Notes under the pieces: model-generated
Told to the model about the DNA's origin: nothing
The model's database searches: none
The model's input: the letters and a program-made list of their open reading frames with translations, nothing else
Made by a program: the position numbers and the translations under genes
Assembly: GCA_029262755.1 (NCBI GenBank)
Contig: JAJCYU010000105.1
Coordinates: 1 to 46,498 of the forward strand
Direction of reading: 5' to 3'
From: Anaerolineae bacterium
GTDB taxonomy: Bacteria; Chloroflexota; Anaerolineae; Epilineales; Epilineaceae
Length of the DNA: 46,498 nucleotides
In this document: piece by piece, positions 1 to 46,498 of the stretch
Layout of the letters: every line of letters begins with the position of its first letter
Position numbering within the stretch: the stretch's first letter is position 1

Positions 1-117
1 CACACCGCCGGCCACGGCCGCGGCCGTGCCGGTCTCGACGCTTTCCTTGTGCGCGCCACCGGGATTACGCAGGTGGACGTGCACATCGATCAACCCGGGC
101 AACGTATGACGGCTCAC
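1..117 (-). CDS. pyrC: Dihydroorotase / cyclic amidohydrolase, N-terminal part (runs off window start)
   Basis: Manual translation from GTG at 117 gives [39 protein letters not shown], the PGxIDxHxHxRxPG...KE..xTGTxAAxAGG amidohydrolase motif. GGAG RBS upstream. Not in the ORF track. Confidence 0.8.
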
Positions 118-131
118 GCTCTGATCTCCCG

Positions 132-167
132 GCAACAAAACACGCCAGGGGCTCGCGGTCCCTGGCG
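132..167 (-). terminator. Terminator-like hairpin in the pyrC leader (attenuator candidate)
   Basis: Minus strand reads CGCCAGGG-accgcgagc-CCCTGGCG followed by TGTTTTGTT, just upstream of the pyrC RBS. Confidence 0.6.
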
Positions 168-371
168 CCGATGCTCCGCGGCGCACGCTTGGCGCGTCAC
201 GGCGCCTCGTCGTCGCTCAGTCATTTCGAGGCGGGATTCTAGCACGACCGCCCCGCACCGACCAGGATCCGCGACGCCCGGGCGGTCGCTGCGGGGCGGA
301 TCGAGGTAGGTGCGGGGGGCGGGGCCGAAGTGGATGCAGCGTGGATGCGATCTCGTGCGAACGACGCGATC

Positions 372-599
372 TTACTCGCCTGGTTCGTCCGTGAACCGGT
401 CGGCCAGGCGACCGATCCAGATCGTGACCACGACGGCGATCACGGTCACGAGGATCGCGTACAGCCACGGCCCACCAGAGTTCAGCGGCGCTTGCTCGGC
501 GAACCAATTCTGGATGGCCTCGTTCCAGGCCAACGCGGCCACGAGGCCGAATGCGGCGGTGACGAGATCCGAGATCTTGTTGATGACTTCCTTACCCAT
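372..599 (-). CDS. Small membrane protein, DUF5654-like
   Basis: 75 aa with two TM segments, motif AAFGLVAALAWNEAI and GGAG RBS. Confidence 0.8.
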   Translation of the reverse strand: MGKEVINKISDLVTAAFGLVAALAWNEAIQNWFAEQAPLNSGGPWLYAILVTVIAVVVTIWIGRLADRFTDEPGE

Positions 600-785
600 G
601 ACACGTTCTCCGTGGAGATGCGCGGTGCGAAGATGCGCAGTGTCCGGACGCCCGTCGACGACCGGTAGCCGCCACGGTAGCGGGGGCGGTGAGCGACCGT
701 CAACGGAATCGGGTATCGAGTTGGGTTTCGATCGCGCGGAGTCGTGTGATCGAAGGCTGCGTCGTAATCGCCTCGTCCCCGCCCG

Positions 786-3290
786 CTACCACCCGTCCTG
801 TTCGACCCGCGGCTCCACCTCGCCCGACGGTGGTCGGCCGCCCCAGCGGCCCTTGCGCAGCGGTTGGCCGGGGTCGCGCGTCGCGCCCCAATCGCCGAAG
901 CGGCCGGGGAACGGTGCGCGGCGAGGCGGGGCGGGCGGGGGCGCGACGGGGCCGGCCCACGTGGCGCGGTCCGCCCACGCGGTGCGGCGCGCGTCGCGGC
1001 GTGCTACATCCTCGCGCGCGATCGCCAGCGCGTCCGCCGCGATGCGCGCCACGCGCTCCCATGCCTCGATGCCCTCGGCGCCGCCGGCGCGTAGGGCCTG
1101 GCGCGCGGCCCAGCGGGCGGTGCGCGCTTCGTCCAAGCGGGTGGCGGCGCGTCGGCCGAGGTCGGCGGCGTGGACGTCCTGGTAGCGCGCGGCGTGCTCG
1201 ACCGTGGCCTCGGCCCAGCGGCGCAGCGAGCGCAGCCGGCGTCGCCGCAGCCCGTGCACGTCCCGGCCCGGCAACGCGTCCAGCGCGCGGTCCGCTTCGC
1301 GCAGCGCGGCGCGTGCGAGCACAGGATCGGGTTGCGCGGCGCCGAGCGCGGCGCGCGCCTCGTCGCGCAACGCAGCGGCGCGGCGTCCGGGCTCGCTCTC
1401 CGCACCGCCCAAGATCCCGAGCTGCGCATCAAGCCCCGTGATCTCCGACTCTGACTCGCGCGCCAGGTGGGCGAGCAAGGCCGCGCGGGCCACGAGACCG
1501 CTAGCCAAGGCTCGCGCCCGATCGATCTCCCGCGTCGCGCGACCCAAGTGCAGCGCCGCGACCAGCGCCGGATCGGACGCTCGGCTCTGTGCACCGGTTT
1601 GTGCGCCGGTCCGAGTACCCGACGGTGTGCCGGCCTGTGCACCGTCCTGTACGCCGTCGCCTGCGCTTGCGCGTGCGCCTTCCCGTGCCCCGTCCTGTGC
1701 ACCGAGCAGCGCGCGTAGCATCGCGGCTGCCAGCGCTAGGCTTGCCTCGGCCTCGCTGCCGTCGCCCACGACATCGGACCAGGTTGCGTCCGCGTACGGG
1801 GCGATCTCGCGGAACGCGGCGACCGCGGCGTCGAGACGATCGTCCGCCGTACGCAATGCCGTCGCGGCGCGCGCGATGCGGCGGGCGATGTCGGAGGCGT
1901 CCTCGGCGTGGCGCGCCGCGGGCAGCAGCGCCTCGTCGACCAACGTGTCGGCACGGCCCCACAGGCGCTCGGGGAGGGCGAAGGCCTCGTCGGCGGAGGG
2001 CAGCGCGAGGGCCGCGCGCCCGGCCAATGCGGGCAACGCGCGCTCGTAGGCCGCGCGTTCCGCGGCGATGGCGCCCGAGGCCGCCGCGACGCGTTCTTCC
2101 GCTTCCTCTTCGAGTTCCTTGGCGTGCTCGGATTCCCGGTCCAGCTGTTCGACGTAGGCGTGCAGCGCCTCGGCCTCCGCCAACAGCTCTTCCAGGCGAC
2201 CCGCGCTGTCGCGGCCATCGTCCTGGGTGGCCAGGGCGGTCGGCGCTTGCGCGCGGGCCTCGAGGCGTCGCCGCAGCTCTCGGAAGCGCTCGACCATGCC
2301 CTGGTGGCGGCGATCGAGCTCCAACAGCGTGTCGCCGCCCAGCGACTCCACACGGCTCATCAAGGTGGTGAGCGCGGGACTGTCGCCGACGAGCCGGCCG
2401 TCCAGAGCCTCGACGCGCGCGCTCACCCGCCGCACCGTGACCGGCTCCGGCGTGGCCCCGCCCGCGGCGGGCGCGGTGCGGCGATCGCCGGCGCGGCTCC
2501 AGGCCCAGAGGGCGAGCAGGGCCGCGCCGAGGCCGAGCGCCAAGAGCCTACCCGGCAGGCCGTCCGTCTCGGCAAGGTCGGGCCCGGATGGCGCCGGCGT
2601 CGCGGCCGCCATCGCGGCGGGCACGTAGCCGCCGCGGCCGGGCGGGGCGTTGGACAGGTCGTCGGCCACCGCGTCCAGACCGGCCTCGATCGCCGCACCG
2701 ACATCTCCGCCGACGACCAGCGGCGCCACAGCGCGCTCGACGCGGATGGGGTCCAAGAAGCCGCCGTAGGCGTTGCCCACCGCGTAGCTGAAGCCGGCAT
2801 GGCCCAGGTCAAGGCAGAGGAAGAAGGCCACGGCATCGTCCACCATCTCGCCCGGCCGCGGGGCAAGGCCGTAGTGCACCAGCGCGCCGTCGTAGTAGGG
2901 ATCCGGCGCCGGCCGGCAGTCGTCCACGATGATCACGATGCCTTCGAGCGCGTAACGTTCCCCTATGCGCTCGGCGAAGTCGCGCGTCAGCTGCGCGCTC
3001 TCGTCCACGCCGAGGCTGCCGGATCCGTCCGCCACGAAGCCTCGCCGCGGCGGGTAGGGCGATTGGGCGTGGACGGTGGGCGCGAACACGGCGGAACCGA
3101 GCGCGGCGGCCAGGACGGCGAGCGTGATGAGCACGGACGGCACGCGGGCCGGCGCTCGGCGAGCCCGGCCGGACGTCGCCGTCAGGCGCAACGAACGCGC
3201 GGCGGCGCGGGTCGCGCGCCGCCGCGTACAATTCGGGCGTGGGGATGGTGCGAGATAATCGTCCATGGATACGGTCGGCGAGCGTAGCAT
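786..3290 (-). CDS. TPM-domain membrane protein with long Ala-rich coiled-coil cytoplasmic region (true start probably ~3140-3270)
   Basis: Signal-like segment (VLITLAVLAAALG...VHAQ), TPM-like region (FVADGSGSLG...IVIIV...GDVGAAIEAGL), one TM, long helical region and Gly-rich tail ending DGW. Confidence 0.65.
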   Translation of the reverse strand: MLRSPTVSMDDYLAPSPRPNCTRRRATRAAARSLRLTATSGRARRAPARVPSVLITLAVLAAALGSAVFAPTVHAQSPYPPRRGFVADGSGSLGVDESAQLTRDFAERIGERYALEGIVIIVDDCRPAPDPYYDGALVHYGLAPRPGEMVDDAVAFFLCLDLGHAGFSYAVGNAYGGFLDPIRVERAVAPLVVGGDVGAAIEAGLDAVADDLSNAPPGRGGYVPAAMAAATPAPSGPDLAETDGLPGRLLALGLGAALLALWAWSRAGDRRTAPAAGGATPEPVTVRRVSARVEALDGRLVGDSPALTTLMSRVESLGGDTLLELDRRHQGMVERFRELRRRLEARAQAPTALATQDDGRDSAGRLEELLAEAEALHAYVEQLDRESEHAKELEEEAEERVAAASGAIAAERAAYERALPALAGRAALALPSADEAFALPERLWGRADTLVDEALLPAARHAEDASDIARRIARAATALRTADDRLDAAVAAFREIAPYADATWSDVVGDGSEAEASLALAAAMLRALLGAQDGAREGARASAGDGVQDGAQAGTPSGTRTGAQTGAQSRASDPALVAALHLGRATREIDRARALASGLVARAALLAHLARESESEITGLDAQLGILGGAESEPGRRAAALRDEARAALGAAQPDPVLARAALREADRALDALPGRDVHGLRRRRLRSLRRWAEATVEHAARYQDVHAADLGRRAATRLDEARTARWAARQALRAGGAEGIEAWERVARIAADALAIAREDVARRDARRTAWADRATWAGPVAPPPAPPRRAPFPGRFGDWGATRDPGQPLRKGRWGGRPPSGEVEPRVEQDGW

Positions 3291-3427
3291 TCCGGCCCAA
3301 GGGGCGCAACAGATCCGCAGGCTCGCGACCCGATTCCTCTGTTGGTGCCTTGAGGGCGTTCCGCTACCGTTGAAGGTTCCGTGTCAATCGTTGTCATCCC
3401 CGACAGCGTTCCCCTGGAGTTCCCCGC

Positions 3428-5368
3428 ATGCCCGAGTGGTTGGTCCTCCTAGGCCGTCTGATCGGCTACTTGGCGCCCTATCGAGCCCGGGTCGTGCTGG
3501 CCTATAGCGCGATGCTTTGCGTGACGCTCCTGACGCTCATCGTGCCGGCCGTTCTGGCGTGGGTGGTCGACGTGGCCCTCTCCGACGCGCCGGCATCGGC
3601 TATCGGCCCGCCGGCGTGGCTGCCGGGTTCGGAGGCGATCCAGACATGGGCGATCGGCACGGGCAGCGAGCTGCTGCTGTGGGCGGCGGGCGGTTTGCTT
3701 GCGCTGGCGGCCCTGCGCGGCGTCTTTTCCTTCGTACAACTCTACGTGGGCGTGTGGCTCAGCCAACAGGTGGCCTTCGACCTGCGCGGCGCCTACTTCG
3801 ACGCCGTAGAGAACCAGGCCTTCTCCTTCCACGACCGGACCCAGACCGGCGACCTCATGGCGCGCGCCGTAGGTGACATCTCCAAGGCCCAGGCCTTCGT
3901 CGGCGAGGGACTGCTGGAGGCGATCAACACGCCGCTGCTCTTCTTGGGCACCATCGCGGTGTTGTTCTCGATCGCGCCGCCGCTGGCCGCCGTGACGGCG
4001 GTGCCGCTGCTGGTGCTTGTATGGGTCACCATCCGCTTCGGTCGCATCATCGAGCCGCGATTCAAGGCGGTGCAGGACCAGGAGGGCGTGATCAGCACCC
4101 GCGCCCAGGAGAACTTCACGGGTGCGCGCGTGGTGAAGGCCTTTGCACGCGAGCCGCACGAGATCGAGCGCTTCGACGAGGAGAACGAGATCTTCCTCGA
4201 TCGGCGCATCGAGGTCATCGCCGGCTTCGCGGAGTTCTTCCCGACCATGACCGCCATCGTGACGGCCGCTATCGCGGTCGTGCTGTGGGTGGGCGGCGGC
4301 ATGGTCCTGCGCGGCGAAATGACAATCGGCACGTTGGTCGGCTTCAACTTCTGGGTGCTGATGCTCGCGCAGCCTACGCAGAACCTCGGCTTCCTGGTCA
4401 ACCGCGGCGCCGAGGCGATCGCGGCGGCGCGCCGTCTGTTCGAAATCCTGGATGCACCGCGTCCCATCCGCCCGCCAACCGACCCCATCGCGCTGCCCAC
4501 CATCGAGGGCCGGGTGCGCTTCGACAACGTCACCTTCGGCTACGACACGGCGCGGCCGGTGCTGCATGACATCGACCTCACGGTGGGACCGAACCAGGTC
4601 GTCGCGCTCTTCGGCGCGACGGGCAGCGGCAAGACGAGCCTGGTGTCGCTGATCGCGCGCTTCTACGACGTCACGGAAGGCGCGGTGAGCGTGGACGACG
4701 TCGACGTACGCCGCCTCGAGCTACCCGCCCTGCGGCGGCGCATCGGCTTCGTGCGTCAGGACGCCTTCCTCTTTTCGTCTTCGATCCGCGACAACATCGC
4801 CTACGGCCTGGCCGGCCGACCCTCGTCGGCGTCGGACGGCACGGGCACCAACGAAACGGCCATGCCGGTCGACGAAGAGCTGCTCGTCGCCGCGGCTAAA
4901 GCCGCCCAGGCACACGCGTTCATCACGGCGCTGCCCGCCGGCTACGACACGCTCGTGGGCGAGCGCGGCGTGACGCTCTCCGGCGGCCAGCGCCAACGCA
5001 TCGCGATCGCGCGCGCGCTCGTCACACGTCCGCGCATCCTCGTGCTCGACGACGCGTTGAGCGCGGTCGACACGGAGACGGAGTCGCGCATCCAGGAGGC
5101 GTTGGTCGAATGGATGCGCGGACGCACCACGTTCGTCATCGCCCAGCGGTTGCTGAGCCTGCAGCATGCCGACCTGGTCGTCGTGCTCGACGAGGGTCGC
5201 ATCGTGGAACGCGGCTCCCACGACGAGCTCGTGCAGGCGGGCGGACGCTACCAGCGCGTCTACGAGCTCCAGCTGCAGGAACAGGTGGAGGCCTCGGACG
5301 CAGCGCGTGATTCCGCGGACGACGCACCGGAGCGCGCGGACGCAGCGCGCGATGGAGGCGGCACATGA
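3428..5368 (+). CDS. ABC exporter, fused permease/ATP-binding subunit 1
   Basis: TM domain plus Walker A GATGSGKT, signature LSGGQRQR and Walker B ILVLDD (non-canonical Asp). Confidence 0.95.
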   Translation: MPEWLVLLGRLIGYLAPYRARVVLAYSAMLCVTLLTLIVPAVLAWVVDVALSDAPASAIGPPAWLPGSEAIQTWAIGTGSELLLWAAGGLLALAALRGVFSFVQLYVGVWLSQQVAFDLRGAYFDAVENQAFSFHDRTQTGDLMARAVGDISKAQAFVGEGLLEAINTPLLFLGTIAVLFSIAPPLAAVTAVPLLVLVWVTIRFGRIIEPRFKAVQDQEGVISTRAQENFTGARVVKAFAREPHEIERFDEENEIFLDRRIEVIAGFAEFFPTMTAIVTAAIAVVLWVGGGMVLRGEMTIGTLVGFNFWVLMLAQPTQNLGFLVNRGAEAIAAARRLFEILDAPRPIRPPTDPIALPTIEGRVRFDNVTFGYDTARPVLHDIDLTVGPNQVVALFGATGSGKTSLVSLIARFYDVTEGAVSVDDVDVRRLELPALRRRIGFVRQDAFLFSSSIRDNIAYGLAGRPSSASDGTGTNETAMPVDEELLVAAAKAAQAHAFITALPAGYDTLVGERGVTLSGGQRQRIAIARALVTRPRILVLDDALSAVDTETESRIQEALVEWMRGRTTFVIAQRLLSLQHADLVVVLDEGRIVERGSHDELVQAGGRYQRVYELQLQEQVEASDAARDSADDAPERADAARDGGGT

Positions 5369-7278
5369 GCGAGCGCACCAACCATCCAAGCGAGCGCTCC
5401 CGCGAGCGCGCGCCCGACCTCGACGAGATATTCGGCAGCGAGCAGGCCACCGACCGCTTCGCGACCCGCGTCGAGCGCGGCGTGCTCGTGCGGCTGCTGT
5501 CCTACATGGGCCCCTACAAGAGCCAGATGTGGCGCGCGCTGGCGCTCATGGCGCTCACGAGCGCGATGGCGGTTGCGGCGCCCAACATCGTGGGCGAGGT
5601 GGTGGACGTGGTGGCCGACGGCGTCCGCAGCGGCGACGTAGCAGGCGCATCGCGGCGCATGGGCCTGTGGCTCGCGGCGCTGCTGGCATCGATCGGCATC
5701 GGCTGGGCCAGCAATCGCGCGCGGCTGCACATCCTGGCCGAGATGGGCACGCGCGTGATCGTCGACGTACGCAGCGAGCTCTTCGCGCACCTGCAGCACT
5801 TATCCATGCGCTTCTACGACACCTACAAGGTCGGCCGCCTGATCAGCCGCATCATGGGCGATGTCTTCGTGCTGCAGAACTTCGTGACCTGGGCCATCGT
5901 GGGCACGGCCCGCAGCGTCTTCACGCTCTTGTTCATCGTCATCACGCTCCTATGGCGCGACGCCCAGCTCGCAGCGCTGGTGCTGCTCGTGCTGCCCGTC
6001 ATGGGAATCGCGACCCGCCTGTGGAGCCGCAAGGCGCGCGAAGCCTGGCGCGAGGTTCGGCGCCGGATCTCGGTGCTCAACGGCTACCTCAACGAGAACG
6101 TGAGCGGCGTTCGCGAGGCGCAGGCCTTCGCGCGTGAGATCGCCAACGCCCGGACCTTCGCCGGCCTGAACGGCGCCCACCGCAACGCCAACCTCGACGC
6201 GGCGCGTCTGTCGGCGGTCTTCTTCCCGGCCGTGGATTGGCTCGGCACCTTCGGGATGTCGATCGTGGTGGCCTACGGCGCCTTCGCGCCGGGCGCGGAC
6301 GTATCGGCCGGCGACCTCACGGCCTTTGCGCTCCTGGTCGATCGCTTCTTCAACCCGATCCGCGAGCTGGCCCGCCGCTACAACCAGCTGTTGGCCACCA
6401 CCGCCGCCAGCGAGCGCATCTTCGAGCTGCTCGACCTCGCGCCGGACCTGGACGACGCGGTGGACGCAGAGACCGCGCCGCGCTTCGCGGGCCACGTCCG
6501 GCTGGACGACGTGACCTTCGGCTACGGCGAAGAGCCCGTGCTGCGCGACGTAAACCTCGACGTACCGGCCGGCTCTACGGTCGCGCTCGTCGGTCCGACC
6601 GGCGCAGGCAAGAGCAGCATCATCAACCTCGTGGCGCGCTTCTACGATGTCGACGAGGGCGCGGTCACCATCGACGGCTACGACGTGCGCGACCTCACGC
6701 TCGATAGCCTCCGCGCCCAGATGGGCATCGTCCTGCAAGAGACCTTCCTCTTCGGCGGCTCGATCGCGGACAACATCCGCTACGGGCGGCTGGCGGCCAC
6801 GGACGACGAGGTGGCGGCGGCGGCGCGCGCGGTGGGCGCGGCCCATTTCATCGACGCGCTGCCCGAAGGCTACGACGCGCCGGTCGGCGAGCGGGGCGTT
6901 AACCTGTCGAGCGGGCAGCGCCAGCTCGTGGCCTTCGCCCGTGCGTTGCTGGCCGATCCGCGCATCCTCATCCTCGACGAGGCCACCGCCAGCGTCGACA
7001 CGGAGACCGAGGGCGTGATCCAAGCGGCCTTGGAACTGTTACTGAAGGACCGGACGGCTTTCGTGATCGCGCACCGCCTAAACACGGTCCGATCGGCGGA
7101 TCTGATCGCGGTCGTCGATGACGGCCGCATCGTCGAACGGGGCTCGCACGACGAGCTGATCGCGGCCGGCGGTGCATACCACGACCTCTACACGCTGCAG
7201 TGGCGTAACGCACCGGCGTCGGTCGAAGACAGTGGCAAAGGTAGTCGCGAAGGCATCTCGGTGACTGCATCAAGCTGA
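5365..7278 (+). CDS. ABC exporter, fused permease/ATP-binding subunit 2 (heterodimer partner)
   Basis: ATGA overlap with the previous gene. GPTGAGKS, LSSGQRQL, ILILDEAT and IAHRL give the degenerate/consensus pairing typical of heterodimeric exporters. Confidence 0.95.
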   Translation: MSERTNHPSERSRERAPDLDEIFGSEQATDRFATRVERGVLVRLLSYMGPYKSQMWRALALMALTSAMAVAAPNIVGEVVDVVADGVRSGDVAGASRRMGLWLAALLASIGIGWASNRARLHILAEMGTRVIVDVRSELFAHLQHLSMRFYDTYKVGRLISRIMGDVFVLQNFVTWAIVGTARSVFTLLFIVITLLWRDAQLAALVLLVLPVMGIATRLWSRKAREAWREVRRRISVLNGYLNENVSGVREAQAFAREIANARTFAGLNGAHRNANLDAARLSAVFFPAVDWLGTFGMSIVVAYGAFAPGADVSAGDLTAFALLVDRFFNPIRELARRYNQLLATTAASERIFELLDLAPDLDDAVDAETAPRFAGHVRLDDVTFGYGEEPVLRDVNLDVPAGSTVALVGPTGAGKSSIINLVARFYDVDEGAVTIDGYDVRDLTLDSLRAQMGIVLQETFLFGGSIADNIRYGRLAATDDEVAAAARAVGAAHFIDALPEGYDAPVGERGVNLSSGQRQLVAFARALLADPRILILDEATASVDTETEGVIQAALELLLKDRTAFVIAHRLNTVRSADLIAVVDDGRIVERGSHDELIAAGGAYHDLYTLQWRNAPASVEDSGKGSREGISVTASS

Positions 7279-7364
7279 CGTCGAATTCAATGGCTGGAGC
7301 ACTCGACGGCAACCGCACGACGTACTGTATGTGCCCGTAACACAAGTGAAACGTCGCCGGAGCC

Positions 7365-7394
7365 TTTACAAGGGTAGGCTTCTTAAGCTAGTAT
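7365..7394 (+). promoter_or_regulatory. Putative sigma70 promoter of the RpoD-family gene
   Basis: TTTACA-N18-TAGTAT in an AT-richer intergenic region. Confidence 0.5.
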
Positions 7395-7545
7395 ATGCCG
7401 GTTGGCAACGTAAGGATTTTTGCTCACGCACGTCGTAGAAAGTGCCGGGGTCGAGTCCCAAGGCTGCATCGGACCCGGCATCGGCGTTTTTGTTTCATGT
7501 CCGTCCTCGGGCGGCACTCTCGTGGACGGGATCAGCTAGGGGCGG

Positions 7546-8703
7546 ATGGCGATGATTTGGAAAGAACTTAAGAAGACTGCGGCGACCCAGGTCCTGGAGG
7601 ATCTTTTTCGACGCGCGGAAGACCAGAACAACGGCCTGACCACGGCTGACATTCTCGAGATCTGGCCCCAGGCGGGCGACGATATCGAGACCGTCATCGA
7701 GTTTCTCGAAGAGAAGGGCATCGAGATCGATCACGGGATCAAGCCGCAGGCGAACTATACGCCGGCCAACACGGCCGATTTCGAAGGCATCGATTCCGAC
7801 GACTCGATCAGCCTCTACTTCCGCGAGGTCGGCACCATCGACTTGCTGGACGCGGCGAAGGAGATCGAGCTGGCCAAGCGCATCGAGGCCGGTCGCGAAG
7901 CACAGATGGTCCTCGATGATGAAGAGACCGAGCTCAACCGCAAGACCCGCACACGCCTGACCGGCGTCATGCGCGACGGCGAGCAGGCCAAGCGCGAGCT
8001 CACGCAGGCCAACAGCCGCCTGGTCATCAGCATGGCCAAGCGCTACTTGGGCCAGGGCGTGCCTTTCCTGGACCTGATTCAGGAAGGCAACCTCGGGCTG
8101 ATGCGCGCCGTCGAGAAGTTCGACTGGCGTCGCGGTAACAAGTTCTCGACCTACGCCACCTGGTGGATTCGCCAGTCGCTCACCCGCGGCCTGGCCGACC
8201 AGGGGCGCACGATCCGCGTGCCCGTGCACATGAACGACCGCATCCGTAAGGTCTACGCGGTCGCCCATGCGCTCGAGACGCACCTCGGCCGGCGCCCGAC
8301 GCCGGAAGAGATCGCGCGTGAGCTGGAGATGGAGGTCGAGAAGGTCGAGCTGGCGCTCAAGGCCAGCCGCCGCAGCATCAGCCTCGAGAAGCCCGTCGGC
8401 CATGAAGGCGAGAGCGAGCTCGGTCAGTTCATCGAGGACGAGACGAGCGAGGATCCCCTCGAGAGCGCCTCGCTCGATCTGCTGCGCGGCGATGTCGAGG
8501 ACGTCCTGCAGGGCCTTACCGCCCGCGAGCAGCGTGTCCTAGAGCTACGTTACGGCCTACGCGGCCACCGCGCGTACACCCTCAAAGAGGTCGGCAAGAT
8601 CTTCGGGCTGACGCGCGAGCGGGTCCGCCAGATCGAGAAGGAGGCGCTGCGCAAGCTGCGCCACCCGAACCGCGCCCGCATGCTCAAGGCGTACTTGAAC
8701 TAG
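7546..8703 (+). CDS. rpoD: RNA polymerase sigma-70 factor, RpoD/SigA family
   Basis: Region 1.2 DSISLYFREVG, region 2 DLIQEGNLGLMRAVEKFD..RGNKFSTYATWWIRQ, region 4 TLKEVGKIFGLTRERVRQIE. May be a secondary paralog rather than the primary sigma. Confidence 0.9.
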   Translation: MAMIWKELKKTAATQVLEDLFRRAEDQNNGLTTADILEIWPQAGDDIETVIEFLEEKGIEIDHGIKPQANYTPANTADFEGIDSDDSISLYFREVGTIDLLDAAKEIELAKRIEAGREAQMVLDDEETELNRKTRTRLTGVMRDGEQAKRELTQANSRLVISMAKRYLGQGVPFLDLIQEGNLGLMRAVEKFDWRRGNKFSTYATWWIRQSLTRGLADQGRTIRVPVHMNDRIRKVYAVAHALETHLGRRPTPEEIARELEMEVEKVELALKASRRSISLEKPVGHEGESELGQFIEDETSEDPLESASLDLLRGDVEDVLQGLTAREQRVLELRYGLRGHRAYTLKEVGKIFGLTRERVRQIEKEALRKLRHPNRARMLKAYLN

Positions 8704-8745
8704 AGCTCGCGGTCGAGAGATCGATGAGGCAGTTAGCGAAGATTC

Positions 8746-8777
8746 ACGAGGCGGGGCTCCCAGGAGCTCCGCCTCGT
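8746..8777. terminator. Hairpin between the convergent sigma factor and P450 genes
   Basis: ACGAGGCGGGGCTCC-ca-GGAGCTCCGCCTCGT inverted repeat. Confidence 0.6.
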
Positions 8778-8858
8778 TCGTTGTCGGCGCGGGGTCGGCG
8801 GGACCGCTGCGTCCCGTCAACTCGGCTGTGTCCCGGAAATCGCCCTTCGCACGCCTTG

Positions 8859-10280
8859 CTACCCGGCCGCATCTACGTGCATCGGCAATCCGTCGTGGGG
8901 GCGCAGCGAGAAGCCGTTGTCGGGCACCATCGTGAATCCGGGCGCCAAGCTCATGCGCGTGCGCTGCAGCATCGTGGCCAGCACGAGCGTCGCCTCGGTC
9001 AACGCGAAGGTCTGCCCGATGCACTTGCGCGGCCCCGCGCCGAAGGGCAGGTAGGCGCCCGCGTGATCCGCCTCCTCGGCGCGACCGTCCAGCCAGCGCT
9101 CAGGGTCGAAGGCCGCGGGTGCGTCCCAGTAGCGCGGATCACGGTGGGCGAAATACGGCAGCAGCGTGAGGCTCTGGCCGGCCTTGACCCGCACGCCGAG
9201 CACCACGTCCTCCCCGATCGCCTGCCTGCTGATGGCCCACGCCGGCGGGTAGAGCCGCATCGCCTCGTCGACGACGGCGCGCGTACGGCGTAGCGCGGGC
9301 AGGTCGTCCACGGTCGCGGACCGCGTGCCGAGGACCTCGGCCAACTCGGCGCGCAGCTCCGCTTCTGCCGCGGGGTGCTCCGCAAGCAGCCACAAGGCCC
9401 ACGCCAACGCGGCGGCCGTCGTCTCGTGCCCGGCACCGAACATGACGCCGAGCTCCGCGCGCAACACGGCGTCGGGCATCGCCTCGTCCGTGTCGGGATC
9501 GCGCAGCTCCATGAGCATGCCCATGAAGTCGTCGCCGGTCTCACCGGCTGCGCGACGCTCGTCGAGCATCGCTTGCATGCGGCCCTGGATCCGGATGCGC
9601 GCCGAACGCAGTGCACGGTTGCGCCGGGTCGGCACCGCCAATGGGGGCGCGACGAAGTGCTGGGTACGCCACGCAAAGTAATCCGTGCTGGTGATGAAGG
9701 CCCGCGCCAGATCCCGCGCTTCGCCCTCGAAATCGACCCCGAAGAGCGCTTCGCCCACGATGACCATGGTCAGCGCGCGCATCTCGGCGGCCATGTCCAG
9801 CGCCCCGTCGTGAGCCCGGCCGAGCCAGCGGTCCACGAAGTCTTCCGTGCGCGCCACCATCGCGTCGGCAAAGCCGGCAATCCGGCGCCGATGGAAGGCC
9901 GGCTGTAGCCGGCGCCGACGCGCAAGCCAATCCTCGCCGTCGCTCGTGAAGAGGTTGTCGCCGGTGAGTTTCAGGAAGAGTCCGTTCGTGAAGGGCTCGC
10001 GCTGGTAGTTGCGGTGGTTGTCGCGCAGAACGTGCCGAATACCTTCCGGATGGAACACGGTCAGGATCGGGCTCGGACCAAAGCGGATCTCCACGACGTC
10101 GCCGTGCCGCGCCTGCACTTCCGCGTAGAATTCGAGCCCCTCCTCGCGGTATCGGGCTAACGATCCGAGGAGCCAATGTCCGCTCTCGCGCGGCGCGGCC
10201 TGCGGCCGGACTGTCGGCGATGAAGCACCGTTGGTCCGAATCGTTCGGGGTTCCTCGCCGGGCTGGGTTGAGGTGGTCAT
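8859..10280 (-). CDS. Cytochrome P450
   Basis: AGHETT I-helix, EAMRLYPP (ExxR), FDPERW and heme motif PFGAGPRKCIG. Start set at ATG 10280 behind AGGAG. Confidence 0.95.
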   Translation of the reverse strand: MTTSTQPGEEPRTIRTNGASSPTVRPQAAPRESGHWLLGSLARYREEGLEFYAEVQARHGDVVEIRFGPSPILTVFHPEGIRHVLRDNHRNYQREPFTNGLFLKLTGDNLFTSDGEDWLARRRRLQPAFHRRRIAGFADAMVARTEDFVDRWLGRAHDGALDMAAEMRALTMVIVGEALFGVDFEGEARDLARAFITSTDYFAWRTQHFVAPPLAVPTRRNRALRSARIRIQGRMQAMLDERRAAGETGDDFMGMLMELRDPDTDEAMPDAVLRAELGVMFGAGHETTAAALAWALWLLAEHPAAEAELRAELAEVLGTRSATVDDLPALRRTRAVVDEAMRLYPPAWAISRQAIGEDVVLGVRVKAGQSLTLLPYFAHRDPRYWDAPAAFDPERWLDGRAEEADHAGAYLPFGAGPRKCIGQTFALTEATLVLATMLQRTRMSLAPGFTMVPDNGFSLRPHDGLPMHVDAAG

Positions 10281-10445
10281 TGGAGCTCCTTCGCGCAGGA
10301 CAACGCGCACCATTCCAAGAAGAATAGCGGTGCCCGCGTAACGTTGAACCGGACGCGGGGGACCGTCGTTCACGTTGACTGGGCGCCATCGCCAAGCGCC
10401 CCCAACCAACAACCCCCCACATCCAATTGCAAGGAGCCCCCACCC

Positions 10446-11366
10446 ATGTCGAACAATGAATGGTTCTCGGAGCAACGAAGCGAGCTGATGCAGGCGATGT
10501 ATCAGCACTACCAGCAGCACATCCAGCAGACGATGGAAGCCGAAAGCCTCGAAGGTTGGGACCTCACCCTCGCGCAGATCGCGTACGCCAGAGGCGATTC
10601 ACCGGTCCGCGCGGCGGATGCTGCGCGCCACGTTCCCTTCTCCGGCGAGGACTTCTTCTCCCAACGTCTAGCCGGCGCCGCCGAACGCGGCTTCCTGGAG
10701 CAGGTGGGCGATGACGGCTACCGCCTGAGCGCCCGCGGCCGCGAGCTCGTCGACCGGCTGCAGGGCGGCGTCGACGCGGCCCTCGCCGACGCACCCGTGG
10801 ACGTCGAGGCCGCTGAGGCCGTCACGGGCGCGTTGCGCAAGCATGTCGAGGGCTGCCTCGGCTGCGACATCGAAAAGCCGAACCTCTCCTACAGCCGGCG
10901 TTTCGATCCGGGCGCAGACGCCCCTGTGCTGCAACGTCTCCGGCGCGCGGTCAACGACCTCAACGCCTTCCGCGACGACGCGCACACCGCTGCGTGGCGC
11001 GAGCTCGGCGTCTCGGGTCACGAATGGGAGGCCTTCTCCCACGTCTGGGGCGAAAAGGTCTGGGGCGACAGCGTCGCCACGGCCGCCGAGGTAGCCGAGA
11101 AGCTCGGCTTCCGCGGCTACGACGCAAACGAGTACCGCGAGGCGCTCGAGGCCTCCGTCGGCCGCGGCTGGCTCGCCCACGACGGCGACCGCTACGTGGT
11201 AACCGAAGAGGGCCGCCGCGTACGCGAGGCCGCCGAGGCCAAGACCGACGAGCTCTTCTTCGAAGGCTGGCAGCACGGCGCCGAGGAATCCGAATCGCTC
11301 CGCGCGACGATGAAGTCGCTCGCCGAGCAGCTAAAGGAGACCGCGCCTCAGCCGCAGGAGGCGTAG
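10446..11366 (+). CDS. Hypothetical protein with two winged-helix-like repeats (SCO6745-like)
   Basis: AAGGAG RBS. Repeats ERGFLE...YRLSARGREL and GRGWLA...YVVTEEGRRVREAAEAKTD, plus a FRDDAH motif. Confidence 0.6.
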   Translation: MSNNEWFSEQRSELMQAMYQHYQQHIQQTMEAESLEGWDLTLAQIAYARGDSPVRAADAARHVPFSGEDFFSQRLAGAAERGFLEQVGDDGYRLSARGRELVDRLQGGVDAALADAPVDVEAAEAVTGALRKHVEGCLGCDIEKPNLSYSRRFDPGADAPVLQRLRRAVNDLNAFRDDAHTAAWRELGVSGHEWEAFSHVWGEKVWGDSVATAAEVAEKLGFRGYDANEYREALEASVGRGWLAHDGDRYVVTEEGRRVREAAEAKTDELFFEGWQHGAEESESLRATMKSLAEQLKETAPQPQEA

Positions 11367-11430
11367 GGGCCGCGGCAAGACTTAGCAACGCTGCAACGCT
11401 GGGCCACTGGCTAGGTTGCGCGACGTGAAG

Positions 11431-11457
11431 AGAGGGCGCCTGGTACTGGCGCCCTCT
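11431..11457. terminator. Hairpin terminator between convergent genes
   Basis: AGAGGGCGCC-tggtact-GGCGCCCTCT. Confidence 0.7.
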
Positions 11458-11529
11458 CTCGTTGTCTGGTGATCGATGCCTTGCGGACGATGAGGCCCTA
11501 ACGCTTCGCTTGAGCTCGCCCGCGCTGCC

Positions 11530-12288
11530 CTACGGCTGGGTGAAGCCCTCCGGGGCGAACAGCATCGCGCTCCACCGGTGCCCGCCGTTCTCCTCTACCG
11601 TGAAGAACATCAGGGCCTCACCGAGACCGTCCATGCCCCAGCCGGTACTGTGCAACACCTGCGCAACGGTCTCGTCCGGCCCCAGCATCTGCGTCGGGTC
11701 GATGCCGCCGAGCATGGCCGTTAGATTGGCCTCCTCGGAGGTGAAGCCGATTTGGGCATCGTTGTTCATGTAATTCTCGGCCAGCGACCGCGCCAGGTCG
11801 ACCAGCTCCACCTGCGTCCACTCGCTGCGATAGTGTCCAAAGCCGAACGGGTTGCGTGCCATCTTCACCATCGACGCCGTGTCGCGCATGATGGCCAGCG
11901 TCTTGAAGCCCTCGATCATCCCTTCCAAGGGCATCAGCATGCCTTCGTTGCCCTTGCGTCCGTCGTAGAAGGACGAAGGAGTCGGCGCACTCGGCGGCGG
12001 CCCGGGATCGCCCGCGCCGGTGCCGCCGTCCGCATCGACCGGCTGCCCTTCGGGCGCGGGATCGGAGCCGGTGTCGGCGTCGGTGTTCGCATCGGCTCCG
12101 GTATCCGCATCGACCGGTGCGTCGACGACGGCCGGCGCATCACCGACGGTGCCCGCTTCCTCCGCGGGCGTGCATGCGGCGAGGGCGAGCGGGGCGAGCA
12201 CGAGCAGCGCGAGCGCAAGAACGGCGCGCCACGTGGGTCGGGACCGGCGACCGCTGTGGGGCGTCAAGGTAGGATTCATTTGGGACAT
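11530..12288 (-). CDS. Lipoprotein with acidic linker and an unrecognised C-terminal domain
   Basis: GAGGAG RBS, lipobox LALAAC and Asp/Pro linker. C-terminal ~120 aa is homologous to the end of 13599..15197. Confidence 0.8.
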   Translation of the reverse strand: MSQMNPTLTPHSGRRSRPTWRAVLALALLVLAPLALAACTPAEEAGTVGDAPAVVDAPVDADTGADANTDADTGSDPAPEGQPVDADGGTGAGDPGPPPSAPTPSSFYDGRKGNEGMLMPLEGMIEGFKTLAIMRDTASMVKMARNPFGFGHYRSEWTQVELVDLARSLAENYMNNDAQIGFTSEEANLTAMLGGIDPTQMLGPDETVAQVLHSTGWGMDGLGEALMFFTVEENGGHRWSAMLFAPEGFTQP

Positions 12289-12452
12289 CGGGCACTCCTC
12301 AAGTGGGGGAACCGCGCGGGCATCGGGTCGACCGCGCGCCTTCGGCGTCAACCTCGCGCCGGGGCGAGCGCGGGGAGGCGGGCTTCGCCGCCGACGTACG
12401 CGGTGCGCGTATTGTACGACCTGCCGCACGCTGCATAGAATAAAGCCAGCGG

Positions 12453-12523
12453 TGGGGGGTCGTCTAAGGGCAAGACGGCGGACTTTGAATCCGCTAATCC
12501 GGGTTCGAATCCCGGCCTCCCAG
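12453..12523 (+). tRNA. tRNA-Gln (anticodon UUG); CCA not encoded
   Basis: Acceptor TGGGGGG/CCTCCCA, anticodon arm GCGGA-CT-TTG-AA-TCCGC, T-arm CCGGG-TTCGAAT-CCCGG. TAGAAT -10 at 12436. Confidence 0.95.
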
Positions 12524-12540
12524 TTTGGCGGAAAGTAGCG

Positions 12541-12572
12541 ACGAGCGGCGATCCGAGAGGGTCGCCGCTCGT
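12541..12572 (+). terminator. Hairpin downstream of tRNA-Gln
   Basis: ACGAGCGGCGATCC-gaga-GGGTCGCCGCTCGT. Confidence 0.65.
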
Positions 12573-12778
12573 GCTGAGTAGCGCACGGACGCAGGATCGG
12601 TCTCCGGTTCAACGCGGGCCGCACACCCCGTCCTTGGCCGTCTCCAGAACGCGAGCGCACCCCTCGAATATCGGTCTGTCCTCGCGACTGTCAATCTATT
12701 CACGCCGTGGTGGATTATCATTCACGGCGTCAATAGATTCGCACCTGGCAACACGGTGCCGCCGTTTCGGTCTACACG

Positions 12779-12805
12779 GGGAACATCGGCCCACCACGCG
12801 CGTAG
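12779..12805 (+). promoter_or_regulatory. ECF-type promoter, copy 1 (GGGAACATC-N14-GTAG)
   Basis: GGAAC-N17-GTAG upstream of lipoprotein 12880. The same motif occurs at 25454, 27630 and 28566. Confidence 0.7.
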
Positions 12806-12879
12806 CTAGCGCGGAGACAACCGCAATTCTGAGAGCCACGACGTCCTTACCGGCTCTCCCCCTCCTAGGAACACGCGAC

Positions 12880-13305
12880 ATGAATCCGCTTCGGATTATC
12901 TTCCTTGCCACGATCTTGCTTGCCTCCCTCGGCCTGACGGCCTGCTCCGGAAGCACCGATGTGGCGGGCTCAGCCTCGGACGCCGAGCAGGCGAGCAAAG
13001 GGGGCGCAGACGGAGAGCTCGTATGGCCGGTGGACAGCGCGAGGGCGATTCTCGACGCGATCGAGAACTTCGAGGACGACTCGATCAACATGGCGATGCT
13101 TGACGAAATCGCTTCGAAGCAGGACCTCAAGGCCGAGGTGGAGGAGCTGGACGGCTTCTTGCAGCGCATCGCGAGCGGAGATCTAGGATCCGGTCGAACG
13201 GGCAGCGAGGCCTTGGTCACCGTCGCGACGGGTATAACGCAGGGCAGGACCGTGCCCACCCCAGACCTGCGGGACGCGCTGCGGGAGATCATCGAGACCA
13301 AGTAG
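12880..13305 (+). CDS. Lipoprotein, short paralog of 25562 and 28804
   Basis: MNPLRIIFLATILLASLGLTAC-SGSTDVAGSA resembles MRTLKLFTMTMLLLASLGLAAC-TNTDVSGTA. One helical domain. Confidence 0.8.
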   Translation: MNPLRIIFLATILLASLGLTACSGSTDVAGSASDAEQASKGGADGELVWPVDSARAILDAIENFEDDSINMAMLDEIASKQDLKAEVEELDGFLQRIASGDLGSGRTGSEALVTVATGITQGRTVPTPDLRDALREIIETK

Positions 13306-13422
13306 CGGCTCGAGACGGTTCACGTCGCGATACGCGTGGACCATCCCCGAGTGTCCTGCCGGCCTGTTGATGGCCCGTCCCAGCACGGCAACCCAACACG
13401 CTGGCGTGAACATCGCATCAAC

Positions 13423-13460
13423 GCACAAAGCGGCGACCCGAGAAGGTCGCCGCTTTGTGC
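13423..13460. terminator. Bidirectional hairpin terminator, near-copy of the tRNA hairpin
   Basis: GCACAAAGCGGCGACC-cgagaa-GGTCGCCGCTTTGTGC. Confidence 0.7.
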
Positions 13461-13598
13461 GTGTACTAGCCATCGTGTCCAGGCTGCGCGCCCCTACAAC
13501 GTTCGCGTCCACCGCTCGACCATCGCACGTGGGGACGAGTAACGAGCGCGATACGCCATCGTTCTCGCGCTCGTTCATCGCGATCGCGCTCGTGCTTG

Positions 13599-15197
13599 CT
13601 ACGGGAGAGCGAAGCCGTCCGGGGCGATCAGGAGGGCGCTCCAGACGTAGCCGCCGTCCGTGCTTTCGGTGACGAAGATCATCGCTTCGTCGTTGCCCTC
13701 GGCTCCCCAGCCGCTGCTGTGCAGCACGGCGACGACCGGGACATCGGGGCCGAGCATGGCCATCGGGTCGACGCCGTCCAGCATCGCGCTGAGGTCGGTG
13801 TCGGGCGAAGAGAAGACGAGGGGCGAACTGCCCGCCAGGTAGACCGTCTTCAGCTGCCCCGCCAACTCGTCCGGCGTGATCAAGGACCATTCGCTGCGGT
13901 ACGGGCCGAGGCCGAAGGGGTCAGTGGCCAGCGCCGTCATCCCGGGGATGTCGCGCGCCAGCACCCGCGTTTCCAGGTTGTCGATGAACTCCTTGGCCGG
14001 CGCGTCGGAGGCGCCCGTCGCGTCGAACAGCCACGCCAGCGCGTCCTCGCCGCTCGTCGCGACGACAGGCAGCAGATCGCGATCGAAGCCGGCGAGCCGG
14101 GCGTCTGCCGGTAGCGCGAGCTCCGTGAGATCACCGGTCGAGGGGCGGTAGGCCATCGTGCGTGTCGGTTCGCCCATCACGGCCGTGTCGAGGAGCGCGA
14201 GGTCGGCCTCGACCCACGTCGCCGTGCCCAGGTCGGCGCCGATCATGCGCGGCTCGCTGTCGCCGGTCGGGTCGAGGAGATGGACAGCGCGTAGCGCCGG
14301 GTCGAACGTTACAAACTGCGCGGCGAGCAAGCGCCCGTCCGGGCTCCAGCTCGGCGCGGGGAACCAACCGCCAAAGCCCATCGGCTCGTAGGCTGCCAGG
14401 GTACGAGCCGTCCGCTCGACGAGATCGAAGAGGACGATCGCGATGTCGTCGTTGGCCACCAGCCAGACCAGCTTCGTGCCGTCCGGGCTGAACGCCGGGC
14501 TCGTGACGTAGCGCGTCTGAGCGGGCGCACCCTCGAAGGCCGGGATGTCGAAGGCCTTGATCGTGCCGTTGCGCCAAAGGTGGGGCACGCCTGCACGATC
14601 GAAGGCCAGGGTGCGGCCGTCGGGCGAGGCGTCGGGAGGCGAGGCCATGTTGTGATCGGGATCGAGGATCCCGACCGTTCCGGACTCAGTGTCGATCACG
14701 CTCAAATGGCCGATGTTGGGGCCGTCTTCCTCATCGGCCGTGTGCAGGCCGCACGCAACGCGAGTGCGATCGAGCCACGCGAAGCAGCGGACGAGACGGC
14801 CGGGGAGGTCGATTAGGCGCATTTCGCCCGACGCCACGTCGAGCATCGGCAGCTGATCGGAGCGGGCATCCGGCGCGACGGGGATTCCGCGATCGCCCCA
14901 AGGAGAAAAGAGCACGCCCGTATCGTGCAGCTGCTGGGCGACACCCGCCTCGGCGACGCGCCACATACCGGCGTCCGTCTGGAACCGCAGGCCGACCGGC
15001 GCCGCGTCATCCACGGTCAAGGTCACGATCGAGGCCGTGGGCGTGGCGGGCGGGTTGGTCGGCGCGGCGGCGGTTGTCGGCGCCGCTTCGGCGGCGGGCT
15101 CCGAAGGAGCGGAGGCCGGGGAGGGGCTGCAAGCCGCTGCGGACAGCACAAGAACGGTGCAAAGGGCGGATAGTACGTGCTTGCTCGGGACCATCAT
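13599..15197 (-). CDS. Lipoprotein with TolB/PD40-like beta-propeller plus shared C-terminal domain
   Basis: Lipobox LSAAAC, Pro/Ala/Thr linker and repeats ASPDGRTLAF, FSPDGTKLVW, WSPDGRLLA. GAGGAG RBS. Confidence 0.85.
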   Translation of the reverse strand: MMVPSKHVLSALCTVLVLSAAACSPSPASAPSEPAAEAAPTTAAAPTNPPATPTASIVTLTVDDAAPVGLRFQTDAGMWRVAEAGVAQQLHDTGVLFSPWGDRGIPVAPDARSDQLPMLDVASGEMRLIDLPGRLVRCFAWLDRTRVACGLHTADEEDGPNIGHLSVIDTESGTVGILDPDHNMASPPDASPDGRTLAFDRAGVPHLWRNGTIKAFDIPAFEGAPAQTRYVTSPAFSPDGTKLVWLVANDDIAIVLFDLVERTARTLAAYEPMGFGGWFPAPSWSPDGRLLAAQFVTFDPALRAVHLLDPTGDSEPRMIGADLGTATWVEADLALLDTAVMGEPTRTMAYRPSTGDLTELALPADARLAGFDRDLLPVVATSGEDALAWLFDATGASDAPAKEFIDNLETRVLARDIPGMTALATDPFGLGPYRSEWSLITPDELAGQLKTVYLAGSSPLVFSSPDTDLSAMLDGVDPMAMLGPDVPVVAVLHSSGWGAEGNDEAMIFVTESTDGGYVWSALLIAPDGFALP

Positions 15198-15572
15198 GGA
15201 AGAACCAGACTCCTCAGCATGTGCGTGCAGAAAGCACAGGGGGCAATGCTTGTCGGGGGCATCGCTTGTCGATCGTTGGTTTCGGCCGAAGCTTCGTGCG
15301 GCGACGTGTAGAACGGCGATGTCTAGAATGGCGTTGTCGTGCGAGACGATGCTCCGCATGCCGATCGGGTAACTTTACCTGCGCCGCCGGCAAGACGTTC
15401 GATTCTGGATGTGATTCAAGCGACATGTTTTTTCTCGAACCCGGCACCGTAGGGCTCGGTATACCGTCCGTGACCGGCGCGTCCCCATTCACGAGGCCGC
15501 GCGTCCCCCGGTCCGGGCCGCCTTCATAGTTCGTCCCTTGCAAGCCACCGCCCCGAAGACCGGAGACACACC

Positions 15573-16298
15573 ATGTTCAGCCGTCGCCATACATCGCCTC
15601 GAACGTTCAGTCGGCTGCCCGCCTTGTGCGCGGCGTTCGCCCTCGCATTCGCATTTGTGCTCGTCCCACGACCTGCCTCCGCCGACTGCGCGCCTACGGT
15701 GCCGTGTTTGTGCCCGGACACGGACGAGTTCGGCACGGATCAACCCATACACAGTGCCTTGATCGACGTGATTGGGAGCGATGTGGACGGTCACTTCGTA
15801 CGGATCGTTGCCATTTGGAGCGGCCGAACCGCCGGAACGGCACCCGCACAGGTCGGCGATGAGATCTGGGTGCTCGACGAGTCGTGGCACCCGCTGCGCC
15901 AAGCCTACATGCCCGAGGCCGGGCGACGCGCGTTGATGGCCTGGTCGGCAGGCGACGAGGCGGAAGACGGTTACCTTCTCTACCTGCTCGATCGACGCGA
16001 TCGCGTTCGGTGCGAGCAAGATTGCCGCTTCCGAATGGACGCCGCAGACGCCGCGCAAGCCATTCTCGCCGACGCCGCGACCTGCGCCGCCCTACGCGAC
16101 GCCGCGGGCTACGTGGAAGGCGATCCGGGTTGCCTGGACGTGGTCACGCCCATGGCGCTGCCGTACATCCTTGGCCACGCCGCCTGGTGCGAGTACGAGA
16201 CGAGCCTCCGCTACGGTGGCGTCCTTGGCATGATCGGGCTGCTCGGGGTGTTCGGGTGGCTGCAGCGGCGAAGGGTACGGTCTACGAGGCACGAGTAG
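15573..16298 (+). CDS. Secreted Cys-rich protein with C-terminal TM anchor
   Basis: GGAG RBS, signal peptide ending PASA-DC, 8 Cys in the mature part, C-terminal TM followed by RRR. Confidence 0.75.
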   Translation: MFSRRHTSPRTFSRLPALCAAFALAFAFVLVPRPASADCAPTVPCLCPDTDEFGTDQPIHSALIDVIGSDVDGHFVRIVAIWSGRTAGTAPAQVGDEIWVLDESWHPLRQAYMPEAGRRALMAWSAGDEAEDGYLLYLLDRRDRVRCEQDCRFRMDAADAAQAILADAATCAALRDAAGYVEGDPGCLDVVTPMALPYILGHAAWCEYETSLRYGGVLGMIGLLGVFGWLQRRRVRSTRHE

Positions 16299-16312
16299 GC
16301 CCCGCGCCCTGT

Positions 16313-19300
16313 TCACCGGCAGGGGATCGTGCGGCCCACCTCCTCGTAGATCGCACGGAGATCCGCCGCGGTCGGCGCGCGGAAGGCATGGGCCGGGCTG
16401 GCCGCGATCCGCACGAGCAGCGCATCGTCCACGTCATCGCCCAGGCCGATCGTGTACACGTCGATGCCCGCGGCGCGGGCGCGCTCGCCTTCGGTGATGA
16501 CGGGCGCGGGATCGTCCTGGCGGCCGTCCGAGAGCAGCACGACCATCGGCTTGCGGCGCGTGGAACTCGGCACGGCGCGTAGCAGGTCGATGGCGGCGGC
16601 CAGGCCGCGGTCGATACGGGTGCCGGGGCGCGTGTCGATGATCGCCAGCGCGGTACGTAGGCTGGCTGGATCCGAAGAGAGATCGTGGATCACACGCGGC
16701 GCATCGTCGAAGGTGACCAGGGCCGCGGCGTCTGCGCCGGGCGCAAGATCAAGGAGATCCAGGAAGGTGCCGACCGCAGCCGTGGCGGCATCGAGCTTGG
16801 CGCCCGTCATGCTCGACGAGCTGTCCAGGACAAGGGCGACGTCGAAACGCAGCGTGCCTGGCAGGCAGTGTCCGCGCATGGCCAGCGGCAGGAAGAGCGG
16901 CTTCGGCGGCGGTCCAGCAGTCGGGGTAGCTTGCGTCGGCGCGGGGGTGGGCTCGACCGTCGGGGCGGGCGTCGGCGTCGGGGTCGGCGGCGCCTCGCGC
17001 ACGGTTACGAAGGGCACGGGGAACACGATGCGGCCCGGCGCGCCCCAGCCGTCGGTGAAGGTCGCCTCGGCCCGCACATTGGTGGGCCAGCGGCCGATCT
17101 GCTGGGGTTCGACGTCGAGCGCGAACGCGCTTCGACCGTAGGGCAGGGCCGCTTGCGACCAGGAAACGTCCGCGCCCGCCGCCGAGCCTCCTGCCGAGAT
17201 CGAAGCCGGCACCAGACGCATGTTGGCCGGCAGGGTGTCGATCAGGTTCAGGTTGATAGCGAGGGCGCCGGGGAAGTGGTAGCGCACCATGCGGTGCTGC
17301 AAGCCCGCCCAGTCGAAGGTCACATCTGCGTCGCTGGAGGACAGAGGTTGCGCATCGGCCTCGTAGGTAGAGCCGTCGAAGCGGTAGCCGCGCCAGCCCG
17401 TGCGGTTGCCGTCATGGACGATGATCTGGATGCCGTCGTCGCGAATGTCGCCCGCCGCGATGGCGGCGTTGGGCCAGGGGCGGCAGTCGCCGTCGCGATA
17501 GGCCAGGTCGCGATTGCAGTAGAAGGCGTGGTAGACGACCATCACGCGGCGGCGTTCGGAGGGTGGCCCGAGGGTTCTGGCGGCCAGCTTCATGCCCTCG
17601 CGCAGCACCGGGTAGGGCTTGGCGCCGAAGCCGCAGCTTGGGCGGTCGTTGCGGATGAAGCAGCTTGGCGGCCAGCGGCGGGCGATGCGGGGGATCTCCG
17701 CTAGCAGGTCGGCTCGGTCGTGCGTCGGCTCGATCTCGACGCGCGAGTCGCGGAAGTAGCCGACGATGCCGACCCTGTGCTTGTCCATGTCGATCCGGCT
17801 GACCAAGCGGCGTAGTTCGCGGATCGTGTCGCCCGCGTTGTCCGGAACGCCGTTGGGCGGGTAGAAGAGGGTCACGATCATGATGTCGGACGGCGACTCT
17901 CCGATGCCACAGAAGCCGTCAAGCTCGAGTTGAACCGTCGTGTGCTCGCCTAGGGCCAGATCGTCGGGCGCGGCCGTCTTGTCGCCGCGCAACACGCAGG
18001 TAGCGTCGCTCGGCACGGGCAGCGCGTCGCTGCCGGGCGGTGCCGGTTCGAAGACCGCGACAACGCTGCCCTGCTCGTCCGCGACGTAGACACGGCCGAC
18101 CTCGTCGGCGGCGATGCCGCTGAGCGTCTGCGGGTCCGTGGCCGCGAAGGGGCGTCCGTCGAAGCGTGCGCTCACGCGGCCGTCCGGCTCATAGCGCTCG
18201 ACGTAGCCGCTCTCACGTAGGCCGAAGAGGTGGCCGCGCGTGCCTCCGGCGATCGCGCGCACGTCATCCGCGACCGAGATCGTGGGCAGCGACGAGCCGT
18301 CCGCCGCGAACACGATCACGAGATCGCGATGATCGTCCAGCACCAGCACGCGGCCGTCCGGGCCAACGCTAAGGTCCTCGTAGGGGTTGATCGCGTAGGT
18401 CGAGCTGGTGTCGTCCGGCAGATCCCAGCGCGTGAAGCGAGGGCTGCCGCCCGCGGCGAGCAGCAAGAGGTGCGGATCGTCCTTGCGCGTGACCGGTGCG
18501 CGTTCATAGACAAGGGCGTATACCGTGTCGTTGACGTCACGAAAGGCCAGGTCGACGAGCTTGAGATGGTTGGCGTTGTCGCGGCCGAGGTCCTCGTTGC
18601 GTTCCCTGGACTGGGTGCTGAAGCGTTGCGTCCATACGGGATCGATCACCTGGATCTGCTGGCCGTATTCGACGGTAGTCGTCGTGCGGAAGAAGCCGAT
18701 GCCGTGCTCGTCCTCGATCCACTGTGCCCCGCCCGGATCGGGTCCGCGCGGCCCGGGGGTGAGGCGGATCTGAGGGGTCGGCATGGGGGTCGGCGACTCG
18801 ACGGGCGTCGGCTCGGCCGCCGAGGCGGTGGGTGTGGCCCGGTCGTCTTCTCGGCCGGCGCGTTTGCCGCGGTGCTCCTTGATGTAATAGCCGAAGAGGG
18901 CATCTGTGGTCGCGGCGCCGTCCGCGCGATCCACCCGCAGACGGCGCGTGCTGCCCACACTGCGGCGCGTCGTGAGGCCGAGCGTGTCGATGACCGTGCC
19001 GTCCGGCTGGAAGTAGCGTGCCGTCCGCGTACTGTCGAGCACGAACACCCGCTCGGGCGCAGGCACGCTGAGGTGGCGCGGTGCCACGAGCCCGCCATCG
19101 GCACGCGCATTGACCGCGGAGAGGAAGATCGCATCCACCTGCGCAAGCCCTGCTTCTCGGTAGCGCACGACCGCCGCCGTCGTCGGCAGCGAGGTGTCCT
19201 TGCCACCGCGCGTGCTGTAACAGGGGCCGTAGTTCGGGTCGTAGGCTGCCACCGCGTAGAACTGCCCCAGCGCCGGCCGTATGAGCGGCACGCGCACGGT

Positions 19301-20311
19301 TGGCTTGCAGATGGTGCCGCCGCCGGCCGAAGTCGCAATCGTGTGCTCGAAGGCGCGCGGCTCGATGCGGCAGGCGCCGCTGCCGTCGCCCACCCAGATC
19401 GTGTCGCCTCCCAGCGCGTGCACGACACCGGCGCGGCATTGGTTGAAGGGCGGACCGAAGCCGGAAGTACCGTACTTCGGGTGCTGCAGGTTGTAGATCT
19501 TGCGGATGTCCGCGCCGTCTGCGCGCAAGTCGAAGAGCTGCACACGGGTCTCGTTCAGGTCGCCGATGGCCAGCGTGGCGCCGTCGGCGCTGACGGAGAG
19601 ATCGGACATGAGCGTGAAACGTCCTTCCTCCGTACCGTGGCCGCCGAAGGAGAAGAGGCGCGTGCCGGCACCATCCACGACCACCACCGTGTTCGTCTGC
19701 TTCTCGGCCACGTACACTCGCCCGTCCGGACCGACGGCGATCGACGCCCCGTCCAGATCTTCCCACGCACCAACGTAGCTGCCGTCCAGAGCGAAGATCA
19801 CCACCCGTTGCCCGCCGGTGTCCAGCACGTACAGTCGGTCTGCCGGCTCGTCCAATACCAATTTGCCGACCGCGCCCATACCGCCCGGGCCGCTGCCCAC
19901 GGTCCCGAAGGGCGGCAAGAAGGTCCCGTCCGGCAGCATGGTCAGGACGCCGCCGACGCCACGGTCCGCGATGAACACGCGCCCGTCCGCCGCCACGTCG
20001 AGGCCCACCGGATCGTCGATCGCCGACCGCCCGCCTGCGACGCGATCCGGCCAACGATCGATGCGGACGTAGGCTTCCAGTGCCGGAGCTTGAGCGTGCA
20101 CCGTGCGCGCCTTGGATCGCGCAGACTCCCTGAGGGAACTGCGCGCCGATGTTTGTCCGTTCGGACCGCTCAGCGCCACGCTCGACGCCGCAGACGAATC
20201 GTGCAAACGATCCGGAGCCACGAACGTAGCAAGAACCACCAGCAGGGCTACGCGCGCCATGCGCCACGCAGCATCGGTGACGGTGGGAACTGCGACGTGG
20301 TGACGATCCAT
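16313..20311 (-). CDS. Large secreted NHL-repeat beta-propeller / double VWA-domain protein
   Basis: NHL repeats (PVGLDVAADGRVFIAD, GIAADEVGRVYVAD) and PT-rich linkers. The C-terminal VWA has MIDAS DSSSS, T-RIDRGL, LLSDG and YTIGLG. GGAGG RBS. Confidence 0.9.
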   Translation of the reverse strand: MDRHHVAVPTVTDAAWRMARVALLVVLATFVAPDRLHDSSAASSVALSGPNGQTSARSSLRESARSKARTVHAQAPALEAYVRIDRWPDRVAGGRSAIDDPVGLDVAADGRVFIADRGVGGVLTMLPDGTFLPPFGTVGSGPGGMGAVGKLVLDEPADRLYVLDTGGQRVVIFALDGSYVGAWEDLDGASIAVGPDGRVYVAEKQTNTVVVVDGAGTRLFSFGGHGTEEGRFTLMSDLSVSADGATLAIGDLNETRVQLFDLRADGADIRKIYNLQHPKYGTSGFGPPFNQCRAGVVHALGGDTIWVGDGSGACRIEPRAFEHTIATSAGGGTICKPTVRVPLIRPALGQFYAVAAYDPNYGPCYSTRGGKDTSLPTTAAVVRYREAGLAQVDAIFLSAVNARADGGLVAPRHLSVPAPERVFVLDSTRTARYFQPDGTVIDTLGLTTRRSVGSTRRLRVDRADGAATTDALFGYYIKEHRGKRAGREDDRATPTASAAEPTPVESPTPMPTPQIRLTPGPRGPDPGGAQWIEDEHGIGFFRTTTTVEYGQQIQVIDPVWTQRFSTQSRERNEDLGRDNANHLKLVDLAFRDVNDTVYALVYERAPVTRKDDPHLLLLAAGGSPRFTRWDLPDDTSSTYAINPYEDLSVGPDGRVLVLDDHRDLVIVFAADGSSLPTISVADDVRAIAGGTRGHLFGLRESGYVERYEPDGRVSARFDGRPFAATDPQTLSGIAADEVGRVYVADEQGSVVAVFEPAPPGSDALPVPSDATCVLRGDKTAAPDDLALGEHTTVQLELDGFCGIGESPSDIMIVTLFYPPNGVPDNAGDTIRELRRLVSRIDMDKHRVGIVGYFRDSRVEIEPTHDRADLLAEIPRIARRWPPSCFIRNDRPSCGFGAKPYPVLREGMKLAARTLGPPSERRRVMVVYHAFYCNRDLAYRDGDCRPWPNAAIAAGDIRDDGIQIIVHDGNRTGWRGYRFDGSTYEADAQPLSSSDADVTFDWAGLQHRMVRYHFPGALAINLNLIDTLPANMRLVPASISAGGSAAGADVSWSQAALPYGRSAFALDVEPQQIGRWPTNVRAEATFTDGWGAPGRIVFPVPFVTVREAPPTPTPTPAPTVEPTPAPTQATPTAGPPPKPLFLPLAMRGHCLPGTLRFDVALVLDSSSSMTGAKLDAATAAVGTFLDLLDLAPGADAAALVTFDDAPRVIHDLSSDPASLRTALAIIDTRPGTRIDRGLAAAIDLLRAVPSSTRRKPMVVLLSDGRQDDPAPVITEGERARAAGIDVYTIGLGDDVDDALLVRIAASPAHAFRAPTAADLRAIYEEVGRTIPCR

Positions 20312-20553
20312 GGGTGGCCTCCCGTATCCAAGAGTGTCCGGCGCAAGGCGTGCGACACGGCGCCCACCTTCCTGGTTCCGTCGGCTCGTGGCCGGTATCC
20401 TTGCAAGTGTTGAACGCGGCCGCGCCGCCCGACTCTAAGTTTCGTCACGGATCGCGCGAGCCCTGGACGCGCTGCGGCCATAGTGTTAGCCTCGATCTAC
20501 CGGCATGCGAATGCAACTTCACCCCACGCACCCAACGATCGGAGCGACCTCTC

Positions 20554-21048
20554 ATGGCCCCCAGTTCCTCCCCTCCCCAGCCCGGCACGGGCTACGATGT
20601 CCAGCTCAAGACCTTGCCCTCGCAGACCGTCGTGACGATGCGCAAGGATACGACGCCCGAGGGCTTGCCCGAGGCCTACGGCGAGATGCTGCCCGCCACG
20701 CACCACGCGATCCAGGGTGCCGGCGGCGAGAGCGCCGGCCCGCCCTTCGGCGCGTACCACGCGTTCACGCCGGAGCACGTGGATCTGGAGGCCGGCGCGC
20801 CCGTGGTCGCCGCCATCGAGGTCGAAGAGCCCGTGCGCTGCTACCAACTGCCGGAACTGCATGTGGCCAGCCTGATGCATGAAGGGCCATACGAGGGCCT
20901 CGGCGACGCGCATGCCGCGCTCCAAGGCTGGGTCTCGCAGCAAGGGCACACGCGCAACGGCCCACCGATGGAGATCTACTGGACAGACCCGGGCGCCGAG
21001 CCGGATACGAGCAAGTGGCGCACGGAGCTCGTGCAGCCCGTCGAGTAG
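20554..21048 (+). CDS. GyrI-like small-molecule-binding domain protein
   Basis: GPPFGAYH, HEGPYEGLGDAH and MEIYWTDP...WRTEL motifs. Confidence 0.9.
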   Translation: MAPSSSPPQPGTGYDVQLKTLPSQTVVTMRKDTTPEGLPEAYGEMLPATHHAIQGAGGESAGPPFGAYHAFTPEHVDLEAGAPVVAAIEVEEPVRCYQLPELHVASLMHEGPYEGLGDAHAALQGWVSQQGHTRNGPPMEIYWTDPGAEPDTSKWRTELVQPVE

Positions 21049-21199
21049 TCGCGCGGCCCGTCGAGCACCCGCGCGGCCGGGTCGCGTCAGCGAGAGATCG
21101 GTCACCTAGGCGCGCGACACGTGGGATCGGCGCGTAGCCCGTTGCGAACACGGCCGGTAGGACAAAGCCGGCGTGTACTGCGTCCTGCATTCGGCCGCG

Positions 21200-22108
21200 C
21201 TACACGCCGTCCGTCTCGTCGCCGAAGAGCTTCGGCTGCACCGGCGGCGTCGCCGTGTCCGCCCGCGGCTCCGCCTCCCCCGGCCAAGGCGGCATTGCGC
21301 CCACCGGTGCCCCGCGTTCGCGCAGCATCGCATGCCAGGTGCGGGCGAGCTGAGGCGCGCCCGTGTCGCCCGGCAAGTGGATGAATAGCACCGGGCGACG
21401 GCCTTCGGCGATCCATGCGGTAAAGCGATCGGCCCATTCCTCCAGCCAGGGGGCGTTGGCCGGAAGGTCGGGATCGGCGATCAGGCGCACGACGGGCTGG
21501 TCGCCCAGCTGTTGCGGCCACACCGGTAGATCGGGTTTGCGCTGCCTGGCCTTTTCGGCCTCCGGCTCGTGTACCGCCGATGCGCGGAGCGGGCGGCTAT
21601 CGAGGACCACGCGGTCGGCGCCGTGCTCGGCCAAGAGGGCGTCGACGTCCGTGACCCATTGCTCGGAGAAGAGGGTGGGGTGCCGCAGCTCCACCGCGAC
21701 GTCCAGCCACCGGGGCAGCGTGTCGAGGTAGGCAGCGAGCGTAGGGAGCTGAGCGCGGCCGAAGCGCGGCGGCAGCTGGAGCATCGTGGGTCCGAGCCGC
21801 GAGCGTGCTGCGTCCAACGCGTCGAGGAACATCCGCGTCTCGACCTCGGCATCCACGAGCCCACGGTCGTGGGTGATGGCGCGGGGGACCTTGAAGGAGA
21901 ACCCGAAGCCCGGCGGCGTTTGGGCGGCCCAAGCCGCGAGGCGCTGCGGAGTCGGGATCGCGTAGAAGGTCGGGTTGCCTTCCACGGAGTTGAACACGGA
22001 CGCGTATTCGCCGAGCCGGTCCGACGCCTTGGCGTCCCGCGAGTAGAGCGAGCCGTGCCAGGAGCGAGAACCCCAGATCGGCAGGCCCAAGCCGTAGCGT
22101 TCGATCAT
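21200..22108 (-). CDS. DUF72 (YecE-like) protein
   Basis: GLPIW, SVEGNPTFYAIP, FSFKVPRAITH, LQLPP, AVELRH, FIHLP. Confidence 0.9.
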   Translation of the reverse strand: MIERYGLGLPIWGSRSWHGSLYSRDAKASDRLGEYASVFNSVEGNPTFYAIPTPQRLAAWAAQTPPGFGFSFKVPRAITHDRGLVDAEVETRMFLDALDAARSRLGPTMLQLPPRFGRAQLPTLAAYLDTLPRWLDVAVELRHPTLFSEQWVTDVDALLAEHGADRVVLDSRPLRASAVHEPEAEKARQRKPDLPVWPQQLGDQPVVRLIADPDLPANAPWLEEWADRFTAWIAEGRRPVLFIHLPGDTGAPQLARTWHAMLRERGAPVGAMPPWPGEAEPRADTATPPVQPKLFGDETDGV

Positions 22109-22352
22109 GGTAGGCGCCCTTGGAGAGCGGGAGGGGAGAGGGAGAGGAAGAGGCAGCGACAACCAGTGCCGGCCGGGTAGCCGCGCTCACGGTACGAGCT
22201 CGCGCGAGGAGCGTCAATCGCAAAATTCGAGAGCGACGTGCGGTCTCGACAGCCCCGGGGGCCCCTGGTACCGTCGGCTCCTCGGCGCGCCGATATCCTC
22301 TTGCCGAGAAGTCCGGATCGTTTCCACCGACGACGCGAGCGAGTTGCCTGTA

Positions 22353-22925
22353 ATGTCCACATTCCGCAAGGCGGTACGAAATCTCGCTCCGACTGGTGAG
22401 GAGCGACGTACGATGATCATCGGCGCCGTCGTGCCCGCTCTGATCGGGCTGTTCGCAGTGATCGGCTTGGGCAGACTATCCGGCTACGATGCGCGCATCC
22501 TCTACAGTGCCGCCATCCCAAGCCTGCGGCTCCTCAGCTCCACGGTGAGCACGGCCGCGGCCACGATTCTGGCCCTGATGGTCACCGTGCTCAGCCTGAG
22601 TTCCAATGCCGATGCCGATCTACCCCTCGAACACTATCGCCGCATCGAGCGCATCGCGTTTCTATGCACCGCGGCGCTCATCGGCGCGTTGGTGTCTCTC
22701 CTGGTCTACGGTCTGCCCATCCAGGAATCCGACAAGATTGAAGGCTCGTGGTTCATCGTCGTCTACTTCCTCGGCTCGGCGACCGGCGCCAGTCTTGCGG
22801 CGATCATGATGGCCGTGATGCTGCAGCTGCTTGCCACGGTCAATCAGGTAATCCTTGCCTATCGACCGGACGTAGCGGAAGAGAACGCAGAGACGCGCAG
22901 TGCGAAGGACGCTTCGCCCGGATGA
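22353..22925 (+). CDS. Hypothetical integral membrane protein (4 TM)
   Basis: Four hydrophobic segments. The stop overlaps the next ATG. Start is uncertain. Confidence 0.7.
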   Translation: MSTFRKAVRNLAPTGEERRTMIIGAVVPALIGLFAVIGLGRLSGYDARILYSAAIPSLRLLSSTVSTAAATILALMVTVLSLSSNADADLPLEHYRRIERIAFLCTAALIGALVSLLVYGLPIQESDKIEGSWFIVVYFLGSATGASLAAIMMAVMLQLLATVNQVILAYRPDVAEENAETRSAKDASPG

Positions 22926-24799
22926 GGACTCGTCCGCAGGATGCATCCGACGATCGTACTCGCGCGGCGGGGTCGTTCGCCCGAGTGAGCGCCGGCGCTA
23001 CCGTGTGCGTCGCGCTTGTCGTTGTCGTGGGCGCCGTCTTGCGTCCTACGGATAGCGTCTCCGTTCCGAACACTGTTCAGTTCGCCGACGTTCCCGAAGA
23101 GGAGCAGGCAGGCTACCAGGTTCTCCACCAACTCGAGATCCCGGCCGAGGGTCCCGGCTACCACCAACAGCCACCACCCTACACCATCGACCGTTCCGCG
23201 GAGCTGGGCGATCGCTTCGACCGCGTCGCGTACCATCTTGCGCTCGAAGGGCGCGGTTTCGCGGGCACACGGACTCTGTGGGTCTCGATGGCCGCCTTCA
23301 CGGACACGTTGCGGCACCTCGGCTTGCCTGTCCTCTCGACCGGCGCGGTGTTCCAACGCGCCGTGCAAGAGCTCCATGTATACGGCAGCGAGACCGATCT
23401 GCCGCGCGGCGCGAAGTTGGGCGCGGGTGCAATCGAGTTCTGGCCGCACAACTACACGCCGATCAACGAGCGGCGCGTTCCAGGCGCGGATGACAGCGCC
23501 TACGACCACGGCGATCTCCCGGTCGATCCGCGGGAGGGCTACGGATCGCTGCAAGTGCATCACCCCGACTCGGCCACGGTCTTGTTCGCCTGGAACGGGT
23601 GGGGCAGCACCGGCGCCTCCGATCTGGGCATCGGCACGAGCCGCATGGGGCACGCGGACTGGACCTTCGCGCAGAACGCCGGCGACTACGCGCGGCGAAC
23701 GCTCACGATCCTCGTCCGCCCCACGACCCCGCTTTCGTCCACGTCGTCGATCACGTCTACGTTGCAGCTTTTCGCCCCCCGCGCCCACGCGGTACACCAG
23801 CGGGACGGCGCGAACCGTGCGCGCGTGCCGATCGTCGGGCGCGCGAGCGCGGGCGGGCTGACGGCGCAGGCACGCGCGCACCCGCTTGCGCCCGACGGCT
23901 CGCCGGCCGACCCCGCGACGCCGTGGCGGACGCTTGCGCTTGCGCCGGACGGACACATCCGGGATGCGCTCGTCCTCGATGCCGGATGGTACGCGGTGGA
24001 GGTCGGGCTCTTCGCATCGACGGATCGCGAGACGACGGGCGATCCGCTCGTGACGCGGCGGATCGGGCCGGTCGGCGTCGGTGAGGTTTTCATCTCGGCC
24101 GGCCAGTCCAACTCGGCCAACCACGGCATGCCGCAGAGCGAGCCGCGGGATCGGCGCGTCACGGCGGGCGGGCTCGACGGATGGCGGCCCGCGTGGGACC
24201 CGCAACCGGTCGCGACCGGTGACGGCGGCTCGCCATGGCCCGCGTTCGCGGACCGGATCGCCGCGGAACTCGACGTGCCGGTCGGTCTCGTGTCCGTCGG
24301 CTGGGGAGGCACGCAGGTCAGCCAGTGGCTGCCCAACGGCACGCTCTATCCGCGGCTGCGTGACGCCATCGAAGCGCTGCGGCCCAACGGCGCCCGTGCC
24401 GTATTGTGGCACCAAGGGGAGTCCGACGCCCAAGGTGGCACGGCGTCGGACGACTATGCACGCAGGTTGGCGGTCATCATCGCCGCGTCGCGCGATGACG
24501 CAGGGTTCGCGTTGCCGTGGGGCGTCGCGCGCGGCGGTTTCATGCCCGGCATCGTCCCTGAGTGGATCGCGGCCGTCGTCTCCGGCCAGGACGCGGTGAT
24601 CGCCGCGGACCCGGCCGTGTTCGCCGGCCCACCGACCGACGACCTCGTCGGCGCGGCCTGGAGGCACGACACGGTTCACTTCAACGCAGCGGGTCTCGAC
24701 GAACATGGTGAGCGTTGGGCAAGGCACGTGCTAGGCTGGCTCCGCGACGGTGGCCGATTGCCCGGCGGCGCCCCGACGGCGTTGCCACCGCCGGACTAG
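22922..24799 (+). CDS. Sialate O-acetylesterase (SASA/SGNH) domain protein with an extra N-terminal domain
   Basis: GVGEVFISAGQSNS, VPVGLV..GWGGT, WHQGESD and DTVH catalytic motifs. N-terminal TM/signal. Confidence 0.85.
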   Translation: MRTRPQDASDDRTRAAGSFARVSAGATVCVALVVVVGAVLRPTDSVSVPNTVQFADVPEEEQAGYQVLHQLEIPAEGPGYHQQPPPYTIDRSAELGDRFDRVAYHLALEGRGFAGTRTLWVSMAAFTDTLRHLGLPVLSTGAVFQRAVQELHVYGSETDLPRGAKLGAGAIEFWPHNYTPINERRVPGADDSAYDHGDLPVDPREGYGSLQVHHPDSATVLFAWNGWGSTGASDLGIGTSRMGHADWTFAQNAGDYARRTLTILVRPTTPLSSTSSITSTLQLFAPRAHAVHQRDGANRARVPIVGRASAGGLTAQARAHPLAPDGSPADPATPWRTLALAPDGHIRDALVLDAGWYAVEVGLFASTDRETTGDPLVTRRIGPVGVGEVFISAGQSNSANHGMPQSEPRDRRVTAGGLDGWRPAWDPQPVATGDGGSPWPAFADRIAAELDVPVGLVSVGWGGTQVSQWLPNGTLYPRLRDAIEALRPNGARAVLWHQGESDAQGGTASDDYARRLAVIIAASRDDAGFALPWGVARGGFMPGIVPEWIAAVVSGQDAVIAADPAVFAGPPTDDLVGAAWRHDTVHFNAAGLDEHGERWARHVLGWLRDGGRLPGGAPTALPPPD

Positions 24800-24883
24800 C
24801 ACAGTTCTCAGCCAGCCCTGCAACCCCCTCGGCGACCAACCGCACGTACGGACCGCGCACATGCCCTCGACCGGAGCACAGCC

Positions 24884-25480
24884 ATGTCTCGTCCCCAGCC
24901 CTCGCCGCTACCCCTTGTCGCCCTGTTTCGCGGCATCAACGTCGGTGGTCGCAACGTGCTGAAGATGGCGGATCTGCGGGATCTGCTACGCGGCTTGGGG
25001 CTGCACGACGTGCAGACCTACATCCAGAGCGGCAACGTTGTCTTTCGCATGGATGATGCGGACGCCCCTGGTAGTGCAGGCGCCGGCGAGCGCGACCTCG
25101 CGGCCTTACGTGCGCGTATCGAAGACGCCGTGGAGGCGGCGCACGGATTCCGGCCGCGGGTGCTTGTGCTTGGCGGAGAGGAATTGCTCAGCGCCATCGC
25201 CGCCAACCCCTATCCCGAAGCAATGGCGGAACCAAAGACGCTGCACCTCTTCTTCTTGGAACAGGTGGCCTCAGAAGCGGACCTCGACACGTTGAACGAA
25301 CTGCGGCGCGACGGCGAGCGCTTCGCGTTGTTTGAGCGTGTCTTCTATCTCCATGCCCCCGCGGGCATTGGGCGTTCGAAGCTTGCGTCGAAGGTCGAGC
25401 GCGCTCTGGGCGTGGCCGCGACAGCACGCAACGGACGCAGTGTGGCGGCCATCGGGAACATCGTGGCGCCTCCCGAGTAG
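24884..25480 (+). CDS. DUF1697 family protein
   Basis: VALFRGINVGG.N.LKMADLR, VQTYIQSGNVVF, ANPY, ATARN. Confidence 0.9.
   Translation: MSRPQPSPLPLVALFRGINVGGRNVLKMADLRDLLRGLGLHDVQTYIQSGNVVFRMDDADAPGSAGAGERDLAALRARIEDAVEAAHGFRPRVLVLGGEELLSAIAANPYPEAMAEPKTLHLFFLEQVASEADLDTLNELRRDGERFALFERVFYLHAPAGIGRSKLASKVERALGVAATARNGRSVAAIGNIVAPPE
25454..25480 (+). promoter_or_regulatory. ECF-type promoter, copy 2 (inside the 3' end of DUF1697)
   Basis: GGGAACATC-N14-GTAG. The GTAG includes the DUF1697 stop codon. Confidence 0.65.
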
Positions 25481-25561
25481 AAAGGCTGTCGCATACACAG
25501 AAGCACGGCGACACCGCCCGCACCAGCTCGTGACCTCGACACATTCAGGGAGGAACCACTC

Positions 25562-26527
25562 ATGCGCACGTTGAAGCTGTTCACCATGACCATGTTGTTG
25601 CTGGCTTCGTTGGGCCTCGCGGCCTGCACGAACACCGACGTCTCAGGTACGGCCGGCGACACGCCGCCTGAGGTTCCCGGCAAAGAGGTTCCGCCGGACC
25701 CCCAGAATCCGCCCGAGAAGCCCGGCGGCAACGTCGATCCCGGTTCCGGTAACACCGATCCCGGCCAAGAGAAGGGTGGCGCGAACGATCCCGGTAGCGG
25801 TGGCAACGCCGATGCCAGCAAGGAGATCACCCTCGAGAGCTTCCTTGCCCAGCTGAACCCGTCCCAGCGTCTGGACTTCGCCTACATCGAAGAGCACTGC
25901 GGAGCTCCGTGCCTCGAGGCGAGCGAAGCCTTGAACGCCTTCATCCAAGAGCTGTGCGCCACGAGCCCGGACGACTGCACCGCCGAGCTGCAGGCCATGC
26001 TCACCAAGCAGCGCACGACGACGCAGGTCCGCAACGATCAGGGTCTGGTCGGGCTGCCCAACGCGGACACCGTTTCCAAGCTCCTCCAGCAGTCGCAGGG
26101 CGGCGCCCCGGCGGGCGGCGGTGACACCAGTGGCGGCGACGCCGGCACAGGTGGCGGCGACACGGGCGGCCAGGCCGGTGGCGGCGACACCGGTGGCGAC
26201 ACCGGTGGCCAGGCCGGCGGCGGCGACAACAAGGGTGGCGACGAGGGCAAGGCGCTCCCGGCCGCGCCGGTAGCAGCAGCGGCGGCCGTGCAGGCGGTCA
26301 TCGAGAGCATCGGTCTTGACACGCTTAGCTGGAACGAGATCGCGGGTGCGGCCGACAAGGCGGACGTCGCAGCCCTGGCCACGTACTTCCAGCAGATCAC
26401 GGAGGGCGGCCTCGCGCTACCCGGCTGCGACGACTGCGTGGACACGATGAACGACCTGATGGGCGGCAACAACGTGGACGTGGATGACATCCGCAACCTG
26501 TTGATCGCCATCCAGACCATCGGCTGA
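25562..26527 (+). CDS. Two-domain Cys-containing lipoprotein, paralog A
   Basis: GGGAGG RBS, lipobox LAAC, Pro/Gly linker, 4-Cys domain, GGDT linker and CxxC domain. Confidence 0.9.
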   Translation: MRTLKLFTMTMLLLASLGLAACTNTDVSGTAGDTPPEVPGKEVPPDPQNPPEKPGGNVDPGSGNTDPGQEKGGANDPGSGGNADASKEITLESFLAQLNPSQRLDFAYIEEHCGAPCLEASEALNAFIQELCATSPDDCTAELQAMLTKQRTTTQVRNDQGLVGLPNADTVSKLLQQSQGGAPAGGGDTSGGDAGTGGGDTGGQAGGGDTGGDTGGQAGGGDNKGGDEGKALPAAPVAAAAAVQAVIESIGLDTLSWNEIAGAADKADVAALATYFQQITEGGLALPGCDDCVDTMNDLMGGNNVDVDDIRNLLIAIQTIG

Positions 26528-26598
26528 GGCAGTTCGAACACGAATCAATCGTGATCGCGGAGCAGCAGCCCACGATCGCAAGCGAACGATCAACGTGC

Positions 26599-26630
26599 GA
26601 GGAGGGCGTCCCCCCGGGGACGCCTTTCTC
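26599..26630. terminator. Hairpin downstream of paralog A
   Basis: GAGGAGGGCGTCCCC/GGGGACGCCTTTCTC imperfect inverted repeat. Confidence 0.55.
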
Positions 26631-26686
26631 GCGTCTCATCGCAGCCGGCGGCTCCAGTCTGCTCCACCGCCAGCGTCTACCGCCCA

Positions 26687-26851
26687 CCGCGCCAGTCGGG
26701 TTCGCGTTCTCCTCGCCGGGTCTATCCCTCGCCGCGCCAGTCGGGTTCGCGTTCGCCTCGCCGGGTCTATCCCTCGCCGCGCCAGTCGGGTTCGCGTTCG
26801 CCTCGACCGGTCTATCCCTCGCCGCGCCAGTCGGGTTCGCGTTCGCCTCGC
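26687..26851. repeat. 45-bp tandem repeat, about 3.6 copies
   Basis: Unit CGCGCCAGTCGGGTTCGCGTTCGCCTCGCCGGGTCTATCCCTCGC starting at 26688, 26733, 26778 and 26823. Confidence 0.95.
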
Positions 26852-27588
26852 ATGAACAGGGCGAGGTAGTCCGCCGAAGGGTGTCGGGTTGCGGCGATGG
26901 CACGCAGCACCGCGGCGTTGTCATAGGCCACGTACCGGCGCTCCAGCTCGTAGCCGCTTTCGTCGGCATGCAACAGGACGTACTTGGCCCGCAGGTCATC
27001 GCCGACAGGGTTGCTCACGCTGCCGAGGTTGACCGCCCGCACGCCGCCTACCGTCCGGTCCACCGGCCAATGGGTGTGCCCGGTGAAGACCAGGTCGGCA
27101 TCGGCGTCGGCCAGGAGGGCTCCAAGCTCTTCGTCGGACTGAGCCGGGTGGATCCCGGGTCCGTCGTCGGTGCCGGGTGCGGCGTGCACGCCAAGGACGC
27201 GCGTGCCGTCGGGCAGGGTTTCGCGCAGCTCGAGGGACAGGGACGCGAGGTGATCCAGGTGCGCGGTGCGCAGCGCACCGCGAGTCCAGCCGAAGCTCGC
27301 GCTGAGGCCGAGCAGATTGGCCAGACGATCGGGCCGGCTGCGCAGTACCGTGGCGGCGGTCTCGAGGTCCACGCCGTCCAGCGTCAGCCGGTCCGTGTTG
27401 CCGCGCGTGAAGCGCGCATTGGGCAGCGCGAGCAGGCGCTCCATGGCGCCGAGAGGGTCGTAGCCGAGCGCCGCAAGGTCACCGAGCACCCAATGGGCAT
27501 CGGCGCCCCCGGCCGCGGTGAGGTCGGCCAGGACGGCATCGAGGGCGATGGGATTGCCGTGCACGTCGGAGAGGATTGCGACTCGCAT
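26812..27588 (-). CDS. Metallophosphoesterase (calcineurin-like, YfcE/MJ0936 type)
   Basis: SDVHGN, LGDL, RGNTD, VHAAP, GHTH, NLGSV. Confidence 0.95.
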   Translation of the reverse strand: [258 protein letters not shown]

Positions 27589-27629
27589 GACGCGATGGTG
27601 CCCGAACTTGGCCGAATGCGCACATCGGT

Positions 27630-27656
27630 GGGAACATCTCCTAGAGGCGGGCGTAC
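27630..27656 (+). promoter_or_regulatory. ECF-type promoter, copy 3
   Basis: GGGAACATC-N14-GTAC upstream of 27772. Confidence 0.65.
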
Positions 27657-27771
27657 AAGGACCGTACCCATCATCAAACAGCCGTGGCCGCACGCGATCA
27701 CGGAGAGCCTTTCCAGCCCCCCAACGTGGCGGATCTTCGCGATCCCCGCGCCCCAAGATGGAGCCATCGGC

Positions 27772-28539
27772 ATGTCCGAGTCAGGCACACGCGGCGCGTT
27801 CGACCGCTGGCTCCCTGAGCCTTCGGAGGACGGAGGACAGCGCCCATCCGCGCCCGAACGCCTTGCGTCACGTGTCCTGGGCATGCTGCCTGTGGGCACA
27901 CCCGGCTTCTATCACGCCTTGGCCGAGATCGTCATCGACGCCTGGGCGGATCACGACCTGCGCGAGCATCTGCGCCGAGACCCGGCAGCAGCCATCGCAA
28001 AACGCGGGCTCGAGATTCCAGCCAATATCACCTTCGACATCGTCTCACCCTACGAAGCGACGTTGCCGGAAGGCACGCGCGTTGGACTGCCCCTTCCGCC
28101 CGCGAACGATCCCGTCACGACCACCGCGCTAGCACGGGCGGGCCTGGCGGACACGGCATGGGGCTGGTTGTTGAACGCCCCCGTCGAGTCCATGGACGCC
28201 GACGAAGATCCACTCGCAGCCGGATCCGCGTTCGCCGTTGCGGCGGCGCGTGTCCAAGAGAGAGAGCAGGCGCGTGCGCATCAGGATCACGCCGCGCGAT
28301 CTACAAACAAGCACACACCGTGGTTCGACCGTTTCCGTCGCACACCGCGACCGGTCTTCACGCTCGTCGGCGCCTTCGGCGCCGTGGTGCTGCTGATCTG
28401 GTCCGCGAACTCAGGAGGCATTCTCTCTGGAGATTCGACCTCCGGCACCGCCTCGGGCACCCTGTCCTGGACCTGGACCGCCATCTACCTCGCTGCGTTC
28501 GGCGCAGCCTGGTGGTGGATGGCCGGCCGGAAAGGATGA
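27772..28539 (+). CDS. Membrane-anchored protein with NHLP/nitrile-hydratase-alpha-leader-like domain
   Basis: GGAG RBS. LAEIVIDAWADHDLREHLRRDPAAAIAKRGLEIPANITFDIV...LPLPP, then two C-terminal TM helices. Confidence 0.7.
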   Translation: MSESGTRGAFDRWLPEPSEDGGQRPSAPERLASRVLGMLPVGTPGFYHALAEIVIDAWADHDLREHLRRDPAAAIAKRGLEIPANITFDIVSPYEATLPEGTRVGLPLPPANDPVTTTALARAGLADTAWGWLLNAPVESMDADEDPLAAGSAFAVAAARVQEREQARAHQDHAARSTNKHTPWFDRFRRTPRPVFTLVGAFGAVVLLIWSANSGGILSGDSTSGTASGTLSWTWTAIYLAAFGAAWWWMAGRKG

Positions 28540-28565
28540 CCACCAACCCTTAGGTAGCAATTCGT

Positions 28566-28592
28566 GGGAACATCACAGCAACCCACGAGTAG
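28566..28592 (+). promoter_or_regulatory. ECF-type promoter, copy 4
   Basis: GGGAACATC-N14-GTAG, followed by AAGGACTGTCGC, which resembles AAAGGCTGTCGC after copy 2. Confidence 0.7.
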
Positions 28593-28803
28593 AAGGACTG
28601 TCGCTAGCGCACGAGAGGCCCAGCAGCAGGGAGGAGATGGGTCGCAACCGGCCTACCGGGGCCACCGGAAGTAGCGGAGGCGAAGTATCACCCGGCATTT
28701 GGCGGCAGCGCACATTTTTCGGAGGAGGAACACCATGAGCAGCTCGAATCGATCAGCCCGATTGACTCGTGAACACGTCCCACAACGGGAGGGAGGCACC
28801 ACC

Positions 28804-29790
28804 ATGCGCGCTCTGAAGCTCTTCACCATGACCATGCTGCTGCTGGCTTCGTTGGGTCTCGCGGCCTGCACCGGCACCGACGTATCAGGCACGGCCGGCG
28901 ACACGCCGCCGGATGTCCCCGGCAAGGAGGTCCCGCCGGATCCCGAGAACCCGCCTGAGAAGCCCGGCGGCAACGTTGATCCCGGCGCCGGCAACACCGA
29001 TCCCGGCAACGAGAAGGAAGGCTCCAACGACCCCGGTAGCGGCAGCAACGCCGATGCCAGCAAGGAAATCACCCTTGAGAGCTTCCTTGCCCAGCTGAAC
29101 CCGTCCCAGCGTCTGGACTTCGCCTACATCGAAGAGCACTGCGGCGCACCGTGCCTCGAGGCGAGCGAAGCCCTCAACGCGTACATTCAAGAGTTGTGCG
29201 CATCGAGCCCGGATGACTGCACCCCCGAGCTGCAGGCGATGCTCACCAAGGAGCGCACGGCGACGCAGGTCCGCAACGACCAGGGTCTGGTCGGTCTACC
29301 GAACGCGGATGCCGTCAGCAAGCTCCTCCAGCAGTCGCAGGGCGGCGCCCCAGCGGGCGGCGGTGACACGAGCGGCGGCACCGGCAGCAGTGGCGGCGAC
29401 ACCGGTGGCGACACCGGCGGCGGCGACACGGGTGGCGGCGACACCGGTGGCGACACGGGTGGCCAGGCCGGCGGCGGCGACACCGGCGGCGACAAGGGCG
29501 GCGATGGCGACAAGACGATGCCCGCGGCTCCGGTGGCAGCAGCGGCAGCAGTGCAGGCCGTGGTCGAGACCCTCGGCCAGCCGAGCCTGACGTGGGAGAT
29601 GATCGCGGCGGCGGCCGACAAGGGCGACGTTGCAGCGCTGTCCGAGTACTTCGCAGCCTTGATCGACATGAACATGAGCGTGCCGGGTTGCGACGAGTGC
29701 GCGACGACGATGACGGCACTGCTCGACGGTGTGCCGGCTTCGGCAGAGAGCATCATGACGCTCCTCACGGCCGTCCAGGCCCAGAAGTAG
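28804..29790 (+). CDS. Two-domain Cys-containing lipoprotein, paralog B
   Basis: GGAGG RBS; colinear with 25562..26527. Alternative in-frame ATG at 28735. Confidence 0.9.
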   Translation: MRALKLFTMTMLLLASLGLAACTGTDVSGTAGDTPPDVPGKEVPPDPENPPEKPGGNVDPGAGNTDPGNEKEGSNDPGSGSNADASKEITLESFLAQLNPSQRLDFAYIEEHCGAPCLEASEALNAYIQELCASSPDDCTPELQAMLTKERTATQVRNDQGLVGLPNADAVSKLLQQSQGGAPAGGGDTSGGTGSSGGDTGGDTGGGDTGGGDTGGDTGGQAGGGDTGGDKGGDGDKTMPAAPVAAAAAVQAVVETLGQPSLTWEMIAAAADKGDVAALSEYFAALIDMNMSVPGCDECATTMTALLDGVPASAESIMTLLTAVQAQK

Positions 29791-29843
29791 CATCGGGAGC
29801 AGCACGCTAGGACGGGCAAGTCCCGACCTACGTAGCAATGCAA

Positions 29844-29877
29844 CAAAAGGGGCGCCCTCACGGGCGCCCCTTTTTTG
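29844..29877. terminator. Bidirectional intrinsic terminator
   Basis: AAAAGGGGCGCCC-tcac-GGGCGCCCCTTTTTT. Confidence 0.9.
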
Positions 29878-29907
29878 TGCGTTGCAGCGATTCACGTTCT
29901 GCCGCAA

Positions 29908-29990
29908 TCCGCTCGTCGCCGTCACGTCCGGTTCCCGTCACGTCCGCTCGCCGTCACGTCCGCTCGCCGTCACATCCGGTAGCCGTCACG
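29908..29990. repeat. Degenerate ~16-bp tandem repeat, about 5 copies
   Basis: Consensus TCCGCTCGCCGTCACG; CCGTCAC recurs five times. Confidence 0.8.
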
Positions 29991-30052
29991 CTAGTAGCCC
30001 GCACGCCGGATATCTGCTCCTCCTGCCGCCTACAGCCCAGACGCCGGAGCCG

Positions 30053-30898
30053 CTACTCGCCCGCGCCCAAGCGCAACGTCGCCACGACCGGCAGATGATC
30101 GGAAGCGCGCCGGGCGAGAGGGGAATCGTGCACGGCGATATCGGCGATCCGGTGCGCCGGGTGGGCCAGGATACGATCGAGACGTATGAGGGGAATCCGT
30201 GCAGGGAAGCTGCGCGGCGCCGGTTGCGCGCCCAGGGCGCGCTCCAGCCGGCGAACCGCTCGGCCGCGGCCGGTCGGGTCGTTCAGGTCGCCGAGCACGA
30301 CGATCGCATCGACATCGTCTCGTTCCGAGTTGTCCAGCTCCAGCGCGTCCAAGAGACGGTCGGCTTGCTCGATGCGCTCGGAGCCGCTCAGGCCGAGGTG
30401 GGTCGCGAAGACGCGGATCGTGCGGCCGCCCAGGGTAACCCGCGCTTCGAGCGCGCCGCGTGGCTCTGGCTTTCCGATGCGTCCGTGGCAGCCGTCGCGC
30501 AGGGGGTGGTTGATCACGCGGCTCGGTGCTTCGCGCAGCAAGAGCGCGTTGCCGTAGTCGCCCCGGTGATCGCGCATCGCCCCGCCGGGGACGGCCCGAT
30601 AACCCGCGGCCTCTGCGATCCGGAAGAGCTGCCCGTCCATCCGCCCCGGCTGCGTCGAGACTTCTTGCAGTCCAACGACGTCCGCGTCGATCTCGCGCAG
30701 CACGGCCGCGATCCGATCCGGGCGCGCCGCACGCGGCCACCCGGCGCCGACCGCGCCGTGGATGTTGTACGTGGCCACGCGTATCGAGCGCAGCGGATCG
30801 CGCGGGCTCGGCGTATCGCGCGGCGACGAGGGAGCCCCTTGCTTCGGAGCCCCTTGCCTCGTCCCGTCCTGCGGCCCCACCGGTTCCCCTTCCTTCAC
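30053..30898 (-). CDS. Endonuclease/exonuclease/phosphatase (EEP, YbhP-like)
   Basis: ATYNIH, VGLQEV, YGNALL, THL, LGDLN, LDRI, SDHLPV. Start placed at the GTG overlapping the PLD stop (GTGA). Confidence 0.9.
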   Translation of the reverse strand: MKEGEPVGPQDGTRQGAPKQGAPSSPRDTPSPRDPLRSIRVATYNIHGAVGAGWPRAARPDRIAAVLREIDADVVGLQEVSTQPGRMDGQLFRIAEAAGYRAVPGGAMRDHRGDYGNALLLREAPSRVINHPLRDGCHGRIGKPEPRGALEARVTLGGRTIRVFATHLGLSGSERIEQADRLLDALELDNSERDDVDAIVVLGDLNDPTGRGRAVRRLERALGAQPAPRSFPARIPLIRLDRILAHPAHRIADIAVHDSPLARRASDHLPVVATLRLGAGE

Positions 30899-33234
30899 CG
30901 GCTCTTGCGGCGTGCAGCGCCGGTGTCTTGGCTCCACGCCTCGAGACGTTGACGCCCCAGCCACAGCGCGACACCGACGACCACGGCGCCGGCCGCGAGC
31001 AACGCGATGGTGCGTGGGGACGGGTCCAGCCAGGCGCGGGCGGCCCCCTCTCCGGCGACGGCGATGACGATGGGCGAAGGCAACATGACCAGCGTCGTGG
31101 CCAGTATGAAGTCTCGCAACGCGACGTGAGATGCCCCGAAGACCATGTTGCTCAATCCGAAGGGTGCGCCCGGCACGAGGCGTAGTAGCAACGCGCCCCG
31201 AAGACCCGCCTTGCCGGCCCGCTCACTGATGCGAAGCACACGTTCTCCGAAGCGTTCGCGCAAGGTATCACGACCGATCCACGACCCCAGCCCGTAGGAG
31301 ACGAGGGCGCTGACCATCGTGCCCGCGATCGCCCACAGCATGCCTGCGCGTGGACCGAGCACGAGCACCGCGACGACGTGCAGCACGTGCACGGGCAGCA
31401 TGAACTGCGTGCCGACGACGTACAGCGCGAACAACGCGGGACCGGTCCACGGCGTGCTGCGCAGCGTTCGCGCGAGGGACTCCGCATCGAGGAGCTCGCC
31501 GAGCGGCGTCCACCGCCAGGCGGCGCCGAGCGCGAGCAGCCCGACCACCGCGGCCGCGATCAGCCACGTCGGCGCGTGACGGGTCGCGCGCCCGTGCCCG
31601 CCGTCTCCGGCGATGCGTGGCGTGCCGGGTGCGCCGAGCCATTCACCCGGCCTTGGGCGCGCGCCGACGGCGTGGTCGGCGCGGCCGGCGGTCGGTTGCG
31701 GCATCGCGTCGAGCAGCGTCGACAGCCAGCCGGGGAGGCGCGCCTCGATGTCCACCAACGTCGGCCCATCCTTGGCGCGCAACCGATCCACGGTAGCGAT
31801 CAGCGAATCGCCCTCCTCCTCCGCCGCGTCAACCTCCTCCGGCGGAAGGGCCAGATGCTCGCCGAGAACGGCGTGCCGGAAGCGACGAATGGCGGCCCGG
31901 TGCTCCGCGTTGTCTTCGGCGTCGATGGCGAGATCGCACTCGCAGTCGTCGGCCATCGATTTGTGGTTCAGGTTGGCGGAGCCGATACGGAGGAGCCGGT
32001 CATCGACGATCATCAGCTTGGCGTGAACGTTGATCGAGGTGCCCTTTTCTTCCGGAATGCCGGGCGCGTCGGGATAGAGCACGCGCAGCCTGTTGTGACG
32101 ATCGGCCCGGCGCAAGCGGTGGAGGCGCACCGGCAGCATCGTCTCCATCGTCAGGCGCGCGAGGAGCCCCGTCGTGTCGCGCGGCATGATCATGATGAGC
32201 TCCGGCCCGTCCGGCTCACGCAGCCGGTCGCACAACGCCGCGCAGACGGTCGGGTCCGTGAAGTACTGCTGCTCGATGAAGATCGTGTCGCGCGCCCGGG
32301 CGATCATCGCCAGGAAGAGCGCCTCGATCTCGCTCACCTGCTCCTGTTCGCCGTACGCGGGGTCCGTGCGGGCAATGGCGACCTCAACGTCGGTCAGGTC
32401 GGGCGCCAGATTGTCCGGCCACGGATCATGATCGTCCCCCTCAAAGGGTCCGGGCAGATCGGATGCCGTTCTGCCCGCGCCGTCGTCCGTTCCATTGCCG
32501 ACATCCGTTCCGTTGCCGTTGTCCGTGCCCGAGCCCGAACTTCGTTCCGCCTCGAAGCGCTCGGCGCGCCGCCAGCGCTCGCGCGCGAGGTCGCCGAGAG
32601 CGGCGGCGGCGTCCCCGTCGACGAGGATCTGGATGTCGTGATAGGGACGGTACGACGCTTCGTCCGGCTCCTTGCGACGTTTGTCCTCCGGAGCGTGCTC
32701 CGCGGTGTCCCATCGCGCCTGCGTCAGGTCGATGCCGCCGGCGAACGCGATCGCATCGTCGATCACGGCCACTTTCTGATGCGGCGAGGAGACCGCCGGA
32801 TGGCAACCATCCAGGCCGATGTGGATGCGCGGGTGGTCGATGTTCACGGCTGGGATCTGCTCGGGGTTGAGGAGAGCTTCGACCCCCTGCACGCTCTTGG
32901 CGTAGAGCGGCGCCTTGTCCCAGATTAGGATCCGCACCTCGAGCTCCGGCTCCGCCTCGACACGCTCGATGAGCAGTTCTCCCAAGCTGCAGGGAGACAC
33001 CTGATCGTCGGGACGTCCGCGCGTGAGCTGGATGCGTTGATCGAAGTCCCACGCCAGGATGTACACGCTGCGCCGCGCATGGCGCAGGGCCTTGGCGATC
33101 TCGTGGTAGTAGGCGTCGGCGTTGCGCAGCAGGGCCACACGCTGCGCATGGGCGACGCGCCAGCAGGTCTCGCCGGGCCGGAAGAGGGGCTCGCTCGCGC
33201 TGCCGTTTGTTGCTGGGTCTTGAGGCGCGTTCAT
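30895..33234 (-). CDS. Phospholipase D family protein fused to a DedA/SNARE-associated (VTT) membrane domain
   Basis: Two HKD motifs (HQKVAVIDD, HAKLMIVDD..GSANLN). C-terminal TMs with RLVPGAPF. Confidence 0.92.
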   Translation of the reverse strand: MNAPQDPATNGSASEPLFRPGETCWRVAHAQRVALLRNADAYYHEIAKALRHARRSVYILAWDFDQRIQLTRGRPDDQVSPCSLGELLIERVEAEPELEVRILIWDKAPLYAKSVQGVEALLNPEQIPAVNIDHPRIHIGLDGCHPAVSSPHQKVAVIDDAIAFAGGIDLTQARWDTAEHAPEDKRRKEPDEASYRPYHDIQILVDGDAAAALGDLARERWRRAERFEAERSSGSGTDNGNGTDVGNGTDDGAGRTASDLPGPFEGDDHDPWPDNLAPDLTDVEVAIARTDPAYGEQEQVSEIEALFLAMIARARDTIFIEQQYFTDPTVCAALCDRLREPDGPELIMIMPRDTTGLLARLTMETMLPVRLHRLRRADRHNRLRVLYPDAPGIPEEKGTSINVHAKLMIVDDRLLRIGSANLNHKSMADDCECDLAIDAEDNAEHRAAIRRFRHAVLGEHLALPPEEVDAAEEEGDSLIATVDRLRAKDGPTLVDIEARLPGWLSTLLDAMPQPTAGRADHAVGARPRPGEWLGAPGTPRIAGDGGHGRATRHAPTWLIAAAVVGLLALGAAWRWTPLGELLDAESLARTLRSTPWTGPALFALYVVGTQFMLPVHVLHVVAVLVLGPRAGMLWAIAGTMVSALVSYGLGSWIGRDTLRERFGERVLRISERAGKAGLRGALLLRLVPGAPFGLSNMVFGASHVALRDFILATTLVMLPSPIVIAVAGEGAARAWLDPSPRTIALLAAGAVVVGVALWLGRQRLEAWSQDTGAARRKSR

Positions 33235-33381
33235 GTCGGGCTCCCGGTGACGATTGTACGCTCGGTTTGGATCGTACCGCTCGCGTTGTCGAGCCGGAAC
33301 GGTGGGTCGCGGGAATCGCGCACACCTCGGACGGGGCGAGCCCGGAAGTCTAGCGGCGATGCGCAGTGGCGGCAGCCTTCA

Positions 33382-33410
33382 TTGACAGAGGTACCCCGCC
33401 AAGGCACGAT
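33382..33410 (+). promoter_or_regulatory. Putative sigma70 promoter of the prsW-like operon
   Basis: Perfect TTGACA-N17-CACGAT. Confidence 0.5.
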
Positions 33411-34671
33411 GCCACGCGATGTCGGCCTTGCACTGGAGACCCCGCCCCTGACCCTGCTCATCCCAACCTTGGTCTCGATCGGCGTGCCGCTCGGGTTCCT
33501 GTGGTTCGTGCGGCGCATGGACCTGTACGCGTCCGGAAGCTTCCGCACCGTCCTGGTGTGCTTCGGCGCCGGGCTTGCTGCCTTTCCGGCCGCGTACGTG
33601 CTCAACACCCAGGCGCGCGGGCTCATGCTGGCCTCGGGTCTGACGGCGGTGGCCGCAAGCCTCCTGCTGCGCACGACCGTTGCGCCGATTATTGAGGAAG
33701 TGCTGAAGTCTGCGGGCGTCGTCTACTACGCCAACAAGCCGCAGTTCACGTACTTCGTCGACGGCGCCATCTACGGCTTCGCGGCCGGCACCGCCTTCGC
33801 CGTGATCGAGAACGTCAACTACCTGCAGAACGCCCCGGAAGGCCTGGCATTGGGCACCGCGATCAACCGCGCCTTTTCCACGTCGCTTATGCACGGCGGC
33901 GCGAGCGCGTTGGTCGGCGTAGCCATCGGCCGCTTCCGCTTCGAGAAAGGCTGGACACGTGCGTTTGCGCTCGTGGGCGGCTGGGGGGCGGCTATCGCGT
34001 TGCACAGCGCCTTCAACCGGCTGGTCAACAGCGGGCCGATGGACACCATGCGCCTGATCGGCGCCTTTGGGATCGGCTTCGGCGCCGTGGGCCTGACCGC
34101 GTTGTTCATCCTGTGGGGCCTGCGCGTGCAACGTCGCTGGCTCCGGCAGTCGCTCGGCTTGGACGTCGGGGTGACGTCGGGCGAGTCGGAGGTCGTGCAG
34201 AAGCTGGCCGACCTGGATGAGCTGCTACGGCCGATCACCGAGGTCTTCGGGCCGCAGAAGCGCGACGCGGTTGAGCGATTCTTGCGCATCCAGGCTCGCC
34301 TCGGTATCAAACGCAAAGCGCAGCAGCTGACACCCGACGCCAAGCTAGCCGCGGCGCTGGCGGCGGAAGTGGCGGATCTGCGCGAAGAGATGGACCAGCT
34401 GCGTCGCGAGGTCGGCGTCTACTGCATGACGTTCGTGCGCTCGATCCTGCCACCGGAAACCGAAGCACTGTGGGATCCGCTCGCCAAGCGGCTGGCCGAG
34501 GTCGAGGCACGCAGGGAGACAGAGAGCGGGGGCATGAACCTGTGGCAGACTCTCGGCGACCGCGCCGACGCGGCAGGGGACGGTGCAGCAGGGGGCGCTT
34601 TCGCTGACAGCGATGCGGCAGAGGACGATGCGACCGCGGGCGACGCAGCCGCGGGCGATCCATCCACCTAG
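33409..34671 (+). CDS. prsW: PrsW-family glutamic-type intramembrane protease with cytoplasmic helical extension (start 33409-33448)
   Basis: APIIEEVLK, FAVIEN, LMHG and ALHSAFN motifs; about 7 TM. Confidence 0.85.
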   Translation: MPRDVGLALETPPLTLLIPTLVSIGVPLGFLWFVRRMDLYASGSFRTVLVCFGAGLAAFPAAYVLNTQARGLMLASGLTAVAASLLLRTTVAPIIEEVLKSAGVVYYANKPQFTYFVDGAIYGFAAGTAFAVIENVNYLQNAPEGLALGTAINRAFSTSLMHGGASALVGVAIGRFRFEKGWTRAFALVGGWGAAIALHSAFNRLVNSGPMDTMRLIGAFGIGFGAVGLTALFILWGLRVQRRWLRQSLGLDVGVTSGESEVVQKLADLDELLRPITEVFGPQKRDAVERFLRIQARLGIKRKAQQLTPDAKLAAALAAEVADLREEMDQLRREVGVYCMTFVRSILPPETEALWDPLAKRLAEVEARRETESGGMNLWQTLGDRADAAGDGAAGGAFADSDAAEDDATAGDAAAGDPST

Positions 34672-34684
34672 GGGGAGCAGCACG

Positions 34685-35428
34685 ATGACGCAGATCGTAT
34701 CCATCCACTCGTACCGGGGCGGGACGGGCAAGTCCAACACCTGCGCCAACCTGGCCGCGTTGATCGGCCGACGCGGGCTACGGGTCGGCATCGTCGACAC
34801 CGACATCAACTCGCCCGGCATCCACGTCATCTTCGGCATGGACGATTCGTCGATCGACAAGACGCTCAACGATTATCTATGGGGCAACTGCCGTATCGAG
34901 GAAGCCGCTTACCCCATCGATCTGCCGAACACGGAAGGCTCCGTGTTCCTGATCCCCTCCAGCCCCAAGACCAGCGAGATCACCCGCGTCCTGCGCGAAG
35001 GCTACGAGGTCGGTATGCTCATCGACGGCCTGCGCGAGCTCAACGAAGCCCTCGACCTCGACGTGCTGCTGATCGACACCCACCCCGGCCTCAACGACGA
35101 GACGCTGCTCTCGATCACCATCAGCGACGTGCTGATCATCGTGCTGCGTCCGGACCAACAGGACTACCAGGGCACGGGCGTGACGGTCGAGGTCGCGCGC
35201 AAGCTCGACGTACCCGAGCTCTACCTGCTGCTCAACAAAGTGCCCGCCGCCTTCGATGCCGAAGACGTGCGCCAGACCGTGCAGGACACCTACGGCGCAC
35301 AAGTGCCGGCCGTCCTGCCCCACGCCGACGAGATGATGGTGCTCAGCAGCGCCGGCATCTTCGTCGTGGAGTTCCCGAACCACCCTCTCACACGCGAGCT
35401 CGAGGGCCTGGCGGCCCTTCTCGGCTAG
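34685..35428 (+). CDS. MinD/ParA-family ATPase (atypical)
   Basis: HSYRGGTGKS, VDTDINSPG, LIDTHPG, LNKV. GGGGGAG RBS. Confidence 0.9.
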   Translation: MTQIVSIHSYRGGTGKSNTCANLAALIGRRGLRVGIVDTDINSPGIHVIFGMDDSSIDKTLNDYLWGNCRIEEAAYPIDLPNTEGSVFLIPSSPKTSEITRVLREGYEVGMLIDGLRELNEALDLDVLLIDTHPGLNDETLLSITISDVLIIVLRPDQQDYQGTGVTVEVARKLDVPELYLLLNKVPAAFDAEDVRQTVQDTYGAQVPAVLPHADEMMVLSSAGIFVVEFPNHPLTRELEGLAALLG

Positions 35429-35579
35429 CGCGAGCCCCGGTCCCGTCCGGCCGCCCGCGGACGTCGACCCGAGTCCGATCCCCATGCTGCGGACCGCAAC
35501 GAGCTACCCTCAATCTCCAGTCTACGATCCCTGAGCCCGTCCTCGATCCCCTTCCCAGTTCCGTTTCCAGGAGTGACGC

Positions 35580-35792
35580 ATGCGGTGCCACAAATGCGGT
35601 GAGGAGCCGATCGGGGTGTGCAAGTTCTGCGGGCGCGCGGTCTGCCCGGACTGTCATCAACCGATGCCCTTCATCTTGAACCTCTACGTGGGCGAAGACG
35701 CCGTGCCGAAGGCCATCGTCGTCGCCGACACGCTGTGGTGCCGCACCTGCCGGCCGCAGCCGGAGCCGATCCCAATGCCCGAGATCTCCTGA
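35580..35792 (+). CDS. Small Cys-rich zinc-finger protein (B-box-like)
   Basis: AGGAG RBS. CxxC-x7-CxxC-x4-CxxCH...CxxC. Confidence 0.8.
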   Translation: MRCHKCGEEPIGVCKFCGRAVCPDCHQPMPFILNLYVGEDAVPKAIVVADTLWCRTCRPQPEPIPMPEIS

Positions 35793-35813
35793 TCCCGGAG
35801 GAGGAGGAAGGCC

Positions 35814-36266
35814 ATGGCGGGACTATTCGACCGACTTCAGGAAGACCTGGAGCAACGCGACAAGATGGCGGGCATGAGCCCGGCGGACCTGCTCATGCTC
35901 CCCGACGACGAGCGGCGCATCGTCCAGGCCCTCGCCCGGCGCGGCGATCTGAGCCTCGACGAGCTGGTCGCGCACCTCGACAGCGACGTGGACGCCGTGC
36001 GGGCGACGCTGGCCGTTTTGCGCGAAAAGGGCTTCGCGCGCGAGCTGGATATAAAGGGCCGCACGATCTGGCGGACTTACTTTGCCCGCCGTAAGCCAAG
36101 CAGCGCGCTGAACAGCATCTGGGCCAACCTGGCTGAGAAGACGGATGTGAGCGCGGAGGCGGATGCGAGCGGGGATGCGAGCGTCTCCGACGGCGCGGAC
36201 GCGCACCGCGACGAGGGCGGCTCTCGCCCAACGAACGACCCGACCACGGGGGGCAACGATGGCTGA
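35814..36266 (+). CDS. Winged-helix domain protein
   Basis: Strong GGAGGAGG RBS. ERRIVQALARRGDLSLDELVAHL..VRATLAVLREKGF. Confidence 0.8.
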   Translation: MAGLFDRLQEDLEQRDKMAGMSPADLLMLPDDERRIVQALARRGDLSLDELVAHLDSDVDAVRATLAVLREKGFARELDIKGRTIWRTYFARRKPSSALNSIWANLAEKTDVSAEADASGDASVSDGADAHRDEGGSRPTNDPTTGGNDG

Positions 36267-36978
36267 GGCCAAAAACGATGCGGCATTGATCCGCGGCCTG
36301 CTCGATGCGCCCGCCTTGCAAGGGAAGTGGACGGAGGTCGCGGTGCCGCCGGGCGAGTTGCTCTTCGCCCAAGGTGATCCCGGCGACGCGTTCTATGCAG
36401 TGCTCGACGGCGAGCTCGACATCTTTGCCGGCGACGACCTGTTGCTGGAGCGCATCGGCCCCGGCGCGTCGCTCGGCGAGATCGCCCTGCTCGACGGCGG
36501 CGTGCGCGCAGCGAGCGTGCGGGCCCTCACGCCCGCTCGGCTGAAGCGTCTGGACCGCGAGGCCTTTCTCGAGACCCTACCCGACTCGCCCGAGCTGAGC
36601 GGCACGGTGATCTCGATTCTCGAAACCCGCATCCGCCGCATGACCCACTATGTCGACTACCTGACCACCTGGGCCGGTCTCGTGGCCGAAGGGGACTACG
36701 ACTCCGCGCGCGAGGCTATCGTCGCGCAGAGCTCCGACACCGCGGACGCCAACCTCGGCCGCTTCGTGAGCACCTTCACGAACATGGTCTCCGCGGTGCA
36801 GGCGCGCGAAGCCGAACTGCGCAAAGAGCTGCGCCGCCTGCGGATCCAGATCGACCGCAGGGAACAGGCGGTCCAAGTGGCCGAGATCACCGGCGACGAC
36901 TACTTCAAGGACCTGAAATCCCGCTCCCAAGGGCTGCGCTCGCGCATCAAGGACGGCGGGTCAGGCTCCAAAGGCTGA
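36259..36978 (+). CDS. Cyclic-nucleotide-binding domain protein with coiled-coil C-terminus (no Crp HTH)
   Basis: LFAQGDPGDAFYAVLDGEL, GEIALLDGGVRAASVRA. Tail MVSAVQAREAEL..LRIQIDR..QVAEITGDDYFKDL. Confidence 0.88.
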   Translation: MAEAKNDAALIRGLLDAPALQGKWTEVAVPPGELLFAQGDPGDAFYAVLDGELDIFAGDDLLLERIGPGASLGEIALLDGGVRAASVRALTPARLKRLDREAFLETLPDSPELSGTVISILETRIRRMTHYVDYLTTWAGLVAEGDYDSAREAIVAQSSDTADANLGRFVSTFTNMVSAVQAREAELRKELRRLRIQIDRREQAVQVAEITGDDYFKDLKSRSQGLRSRIKDGGSGSKG

Positions 36979-37047
36979 CGCGGATTCGTTGCCTCCCCGA
37001 AATCGTCGTGATAAGGTGCCGCACTCTACATCTGACGAGGTTGCGCT

Positions 37048-37635
37048 ATGCCGACGGCTGATTCCCCACAGCCAAGCGATGCGGAGCTCGTCGCCTCGAT
37101 TCTCGACGGCGAGCGCAACGCCTATGCCCTTTTGCTGGAACGCTACCAGCACAAGGTCTATCGGATTGTGCTGCGCATGTGCGGCAACCCCTACGATGCC
37201 GAGGAGCTGACCCAGGAGGTCTTCTACAAGACCTACTTCGCCCTGGCCACCTTCCGCCCCGAGTTCCGCTTCTCGAGCTGGCTGTACAAGATCGCCTCGA
37301 ACCACACGGTCAGCTTCCTGCGCACGCGCCACCGCACGGTATCCCTGGAGCGCGGCGCGGACGCCGACCCGGACGCCCCGGCGCCCGAGCCCGAAGATAC
37401 GAGCCCGCGCCAACGCCCGGAACCCTCGCTGGAACGCGAAGACCGCAGCGAAGCGCTATGGAGCGCCGTGGCCTCCCTCCCGACCGACTTCCGCGACATC
37501 GTCTTCATGCGCCACGTCGAGGAGCTCTCCTACAAGGAGATCTGCGAAGCGACGGGCCTGAGCATGGGCACGGTCAAGAGCCGCCTCGCACGAGCCCGCA
37601 GCAAGCTCGAGCACAAGCTGGCGGGGTCGCGGTAG
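37048..37635 (+). CDS. ECF RNA polymerase sigma factor (SigW/RpoE-like)
   Basis: DAEELTQEVF, FSSWLYKIASN, LSYKEIC..TGLSMGTVKSRLARAR. Confidence 0.93.
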   Translation: MPTADSPQPSDAELVASILDGERNAYALLLERYQHKVYRIVLRMCGNPYDAEELTQEVFYKTYFALATFRPEFRFSSWLYKIASNHTVSFLRTRHRTVSLERGADADPDAPAPEPEDTSPRQRPEPSLEREDRSEALWSAVASLPTDFRDIVFMRHVEELSYKEICEATGLSMGTVKSRLARARSKLEHKLAGSR

Positions 37636-37822
37636 GGGGGAGGGGCGGGGCAGCAGGGGAAGGTGGGGCGGCGGGTTCACGGTGCAGATCCGCCACGGCT
37701 TCGCTTTGGAGCCGTAGTTCCGCGGTCGGGCTATCGAGGACCGGCGCGTCCGATCGCCTCCCCGCATCGCGCTCCGCCCAAACTGCACGCCGGCATGCCC
37801 GATGGCGACGACCGGTCTACCG

Positions 37823-38968
37823 TCAGTCCACCGCACCACCGCGCCCCGCCGCACCACCGCGCCGTCCCCACCCGCGCAGCCAGGCCTGCACGCGCTCGTA
37901 GCCCGCGAAGCCGCGCTCGTCGCGCCGAAACGCAGCCGTGTGCGCGAGCCGCCGGGTGCCGCTGTGGCGCAGCCCATGCACGGCGTGGAGGAGCTCGTGA
38001 TAGACGACGAAATCGACGATCTCCGCCGGCACTTCGGCCGCGTCGAGCGCGCGGCTGATCACGATCTCGCGACGCGTGAAGTCGTAGTAGCCCAACTTTC
38101 TGCGGCTGGTGCGCTTGCTCCAGCGTAGCCGGGTCTCGGGCGGCGCTCCGCCGAAGTAGCGCTCGGCGACCCGGGCGCGGGCCGCGGCGAGATCGTGATG
38201 CGCACCGCGGGTTAGACGCGCCGCGTGCGCGTTGGCGACGTTCGCGCCATCGTCGTTCGCGCCGGAAGCGCCCGCGGTCGCGCCGTCCATGCCCTCGCTA
38301 CCAACGCCGTCCGTCATGGTGGGCGCCCACAACACCGCTTCCAGCTCCAAGAGCACCGCACGAAACGCGTCGCCGCGCGCCCAGTCGCGGATCGCGGTGC
38401 GCGGCGCGCCGGTCGCGCCGTTCGCGACGGCGATGACCTCGGCCAACACGTCGGGCGGTGCGTCGACGAAGCCCTGGTTGATCGTGATCGCCAACGTGTC
38501 GCCGTCCACGCGCCGCCCGCGCACCAGGGCGGATGTATCGAAGAATACGACGGCCATGTGCGACGCGGGGGCGGAGTCCGCTCGCTTCCCTCGACGCTTG
38601 TTCCGCAGCGCGCGCCGGGACCGCGCGCGCCTGAGGCGCGCGCTCGCACGTCCCGTGCGACCCGCGCTCGATCGCTCGACAACGTCCGCGGCCACGAGGT
38701 CCGCGCGGCGCAGCGCGGCGACGTGCCGCTCCACGTTGCCGGGCGCGTCCAGCCAACGTAGCCAGCCGGCCGCGCGGCGCGCGCGATCGCCGAAGCTGTC
38801 CGCCGAGACGCCGGGGCGGGCGAGGGCGCGATCGATTCGCGCGACCTGCACGGCGAGCAGCTCGTCGAGCGCTGCCGCGTCGCGGCCGTCCGCACGCGCG
38901 CGCAGCAACTCCTGCGCCCGGTCCGTGGCGGTCACGATGCCGGGGAGGGACAGGCGTTGGAGCGTCAT
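37823..38968 (-). CDS. Protein with C-terminal SprT/YgjP-like zinc metallopeptidase domain
   Basis: LRWSKR..RKLGYYD...IVISRALD...FVVYHELLH...HTAAFR. Start inferred at ATG 38968. Confidence 0.75.
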   Translation of the reverse strand: MTLQRLSLPGIVTATDRAQELLRARADGRDAAALDELLAVQVARIDRALARPGVSADSFGDRARRAAGWLRWLDAPGNVERHVAALRRADLVAADVVERSSAGRTGRASARLRRARSRRALRNKRRGKRADSAPASHMAVVFFDTSALVRGRRVDGDTLAITINQGFVDAPPDVLAEVIAVANGATGAPRTAIRDWARGDAFRAVLLELEAVLWAPTMTDGVGSEGMDGATAGASGANDDGANVANAHAARLTRGAHHDLAAARARVAERYFGGAPPETRLRWSKRTSRRKLGYYDFTRREIVISRALDAAEVPAEIVDFVVYHELLHAVHGLRHSGTRRLAHTAAFRRDERGFAGYERVQAWLRGWGRRGGAAGRGGAVD

Positions 38969-39065
38969 GGGCGGCGGGCACTCGTTGCGCACAACGCCCG
39001 CCGTGCCTTCACCGTAACATCCGTCCACCCTACCTGGGACATTCGACAGTCCCCGCCTCTCGACC

Positions 39066-40253
39066 TCACAGCGCGCGCGCCAACACGTCCGCGAGGTCGC
39101 CGTTGCCCGCCACGTCGATGCCGCCCAGGCCGAGGAACTCCGCCATCGTGCGCAGCTCGCCGGCCATGGCGCGGGCGGCGCGATCGCGGTCGACGCCCGG
39201 CTCAACCCAGGCCGCCGGGACGCGCAGCACGCCCGCCTTGCGGTCGGCCTTGAGGTCGACCCTTCCGGCGAGGTGACCGTCCATGAGCATCGGCAGCACG
39301 TAGTAGCCGTATTGGCGCTTGGGGCGCGGCACGTAGATCTCAATGCGATAGTGGAAGCCGAAGACACGCTCAATGCGGTCGCGGCACCATACGAGCGAGT
39401 CGAAGGGCGAGAGGAGGGCGACGGCGTCCACGGCGCGCGGGACCGGTGCCTCCGGATGCCGGGAGGCGATCTCCTTCCAGCCCCGCACCTGGACGCGAGC
39501 GAGCTCTCCTTCGTCCGCGAGCTCCTCGAGCAGAGGCTGCGCACTTCGGAAGCCGATCCGATAGTAGTCGGCCAGGTCGCGTGCCGTGCCGATGCCGTGA
39601 TAGCGCGCCGAGCGCAGCAGGAGCTCGCGCTTGGCATCGTCCGGCTCCGGCGTCGGGGCGGCCAACACGTCGGCCGGCAGGGCGCGTGAAGGCAGGTCGT
39701 AGAGCCGGTGGAAGTTGGCGTCGCGAATCGCGGTGATCCGGCCCGTCGCGAACAGCCACTCCAGGGCGATCTTGCCCTTGCCCCAACCCCACCAATTGCC
39801 GGCGCGCGAGCCGGGGTCGTTCAGATCGCCGACCCGCAGCGGTCCATGCTCCGTGATCTCGTCGAGCACCTCATCGATGAAACCGGGATGCTCGCGCAGC
39901 ATGCTCTCGACGCGCTCCCATGGTCGCATGCCCTCCATCCGCCAGCGCAAGAGCGGTTGGACCTCCACCGGGAGCAGCGAGGCCGCGTGGCCCCAATACT
40001 CGAAGAGTTCATGCCCCTGGTGAGCCCACCGATCGAGCTTGGCCGCGTCGTAGGCGCCGAGGCGCGCGAGGAAGGGCAGATAGTGCGTCCGCGCGACCAC
40101 GTTGACGGAATCGAGCTGGATGATGCCGACCCGCCCCAACACGCGCCGGTAATGCCGCGCGTCCACGCGTCCGGTCGGTCGCGGATCGGCGAAGCCTTGG
40201 GCGCCCAACGCAATCCGGCGCGCAACGTCGGGCGACATGGTGGGAACAGGCAC
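39066..40253 (-). CDS. ycaQ: YcaQ/AlkZ-family (HTH_42) DNA crosslink-repair glycosylase
   Basis: IQLDSVNVVARTH, FEYWGHAAS, LLSPFDSLVW.R.R, YRIEIYVP..KRQYGYY. Confidence 0.9.
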   Translation of the reverse strand: MPVPTMSPDVARRIALGAQGFADPRPTGRVDARHYRRVLGRVGIIQLDSVNVVARTHYLPFLARLGAYDAAKLDRWAHQGHELFEYWGHAASLLPVEVQPLLRWRMEGMRPWERVESMLREHPGFIDEVLDEITEHGPLRVGDLNDPGSRAGNWWGWGKGKIALEWLFATGRITAIRDANFHRLYDLPSRALPADVLAAPTPEPDDAKRELLLRSARYHGIGTARDLADYYRIGFRSAQPLLEELADEGELARVQVRGWKEIASRHPEAPVPRAVDAVALLSPFDSLVWCRDRIERVFGFHYRIEIYVPRPKRQYGYYVLPMLMDGHLAGRVDLKADRKAGVLRVPAAWVEPGVDRDRAARAMAGELRTMAEFLGLGGIDVAGNGDLADVLARAL

Positions 40254-40420
40254 GAGCGGCTCCAGAGGCGGTGGCTAGGAGGCGGGTAGGCAGAAGAGAC
40301 AGTCGAGGCGGTTGTGGCGGGCTTGGGGGGGAGGCGCAACGGCATCACGTTGCATCGGCCTACTATGATACGGAAGCCGCCCGCAATCCGCTCCCCCGAA
40401 TCTCTCGGAAGGATCTGCCC

Positions 40421-40735
40421 ATGATCAGCCACATCGTTCACTTCAAGATGACCGACCGCAGCGCGGAGAGCATCGCCGAGGCGGCCGAACTGCTGCGCTC
40501 GATGGCGGGCCGCATCCCGAGCTTGCGCGGCCTGGAAGTCGGTCTTCCACGCGCCGAGGACGACCGGAGTTTTGACATCGCCCTCGTCACGCGCTTCGAC
40601 GATTGGGCGGGCTTGGATGCCTACCGTGTTCATCCCTACCACAAGGATCCCGTGCTCAAGCACATGCACGCCCACGCCGCGGAAGCGACCTTCGTCGACT
40701 TCGAAGGCGGCGAGGTCACGCTCGCGAAGGCATGA
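40421..40735 (+). CDS. Dabb family (stress-responsive A/B barrel) protein
   Basis: MISHIVHFK...GRIP...FDIALVTRF...LDAYRVHPYH...VDF. Confidence 0.9.
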   Translation: MISHIVHFKMTDRSAESIAEAAELLRSMAGRIPSLRGLEVGLPRAEDDRSFDIALVTRFDDWAGLDAYRVHPYHKDPVLKHMHAHAAEATFVDFEGGEVTLAKA

Positions 40736-42018
40736 GCATCGGCGAGCGCGAATCGACGCGGCCGCCCGACCCCGTCCCCGACCTTCTTGTCCCGCTCCAG
40801 CCGGGCGATCTGACCCCCACGTGGCTCACCGCCGCGCTACGCGACGACCCCACGCTCGGCGGCCTCCCGATCGACGCCGTCACGGTCGATGCGCTTGCCG
40901 AGAGCGGTGTGTCGCGCGTGTACCGGCTCCATATCCGCTGGGCGGGTGATGGCGCGGCGGGGTTGGCGCGTGCGGGGCACGGCGTACCCTCCACGCCTCC
41001 AAGCCCGCCCGCCACGTTGATCGCTAAGCTGCCCGCGGCGACGGCGGAGGGTCGCGCGGGGCCACACGCACGGCGGATGACCCGGCGCGAGCAGCGCTTC
41101 TACGATACGCTGGCGCCCCAAACAGAGATCGGGGTGCCGTCCCACTACACTTTGCTTGGCAACGACGAGGCCGGGCGCGCGCTGCTGCTCGAGGACGTGG
41201 CGACGCGCGGCTTCCGCACGGCGGACGCGGTCGTCGGGCTGAAGCCCGGAGAAGCGGGCGCGGTTGTCGAATCCATCGCGCGACTCCATGCGCGCTGGTG
41301 GCAGGGGCCGCGCCTCGACGCGCTGGCCGATTGCGGTTGGCTCTACGACTACGCCTCGCGCGGCCTGGACATCGACATTCCGGACGACATCGATGACCAC
41401 TGGGCCACGTTGCTCGCCACCGGCGTCGTGCCCGCCGGCGCACGCGCCGCCGGCGATCGGATGGCCGCCGATCTCCCCGCCCTGACGGAGCGTTTCCTCG
41501 CGTTGCCGACCACGGTCATCCACGGCGATCTGCATCTGGAGAACGTGTGCTTACGCGTTCCGCACGCGGCTGTGGATCCGAGGTCGCCCCCGGTCGTCGC
41601 TGCCCCACTGGGGGGCGCCACACAGAGGGACGCCGCACAGAGGGACGCCGCACAGAGCGCCAATCCCCCGAGCGCCGCGAACGTCATCGTGATCGACTGG
41701 CAGCACACGGCTCGCGGCCCGGCGGCCTATGACCTTGCAAAGATCCTACTCACCGGTGTTGAGGCGAGGGACTTGTCGCGCCGCGGCGATCGCATACTCG
41801 CTCGCTACCGGGCGGCCCTCACTGCGAGCGGCGTGGACTATCCGGCCGCGGCGCTCGGGCGTGATCTCCGCCTTGCCGCCCTTATCCTGACCGCGACCGA
41901 CATCGGAGACGGTGGAGCGAGCGTGGCTGCGAAGCGCGACGGCCGAGTGAGCCCGTGGACGCGACGGCTGCTTGCCAACCTTGCGCACCTCGATTTCGAG
42001 TCCCGCGCAAGGGATTGA
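40732..42018 (+). CDS. Aminoglycoside/choline-kinase-like phosphotransferase (EcKL/DUF1679-like)
   Basis: LIAKL, REQRFY, LLLEDV, HARWW, HGDLHLEN, VIDWQ, AYDL. ATGA overlap with Dabb. Confidence 0.85.
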   Translation: MSIGERESTRPPDPVPDLLVPLQPGDLTPTWLTAALRDDPTLGGLPIDAVTVDALAESGVSRVYRLHIRWAGDGAAGLARAGHGVPSTPPSPPATLIAKLPAATAEGRAGPHARRMTRREQRFYDTLAPQTEIGVPSHYTLLGNDEAGRALLLEDVATRGFRTADAVVGLKPGEAGAVVESIARLHARWWQGPRLDALADCGWLYDYASRGLDIDIPDDIDDHWATLLATGVVPAGARAAGDRMAADLPALTERFLALPTTVIHGDLHLENVCLRVPHAAVDPRSPPVVAAPLGGATQRDAAQRDAAQSANPPSAANVIVIDWQHTARGPAAYDLAKILLTGVEARDLSRRGDRILARYRAALTASGVDYPAAALGRDLRLAALILTATDIGDGGASVAAKRDGRVSPWTRRLLANLAHLDFESRARD

Positions 42019-42374
42019 GACGCGGCGCACAAAACCCGACGTAGGAAGGCGATTCCACTCGAACCCTCCTCCGCTCACGTGCCCGCGCTGCCCATCGTCT
42101 ACCCCACGCCCACCCTACGCTTCCCGTGCGCCGCGTATCTACCGGCCCGAACGCGCGTCTTTGCGGCTGTACGTTGGACGAATTTGGTTGGCTTGGTTGG
42201 CTTGGTTGTTGATGGGCTTGGCTTCGACGGATTTGGCTGTAGCGGCCTTGATAGGATGAGAAGGACTCATGGGCTGCAAAGGACCTTCTTGGTTTGCTTG
42301 GATACGGTTGTTGGATTGGACCCTGATCGGGCAGCACCCCTGAGGGACAGGACACTCGAGATTCGGAGGACATC

Positions 42375-42776
42375 ATGCGTGGGTCATTGGGATTGTTGAT
42401 CGTCACCTGCTTTGCCTTGGGCTTCGTTGCTTTGACCGCCGTGCCGCGCCTGGAAGCAGCGGGACGTGCCCCGGCCAAGCCGCAGCCGCAGGGTGGCGCC
42501 ACCGCCACATGGGCCGTCTACGACAGCGACGGCAACTACTCCGGCTTCACCACGACCGGCACGAGCGACGGGCAGTGGCGCTGGACCTACTACGAGGACG
42601 GCGAGCCGCCCACGCGCGCCGGCAGCGGCACCGCCCATGACCAGGGCAACGGCTCCTTCACGTGGCAGAGCGATAGCGGCGAGTCCGGCACGGTCACCGT
42701 GTCCTCGGACGGCCAGTCGGGCTCGTGGACCAACGCCAACGGCACTTCGGGCACGATCACCTACCTCGGTCCATGA
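42375..42776 (+). CDS. Small secreted Gly/Ser/Thr-rich beta-structure protein
   Basis: GGAGG RBS and signal peptide. Repeated SG.W/T.W.....G.SGT units; strong GC3 bias. Confidence 0.8.
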   Translation: MRGSLGLLIVTCFALGFVALTAVPRLEAAGRAPAKPQPQGGATATWAVYDSDGNYSGFTTTGTSDGQWRWTYYEDGEPPTRAGSGTAHDQGNGSFTWQSDSGESGTVTVSSDGQSGSWTNANGTSGTITYLGP

Positions 42777-42978
42777 ACAGGCTGCGCCGCTTAAGATAAT
42801 GAACAGGCTGCGCCGCTTAACATATCGTGACTGCCGCGGGGGTTGTGTAGTTCGGACCATGAACAGGCTGCGCCGCTTAAGATATCGTGACTGCCGCGGG
42901 GGTCGTGTGGTTCGGTCCATGAACAGGCTGCGCCGCCTATGATGTCGTGACTGCCGCGGGGGTTGTGTAGTTCGGTCT
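42766..42978. repeat. 60-bp tandem repeat (3 copies plus one 26-bp partial)
   Basis: ATGAACAGGCTGCGCCGC at 42773, 42799, 42859 and 42919. The unit continues TTAAGATATCGTGACTGCCGCGGGGGTTGTGTAGTTCGGTCC. Confidence 0.95.
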
Positions 42979-43082
42979 GCGGGCAGGCCGGCGCCGATTT
43001 ACAGCAATCTGGGCAAGAACAGGCTACGTCGCCTAACTACGACACAGGCAAGTACGCGCCCTGTTCGGTTCCGACCGCGTCC

Positions 43083-44372
43083 CTACGTAACCGCCGCGCG
43101 CGCCTTGAACTCCGGTTGGTCCCACGCCCGCGTATCCAAGATATCGCGCAGCACGTCGACCGCGTCCGAGATGTCCGTGTAGCGCAGGTAGAGCGGGGCG
43201 AAGCCGAAGCGCAGGATGTCGGGCTGGCGGAAGTCGCCGATGACGCCGCGCGCGATGAGCGCCTGCATGATCGGGAAGCCCTCGGGGTGCGCGAAGCAGA
43301 CCTGGCTGCCGCGCAGTGCGGGTTCGCGCGGGGAGACCAGGCGCAGGCCGTGACCGGCGCAATCGGCTTCCACGCGGGCGATGAACAGCTCGCACAGGGC
43401 CACGCTCTTGGCTCGCAGCGCGCGTAGGTCGACGTCTTCCCACAGCGTGAGCGCCGCCTCGAGCGCGGCGAAGGCCAGCACGGGCGGCGTACCGCATTGG
43501 AAGCGCGCCATCCCGGGGGCGGGCCGGTATTCGGACCCGAAGGCGAAGGGCTCCGCGTGGCCGAGCCAGCCGGTGAGGGGCTGCTCGATGTCCTGCTGGT
43601 GGGCGCGCCGCACGTATACGAAAGCCGGTGCGCCGGGTCCGCCGTTGAGATACTTGTAGCCGCAGCCGACCGCGAGGTCGGCGTTGCAGCCGGCCAGATC
43701 CAGCGGCACCGCACCGACGCTGTGCGCGAGGTCCCACAGCGTGATCGCTCCCGCGTCGTGGGCCGCAGCGGTGAGCGCAGCCATGTCGTGCATTCGGCCC
43801 GTTTGGTAGTTGACGTGGGTGAGCATGAGCACGGCGACATCGTCGTTGAGTGCATCCGTGAGCTCTTCAGCGTCCACGGTGCGCAGCTCGTAGCCGTCAC
43901 CGAGCAAGTGCGTGATGCCCTGGGCCATGTAGAGGTCGGAGGGGAAGTTGCTGGCCTCGGAGAGGATCACCCGGCGCTCCGGCCGGAGACGCAGTCCGCC
44001 GACCAGGAGCTTGAAAAGGTTGACGGACGTGCTGTCCGCTGCAAGGACCTCGTCCGGCGCAGCCCCGATCAGCGGCGCGAGCTGCGCCCCGACCCGCGCC
44101 GGGTACTCGATCCAACCCGCCGCGTTCCAGCTGCGGATCAGGCCGTCACCCCACTCATCGCGCACCACCGCCGCGAGGCGCTCCGGCACGGCGTGCGGGA
44201 CCGGGCCGAGCGAGTTGCCGTCCAGGTAGATCACGCCGTCCGGCAGGTGGAACAACGCCCGTTGATCGCTCAGCGGATCCGCGGCATCCAGCGCGGCGCA
44301 TGCGGCCCGGTCCGCGACCGTGACCGGCGCGCCCGAACCATCTGCGCCGGTCACGGCCTCTTCGGGGCTCAC
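43083..44372 (-). CDS. kynU: Kynureninase
   Basis: IYLDGNSLG, DSTSVNLFK, NFPSDLY, WDLAHSVGA, GCGYKYLNGGPG, RGSQV, GVIGDFR.P..LRFGFAPLY. Confidence 0.95.
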   Translation of the reverse strand: MSPEEAVTGADGSGAPVTVADRAACAALDAADPLSDQRALFHLPDGVIYLDGNSLGPVPHAVPERLAAVVRDEWGDGLIRSWNAAGWIEYPARVGAQLAPLIGAAPDEVLAADSTSVNLFKLLVGGLRLRPERRVILSEASNFPSDLYMAQGITHLLGDGYELRTVDAEELTDALNDDVAVLMLTHVNYQTGRMHDMAALTAAAHDAGAITLWDLAHSVGAVPLDLAGCNADLAVGCGYKYLNGGPGAPAFVYVRRAHQQDIEQPLTGWLGHAEPFAFGSEYRPAPGMARFQCGTPPVLAFAALEAALTLWEDVDLRALRAKSVALCELFIARVEADCAGHGLRLVSPREPALRGSQVCFAHPEGFPIMQALIARGVIGDFRQPDILRFGFAPLYLRYTDISDAVDVLRDILDTRAWDQPEFKARAAVT

Positions 44373-45812
44373 TCAGTCACCGCCGGCGGCCGCATAGGTA
44401 TCGGCGCCCAGCGGGTCGCCGAAGCCGGAGGGACGGCTGTTCGCGCGGAACCACGTGCGCAGCAGGGCGCCGACAGCCACGATCACGAACAGCAGATCGA
44501 CGAAGAAGCCGACTCCCCACGGTAGTTCGGCCGCGACGGCATAGAGCAGCGCGCCGACGCCCACGGCTAGCCACGCGCTCGGCGCGGTGTCGCCCCCGCT
44601 GCGGGAGAGCAGCATACGCCCGAGCCACAACGCGAAGGCGATGCGCGCCAACCAGCGCAGCACCGTGAAGCCGAAGAGCAACGAGGCGCCGGTCAGGGCC
44701 GACGCGGACGCGACGAGCCAGGCGAGCACACCGCCGAGTTGGAGCGCGCTGAGGAGCACGAACAAGAGGATCGTCACGGGGATCAGCAGGAAGAAGCCGA
44801 AGGCGGCCCCGGCGTGACCGAGGAAGCCCCACAGGCTGCTGCCCGCCGTCTCCGATCCGATGCGATCGGCCGTACCCGCGAGGAGTCGCGGCGCGCCCCA
44901 CAAGGCCAAGAAACCGACCACGAGCAGGGCGACGAAGCGCTTGAGCACGTCCAGTCCGTAGGTTAAGAACGGAGACTGCTTCGGCTTAGAAACGCCACCC
45001 ACGAGGGTCTCCCGGATCTGCGCCGTGACCTCACCCTGCACGCTCTCGGCCGGAATCGCGACGTCGACATCTTCCAGCTTGTCGTAGATGAGGTCGCCTT
45101 CGATCTCGGCGTCCTCGGAAATGACGAGTCCGGGCTTGAGGTTGCGTTCCAGCCGCGGCTGACCGGGGATGGCCATGGACGGTGGGCCGCCCTCGCCGCT
45201 GGTATCGACCTCAGCGTTCAGGTCCCCGGCGATGCGACCGGTCACCTCGAGCGCGCCGGAGGACACCCAAACGTTGTCGCCCATCTCGCCGTTGAGCAGT
45301 GCCTGGTAGCCGGCGATGCGGGCTTCCCCGTCCACGCCGGCACCCTCGTCGATCTCCACGCTAAAGCCTGCGGCCATCATCTCACCGCCGACACTGCCGC
45401 CGTTGGCGACCTCAACCTGATAGCCCGCGCCGCGCAGGTCGCCGCTGACCTCGCCCTCGACGTGAACCTCCGAGCCGGCGGCCCACAGGTCTCCCTCGAT
45501 ACGGCCGTCCGATCCAATGGTGATGATGGAGCCGGCGCTCACCAGATCGCCGGTGACGGTGCCGTCGATGCGAACCGAGTTGGCGAAGGCGTATAGGTTG
45601 CCGTCCACCGTTTCGCCGGCCGCGAGCACGTACGTCTCGCCGTCGGCGATCGTGGCCGCGGCCACGACGGGTGTGACGACGAATGCGAGGACGAGGGCGA
45701 GGAAGAGCGCACGTCGGCGCGGTCCGGCGCGAAGGATGCGGGATAGTCGGGACGGCTGGGGTTCAGCCGTCGTGGGGATCGTGGGGCGACTGCGTTGGTT
45801 CGGGGCGTTCAT
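44373..45812 (-). CDS. Membrane protein with beta-helix (polymer-forming/bactofilin-like) repeats and C-terminal TM bundle
   Basis: AGGAGG RBS. Repeats V.I.G.V.GDL..AG, followed by about 5 TM helices. Confidence 0.8.
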   Translation of the reverse strand: MNAPNQRSRPTIPTTAEPQPSRLSRILRAGPRRRALFLALVLAFVVTPVVAAATIADGETYVLAAGETVDGNLYAFANSVRIDGTVTGDLVSAGSIITIGSDGRIEGDLWAAGSEVHVEGEVSGDLRGAGYQVEVANGGSVGGEMMAAGFSVEIDEGAGVDGEARIAGYQALLNGEMGDNVWVSSGALEVTGRIAGDLNAEVDTSGEGGPPSMAIPGQPRLERNLKPGLVISEDAEIEGDLIYDKLEDVDVAIPAESVQGEVTAQIRETLVGGVSKPKQSPFLTYGLDVLKRFVALLVVGFLALWGAPRLLAGTADRIGSETAGSSLWGFLGHAGAAFGFFLLIPVTILLFVLLSALQLGGVLAWLVASASALTGASLLFGFTVLRWLARIAFALWLGRMLLSRSGGDTAPSAWLAVGVGALLYAVAAELPWGVGFFVDLLFVIVAVGALLRTWFRANSRPSGFGDPLGADTYAAAGGD

Positions 45813-46132
45813 GGGCGGTTCCTCCTGCGGGAGCGTGCATTCGGACGCGTGCCGGGCACATCGTCCGAGTGCAACCTGTTTATTGTATCGGGTCCAGCCT
45901 GAGCAGCCTACGCCGGTCACCGAGGCTGGGTTGCGCTCAGCCCCGATGCGTGCTCGCCCCTGAACATCTTGGTTGGCGAAACTCGCGGCGCTGTGGTACC
46001 TTGGGCGCGGAGCCGCAGCTCCAACCCCCGCCAGTCCTGGACGTGCCGCATAGCCGGCCGTATTTAGGCCGGCCGACGAAAGTCCGCCGGTGGTCTTGTA
46101 CGTCCCTCGGCGGCGGGAACGGAGCGTCACCT

Positions 46133-46498
46133 ATGAAACGCCCTTGCCTTCTGCGCACGACATTGCTTGCCGTGCTCGGCTCTCTGGTCCTCGGTGCAGC
46201 GCGACCCGTTGTCGCCTCGCCGAGCGCCTCCCTCGATGCCGCCCGTTCCGGGCCCACCCGCCGCGCCTTGCTCGTCGAGAGCGAGTATGACGCGTTGCGC
46301 GTGGCCCACCATGCCGATCTTGCGCCGCGCGACGCGATCACCGTCGAGATGTGGATCAAACGCGATCCTGGTGCGCGCGCCGGAAGCTGCGGCATGTTGA
46401 TGAGCAAGGATCTCAGCGAGGGTTGGTGGCTCGCGGTCTGCGACGCCCGCCTGCGCTTCGGCGTCGGCCCGATCGCGTTCTCGGACGGAACCTCGGTG
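46133..46498 (+). CDS. Secreted LamG/concanavalin-A-like domain protein (partial, runs off window end)
   Basis: Manual translation MKRPCLLRTTLLAVLGSLVLG...LRVAHHADLAPRDAITVEMWIKR...LMSK...WWLAV..RLRF. GGAG RBS. Not in the ORF track. Confidence 0.75.
   Translation, partial: MKRPCLLRTTLLAVLGSLVLGAARPVVASPSASLDAARSGPTRRALLVESEYDALRVAHHADLAPRDAITVEMWIKRDPGARAGSCGMLMSKDLSEGWWLAVCDARLRFGVGPIAFSDGTSV

Follow-up and report, generated by a model that had tools for sequence, protein, structure and literature searches.

A repeated motif and the genes that follow it

The 46,498-nt stretch of DNA analysed here (the window) carries four + strand copies of a bipartite motif, GGGAACATC-N14-GTA[GC], interspersed with genes for three lipoproteins and a membrane protein, and further downstream a gene string that begins with a PrsW-family protease and ends with an ECF sigma factor (Table 1). 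Two opposite-strand genes (30053-30778 and 30895-33234) lie between lipoC and the PrsW gene, and site 3 is situated between a divergent metallophosphoesterase gene (26812-27588, - strand) and the membrane-protein gene. The motif copies stand where the initial annotation had placed them, with largely different spacers and with gaps to the start codons that agree with the 75-210 bp it gave, as counted between the last nucleotide of the motif and the start codon with the best support (for lipoC the start common to homologs, an in-frame ATG lying further upstream at 28736).

Table 1. Features of the window discussed in the text.
Feature	Position	Strand	Description
Candidate promoter site 1	12779..12805	+	GGGAAC-N17-GTAG; 75 nt 5' of lipoA start; intergenic, between tRNA 12453-12523 and lipoA
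lipoA	12880..13305	+	141-aa lipoprotein, lipobox LTAC, tag C-SGST-DVAGSA
Candidate promoter site 2	25454..25480	+	82 nt 5' of lipoB start; overlaps last codons and stop codon of upstream DUF1697 gene 24884-25480
lipoB	25562..26527	+	321 aa, tag C-TNT-DVSGTA; four-cysteine helical domain and C-terminal helical domain
Candidate promoter site 3	27630..27656	+	-10 block GTAC; 116 nt 5' of membrane-protein gene
Membrane protein	27772..28539	+	255 aa; candidate anti-sigma
Candidate promoter site 4	28566..28592	+	27 nt past membrane-protein stop codon; 212 nt 5' of lipoC
lipoC	28804..29790	+	328-aa lipoB paralog
PrsW-family membrane protease	33382..34671	+	PF13367 90.1 bits (cut-off 23.5); heads conserved string
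ParA/MinD-like P-loop ATPase	34685..35428	+	Conserved cluster member
Small winged-helix/HTH-like protein	35814..36266	+	150 aa; weak Pfam HTH matches below cut-offs; kept in cluster
cNMP-binding-domain protein	36259..36978	+	PF00027 69.2 bits; start may be 36163; directly upstream of ECF gene, conserved
ECF sigma factor	37048..37635	+	195 aa; proposed cognate sigma

The full pattern has no match in 100 dinucleotide-preserving shuffles of the window, and GGGAACATC alone is found in the window at the same four positions only, with 0.31 expected. Across the draft genome (5,056,438 bp in 428 contigs, 84% complete), GGGAACATC alone occurs 36 times, and the full pattern has just five copies in 5.06 Mb: the four of the window and one at C80:1366(-), 29 nt upstream of a gene for a fourth lipoprotein. 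Each of the five is followed, in the same orientation, by a gene for a signal-peptide-bearing lipoprotein or for the two-helix membrane protein. The looser pattern GGGAAC-N17-GTA[TGC] had a promoter-like context in six of its 12 genome matches, versus two of 33 for a reversed control pattern. A one-mismatch scan (spacers of 13-15 nt) looks chance-like, since 21 of its 28 rows fell inside gene calls; the caller, a crude one written for this analysis, had overlooked the membrane-protein gene. The spacer sequences differ among the copies in this genome.

Taken with the related sites described below, the motif consists of two non-palindromic blocks at a distance of 17 or 18 nt, with a free spacer sequence and a constant orientation towards the gene, whose start lies 29-270 nt further downstream. 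Such invariant blocks, fixed distance, free spacer and constant orientation are the anatomy of a sigma-dependent promoter. Canonical ECF promoters have an AAC-core -35 and a CGT/GTA-type -10 at a fixed spacing of about 16-17 nt, the -10 element of SigW being CGTA, and the sites conform to this in their blocks, their spacing and their co-oriented position upstream of genes. We regard the four copies in the window as very probable promoters, recognised by a stress-type sigma factor whose gene lies close by, and infer that RNA polymerase initiates transcription at these sites. None of the sequencing runs recorded as RNA was found to contain this stretch. We consider it improbable that the motif is instead a transcription-factor binding site, for example for the HTH-like or the cNMP-binding protein, both of which are conserved in the cluster: the absence of a palindrome, the short invariant blocks at fixed distance and the single orientation all argue against this, the blocks fit the AAC and GTA-type elements of RpoE/SigW-like sigmas (for the -35, PMC6713349), and the surroundings yielded no further promoter-like element, a scan of 24800-30100 for sigma70-like promoters having come up empty.

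The three lipoproteins of the window had been described as paralogs, which is so for lipoB and lipoC only (72% identical, rising to 92% within residues 1-184); the similarity of lipoA to this pair is confined to residues 1-35, comprising the signal peptide and a short tag, and lipoA has no Pfam or NCBIfam match. All four lipoproteins, that encoded on C80 included, have a signal peptide ending in a lipobox (consensus [LVI][ASTG][GA]C; read by eye as LGLTAC, LGLAAC, LGLAAC and ISLVAC), and in all of them the lipidated cysteine opens a common tag, C-x2-6-D-[VLM]-[SA]-G-[STA]-A. A six-frame regular-expression scan of the genome gave lipoA, lipoB and lipoC as its only plausible tagged lipoproteins; their promoters score 27.1-27.5 bits, whereas the five other rows of the scan scored at most 12.4 bits, so that tag and promoter coincide in this genome. 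The C80 lipoprotein, whose tag is visible by eye, was left out of the scan by its K/R filter.

Conservation of the motif and of the sigma gene string

Related genera keep the motif at orthologous positions. In the degenerate form GGRAAC-N17/18-GTA(T/G), and with spacers that vary, it precedes the orthologous genes of 11 related Chloroflexota-like genomes, despite a protein identity of only 25-42%. A table of 29 sites, picked by regular expression and including the five of this genome, has a spacing of 17 nt at 24 sites and 18 nt at five, and gives GGGAAC(A/T)T(T/C) as the family consensus of the -35. The related cluster loci (104,001 bp) hold 22 matches and none to the reversed pattern, and 200 Markov simulations of these loci yielded a mean of 0.385 matches and a maximum of three; all 22 real matches are co-oriented with, and upstream of, a gene for a tagged lipoprotein, the membrane protein or PrsW. 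Degenerate forms of the motif with unrelated spacers precede homologs of the membrane protein and of lipoB/C, lipoB homologs adjoin the membrane protein or PrsW in relatives, and the arrangement of site 4, after the membrane-protein gene and before a lipoprotein, recurs in four relatives (G009, G013, G015, G016). Genome-wide, GGRAAC-N17-GTAK is not commoner than its reversed control in five relatives, so its specificity there rests on context. That the copies are functionless leftovers of duplication, or chance, is hardly credible and strongly disfavoured: lipoB and lipoC are indeed recent duplicates, with similar sequence also right after their -10 blocks, but the genes behind three of the five sites (those for lipoA, the membrane protein and the C80 lipoprotein) are unrelated, as are the flanks and spacers of these sites, and both the empty shuffles and the retention at such diverged orthologs speak against it.

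By its profile matches, the product of 37048 is an ECF (group 4) sigma-70 factor, with PF04542 (Sigma70_r2) at 60.8 bits, PF08281 (r4_2) at 61.5 bits, no r3 or r1.2 domain, and 115.9 bits against TIGR02937 (cut-off 42.9). Among solved structures it comes closest to AlgU, SigW and E. coli sigmaE (E about 1e-24), a kinship of RpoE/AlgU/SigW type rather than SigR/SigH type. Membership of the SigW equivalog was considered and rejected (118.6 vs 243.1 bits for TIGR02948, 124.0 vs 209 bits for PRK09641); by analogy this sigma may be SigW-like in its working, rather than a SigW ortholog.

A conserved gene cluster joins the motif, its targets, PrsW and this sigma. Best matches of the sigma in relatives (37-51% identity) retain the synteny of HTH, cNMP-binding and ECF genes, and the full string there runs on one strand from the motif through lipoprotein or membrane protein, PrsW (92.6 bits for the gene of this genome in a whole-genome profile scan), ParA-like, HTH and cNMP-binding genes to the ECF gene. 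Such a motif-headed, same-strand string ending in the 37048 ortholog is present in seven of the 12 related genomes whose 37048-ortholog locus was examined (G005, G012, G008, G014, G013, G015, G001), which ties sigma 37048 to the motif and supports a connection that the initial annotation had drawn tentatively. In G005 and G012 the motif, membrane protein and ECF gene are adjacent in that order, and G009 has the same string pattern across a contig break. Elsewhere the sigma string and the targets are on different contigs and the sigma string lacks the motif (G011), the string is retained with the sigma gene divergent from it and with neither motif nor membrane-protein homolog (G007), a motif copy is oriented away from the sigma gene (G003), or the contig is rearranged and lacks the motif (G010). 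On this synteny, the cognate sigma of the motif would be the 37048 product.

It is rather unlikely that these ECF-type promoters are real but read by another ECF sigma, perhaps one encoded in the unassembled 16% of the genome, with 37048 a mere neighbour. The genome, 84% complete, holds at least 42 ECF-type region-4 hits, the fifth site, on C80, has a second ECF gene about 3.6 kb away, and the string without motif in G011 and G007 is compatible with such a sigma. So is the 37048 gene itself, which has no upstream motif here (7.5 bits): none precedes PrsW either, and the autoregulation architecture, a motif upstream of the sigma's own operon, is absent from this genome and present in the seven of 12 relatives just named. 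Against another sigma stand these motif-headed strings, a complex model that pairs 37048 with the motif-driven membrane protein (see below), and the lack of an upstream motif at any other ECF gene; among the 37 ECF genes, out of 42 hits, that had definable upstream regions, the best score within 400 nt was 10.1 bits, versus 23.7-27.5 bits for the five true sites, and the ECF gene on C80 reached 1.8 bits.

The membrane protein as candidate anti-sigma factor

The product of 27772 had been seen as an NHLP-like target unrelated to the lipoproteins. Its gene does follow a copy of the motif, but the complex model makes it probable that the protein acts as the anti-sigma factor here. It comprises N-terminal helices, an NHLP/nitrile-hydratase-alpha-like domain (approximately residues 40-135), two C-terminal transmembrane helices flanking a short outside loop of roughly 15-20 residues, and a basic C-terminus, and homologs (31-42% identity) are found in nine of 16 same-family genomes. 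Models of sigma 37048 with residues 1-200 of this protein gave ipSAE values of 0.74, 0.83 and 0.75 (median 0.75), and the controls a best of three of 0.00; in calibration, the ipSAE mark counted 58 of 80 solved complexes and two of 110 mismatched pairs, counts that are only roughly valid for the alignments used here. The three runs share at least 80% of contacts, with a partner pLDDT of 79, and the modelled interface spans sigma residues 18-86 and 133-191. Modelled alone, the N-terminus is poor (pLDDT 42-50). In ten members of the membrane-protein family, Pfam searches with E values up to 1 brought out no anti-sigma family, and the N-terminal part of their alignment has no conserved Cys or His, nor the HxxxCxxC/zf-HC2-type pattern of class I.

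The NHLP likeness is, by sequence comparison, at the level of a domain only. Residues 51-92 match TIGR03793 (NHLP) with E 2.2e-6 and 27.4 bits, PF02979 (nitrile hydratase alpha) matches six of ten family members (best E 9.8e-5), all such scores lie below the curated cut-offs, and the only Foldseek matches, all weak, were nitrile hydratase alpha chains, the proteusin NHLP precursor 8tb1 (probability 0.92, 46 columns) and Os1348. Membership of the NHLP leader family was rejected on a score of 27.4 versus a cut-off of 50.9 bits, a length of 255 aa, two transmembrane helices and the lack of a cleavable core peptide. Unlike NHLP precursors, the protein thus described also has an extra N-terminal helical segment, and no RiPP maturation genes were seen in the Pfam table of the cluster. 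In the complex model the NHLP-like domain seems to act within a sigma-binding module; literature listings turned up no paper describing an NHLP or nitrile hydratase domain in an anti-sigma role. The true regulator could instead be the cNMP-binding or the HTH protein.

A proposed sigmaW-like circuit

Our reading of these observations is a module of the sigmaW/RsiW/PrsW type, in a new form with an unusually built inhibitor. We consider it likely that the motifs are ECF promoters read by sigma 37048 and that they drive the tagged lipoproteins together with a membrane-protein anti-sigma released by PrsW. The co-regulated envelope module with ECF-type promoters proposed by the initial annotation is supported by the block anatomy, by position and by conservation at orthologous genes. 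In this circuit, the RpoE/SigW-like sigma would read the four window promoters and that on C80, each made up of a putative -35 of GGGAAC with an A/T-rich extension and a putative -10 of GTA(G/T/C) 17 nt after the AAC, and its small regulon here would consist of the four tagged lipoproteins and the membrane protein. According to the model, the cytoplasmic N-terminal part of the latter would hold the sigma2 and sigma4 domains in a clamp, and its two-helix hairpin would present the short loop on the outer side of the membrane. If the circuit runs like B. subtilis sigmaW/RsiW/PrsW, PrsW would cleave the anti-sigma at this loop on an envelope signal, which would free the sigma to induce the lipoproteins and new anti-sigma in a negative feedback.

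Several likenesses support the comparison with B. subtilis sigmaW, which belongs to the same broad ECF clade (SigW NCBIfam models among the best at E 6e-36; PDB 5wuq at E 2.5e-24). According to PMC6713349, SigW -35 elements read TGAAACxTTT, and sigmaW promoters have, as here, a GAAAC/GGAAC core followed by T-rich bases. The inhibitor here is membrane-anchored, with an N-terminus predicted to bind sigma, and the genome encodes a PrsW-family protease as well as site-2-type proteases (three M50-family genes); RsiW is cut by PrsW first and RasP second (PMC5358783 and PMC4105308). In contrast to RsiW, which crosses the membrane with one helix and has an extracellular domain (PMC5358783), the presumed anti-sigma ends in a hairpin with an outside loop of the length given above, and it carries the NHLP/nitrile-hydratase-alpha-like domain in place of any Pfam-detectable zinc-binding anti-sigma domain. 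PrsW is here, unlike in B. subtilis, clustered with sigma, ParA-like, HTH and cNMP-binding genes, and the regulon, unlike that of sigmaW, is a handful of tagged lipoproteins.

The sigmaE/RseA and AlgU/MucA systems supply the closest solved structures (6in7, 8z6g, 1or7, 6jbq; E about 1e-24 to 1e-25), and the sigmaE -35, GGAACTT in PMC6713349, is close to the family consensus. Unlike these modules, however, no RseA/MucA-like anti-sigma gene follows sigma 37048, the site-1 protease candidate is of PrsW type rather than DegS/AlgW, the -10 block is GTA(T/G) and the host lineage is Chloroflexota-like. Our motif search shares the logic of ECF promoter mining (Staron 2009; Rhodius 2013), which looks upstream of ECF operons and their targets for bipartite -35/-10 motifs whose spacer varies (PMC3817407, PMC7826278); the main text of PMC7826278, which leaves group descriptions to its supplements, mentions neither PrsW, cNMP, nitrile nor Chloroflex.

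A juxtamembrane sequence, h-[SA]-G-[STA]-A, occurs both in the hairpin loop of the presumed anti-sigma and after the lipid anchor of the regulon lipoproteins, as VSGTA in the membrane protein of G005 and in lipoB/C, and as TSGTA in the membrane protein of this genome. It is conceivable, if speculative, that this is the PrsW recognition or cleavage site, such that one protease releases the sigma and sheds the lipoproteins, or that the lipoproteins compete with the anti-sigma for the protease. If true, the latter variant would form a substrate-competition feedback loop, and the system as a whole would be a self-contained 'induce and release' circuit for secretion, centred on an anti-sigma with a recruited NHLP-like domain.

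Occurrence and context of the probable promoter motif

The motif GGGAACATC-N14-GTA(G/C) occurs four times in the window, all on the + strand and at the positions claimed by the initial annotation (12779, 25454, 27630 and 28566), and gave no match over 100 dinucleotide-preserving shuffles of the window; its -35-side block, GGGAACATC, is found nowhere else in the window. In the draft genome of the host (G000; 428 contigs, 5.06 Mb, 66.8% GC, 84% complete), this block alone occurs 36 times and the full pattern five times, the fifth copy being on contig C80. Relative to the genes, the motif comprises two conserved blocks, GGGAAC and GTA, with a gap of 17 nt, and as CGTA can be read at three of the five sites, the anatomy becomes AAC-N16-CGTA/AGTA. 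A scan that tolerated one mismatch and a spacer of 13-15 nt placed 21 of 28 matches within crude gene calls, which is chance-like. No sigma70-like promoter was found in 24800-30100.

Two further kinds of site were seen in this genome. Just one more genome match stands in a promoter-like context, GGGAAC-N17-GTAC at C123:7742(+); it is 42 nt ahead of an ORF of 134 aa that lacks a signal peptide, and is probably a chance match. GGGAACATC-N13-GTTACAC occurs at two intergenic sites, C243:556(+) and C311:3577(-), which may represent a second, related promoter class for a different ECF sigma factor.

Positions of the features discussed (window unless another contig is named)
Feature	Position	Strand	Remark
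Site 1	12779	+	upstream of lipoA
Site 2	25454	+	upstream of lipoB; overlaps DUF1697 gene stop codon
Site 3	27630	+	upstream of membrane-protein gene
Site 4	28566	+	upstream of lipoC
Fifth site	C80:1366	-	29 nt upstream of 145-aa lipoprotein gene
lipoA	12880-13305		141-aa lipoprotein
lipoB	25562-26527		321-aa lipoprotein
Membrane-protein gene	27772-28539		255 aa
lipoC	28804-29790		328-aa lipoprotein; conserved start 28804
lipoC leader	28593-28803
Sigma-70 gene	7546-8703		group 1/2, full-length (regions 1.2, 2, 3, 4)
lipoA-flanking gene	11530-12201	-
lipoA-flanking gene	13599-15149	-
tRNA gene	12453-12523		Rfam RF00005, 61.9 bits
Hairpin	12541-12572		14-nt arms
Inverted repeat	12693-12739		17-nt arms, 94% complementary, 13-nt gap
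Sigma70-like sequence	12694-12667	-	TTGACA-16-GATATT
Non-coding tandem repeat	26687-26851		directly 3' of lipoB; 45 nt x 3.7 copies, 96% matches
Non-coding tandem repeat	29916-29990		directly 3' of lipoC; 16 nt x 4.7 copies
Opposite-strand gene	30053-30778
Opposite-strand PLD/VTT gene	30895-33234
PrsW-family protease gene	33382-34671
ParA-like gene	34685
HTH gene	35814
cNMP-binding gene	36259
ECF sigma gene	37048-37635
Three lipoB/C-type paralogs (G011:C12, locus L162)	3812-9124		consecutive and tagged, around membrane-protein gene
155-aa protein gene (G001:C26, locus L168)	~8191-8760		motif upstream

The motif recurs in relatives of the host as GGRAAC-N17/18-GTA(T/G), with unrelated spacers, upstream of membrane-protein and lipoB/C homologs. 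The 29 such sites gathered by regular expression from 12 genomes (the five of the host included) have A/T-rich bases at the three positions following AAC, and spacers of 17 nt (24 sites) or 18 nt (five). Across related cluster loci totalling 104,001 bp, the pattern matched 22 times and its reverse not at all, 200 Markov simulations averaging 0.385 matches and never exceeding 3, and all 22 matches were co-oriented with, and upstream of, a gene for a tagged lipoprotein, the membrane protein or PrsW. Genome-wide, neither GGGAACAT-N15-GTA across the family nor GGRAAC-N17-GTAK in five relatives was commoner than reversed controls, and thus the pattern alone cannot give a whole-genome regulon census in the relatives.

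The lipoproteins of the proposed regulon and their surroundings

The description of the targets as three paralogous lipoproteins applies to lipoB and lipoC, which share 72% identity, but not to lipoA, whose likeness to them, as with the C80 protein, is confined to the signal peptide and a short tag that follows the cysteine of the lipobox (BLASTP, residues 1-34; hhalign, 90% probability, residues 1-35). This tag reads C-x2-6-D-[VLM]-[SA]-G-[STA]-A, and in a six-frame regular-expression scan of the genome lipoA, lipoB and lipoC alone emerged as plausible carriers, with promoter scores of at least 27 bits; the five remaining matches scored 12.4 bits or less, and the C80 protein, in which the tag is present by eye, was removed by a script filter. 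The regulon lipoproteins, lipoB among them, match no Pfam or NCBIfam family. The lipoB model consists of two confident helical domains, for which neither a PDB match (best E 1.9) nor a usable Atlas neighbour (best 0.75) was found.

Such genes are duplicated locally in G011 as well, where the same promoter sequence precedes two of the three lipoB/C-type paralogs. This case resembles the lipoB/lipoC pair of the host and suggests that regulon members have been amplified locally more than once.

Several other features surround the target genes. The lipoC leader is ~130 nt longer than that of lipoB between promoter and ribosome-binding site, and lipoprotein homologs in four relatives (G009, G005, G012, G011) likewise have long leaders (216-266 nt); the lipoC leader matches no Rfam family. 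A scan of 12000-38500 against Rfam returned no leader RNA family and one tRNA only, whose gene is followed by a hairpin and truncates a long ORF of the plain ORF list, 11530-12660(-). The inverted repeat ~40 nt upstream of site 1 is overlapped by a sigma70-like sequence, and an operator or a divergent promoter may lie here. Both proteins flanking lipoA have, by eye, a common C-terminal domain of ~100 aa (...GPYRSEW...MLGPD...VLHS(S/T)GWG...), and one carries PD40 beta-propeller repeats; neither domain could be assigned to a family. Finally, the sigma-70 gene 4 kb upstream of site 1 has RpoD-type NCBIfam hits below the equivalog cut-offs.

A candidate sigma factor and its putative inhibitor

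The protein encoded at 37048 is a standard ECF sigma factor, but not a SigW or RpoE equivalog since it scores about half of the curated cut-offs. Its closest solved relatives are AlgU, SigW and E. coli sigmaE, and the -10 element of SigW is CGTA. For the solved relatives, the relevant portion of PMC6713349 gives the -35 elements GGAACTT and TGAAACxTTT. Both this promoter type and the logic of sigma, anti-sigma and site-1 protease are already known.

Which sigma factor reads the motif is less evident from the host genome than from its relatives. The host has 42 ECF-type hits. In the 400 nt upstream of the 37 evaluable genes the top score is 10.1 bits, and the 37048 gene reaches 7.5 bits, as compared with 23.7-27.5 bits for the true sites; none of these 37 ECF genes thus has a convincing copy of the motif from which to argue autoregulation in this genome. 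Among the relatives, the best match of the 37048 protein (37-51% identity per genome) retains the upstream HTH and cNMP-binding genes, and the conserved gene orders place a co-oriented motif upstream of the sigma gene in seven of the 12 relatives examined, the arrangement usual for autoregulated ECF genes.

Gene order around the ECF sigma gene in relatives of the host
Genomes	Order
G013, G015	motif-membrane protein-motif-lipoprotein-PrsW-ParA-like-(HTH)-cNMP-ECF
G009	as G013 and G015, spanning a contig break
G008, G014	motif-lipoprotein-PrsW-ParA-HTH-cNMP-ECF-motif-(lipoprotein)-membrane protein
G005, G012	motif-PrsW-ParA-HTH-cNMP-motif-membrane protein-ECF
G001	PrsW-ParA-HTH-cNMP-motif-155-aa protein-motif-lipoprotein-ECF

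There are exceptions: the sigma string is on a separate contig without the motif (G011), motif and membrane protein are both absent (G007), motif and sigma gene are divergent (G003), or the locus is a rearranged fragment (G010). In the window itself, the PrsW, ParA-like, HTH, cNMP-binding and ECF genes all occur; two opposite-strand genes separate them from lipoC, and no motif precedes PrsW. The initial suggestion that the 37048 sigma drives the module thus draws support from synteny in the relatives rather than from a motif upstream of its own gene here, and this comparative context appears to be the clearer pointer.

The membrane protein consists of N-terminal helices, a confidently modelled domain (~residues 40-135) and two transmembrane helices around a 15-20-residue loop, ending in a basic C-terminus. 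The central domain resembles NHLP (nitrile hydratase-like leader peptide) leaders and the nitrile hydratase alpha N-terminus, all below curated thresholds (TIGR03793, E 2e-6, 27.4 bits against a cut-off of 50.9), with PF02979 matches in six of ten family members; all Foldseek hits were at E 0.34 or worse, and no anti-sigma Pfam family matched. Models of the sigma with membrane-protein residues 1-200 gave ipSAE values of 0.74, 0.83 and 0.75 (best of three controls, 0.00). In calibration, the mark in question was reached by 58 of the 80 solved complexes and by 2 of the 110 mismatched pairs, figures that apply only roughly to our own alignments. The runs agreed in at least 80% of contacts, with a partner pLDDT of 79, and placed the interface at residues 18-86 and 133-191 of the sigma and 10-48, 98-99 and 132-141 of the membrane protein. 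The models support a predicted binding of the sigma by the membrane protein, which was described initially as an unrelated NHLP-like protein and is here a candidate anti-sigma factor.

This protein is narrowly distributed. The host has no close relatives among species representatives, and its family consists of uncultured genomes. Homologs with 31-42% identity occur in nine of 16 family genomes and in none of 24 more distant ones, and a ten-member profile detected the protein in three of four sampled family genomes but in none of 146 others of the class. In a library of 1.84 billion proteins, 38 hits of the profile reached E 1e-30 or better and full-length representatives numbered ~46, weaker matches covering the NHLP-like domain only. 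A word-based homolog search returned no match. An ECF-alignment scan of named genomes yielded, among the matches listed, mostly generic ECF sigmas, and tblastn of 80 loci among them detected no membrane-protein or lipoB/C homolog. The 155-aa protein of G001 matches, by eye, only the N-terminal helical part of the family, the NHLP-like domain and hairpin being absent from that frame, and may be a split or truncated anti-sigma form.

Proposed activation and its implications

We propose that the PrsW-family protease of the cluster would cut the anti-sigma and thereby free the sigma, by analogy with sigmaW/RsiW/PrsW, where RsiW is cleaved first by PrsW and then by RasP (PMC5358783, PMC4105308, PMC3482391, each in the passages concerned). 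Like that system, G000 has a PrsW-family protease; beyond it, the genome encodes another PrsW-family protein and three proteases of the M50 family. In eight of ten members of the putative anti-sigma family, the loop outside the membrane contains [LVT]-[SA]-G-[AT]-A, a pattern that resembles the lipoprotein tag. For a broadened version of the pattern, the expectation in the G000 proteome is 0.012 matches per window of 20 residues, but the composition is simple and the family members are kin, hence the loop counts as one coincidence and not eight. That loop motif and tag are a shared protease site is possible but seems to us less likely than not. Their likeness nevertheless suggests that sigma activation might be linked with lipoprotein processing, a link for which we found no description for PrsW systems in the literature searched (including portions of PMC3482391). 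Nor did that literature (PMC7826278 in its main text) describe a regulon defined by a lipoprotein tag, a cluster with PrsW, ParA-like, HTH and cNMP-binding genes, or the presumed anti-sigma architecture.

If the anti-sigma assignment is true, an NHLP/nitrile-hydratase-alpha-like domain would have a regulatory use outside RiPP biosynthesis, and the ECF repertoire would gain an inhibitor architecture with a two-helix hairpin, a tiny outside loop and no zinc motif. Four promoters together with a candidate sigma, anti-sigma and site-1 protease would make a complete module for a Chloroflexota-like lineage without genetics; the whole module could be reconstructed in a laboratory host, which makes the regulon testable in an uncultured lineage.

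Follow-up and report, generated by a model that had tools for sequence, protein, structure and literature searches.

A shared ECF-type promoter motif and juxtamembrane tag suggest a PrsW-linked regulon of modular lipoproteins in an Anaerolineae bacterium

Three lipoprotein genes of an Anaerolineae bacterium (Epilineaceae; assembly GCA_029262755.1, contig JAJCYU010000105.1) share an ECF-type promoter motif and a short juxtamembrane tag with a neighbouring anti-sigma-like gene. The explanation proposed here, which is given about an even chance as a whole, is that the lipoproteins are likely outputs of an ECF sigma factor and that the tag is a predicted cutting site of a PrsW-family protease encoded in the same window. 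The window is the whole stretch of 46,498 nt that was analysed, and all features described lie on its forward strand. The genes are those of lipoprotein A (25562..26527; 321 aa, with signal, tag, P/G linker, N-domain, GGDT linker and C-domain), of its tandem paralog B (28804..29790; 328 aa), whose C-domain evolves faster, and gene 12880 (12880..13305; 141 aa, with signal, lipobox Cys22, tag and a single Cys-free domain of the C type). All three are open frames with a signal peptide, lipobox Cys22 and a GC3 of 0.82-0.85, the lipobox reads LGLAAC or LGLTAC, and LspA is encoded in the source genome (84% complete); they are thus predicted to be surface lipoproteins of an undescribed modular family. 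A GC-rich hairpin and T run seen in the sequence 3′ of B (29845..29876), likely a terminator, had no listing from the scanner.

The promoter motif GGGAAC-N17-GTA was located by motif scan 5′ of gene 12880 (12779..12804), 5′ of A (25454..25479, overlapping the end of a DUF1697 gene), 5′ of the anti-sigma-like gene (27630..27655) and 5′ of B (28566..28591). These four copies in the window compared with 0.26 expected, and none of 100 shuffles of the window reached four. With a spacer of 17 or 18 nt, the motif stands no more than 350 nt upstream of 16 of the 17 family genes and of 7 of the 11 anti-sigma-like genes, as against 2 of the 158 other genes of the same loci, both of them prsW; across the source genome, 8 of 3380 called genes have it at such a distance upstream. 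The exact promoter is absent 5′ of the window's own prsW-ECF operon. Genome-wide the short form GGGAAC-N17-GTA was not enriched (13 versus 12 in the null) and a longer source-genome form was (5 versus 0); the 84%-complete source genome holds five exact sites. A weight matrix made from 20 sites of relatives ranked the site of A first and a site on contig C80 second but, at its threshold, did not recover the remaining three sites of the window, and plain consensus counts were used in its place. The −35 part fits the E. coli SigE consensus GGAACTT (PMC6713349). Membership of A, B and gene 12880 in the regulon is considered very probable.

The tag has the consensus D-[VLM]-[SA]-G-[STA]-A and stands next to the membrane anchor, as DVAGSA in gene 12880 (12958..12975) and as DVSGTA in A (25637..25654) and B (28879..28896). 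Across 18 aligned family members the only invariant columns are A21 and C22 of the lipobox and G29 and A31 of the tag. Of the 60 members with a signal peptide, 46 show a looser tag pattern, which was derived from these same proteins, and 14 fail it; outside the seed the count is 34 of 48. Among 66 candidate lipoproteins of the source genome, the tag is present in four and the promoter in the same four; the fourth, on contig C80, was picked up through its promoter, and its body is unrelated to the family. Across Anaerolineae, the tag was also seen beside the TM helix of unrelated anchored proteins encoded near one PrsW clade (GGNLSGSAVE in L136, VSG[TA]AEA in L095/L096), on CAP-domain lipoproteins, one of which (in L053) is without such a promoter, and on beta-propeller proteins, there at both anchors. 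Family members with only a C-domain keep the tag despite the missing N-domain. O-glycosylation was considered as a role of the tag and is unlikely, because several loop tags contain no Ser or Thr (LAGAA).

Between A and B lies the anti-sigma-like gene (27772..28539), whose product combines a short ASD-like N-terminus, an NHLP-leader-like middle domain and two C-terminal TM helices with a variant of the tag, TSGTA, in the inter-helix loop (28438..28452). Homologues are present in 10 of 17 family genomes and adjoin an ECF gene, a lipoprotein gene or the PrsW operon. Topology and synteny fit a TM-linked anti-sigma factor; the top PDB match of the short-form profile was RskA, weak and below the cut-off (E 0.075), and the NCBIfam anti-sigma matches were likewise weak (NF052375, E 0.003-0.006, far under the cut-off). 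Taken together, the protein probably acts as an anti-sigma factor. The strict tag occurs in 11 of 22 loops of anti-sigma-like proteins and small-residue variants occupy the others, against a background of 8 in 765 inter-helix loops of the source genome; the window copy has a shortened N-terminus in addition to its tag variant. In its middle domain the protein resembles, weakly, NHLP RiPP precursors (TIGR03793, Os1348/NF038399), the leader matching with E 2e-6 and 27.4 bits (cut-off 50.9) and that of a relative with E 8e-8, and many homologues lack this domain altogether. An NHLP RiPP cluster was rejected as an interpretation, since the leader match is below cut-off and two TM helices follow where those precursors have a Cys/Ser/Thr core peptide; no RiPP-modifying enzyme was recognised adjoining the gene.

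The PrsW-family intramembrane protease (33409..34671) carries the EExxK, EN, H and HxxxN motifs and is extended at its C-terminus. It matches PF13367 with 90 bits (cut-off 23.5) and is below the NF033739 equivalog cut-off; E96, E97, K100, E134, N135, H162, H199 and N203 are invariant in 19 sequences. Its operon further encodes a MinD/ParA-type ATPase (34685..35428), a small, likely zinc-binding Cys/His protein (35580..35792), a winged-HTH-like protein (35814..36266) and a cNMP-binding-domain protein (36259..36978). The ECF sigma factor (37048..37635) consists of sigma70 r2 and r4_2 domains only and is SigW/RpoE-like while falling under the equivalog cut-offs; on grounds of synteny it is the likely reader of the promoter motif. 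M50 site-2 proteases are encoded in the source genome. Of the 15 regions around this PrsW clade, 8 hold an ECF gene together with a tagged hairpin and 5 have no hairpin and no neighbouring tagged protein (one of the 5 ends at a contig edge), and 19 of 29 loci with the Zn-protein and PrsW had no ECF inside the flank examined; this PrsW therefore has circuit-free contexts as well. A search of 201 genomes of the class, with a profile that contained the tag and had its own seeds as 8 of 13 matches, gave held-out hairpin matches in 3 of the 8 non-seed genomes that have the PrsW clade and in 0 of the 185 genomes that lack it, kin not being independent in these counts.

In cascades of the PrsW-RsiW-SigW type (PMC10202637, PMC8844934, supplement of PMC7826278) the PrsW substrates described are anti-sigma factors such as RsiW, which B. 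subtilis PrsW is reported to cleave between Ala168 and Ser169 (PMC8767453). In the circuit proposed here, the two-helix protein would hold the ECF sigma factor, and PrsW, possibly gated by the cNMP, MinD, Zn and HTH partners of its operon, would cut the tag in the outer loop of the anti-sigma factor and thereby activate the sigma factor, with a site-2 protease completing the cleavage as it does for SigW. The freed sigma factor would transcribe the anti-sigma gene and the tagged lipoprotein genes, the observed part of this step being the promoter sharing. Since the promoter motif is common to them and the anti-sigma protein carries the tag, the lipoproteins are likely sigma-induced and are predicted to be freed by the same protease: a cut in the same tag a few residues past the lipid anchor would shed the N- and C-domain payload, and the tagged lipoproteins may compete with the anti-sigma factor for PrsW and so damp the response. 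That the tag is the PrsW cutting site is judged slightly more probable than the opposite. The broader proposal is held more tentatively, at a little under an even chance, namely that the Anaerolineae PrsW clade is a tag-reading sheddase for which [LVMI]-[SAF]-G-[STA]-A marks anti-sigma loops, lipoproteins and TM-anchored proteins; given the tag on all three kinds of protein, one protease would both switch on the ECF sigma factor and release, and be titrated by, the surface proteins that this sigma factor induces.

A different reading of the same regulon, which is considered unlikely, takes the tag as an uncut docking site through which the anchored lipoprotein blocks PrsW or covers the loop of the anti-sigma factor; a ligand, an envelope defect or an oxidative-folding defect, sensed by the disulfide-bonded N-domain of the lipoprotein, would lift this block, in the manner of RseB and RseA. 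This reading draws on the same promoter and tag data, the N-domain cysteines are near-invariant, the regulon of an ECF sigma factor commonly includes its own negative regulators, and RseB is described as masking the site-1 cut of RseA (PMC10202637). However, the tag is carried by unrelated bodies (the C80 protein, CAP-domain lipoproteins, beta-propeller proteins, L136), which are therefore better fitted by a general processing signal than by one sensor, and C-only members without an N-domain are still tagged. Slightly less likely again is that the tag is read by type I signal peptidase or by an enzyme that recognises a Cys-less, lipobox-like sequence, PrsW being a mere neighbour. G-x-A obeys the small-x-small rule at −3/−1, as in RsiV and RsiP, signal peptidases are described as site-1 proteases (PMC8844934), L-[SA]-[GA] is similar to the Leu-Ala/Ser-Gly/Ala of a lipobox (PMC8767453), and the ECF module is often missing from PrsW clusters. 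Against this, the tag lies about 8-15 residues past the helix or 5-10 past the lipid Cys, and every genome in which a tagged hairpin was found also has this PrsW clade. Signal peptidase sites are usually nearer to the helix than this.

The proposed PrsW circuit resembles the PrsW-RsiW-SigW system of B. subtilis (and PrsW-RsiT-CsfT of C. difficile) in having a PrsW with intact motifs, a SigW/RpoE-like ECF sigma factor, a membrane anti-sigma candidate with an ECF-type promoter before its gene, and M50 proteases. It is unlike that system in several respects. The anti-sigma candidate has a pair of TM helices joined by a short loop and, within this family, an NHLP-leader-like insert; PrsW is part of a MinD/Zn/HTH/cNMP operon and is extended at its C-terminus; the −35 element reads GGGAAC and not TGAAAC; and the regulon lipoproteins repeat the tag of the anti-sigma loop. 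Neither a description of such a repetition nor a stated PrsW recognition motif was found in the largely open-access literature searched. RsiV and RsiP offer a parallel in that their site-1 cut falls at a small-x-small sequence close to a TM helix (PMC8844934), but they have a large outer domain with the site at the helix end, whereas the tag here is further out and tracks the PrsW clade. In polymorphic toxins PrsW was proposed from genomics as a releaser of membrane payloads (Zhang et al. 2012, PMC3482391); there it is fused in cis to the toxin domain, whereas release here would be in trans, the tagged proteins being separately encoded and having no recognised toxin domain.

If true, the proposal would provide a sequence-defined PrsW recognition motif and a new anchor-release signal. 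The locus offers a candidate motif, a promoter and a small regulon along with a natural panel of candidate substrates anchored in three ways (by lipid, N-terminal helix or helical hairpin), so that the specificity of PrsW could be tested directly in a heterologous host. A further suggestion is a feedback design whereby the targets of a sigma factor mimic the cut site of its anti-sigma factor, and the locus may open a way into the regulated release of surface proteins in the filamentous Chloroflexota of sludge and biofilms.

The preliminary description of this DNA did not include the promoter, the juxtamembrane tag, the anti-sigma-like gene or the PrsW/ECF cluster of the same window. It had presented the lipoproteins as an unrecognised family with one- and two-domain members, and a surface lipoprotein family with one- and multi-domain members was borne out: the bodies of A and B matched no family in Pfam, NCBIfam or PDB sequences, profile searches with gene 12880 gave signal-region matches only (E 0.18-0.25), and for either domain no usable match was obtained from Pfam, NCBIfam, PDB sequences, Foldseek (best E 1.1-2.0), VIA-align or the ESM Atlas. 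The N-domain of A (residues 88-179; 25823..26098) has four conserved Cys and no fold match (best structural match Z 3.7, rmsd 4.6, 75 aligned); its C-domain (residues 234-320; 26261..26521) is helical and gave generic helical matches (best Z 6.3, rmsd 4.0, 91 aligned). Such blank searches are short of proof for a new fold. For the N-domain, a novel disulfide-bonded fold is a possibility. In about 60 relatives the modules are shuffled in the orders N, C, NC, CN, CNC, NCC, NNN and CC. Gene 12880, already named as a one-domain relative, is a C-domain-only member: positions 199-289 of the A1 profile match it (E 1e-3), BLASTP aligned it with P0004 at 28% over 120 aa, and in the tree it groups with the C-domains of A and B in one supported clade. 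There were no matches to P0001 in 44 genomes of other families, to the N-domain profile in 300 other genomes of the phylum (one from the same family), or to P0003 alone as query in 16 family genomes.

The likeness of the N- and C-domains that had been suggested proved to be real but weak. Alignment of 54 N-domains with 52 C-domains by hhalign gave a probability of 12.9%, E 0.002 and a score of 19.2 and paired exactly the segments named earlier; reversed columns scored 10.0, and none of 29 shuffles exceeded 9.2. The AlphaFold model shows a similar order of helices and short strands in both domains. From the domain set, rows were dropped by score and length thresholds, plus the spurious matches P0069, P0071 and P0078. 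The four N-domain cysteines, which likely pair up as two disulfides, are retained in 51-54 of 54 N-domains; VKOR was not found in the source genome (84% complete). Cysteines are absent from 37 of 52 C-domains, the CxxC being limited to the sub-lineage of A, and metal or redox sensing via CxxC is therefore not a family trait. A diversifying surface family for ligand binding, immunity or metal/redox functions, with no regulatory role for the N-terminal segment, is improbable as the whole account. Domain shuffling and the long C-domain branch of B favour it, and it could still describe what the payload does, but it accounts neither for the coupling of promoter and tag nor for the occurrence of the tag in the anti-sigma loop, most C-domains lack CxxC, no toxin gene was recognised adjoining A or B, and dN/dS is below 1.

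The six differences reported between A and B across about 110 residues apply to the 95-residue N-domain, and a stretch of 112 residues gives seven; the 31 identities in the last 75 residues, the shared W, DKxDVAAL..YF and PGCDxC, and the differing copy number of the GGDT linkers were all reproduced. In trees that rest on few columns (the N-domain tree being a quick version), the C-domain branch is 0.78 in B versus 0.07 in A, which agrees with a faster-changing distal domain, but positive selection is unsupported because dN/dS is about 0.8, near saturation. Recent gene conversion of the 5′ part is also unsupported, since dS there is 0.3-0.5. An assembly chimera or mis-collapsed repeat, named at the outset as a possible refutation, is very improbable: contigs of run X1 stop short of bridging the GGDT linker of A, which leaves the evidence that its 5′ half belongs with its 3′ half indirect, but 63 A/B differences are scattered across the first 576 nt, separate X1 contigs connect each of the 5′ halves with the gene that precedes it, X1 depth is higher over stretches identical in A and B, X2 (another study) contains diverged pieces of both copies, and tandem paralogs are present in genomes G008 and G011 as well. 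At four-fold sites, 25 of 98 are different between A and B as against 16 of 29 (p=0.006), and a 68-nt run at 29077..29144, identical to 25835-25902 (p=0.017), is a possible short conversion tract; an older or partial homogenisation of the two genes appears plausible.

The bipartite motif GGGAAC-N17/18-GTA, which judged by its sequence is ECF-like in form, occurs in four copies in the window versus 0.26 expected. These copies are located upstream of the lipoprotein genes 12880 (12880-13305), A (25562-26527) and B (28804-29790) and of the gene at 27772, which lies between A and B and encodes an anti-sigma-like protein. The -10 element of SigW promoters is CGTA. For E. coli SigE promoters, the -35 element is GGAACTT (PMC6713349). 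Across all loci examined, the motif was found at most 350 nt upstream of 16/17 lipoprotein family genes and of 7/11 homologues of the 27772 gene, and before 2 of 158 other genes, both of them prsW; it is still present at L010 and L031, where the lipoprotein gene is remote from the cluster. In the window's own genome (G000) the short promoter form was not enriched genome-wide (13 vs 12), and the G000 form GGGAACATC-N14-GTA had five genomic copies versus none in a Markov null, the fifth being upstream of a gene for a lipoprotein with an unrelated body on contig C80.

The same genes are connected by a protein motif. In an alignment of 18 family members only columns A21, C22, G29 and A31 were invariant, corresponding to the lipobox and to a juxtamembrane tag, D-[VLMS]-[SA]-G-[STA]-A, shortly past the lipid Cys. 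When 66 candidate lipoproteins of G000 were collected by a pattern scan, four carried the tag and four the promoter, and the two sets were identical. The C80 lipoprotein, found via the promoter alone, is an independent case of this pairing; its gene (L051, starting at contig position 1310 on the minus strand, ~145 aa, tag DLSGAA) is a candidate fifth regulon member, and its product had no NCBIfam match. A looser tag pattern was found in 46/60 library members and in 34/48 of the non-seed ones; the 14 members without it include seven N-only proteins and several near variants, e.g. PGAAV. By eye, CAP-domain-like lipoproteins (L053:5028-6035 and P0082) also have the tag past the lipid Cys.

The 27772 protein (255 aa) consists of a weak NHLP-leader-like domain followed by two C-terminal TM helices, here called the hairpin. 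Homologues were found in 10/17 genomes of the window's family, where they adjoin the lipoprotein gene, an ECF gene or the operon prsW-minD-Zn-HTH-cNMP; the window holds the complete set, from prsW at 33409 to the ECF gene at 37048. In other Anaerolineae families, homologues that are shorter and lack the NHLP insert are encoded immediately 3′ of ECF genes; the best PDB match of their profile was the anti-sigma factor RskA (E 0.075), and two of them gave weak NCBIfam anti-sigma matches. The inter-helix loop carries the strict tag in 11/22 proteins and small-residue variants in the other 11 (assigned by eye among proteins that are kin), and the tag is present in 8/765 comparable loops of G000. 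One hairpin-protein copy reads DLSGAAAG, in agreement with DLSGAA in the C80 lipoprotein. G000 has 26 other ECF-like matches; inspected by eye, no gene following them ends in such a hairpin. Behind an ECF gene of G077 (L153:1234-1734), a soluble protein combines, by eye, an anti-sigma-like N-terminus with an NHLP/Os1348-like segment and has no TM helices, which suggests that this domain is used more widely in anti-sigma proteins.

One clade of PrsW (E < 1e-50) was present in 16/201 genomes of the class. Eight of 15 regions around it contain an ECF gene and a tagged hairpin; in two, a protein anchored by a TM helix has an LFG[TA] variant next to that helix; five show neither feature. Surface proteins with unrelated bodies also carry the tag at their anchors beside PrsW: GGNLSGSAVE past the N-terminal helix in L136, a string identical in a family lipoprotein of G013, and VSG[TA]AEA ahead of the C-terminal helix in the beta-propeller proteins of L095 and L096. 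A hairpin profile matched 13 of the 201 genomes, eight of them seeds. The three held-out matches in genomes with the PrsW clade are a partial match in G000 and near full-length, tagged ones in G168 and G223; the two matches in genomes without the clade were partial and had no hairpin.

Lipoprotein and hairpin genes have promoter motif and tag in common and are syntenic with ECF and PrsW genes, and the catalytic motifs of PrsW are intact. In the scheme we propose, the hairpin protein would be the anti-sigma factor, PrsW would cut its tag, by analogy with RsiW, and a site-2 protease would then act; M50 proteases are present in G000. The B. subtilis enzyme cleaves RsiW between Ala168 and Ser169, and a site-2 protease follows (PMC8767453, PMC8844934, PMC10202637). 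The induced lipoproteins would likewise undergo cleavage at this tag, be released, and compete with the anti-sigma factor. The cascade would be a variant of PrsW-RsiW-SigW. The nearest precedent for such shedding is the proposal of PrsW as releasing peptidase for fused toxins (PMC3482391). We give the whole scheme an even chance of being correct. The tagged lipoprotein might instead be a non-cleaved plug or sensor, a reading that seems unlikely. Slightly less probable still is that the tag is read by another enzyme, e.g. signal peptidase. Three findings count against a link to PrsW: of the 29 Zn-protein loci that have PrsW, 19 are without an ECF gene in the flank examined, the tagged CAP-domain lipoprotein of L053 lacks a matching promoter, and the exact motif is absent from the prsW operon of the window itself; the tagged hairpins and surface proteins beside PrsW stand on the other side.

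The preliminary description had seen in these genes a purely diversifying surface family. Its account of A, B and 12880 was borne out: A and B differ at 6/95 residues of the N-domain and share 31 of the last 75, where dN is 0.63. In a C-domain tree of few columns they are sisters (support 98/92) with branches of 0.07 (A) and 0.78 (B), so the change is mostly on B. Beside the common tag and promoter, diversification as the whole explanation is improbable. Recent conversion of the 5′ part did not hold up, since dS is substantial throughout (signal 0.48, first linker 0.46, N-domain 0.32, last 75 codons 0.78), which makes the pair an older duplicate and no fresh copy. Some homogenisation of the 5′ part is suggested by its smaller share of differing four-fold sites (25/98, against 16/29 further 3′; p=0.006) and by a single identical run of 68 nt (p=0.017). 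An A/B artefact is very improbable: public contigs, which do not bridge the linker of A, contain both genes within their own flanks, with identical stretches at higher depth, and a second study yielded diverged pieces of both.

A search with sequence P0001 matched 4/61 related genomes, every one within the window's family, and the family profile matched 12/17 genomes of that family; the N-domain profile had no match in 300 other genomes of the phylum. Candidatus Epilinea brevis (L062), whose genus is listed with the proposed family Epilineaceae, Chloroflexota (PMC10746286), carries the cluster and two family genes. Among 1.84 billion proteins there were 80 matches (E up to 0.001), the weakest being unrelated lipoproteins caught by the signal; the domain thresholds retained 64, of which 60 have a signal peptide. 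Among the architectures are N, C, NC, CN, CNC, NCC, NNN and CC. Four Cys are conserved in 51-54 of 54 N-domains, and 37/52 C-domains are Cys-free, so that CxxC is a trait of the sub-lineage of A and B. AlphaFold predicted two confident helical domains with disordered linkers between them (N-domain alone, pLDDT 90), and fold searches with both domain models gave no convincing match. The domains may have a distant common origin, judging from hhalign (probability 12.9%, score 19 vs <=10 in 30 controls). As to their activity, our best guess is small disulfide-stabilised binding modules. Within the open-access literature searched, the lipoprotein family, the two-helix anti-sigma candidate with NHLP-like insert, and the tag common to this candidate and regulon members are new. 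A term search of the main text of PMC7826278 found no mention of such a system; its supplement may describe a matching ECF group.

In the window the cluster is interrupted on the minus strand by a metallophosphoesterase gene (26812-27588) and an EEP-nuclease and PLD/VTT pair (30053-33234), which look like later insertions because in G009, G013 and G015 the lipoprotein gene directly precedes prsW. The 96%-complete genome G007 gave two weak family-profile matches, the better being a C-only member (L052:4203-4652), the sole family member there, with a degenerate promoter in the syntenic place; no NHLP-type hairpin was found there, and a second PrsW-ECF cluster is retained with its own short tagged hairpin. 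This second prsW-minD-Zn-HTH-cNMP-ECF cluster (L129-L131; G013, G007, G015) has GGAAC-N17/18-GTA before its anti-sigma-like gene. Many Anaerolineae have the Zn-protein/HTH/MinD/cNMP module (L058-L123), in many cases with no PrsW; its small Zn protein, not covered by any family above cut-off, reaches Actinomycetota, Omnitrophota, Deltaproteobacteria and Clostridia. By eye, an actinobacterial PrsW-Zn-HTH set (L105:5672-15152) adjoins genes for ABC transporters of bacteriocin type and one resembling a leader-peptide gene. A DsbD/thioredoxin gene adjoins the ECF or lipoprotein gene in genus g8 only (L022:857-2836, L026, L052).

A tRNA-Gln gene (12453-12523) lies just upstream of the 12880 promoter. 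Gene 12880 is flanked by two likely lipoprotein genes on the minus strand (11530-12201 and 13599-15197), whose products have by eye a common C-terminal domain (PFG.G.YRSEW ... LHS.GWG ... WSA); Pfam gave no match for the former and a weak PD40 repeat in the latter. A 45-nt unit is repeated in tandem about four times (26675-26851) between gene A and the metallophosphoesterase gene 3′ end, and an intergenic repeat of 60-nt period (42766-43040) has three near-full copies and partial ones. A large NHL-repeat and VWA surface protein (16313-20311, minus strand) contains an LFLPLA-type segment that is also found in many secreted proteins of relatives.

Follow-up and report, generated by a model that had tools for sequence, protein, structure and literature searches.

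What does a module resembling NHLP leaders and nitrile hydratase alpha do in a protein with membrane helices? The question is raised by a 255-residue protein encoded from position 27772 (henceforth the 27772 protein) on a 46,498-nucleotide stretch of DNA from an Anaerolineae bacterium, the whole of which we call the window. A preliminary description had read the protein as a repurposed leader fold acting as a membrane-tethered docking, sensor or anti-sigma-like module. Our analysis found no evidence for a sensor and favors the anti-sigma reading: the 27772 protein is probably the membrane-anchored anti-sigma factor of the ECF sigma factor encoded at 37048, with a motif in its outer loop likely cut by PrsW, a protease that was absent from the earlier finding and that we regard as the likely regulator. 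This reading builds on the architecture of the protein, its family, its likeness in fold, its conserved neighbours and the coincidence of a motif with a promoter. The features are collected in the table.

The reading frame starts with an ATG preceded at 8 nt by a GGAG; between this ATG and a promoter-like site further upstream lies no other in-frame start. A single contig of sequencing run X1 spans positions 26822-29106 without a gap, but is not independent, because X1 is possibly the source sample. In run X2, the sequence of a related strain is available for 27600-28130 and 28159-28502; it differs by substitutions and without gaps, and the frame is intact. The promoter-like site confirms that the gene has its own ECF motif (GGGAAC-N17-GTA); it is a middling site, equalled or bettered by 139 sites in the genome and expected by chance about 0.003 times per 200-nt window, and of 13 NHLP-bearing genes eight have such a GGGAAC-type site immediately upstream. 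Neither a sigma-70 promoter nor a terminator was found in 26400-30200. The GC3 of the gene is 0.75, against 0.84-0.88 in its neighbours. Downstream, the gene directly precedes lipoprotein B, as first described; upstream and divergent lies a metallophosphoesterase gene (26812-27588, minus strand) whose product could act on cyclic nucleotides and which, as a query, had no match across 22 related loci. A 45-bp tandem repeat (26687-26851; 3.7 copies, 96% match) sits between lipoprotein A and the metallophosphoesterase gene, and a 16-bp repeat occupies 29916-29990. The two transmembrane helices fared unequally on inspection: helix 1 is clear (KD 2.05), while helix 2 (KD 0.88) is the weakest of the family and is assigned because homologs have two such segments, with KD of at least 1.5 in 40 of 42 family members.

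Table. Features of the anti-sigma locus in the window
Feature	Position	Strand	Basis
Promoter-like site, lipoprotein C	12779..12804	+	promoter model
Lipoprotein C, D-V-A-G-S-A behind lipobox Cys	12880..13305	+	motif scan
Promoter-like site, lipoprotein A; best in genome	25454..25479	+	promoter model
Lipoprotein A, paralog of B, same motif	25562..26527	+	motif scan
ECF-type promoter-like site before putative anti-sigma gene	27630..27655	+	promoter scan
Gene for putative 255-aa anti-sigma factor (NHLP-like insert, two membrane helices)	27772..28539	+	ORF translation, family alignment
Helix 1 of shortened anti-sigma domain, residues 3-17; predicted contact, sigma region 4	27778..27822	+	model, complex prediction
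Helix 4 of anti-sigma domain, residues 29-40, V-[M/L]-x-x-L-P; predicted contact, sigma region 2	27856..27891	+	model, complex, alignment
NHLP/nitrile-hydratase-alpha-like module plus two extra helices, residues 44-134; soluble relatives stop right behind	27901..28173	+	profiles, model, structure search
Membrane helix 1, residues 195-213, basic stretch before it	28354..28410	+	hydropathy, model, family alignment
Loop motif T-S-G-T-A-S-G, residues 223-229, candidate PrsW site	28438..28458	+	family alignment
Membrane helix 2, residues 232-253, plus basic tail; weakly hydrophobic here, clear in homologs	28465..28530	+	model, family alignment
Promoter-like site, lipoprotein B	28566..28591	+	promoter scan
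Lipoprotein B, D-V-S-G-T-A-G four residues past lipobox Cys	28804..29790	+	motif scan
PrsW-family membrane protease, invariant catalytic-type motifs, C-terminal extension	33409..34671	+	profile, alignment
MinD/ParA-like ATPase	34685..35428	+	domain search
70-aa Cys-rich protein, no known family, locus marker	35580..35792	+	homolog search
Winged-helix protein	35814..36266	+	domain search
Cyclic-nucleotide-binding (cNMP) protein	36259..36978	+	domain search
ECF sigma factor, predicted partner	37048..37635	+	profile, complex prediction

A word-indexed homolog search with the full 255-residue protein found nothing, but a full HMMER search returned 50 proteins, of which 41 long-form sequences together with the query make up our 42-row alignment (A1); nine shorter NHLP-repeat proteins were left out. 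This family bears out the proposed likeness to NHLP leaders and nitrile hydratase alpha. The profile TIGR03793 aligns 42 of its 77 positions with residues 51-92 of the 27772 protein at 27.4 bits (E 2.2e-6), below its cut-off of 50.9, and recognizes 36 of the 42 members at E 0.01. PF02979, the second profile named in the preliminary description, did less well: a Pfam search with the 27772 protein alone gave no family at E 0.01, PF02979 included, and PF02979 matched 20 of the 42 members at E 0.05. The family profile in turn matches nitrile hydratase alpha at 1e-10 and the NHLP structure 8TB1 at 2e-7. Modelled alone, residues 40-138 (pLDDT 90.7) form three helices, two strands and two further helices, and the full-length model is confident over residues 31-135. 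In a structure search of 48,161 chains the top five matches (8TB1, 6LK7, 4OB1, 9CJX and 2DPP) are all NHLP or nitrile hydratase alpha, with low Z scores of 3.7-4.8 and an rmsd of 3.2-4.6 across 60-82 residues. Foldseek found no match at E 0.001 with either the full model or that of residues 40-138, and the matches of a whole-protein structural search were filled by coiled coils. We assign the NHLP fold because the structure matches, low in Z on their own, agree with the sequence profile, and the modelled residues 40-138 appear to adopt the NHLP tertiary fold.

NHLP leaders are defined by loss of the CxxCSC motif together with a Gly-Gly site and a variable core (PMC2887384). The metal motif is indeed found in none of the 42 family members, as the query had suggested. 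A Gly-Gly occurs within 30 residues behind the L-P-L-P stretch in only four of the 42; the 27772 protein has none, nor a short variable Cys/Ser/Thr core after one, and its 255 residues include no Cys, in line with the first reading of the sequence. Likewise, no RiPP-modifying enzyme or NHLP transporter was found among the 51 window ORFs scanned or in the related loci. The genome, which is 84% complete, yielded no YcaO in a search whose control worked, and the 27772 protein is its sole NHLP-like match. We therefore rejected an NHLP RiPP precursor on its score under the cut-off, the missing Gly-Gly core and enzymes and the single copy, and a nitrile hydratase alpha enzyme on the missing CxxCSC motif and the presence of one scaffold repeat only. 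The same fate befalls, for the most part, the idea of a membrane-tethered RiPP precursor or leader decoy with PrsW acting as a CaaX-type bacteriocin protease: it would account for the profile and fold likeness and for the published relation of PrsW to CaaX-type proteases (PMC8767453), but is largely refuted, and given next to no weight, given that Gly-Gly site and variable core are lacking, that neither another NHLP gene nor YcaO turned up in the 84%-complete genome and that the sigma context is conserved.

Which function, then, does the family suggest? Judged from its alignment, the 27772 protein belongs to a small Chloroflexota (Anaerolineae) family whose build comprises a putative anti-sigma domain, an NHLP-like module and two membrane helices. 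Nine of 16 genomes of the same taxonomic family contain an ortholog, always in single copy, and a search of 18 further genomes of the order gave none; at the level of the class, 18 of 401 genomes match, seven of them over most of the length, one outside the taxonomic family. The 27772 protein is the only family member found in its genome. Related loci come from Anaerolineae and other Chloroflexota, including one from Candidatus Epilinea brevis within the same taxonomic family. The first 70 positions of the family match the anti-sigma factor RsiW (5WUQ) with an E of 0.038 for the profile and 0.0023 for member P0048, and the longer members have a zinc-finger anti-sigma domain resembling RsiW. 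Zinc ligands (HxxxCxxC) are present in 4 of 42 members and absent in the 27772 protein. Atlas gave no usable match for the 27772 protein and, for P0048, only zf-HC2 leads below 0.9; by contrast, the soluble relatives in loci L127 and L155 score 31.5 bits against zf-HC2, above its cut-off, and join this zinc finger to the same NHLP module. These soluble proteins (L127:11155-11655 and L155:4233-4736) end in a hydrophobic tail, and each gene stands behind its own GGGAAC-type site. The 27772 protein itself has no anti-sigma profile match: its helix 4 ends at residue 40 (most members have about 58-84 residues to this point), a short form seen in about 5 of 42, and it keeps only helices 1 and 4 of the four in this domain, which is more complete in the longer members with their zf-HC2 and RsiW matches.

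The order sigma-PrsW-anti-sigma recurs with three builds of the last protein: zinc finger, NHLP module and two helices (L108); zinc finger and NHLP module without helices (L127 and L155); and zinc finger and two helices without NHLP module (L121 and L123). An NHLP-less version also occupies the same slot in a genome of the same taxonomic family (L042). A quick tree of 39 PrsW rows puts the NHLP-bearing loci at two places, interspersed with NHLP-less ones; its well-supported branches force at least three changes of the NHLP-less label, the order of gain and loss not being given by the tree. Because close relatives do without it, we regard the NHLP module as an optional insert. Other settings of the module were seen as well. 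Two genomes (G349 and G403) encode a protein (L040:7360-7992, minus strand; L041:5427-6059, plus strand) with an NHLP-like module, one helix, the near-motif I-A-G-S-V and a ubiquitin-like domain (PF00240, 33 bits) and no anti-sigma domain, lying between a membrane GAF-response regulator and a 2451-residue secreted protein; no PrsW ortholog was found in either genome. Free NHLP-type small proteins with Cys-containing tails (L056:2812-3117 and L098:3382-3627) lie in two genomes near the Cys-protein or PrsW locus and are a possible source of the insert. A second sigma clade (L043-L047, L066, L071, L073, L076, L135 and L140) has NHLP-less two-helix anti-sigma factors and the same PrsW/MinD/Cys/winged-helix/cNMP set, with class III cyclases nearby and, in some loci, PrsW-cNMP fusions.

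The complex of residues 1-138 with sigma 37048 was predicted with a score of 0.77, the best control reaching 0.00, so that the partner suggested at the outset passed; the mark applied is reached by 116 of 157 solved pairs and by 2 of 215 mismatched pairs. The runs, which used small custom alignments, have at least 85% of contacts in common and a partner pLDDT of at least 82. This pass may reflect likeness rather than binding, because a similar complex, SigW-RsiW, has already been solved. The NHLP module is predicted to contribute residues 42-48, 98-99 and 132-138, which meet sigma residues 63-69 and 18-19 (region 2), contacts for which we know of no solved template. No sigma position covaries cleanly with the module, because the Y-F-A-L stretch is kept also in three NHLP-less loci. 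The remaining predicted contacts, of residues 10-17 with sigma region 4 and of residues 24-40 with region 2, agree with the rule for class I anti-sigma factors that helix 1 lies on sigma4 and helix 4 on sigma2 (PMC7406223). Sigma binding is predicted to run mainly through two short helices before the NHLP part, which would be remnants of a class I anti-sigma domain. The earlier idea of a leader fold as the acting module holds for the fold, but the module is optional and the grip is predicted mainly from these helices. Taken together, the sigma context and the modelled complex make an anti-sigma role for the 27772 protein very probable; that contact with sigma is the main job of its NHLP module is, on the same model, slightly favored.

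A decayed anti-sigma factor that no longer holds sigma, with the NHLP module as a passive spacer, might be suspected from the short N-terminus, the missing zinc ligands, the weak second helix, the low GC3 and the distance from the sigma gene. We consider this very improbable: five of 42 members share the short form, in which both contact helices are kept, the protein is the only family member in its genome, the frame is intact in the related strain, and the complex prediction passes.

The neighbourhood supports the anti-sigma factor reading. In the window, the cluster running from PrsW to sigma lies 5-9 kb beyond the gene, 8.5 kb separating the latter from sigma 37048 with unrelated genes between; in relatives these genes are contiguous. 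Linkage to an ECF sigma gene is conserved: of 13 NHLP-bearing loci fetched with their neighbourhood, 10 contain sigma within the stretch (adjacent in three, one gene off in four, further away in three); two of the others are cut off by contig edges and one stands separate. PrsW orthologs occur in eight of the nine carriers of the anti-sigma gene within the same taxonomic family, and four of seven non-carriers lack both. As the anti-sigma alignments gave no conserved seed, loci were searched with the PrsW alignment. In the best 80 of the 215 loci found, which include eight repeats of loci fetched earlier and many short contigs, we counted MinD in 61, cNMP in 58, the Cys protein in 57, the winged-helix protein in 47, a cyclase-type match in 27, an anti-sigma tail in 26 and sigma in 24. 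The PrsW encoded at 33409 matches PF13367 with 90.2 bits, is below the B. subtilis equivalog cut-off, and has E96/E97/K100, F130/E134/N135 and H199/N203, which are invariant in 24 of 24 sequences, consistent with a PrsW with an active site at this locus. M50 (site-2 type) proteases are also present in the genome. The Cys-rich locus marker is found in 66 of 401 genomes of the class, and the circuit would therefore be widespread in an understudied phylum. Several genomes of the same taxonomic family (G013, G015, G005, G011, G012 and G003) have a second PrsW copy, which in G013 stands with an NHLP-less anti-sigma and its own sigma.

A major question for such a circuit is how the protease would know its substrate. 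To our knowledge, PrsW-type proteases have few known substrates, and no general recognition sequence has been established. The loop between the two membrane helices carries the motif [L/V/T]-S-G-[T/A/S]-A-x-G, in which G225 is kept in 41 and A227 in 38 of the 42 members. This motif, written [L/V]-S-G-[T/S/A]-A, stands just after the lipid Cys in some lipoproteins too. Of the genome's 116 candidates, as called with a custom lipobox heuristic, four have it: lipoproteins A, B and C and a small lipoprotein elsewhere (G000 contig C80, ~1310-870, minus strand) with D-L-S-G-A-A after its Cys and the second-best promoter site in the genome. The latter is unrelated in sequence, was found blind, via its promoter, and is a predicted remote member of the regulon. 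Lipoproteins A and B are 92% identical over their first 184 residues and diverge past a Gly/Thr/Asp repeat; tandem lipoprotein duplicates occur in loci L012 and L013 too. By a promoter model trained on 18 sites from relatives only, the same four lipoproteins rank first among the 116 (p 1.4e-7, or 4e-6 with paralogs A and B merged); a 19th site (L035) had been dropped as it faced the wrong way, and the ranking was unchanged. The suspected tie to the lipoproteins takes the form of a shared promoter and a shared short motif.

Across 57 loci, the motif follows a hydrophobic stretch 26 times, and 25 of these matches belong either to anti-sigma loops or to neighbouring lipoproteins and secreted proteins, close to their N-terminal anchor. 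With a looser scan the enrichment was weaker (11 of 160 for PrsW loci, 0 of 34 for loci lacking PrsW and 8 of 612 genome-wide), and the lipoproteins of the window itself escaped it. Taken alone, the promoter pattern shows no enrichment across the genome, with 7-17 sites in five genomes where the reversed control gives 19-81, and no GGGAAC-type site was found for the PrsW operon or sigma in this genome. Beside PrsW in L097, L106, L107, L124, L047, L071 and L076, unrelated exported proteins (GH5 hydrolase, CAP-domain, pentapeptide-repeat and beta-propeller) have the motif right behind an N-terminal anchor, where it looks like a tag for the same kind of processing.

Could another protease read this motif? 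An anti-sigma factor may instead have its loop cut by type I signal peptidase, as in RsiV and RsiP, PrsW having its substrate elsewhere. Signal peptidase takes small residues at positions -3 and -1 (the small-x-small rule), which G-x-A fits; its cleavage of RsiP and RsiV is published, and the near-motif I-A-G-S-V occurs in the NHLP-helix protein of the two genomes that lack this PrsW. We hold this rather improbable, as the motif lies 10-14 residues past helix 1 and also stands behind a lipid anchor without any helix, few other lipoproteins have it (4 of 116) and its occurrence goes with PrsW loci. It is likewise improbable that the motif serves as a tag for binding or modification (such as a glycosylation site, or a helix-packing G-x-x-x-G) and that a cytoplasmic signal reaches the anti-sigma factor through an NHLP module docked to the winged-helix, MinD or cNMP protein. 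Such docking would suit the soluble zinc-finger and NHLP proteins of L127 and L155, which adjoin PrsW yet have no loop to cut, as well as the cyclase genes in 27 of the best 80 of 215 PrsW loci and the residues W58, P99 and P107, invariant in the family; NHLP leaders fold into protein-binding surfaces (PMC12537861; PMC12455567), through which they engage enzymes (PMC12455567). The cytoplasmic gene set is, however, present in many loci whose anti-sigma factor has no NHLP module, and therefore does not need it.

Cleavage by PrsW is the mechanism we put forward because the PrsW motifs are invariant in all 24 sequences, because B. subtilis PrsW cuts RsiW after an Ala, between Ala168 and Ser169 (PMC8767453), and because a related protease class cuts motif-helix-basic-tail signals (PMC11980579). 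The anti-sigma factor would hold sigma 37048 at the membrane, with helix 1 on region 4, helix 4 on region 2 and the NHLP module packing beside helix 4 onto sigma residues 63-69 to widen the grip. PrsW would then cut after the motif Ala in the outer loop, and a site-2 protease (M50) and cytoplasmic proteases would free sigma, a sequence of cuts that, by analogy, we put at even chances. Freed sigma would read GGGAAC-N17/18-GTA promoters and yield more anti-sigma factor and the four lipoproteins, an induction that the promoter sites make quite probable. The lipoproteins would present this motif on the membrane surface as well, where PrsW would cut them or they would compete for it; as co-substrates or decoys they are a tentative proposal, to which we give somewhat less than even chances. 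More tentative still, the cNMP, MinD, Cys-rich and winged-helix proteins might gate PrsW from the cytoplasm. In its boldest form, which we think possible but doubtful, a cyclic-nucleotide-gated PrsW would read one surface motif, S-G-[T/S/A]-A, on the anti-sigma factor and on the induced lipoproteins, which would be shed or act as decoys ending the response, and the NHLP fold, hitherto a feature of RiPP leaders and of nitrile hydratase, would be a mobile protein-binding module that clamps sigma. If this is true, a PrsW would have a sequence code, and the NHLP fold would have a use in regulation. Because one motif is common to the likely substrate and to unrelated co-regulated lipoproteins, PrsW specificity becomes directly testable by point mutants. 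An NHLP fold in a transcription regulator would mean that it can serve as a general protein-binding module and that weak NHLP matches are not always RiPP precursors.

The locus seems to be a real, conserved variant of the sigma/anti-sigma/PrsW scheme, apparently undescribed: in a literature search that most subscription papers lay outside, no description of the NHLP/anti-sigma fusion or of the motif was found. With nitrile hydratase alpha it shares an NHLP-like scaffold (E 1e-10), but has one scaffold repeat only and no CxxCSC (0 of 42). With NHLP (proteusin) leaders (TIGR03793; 8TB1, 9CJX and 6LK7) it shares the fold of three helices and two strands and the motifs A-W-x-D-x-x-x-R-x-x-L-x-x-D-P and L-P-x-P; here, by contrast, the module is internal rather than N-terminal, scores under the cut-off, has two extra C-terminal helices, is single-copy and lacks Gly-Gly, core, modifying enzyme and transporter. 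In Chloroflexi, the ECF25 subgroups 16, 18 and 19 and ECF247 of the 2021 classification have a putative two-helix anti-sigma beside the ECF sigma, which the supplement describes by zinc domains, DUF4384/DUF4349 or bactofilins and not by PrsW, NHLP or the motif (PMC7826278). The MYXO-CTERM signals of the myxosortase MrtX, one of the CPBP proteases, resemble our proteins in having a motif, a helix, a basic tail and a related protease class (PMC11980579), and one member of the anti-sigma family has been auto-named a MYXO-CTERM protein; here, however, the motif has no Cys and also occurs at lipoprotein N-termini, and the cargo is cytoplasmic. The sorting-signal preprint makes no mention of Chloroflex-, PrsW or anti-sigma. 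Closest in logic is SigW-RsiW-PrsW of B. subtilis, with an ECF sigma, a class I zinc-finger-type membrane anti-sigma whose structure (5WUQ) the family N-terminus matches, and a PrsW that cuts after Ala (PMC8767453). RsiW has one helix and an outer domain, whereas the proteins described here have two helices joined by a loop of fewer than 20 residues and an NHLP-like insert, a PrsW that is encoded next to sigma and has a long C-terminal extension, partners of the cNMP, MinD, Cys-rich and winged-helix kinds, and a motif common to the lipoproteins of the predicted regulon.

Follow-up and report, generated by a model that had tools for sequence, protein, structure and literature searches.

Six neighbouring genes of an Anaerolineae bacterium (GenBank assembly GCA_029262755.1) encode a PrsW-family membrane protease, a MinD-like ATPase, a Cys-rich mini-protein, a winged-helix (wHTH) protein, a cyclic-nucleotide (cNMP) sensor and an ECF sigma factor, raising the question of whether they form one signalling pathway and, if so, where its signal comes from. 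The window analysed here, 46,498 nucleotides of contig JAJCYU010000105.1, had been described in an initial annotation as holding a candidate system for cyclic-nucleotide-gated, spatially positioned regulated proteolysis, of a composition unlike any characterised system known to its author; our literature search found no paper describing one either.

Gene set and conservation

An open reading frame check of the window finds all six genes on the plus strand, with the domains and gaps (13, 151, 21, -8 and 69 bp) originally reported, start codons being picked here by fit to homologue N-termini. The TTGACA promoter that had been placed before them does not stand: a sigma-70 scan of positions 33000-38200 calls no plus-strand promoter there, the first three letters of the hexamer (33382-33387) are a TTG codon in frame with PrsW, and the best -10 candidate would overlap the PrsW ATG at 33409.

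These genes recur together as a cluster, the opposite of what the initial annotation said would refute its proposal. ATPase orthologues are found in 12 of 16 same-family genomes, and the order PrsW, ATPase, Zn finger, cNMP sensor is kept in 12 of the 20 ATPase-orthologue loci fetched (L031-L050; 10 genomes), with the wHTH protein matched in nine of those 12 and the ECF sigma factor in 11. The sister family has the genes reordered as ECF, small two-helix (2-TM) membrane protein, PrsW, cNMP-tail, ATPase, Zn finger and wHTH. Linkage of the sigma factor varies, as had been foreseen, its gene being co-directional in eight and convergent in three of the 12 same-family loci. No ECF gene was found in the fetched flanks of loci from other classes that carry the same long form of PrsW (L055, L108, L111, L116 and L140), so the protease there must have another substrate or a distant sigma factor. 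Chance juxtaposition of unrelated genes, for which the 151-bp gap and the absence of a called promoter are the sole arguments, is refuted by the recurrence of the set in 12 same-family loci and its reordering in the sister family, and we find it barely credible.

The ATPase and sensor-tail core

The ATPase (34685-35428, plus strand) matches the AAA_31, ParA and CbiA domains. Its relatives of solved structure include FleN chains (5j1j_A, 3.8e-12) and, as the best matches, MinD proteins of archaea (1hyq_A, 9.2e-24). Its Walker A motif is RGGTGKS (within HSYRGGTGKSN), in which Arg replaces the signature Lys, while the P-loop Lys and the DTD and IDTHPG motifs are retained; the protein scores under every MinD and ParA equivalog cut-off, and its identity across phyla is 55-66%.

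The sensor (36259-36978, plus strand; fold model pLDDT 88.3) contains a cNMP-binding domain (PF00027, residues 27-107) with the GE..A and RAAS phosphate-binding motifs, and a domain search found no family match beyond residue 107. The protein ends in a 58-residue helical tail (36775-36948), for which no Pfam family was found and which is common to many other sensor types. A profile of this tail matched 2435 cluster representatives at E<=1e-3, almost always at the C-terminus, and tail-ending sensors adjoining ATPase orthologues carry cNMP, REC, HisKA-REC, HAMP, dCache, GAF or CHASE3 modules. The domain fold and phosphate-binding motif are like those of CRP/FNR and PKA-R type sensors, whereas the output here would be the tail rather than an HTH or a kinase-binding surface.

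Tail and ATPase occur together well outside the family. The ATPase is present in 36 of 301 sampled genomes of the phylum, all 36 of which also have the tail, within 10 kb of the ATPase in 31. An ATPase orthologue is present in 44 of 80 tail loci, which represent seven or more phyla, and in 30 loci it lies directly downstream of the tail gene (gap of at most 250 bp); Znf matches are found in eight of the 80 and wHTH matches in about 17. These comparative data show, at the level of gene content, a core made up of the MinD-like Arg-variant ATPase and at least one sensor ending in the 58-residue tail, and indicate that the key partner of the ATPase is this tail rather than the cNMP domain as such.

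The PrsW-long protease

The PrsW gene (33409-34671, plus strand, or from an alternative TTG start at 33382) encodes a PrsW-family intramembrane protease. PF13367 matches it at 90.2 bits, over residues 55-220 when the frame is read from 33382 (429 aa). All 17 sequences compared keep E96, E97, K100, H162, H199 and N203; the score with the PrsW equivalog is 34.7 bits, against a cut-off of 225. The extra cytoplasmic helical tail noted in the initial annotation is borne out by the fold model, in which residues 269-346 form a helical domain (pLDDT 78-92) and the chain beyond it is disordered. This conserved C-terminal domain, for which we call the protein PrsW-long, is present in 13 of the 301 genomes and found only beside the core, at most 7 kb from a tail or ATPase match in all 13. 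In one relative PrsW, the C-terminal domain and a cNMP_binding domain are naturally fused in a single 608-aa frame, which backs the proposed link from cNMP to protease.

The ECF sigma factor and a candidate anti-sigma factor

The only ECF-sized sigma factor in the window (37048-37635, plus strand) has Sigma70_r2 and r4_2 domains and scores 115.9 bits with TIGR02937 (cut-off 42.9); its matches to the SigW and RpoE equivalogs stay under the cut-offs of those models. It had been described as an orphan, followed by no anti-sigma gene. The latter is literally true, but a candidate lies 8.5 kb upstream, at 27772-28539 on the plus strand (start codon uncertain): a 255-aa 2-TM membrane protein, also the candidate PrsW substrate, with a cytoplasmic N-domain containing an NHLP-like AWxDPxxRExLRRDP stretch, TM1, a short Gly/Ser loop, TM2 and a basic end. 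A Pfam search found no anti-sigma domain in it. Its orthologues stand beside an ECF sigma factor or the cluster in five same-family loci: between the cNMP-tail and ECF genes in L032 and L033, directly after ECF in L048, after ECF and a lipoprotein gene in L046, and upstream of lipoprotein-PrsW in L041.

Structure prediction with small custom alignments (12 and 6 rows) gave the sigma/2-TM complex a score of 0.73 (runs 0.77, 0.69 and 0.73; best control 0.00). Of 80 solved complexes 58 reach that mark, as do 2 of 110 mismatched pairs; the score may reflect likeness, since solved structures include many sigma/anti-sigma complexes. The runs agree on no fewer than 63% of their contacts, which involve sigma domains 2 and 4 alike, and the partner has a pLDDT of 75 or more. 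From its neighbours in relatives and this modelled binding, the sigma factor is probably not an orphan, and the 2-TM protein is its candidate anti-sigma factor.

A connection to a GGAAC-N17-GTA regulon, raised earlier as a possibility, gains support from the distribution of ECF-type promoter-like sites. The 5.06-Mb genome contains five GGAACATC-N14-GTA sites, four of them on the plus strand of the window. One (27631-27655) precedes the candidate anti-sigma gene by 141 bp, and a second (28567-28591) is upstream of a lipoprotein gene (28804-29790, plus strand; lipobox LGLAAC), orthologues of which are directly upstream of PrsW in relatives. The others accompany a paralogous lipoprotein gene, the product of which is 72% identical (site 25455-25479, gene 25562-26527, plus strand), and a third lipoprotein-like gene (site 12780-12804, gene from about 12880 to 13305, plus strand); both genes are probable regulon members. 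GGAAC-type sites also precede the 2-TM/ECF pair in two relatives (L032 and L033), and PrsW or lipoprotein genes in L032, L033, L041, L044 and L046.

The Zn-ribbon and winged-helix proteins

The 70-aa Cys-rich, Zn-ribbon-like protein (35580-35792, plus strand) has a conserved C-terminal PQPEPIxMPE peptide and no relative in Pfam, NCBIfam or the PDB. The wHTH protein (35814-36266, plus strand) matches HTH families weakly (E 2e-4 to 5e-3), its best PDB match being 1sfx_A (E 0.0019, residues 29-103). In the alignment a GLFDRLQ peptide is conserved at the N-terminus, and the end of the protein is acidic and disordered. In L039, L054, L105, L109 and L144 the ATPase keeps both the Zn finger and the wHTH protein as neighbours where PrsW is absent. 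The two proteins might act as adaptors or provide a second output directed at DNA; the explanation we favour below assigns them no role, which we count against it.

Proposed mechanism and alternatives

Gene neighbourhoods indicate that in this lineage the sensor-ATPase core is joined to the Zn-ribbon mini-protein, the winged-helix protein and PrsW-long. Our preferred explanation, which we hold to be evenly balanced between right and wrong, is that the cluster represents a widespread signalling core, elaborated in a lineage-specific way and used for cytoplasmic cNMP-gated anti-sigma proteolysis. Binding of a cyclic nucleotide would alter the sensor tail, the tail would set the ATP-dependent state of the ATPase, and the cytoplasmic domain of the protease would read that state; the protease would then cut the short outer loop of the 2-TM protein that holds the ECF sigma factor, and the freed sigma would transcribe the GGAAC-N17-GTA genes, namely the lipoprotein genes and the anti-sigma gene. 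Counted against this explanation are the lack of a GGAAC site before PrsW or the ECF gene in our window scan, the 3.6 kb and two opposite-strand genes that part the 2-TM and lipoprotein genes from PrsW in the window, the four of 16 same-family genomes missing the ATPase orthologue, a complete genome (G126) with PrsW-long and a tail protein and no ATPase orthologue at E<=1e-10, and the Zn-ribbon family, which occurs more broadly than the module does, in 45 of 301 genomes, and is distant from the ATPase in one family.

Other roles for the ATPase have to be weighed against this. FleN (FlhG) is a MinD-like ATPase controlling the transcription factor FleQ, and here too a MinD-like ATPase stands beside a DNA-binding-type protein, so that the tail could set the ATPase and the ATPase control the wHTH protein (with the Zn-ribbon) as DNA-binding output, PrsW and sigma being neighbours with their own separate signal. 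The loci in which the three occur without PrsW fit this, and the strongly conserved GLFDRLQ stretch could dock on the ATPase; yet the wHTH and the Zn finger are absent from the majority of ATPase-tail loci, the HTH matches are weak, the small wHTH protein is unrelated to FleQ, and there is no sigma-54 activator or flagellar gene here. As it also leaves unexplained the restriction of the PrsW C-domain to the module and the PrsW-cNMP fusion, we think this arrangement unlikely, although it is compatible with the preferred explanation. In MinD-MinE, ParA-ParB and McdA-McdB a partner switches a deviant Walker A ATPase, and MinD, ParA and McdA place cargo; here too the ATPase has a fixed partner gene adjoining it. 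ATPase gradients on membrane or nucleoid might similarly bring PrsW or the sensors to one particular site, given the shared fold group, the archaeal MinD relatives and the retained catalytic motifs. That the signature Lys is Arg and all MinD/ParA equivalog cut-offs are missed speaks against positioning, as does the nature of the partner, the C-terminal tail of classical signal sensors instead of a dedicated small protein or cargo adaptor; no cargo is known here. The cluster indeed has no minC, minE or parB, as annotated, but the genome encodes MinE and MinC (contig C197) and ParB (C139) in its own minCDE and parAB loci. We rate positioning as quite unlikely, and the 'spatially positioned' part of the original proposal is unsupported, the data being equally compatible with an ATP switch.

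A defence role is less probable still. Li, Burroughs and Aravind (2026 preprint, 10.64898/2026.10.19.760177) predict anti-mobile-element defence by ParA-wHTH pairs, and the present MinD-side ParA resembles their ConB2 group in the PG motif after the DTD sensor-1 and in a paired wHTH bearing an N-terminal helix; a further likeness is its partial match to NF047398, the KGGVGR-variant family (68 bits; cut-off 90). However, Arg replaces the first Walker A lysine and not the second as in the preprint, and the ATPase, at 55-66% identity across phyla, does not evolve rapidly as defence genes would be expected to. Its partners are sensors of the Cache, HAMP, REC, GAF and cNMP kinds, the cluster contains no nuclease or toxin effector, and the setting is bacterial and free of defence context, whereas ConB2 is mostly archaeal; the main text of the preprint names no HAMP, PrsW, receiver or Chloroflexi.

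The preferred explanation, cNMP-gated anti-sigma proteolysis, has its closest counterpart in PrsW-RsiW-SigW, the regulated proteolysis system of Bacillus subtilis (PMC5358783, PMC3498285). Common to both are a PrsW-family membrane protease keeping the motif residues, an ECF sigma factor with a membrane protein (here modelled on sigma domains 2 and 4) and ECF-type promoter-like sites before genes of the set. Unlike its counterpart, the protease carries an additional helical domain in the cytoplasm and falls far short of the PrsW equivalog cut-off, the candidate anti-sigma factor consists of two helices with an outer loop of about 20 residues and no zf-HC2 domain, and the protease, candidate anti-sigma and sigma genes are non-adjacent in the window. 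The cNMP sensor and MinD-like ATPase appear to control the membrane protease and, via the protease, a stress sigma factor; with the PrsW, 2-TM and ECF genes tied in this way to a cytoplasmic sensor and ATPase, the signal would come from inside the cell.

Results

Two parts of the cluster go together in the sampled Chloroflexota. With each part searched in the same 301 genomes of the phylum, an orthologue of the MinD-like ATPase (E ≤ 1e-50) was found in 36 and the tail, the 58-residue helical C-terminus of the cNMP protein (E ≤ 1e-6), in 39; the Zn finger was found in 45 and the C-terminal domain of PrsW in 13. Each of the 36 ATPase-positive genomes also carries the tail, the ATPase never being found by itself, and three genomes have only the tail, G126 with a strong match and G186 and G264 with weak, partial matches. 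Tail and ATPase lie within 10 kb of each other in 31 of the 36 genomes (1.3 kb in the window) and on different contigs in the other five, these figures being plain counts and no statistical test, since the genomes are partly related and so not independent samples. Scanning one genome per species with a nine-row tail alignment (a subset of 35 rows) gave at least 338 confirmed matches among at least 600 pattern hits. Going by their labels, the best 80 of these loci belong to Chloroflexota, Cyanobacteria, Actinomycetota, Acidobacteriota, Planctomycetota, Binatia, Bipolaricaulia and one Sphingomonadaceae MAG. An ATPase orthologue (at least 45% identity, 150 bits) is present in 44 of the 80, and in 30 of those 44 it lies directly 3' of the tail gene, no more than 250 bp away. 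The 36 loci that lack the ATPase fit genomes with several tail sensors and one or two ATPases, up to four tail matches per genome being present in the 301-genome sample. We consider it very probable that ATPase and tail are functionally coupled.

The tail, a candidate output module, is common to many kinds of sensor. In loci without PrsW, matches to the cNMP protein are confined to its last 60–110 residues and lie at the C-terminus of diverse proteins adjoining the ATPase, in which the Pfam modules ahead of the tail are REC-HAMP, HisKA-REC-HAMP, TM-HAMP, dCache-HAMP, CHASE3-4HB-HAMP-GAF, GAF or cNMP. An alignment of 35 tails over 58 columns (residues 173–230 of the window cNMP protein) gives the consensus F..M...V.ARE..L..Q...LRIEID......QVAEITETDFF..L...A..LR, with R11, L22, D27 and L47 invariant. 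The tail has no match in Pfam at E ≤ 5 and no significant match among PDB sequences (best E 0.12), and its Atlas clusters are named 'hypothetical protein' only. Searched against 1.84 billion representatives, the tail profile matched 2435 proteins at E ≤ 1e-3 (1544 at E ≤ 1e-10), a family that has no Pfam entry and on which no paper was found in the searched literature. Among the best 150 of these 2435 proteins the tail is almost always at the extreme C-terminus, and the accompanying modules include HAMP, dCache, sCache, 4HB_MCP, REC, HisKA, GAF, PAS, MASE1, WD40 and Tll0287-like domains as well as cNMP_binding (P0200, P0201); many of the 150 are short fragments without a family. Window positions 36775–36945 score 82.9 bits (E 8e-23) against the profile, which includes this window sequence among its rows.

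The fold model of the cNMP protein (pLDDT 88.3) has a CRP/PKA-like cNMP barrel followed by the tail, modelled as a long helix (residues 164–212) and a shorter one (214–233), and the protein keeps the phosphate-binding motifs GE..A and RAAS. A fold search with the model returned cNMP domains only, with nothing on the tail. Whereas CRP/FNR factors end in HTH_Crp, the window protein matches no family after residue 107, where the model has only long helices.

The six genes of the cluster are + strand ORFs: PrsW (33409–34671, with an in-frame TTG also at 33382), the MinD-like ATPase (34685–35428), a 70-residue Zn finger protein (35580–35792), a 150-residue wHTH protein (35814–36266), the cNMP protein with the tail at its C-terminus (36259–36978) and an ECF sigma factor with sigma regions 2 and 4 (37048–37635). 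With gene starts picked by agreement with the N-termini of homologues, the gaps are 13, 151, 21, −8 and 69 bp, as the initial annotation had them. Pfam matches on the cluster proteins are PrsW-protease, AAA_31/ParA/CbiA, cNMP_binding and sigma regions 2 and 4, with weak HTH matches in the wHTH protein. The TTGACA promoter formerly placed ahead of the genes was not recovered: a sigma-70 scan of 33000–38200 called no + strand promoter, the first three nucleotides of the TTGACA at 33382 are the in-frame TTG, and the −10 candidate that suits it best would run into the ATG at 33409. Except for this promoter the observation is real, and the interpretation given to it is partly right. On the − strand, the cluster is flanked upstream by an endonuclease/exonuclease/phosphatase gene (30053–30964) and a 779-residue PLD-VTT fusion (30895–33234), and downstream by SprT-like and AlkZ-like genes. 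The SprT-like frame (37823–39637, −, 604 residues, domain at residues 488–572) overlaps the AlkZ-like gene (39066–40253) by ~570 bp, and the true start of the SprT-like gene is probably much later than this frame implies. The window has a G+C content of ~68% and lies on contig C105 of a 5.06 Mb assembly of 428 contigs that is 84% complete.

ATPase orthologues (E ≤ 1e-49) are present in 12 of 16 genomes of the same family and were not found in the family members G002, G004, G006 and G016 (65–97% complete). Twenty loci around ATPase orthologues were fetched and searched with the window proteins, and the order PrsW-ATPase-Zn finger-cNMP was found as in the window in 12, from 10 genomes. The wHTH protein was matched in nine of these 12, with a tenth grouping with it by BLASTP, and an ECF sigma factor in 11 (eight co-directional, three convergent); PrsW is missing beside the ATPase in the remaining eight of the 20 loci, which come from other families. 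Twenty further loci were drawn from a phylum-wide sample. In a sister family (L053 and L067) the order is ECF, a small 2-TM protein, PrsW, cNMP-tail, a second ATPase paralogue, Zn finger and wHTH, with another ATPase paralogue placed divergently. That the genes stay together while their order changes speaks for a functional link between them. Conserved in 12 same-family loci and reordered in the sister family, the cluster is a conserved signalling system, as first proposed, and the lack of clustering that would have spoken against that proposal was not seen.

Other neighbourhoods of the ATPase were also observed. In L037, L038 and L040, from same-order genomes, two STAS genes, an isoamylase gene and a gene for a HATPase_c_2-REC-SpoIIE protein come before an ATPase orthologue, which is followed by a 1190-residue TLC/MFS-HEAT-cNMP protein; the HATPase_c_2-REC-SpoIIE and STAS genes are partner-switching parts. 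A 1118-residue protein with cyclase, NACHT and FGE-sulfatase domains adjoins the ECF gene in L043 (2182–5535), and likewise in L045 and L049, and might supply cyclic nucleotide locally. The neighbours of further ATPase paralogues in L050 and L047 (G036) are a CHASE3-4HB-HAMP-GAF-tail sensor and an adenylate cyclase, and a cNMP-patatin protein.

The closest solved relatives of the ATPase are archaeal MinD proteins (1hyq_A, 9.2e-24), and it scores below the cut-offs for bacterial MinD (TIGR01968, 48.7 bits, cut-off 212.9), archaeal MinD (TIGR01969, 86.1 and 201.75), ParA (NF041546, 48.7 and 180) and the KGGVGR variant (NF047398, 68 and 90). More than 8000 database proteins match it at E ≤ 1e-20, many of them ~65% identical, and its relatives there, from Roseiflexaceae and Herpetosiphon, are named just 'MinD/ParA family protein'. 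The Walker A motif of 35 aligned ATPases reads HSxRGGTGKSN, with a nearly invariant Arg at the place of the signature Lys of the deviant Walker A (xKGGxGK[ST]). K16, D38 and D131 are invariant in the same alignment, and DTDIxSPG, a PG motif downstream of sensor-1, is conserved. A preprint of October 2026 on ParA in immunity (10.64898/2026.10.19.760177) describes a ConB2 ParA group in which Arg replaces the second Walker A Lys and a PG motif is present, together with a ParA-wHTH system that is mostly archaeal. The PG motif is common to these ConB2/KGGVGR ParA proteins and the cluster ATPase, whereas the cluster ATPase keeps the second Lys (RGGTGKS). The minC and minE genes of the genome are on contig C197 beside another MinD-like match, and parB is on contig C139 beside a MinD/ParA-like match, both without a link to the cluster; these separate loci beside other MinD/ParA genes indicate that the cluster ATPase is an extra paralogue.

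PrsW matches PF13367 at 90.2 bits (gathering score 23.5) and scores 34.7 bits, below the cut-off of 225, against the B. subtilis-type equivalog NF033739. Residues E96, E97, K100, H162, H199 and N203 (numbered from 33409) are invariant in all 17 cluster PrsW sequences, and we take the EExxK, His and HxxxN motif residues of PrsW to be catalytic. The cluster homologues have in common a membrane core, to which a C-terminal extension is added. The window protein is modelled (pLDDT 77.4) with seven long helices up to ~residue 248, and the extra helical tail noted in the initial annotation is borne out by a helical domain modelled at residues 269–346 (pLDDT 78–92), the remainder being disordered. An Arg-rich stretch after the last membrane helix would place this domain in the cytoplasm by the positive-inside rule. 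A fold search with the model of this long variant, PrsW-long, gave no match at E ≤ 1e-3; the one notable row was APH-1 of gamma-secretase (5a63_C, probability 0.99, TMt 0.56), a protein linked to the PrsW/CAAX group.

Every match to the 190-residue PrsW extension, in 13 of the 301 genomes, is within 7 kb of a tail or ATPase match. In the relative G071, one open 608-residue frame (L070:14551–16374) joins PrsW, the extension and cNMP_binding (residues 414–499), and is followed by a second cNMP protein; the protease is thus linked with cNMP sensing by a fusion that occurs in nature. PrsW-long is probably a functional part of the module. A PrsW-long with 49–56% identity to the window PrsW was also seen with a tail protein in L072, labelled as the alphaproteobacterial Sphingomonadaceae MAG, which could be due to gene transfer or a binning error.

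The Zn finger protein keeps seven Cys positions, one Cys/His position and the C-terminal peptide PQPEPIxMPE, and has no relative in Pfam, NCBIfam or PDB. Its family, found in 45 of the 301 genomes, is wider than the module, and all 18 genomes of one bacterial family have it, far from the ATPase. Conserved parts of the wHTH protein are an N-terminal GLFDRLQ peptide, a winged-helix core (best PDB match 1sfx_A, E 0.0019) and an Arg-rich stretch that follows the core.

The sigma factor scores 115.9 bits against TIGR02937 (cut-off 42.9), has regions r2 and r4_2 only, and is below the SigW and RpoE equivalog cut-offs (PRK09641, 124 vs 209; TIGR02939, 123 vs 236). A second sigma-70 family gene, not ECF-sized, is present at 7546–8703 (385-residue frame, region 2 at 81.6 bits). 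Although the initial annotation called the cluster sigma factor an orphan, G005 and G012 have a 250-residue membrane protein between the cNMP-tail and ECF genes, the window orthologue of which is the 2-TM protein at 27772–28536 (38% identity over 142 residues, E 3e-20). In other loci an orthologue directly follows ECF (L048), comes behind ECF plus a lipoprotein gene (L046) or stands upstream of a lipoprotein-PrsW pair (L041); the genes right after ECF in same-family loci are DsbD-like in two, a histidine kinase in one and unknowns elsewhere. In a six-row alignment the N-terminus of the 2-TM family is variable, and the central AWxDPxxRExLRRDP stretch weakly matches nitrile-hydratase-alpha (E 4e-4, L033); next come a TM helix, a ~20-residue Gly/Ser-rich loop around a [SA]G[TA]A core, another TM helix and a basic end. 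This family has the C-terminal hairpin in common with the small 2-TM proteins that follow ECF in the sister family (E 6e-5), and G001 has a different 155-residue 2-TM protein at the same post-ECF place. No Pfam anti-sigma domain such as zf-HC2 was found at E ≤ 1 in five members of the family.

We modelled the window sigma factor (12-row alignment) with residues 1–185 of the window 2-TM protein (the six-row alignment) alongside three controls. The complex scored 0.73 (runs 0.77, 0.69 and 0.73) and the best control 0.00. In a benchmark, 58 of 80 solved complexes and two of 110 mismatched pairs attained that mark, counts that apply here only approximately because the model was built on our own small alignments. 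At least 63% of contacts agree between runs, with partner pLDDT of at least 75, and the modelled contacts join sigma residues 18–85 and 133–191 to partner residues 9–48, 98–99 and 132–141. The predicted geometry is of the anti-sigma type and supports binding of the 2-TM protein to sigma domains 2 and 4, and this pass may partly reflect likeness, because many sigma/anti-sigma complexes have been solved. Given the orthologues beside ECF in relatives and the modelled binding, the sigma factor is probably not an orphan, and we lean, by a modest degree, towards the 2-TM protein as its cognate anti-sigma factor.

The window has five GGAAC-N15-18-GTA sites against 1.68 expected, a number reached in four of 100 shuffles. 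Four of them have GGAACATC in common, and GGAACATC-N14-GTA occurs five times in the genome (two for the reversed control pattern), with four of the five within this 46-kb window, all on the + strand: at 27631–27655 before the 2-TM gene, at 28567–28591 before a lipoprotein gene (28804–29790), at 25455–25479 before a paralogous lipoprotein gene (25562–26527) and at 12780–12804 before a third, likewise paralogous, lipoprotein-like gene. The first two lipoproteins are 72% identical; they belong to no Pfam family and contain Pro/Glu-rich and GGDTGG-type repeat regions. Lipoprotein orthologues lie directly upstream of PrsW in L041, L044, L046 and L048; in the window the two are separated by 3.6 kb with two opposite-strand genes, the PLD-VTT fusion overlapping the end of the endonuclease/exonuclease/phosphatase gene (together 30053–33234, −), a pair that looks like an insertion because relatives have the lipoprotein right beside PrsW. 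GGAAC-like sites precede the 2-TM/ECF pair and PrsW in L032 and L033, and lipoprotein genes in L041, L044 and L046. A site before its own sigma/anti-sigma pair is the autoregulated layout usual for ECF sigma factors. The proposed link of the cluster to a GGAAC-N17-GTA regulon is backed by the four of five genome sites in the window and by the sites before the 2-TM/ECF pair in relatives; no site precedes the window PrsW or ECF gene. With 37 sigma region-2 matches in the genome, we infer rather than observe that these sites belong to the cluster ECF factor.

Discussion

The best-supported reading of the cluster is a path from cyclic nucleotide to protease to sigma factor. Many kinds of sensor would act through one common output tail on a MinD-type ATP switch, which in this lineage would gate a PrsW-type site-1 protease from the cytoplasmic side, and the gated protease would destroy a two-helix anti-sigma factor, the candidate substrate being the 2-TM protein. 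As a new signal-transduction route, from common tail through MinD-type switch and PrsW gating to anti-sigma destruction, this is a tentative proposal, and we would put the full cascade as stated at only slightly better than that, still on the doubtful side. The cluster has likenesses to partner-switched MinD/ParA ATPases and to PrsW-type anti-sigma proteolysis. An obligatory ATPase is argued against by G126, which is 100% complete and has PrsW-long 2 kb from a tail protein (C63:51331–54135) with no ATPase orthologue at E ≤ 1e-10. The initial annotation had also taken the proteolysis to be spatially positioned, as by ParA/MinD ATPases, and for such a positioning role we found no support.

No characterised system of such composition is described in the literature that we searched by full text, in agreement with the initial annotation. 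The consulted passages of a 2024 ParA/MinD review (PMC11407121) do not mention sensors, orphans or Chloroflexi; the main text of the preprint 10.64898/2026.10.19.760177 has none of HAMP, PrsW, receiver or Chloroflexi, and by full-text search PrsW does not occur in the ECF reclassification paper (PMC7826278). The core of ATPase and tail is absent from the searched literature, and the cluster is built on that core.

In the window this core gains a concrete, testable output: protease, candidate anti-sigma factor, sigma factor and a small set of promoters could all be reassembled in a laboratory host. If true, the path would be the first case of anti-sigma proteolysis set off by an intracellular second messenger, not by envelope damage, and would reveal how a cyclic-nucleotide signal gets to ECF sigma factors. 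The paired ATPase is found in Chloroflexota, Cyanobacteria, Actinomycetota, Acidobacteriota, Planctomycetota and other groups. The path, if it holds, would also mean that MinD/ParA-type ATPases serve as signal relays as well as positioning devices.
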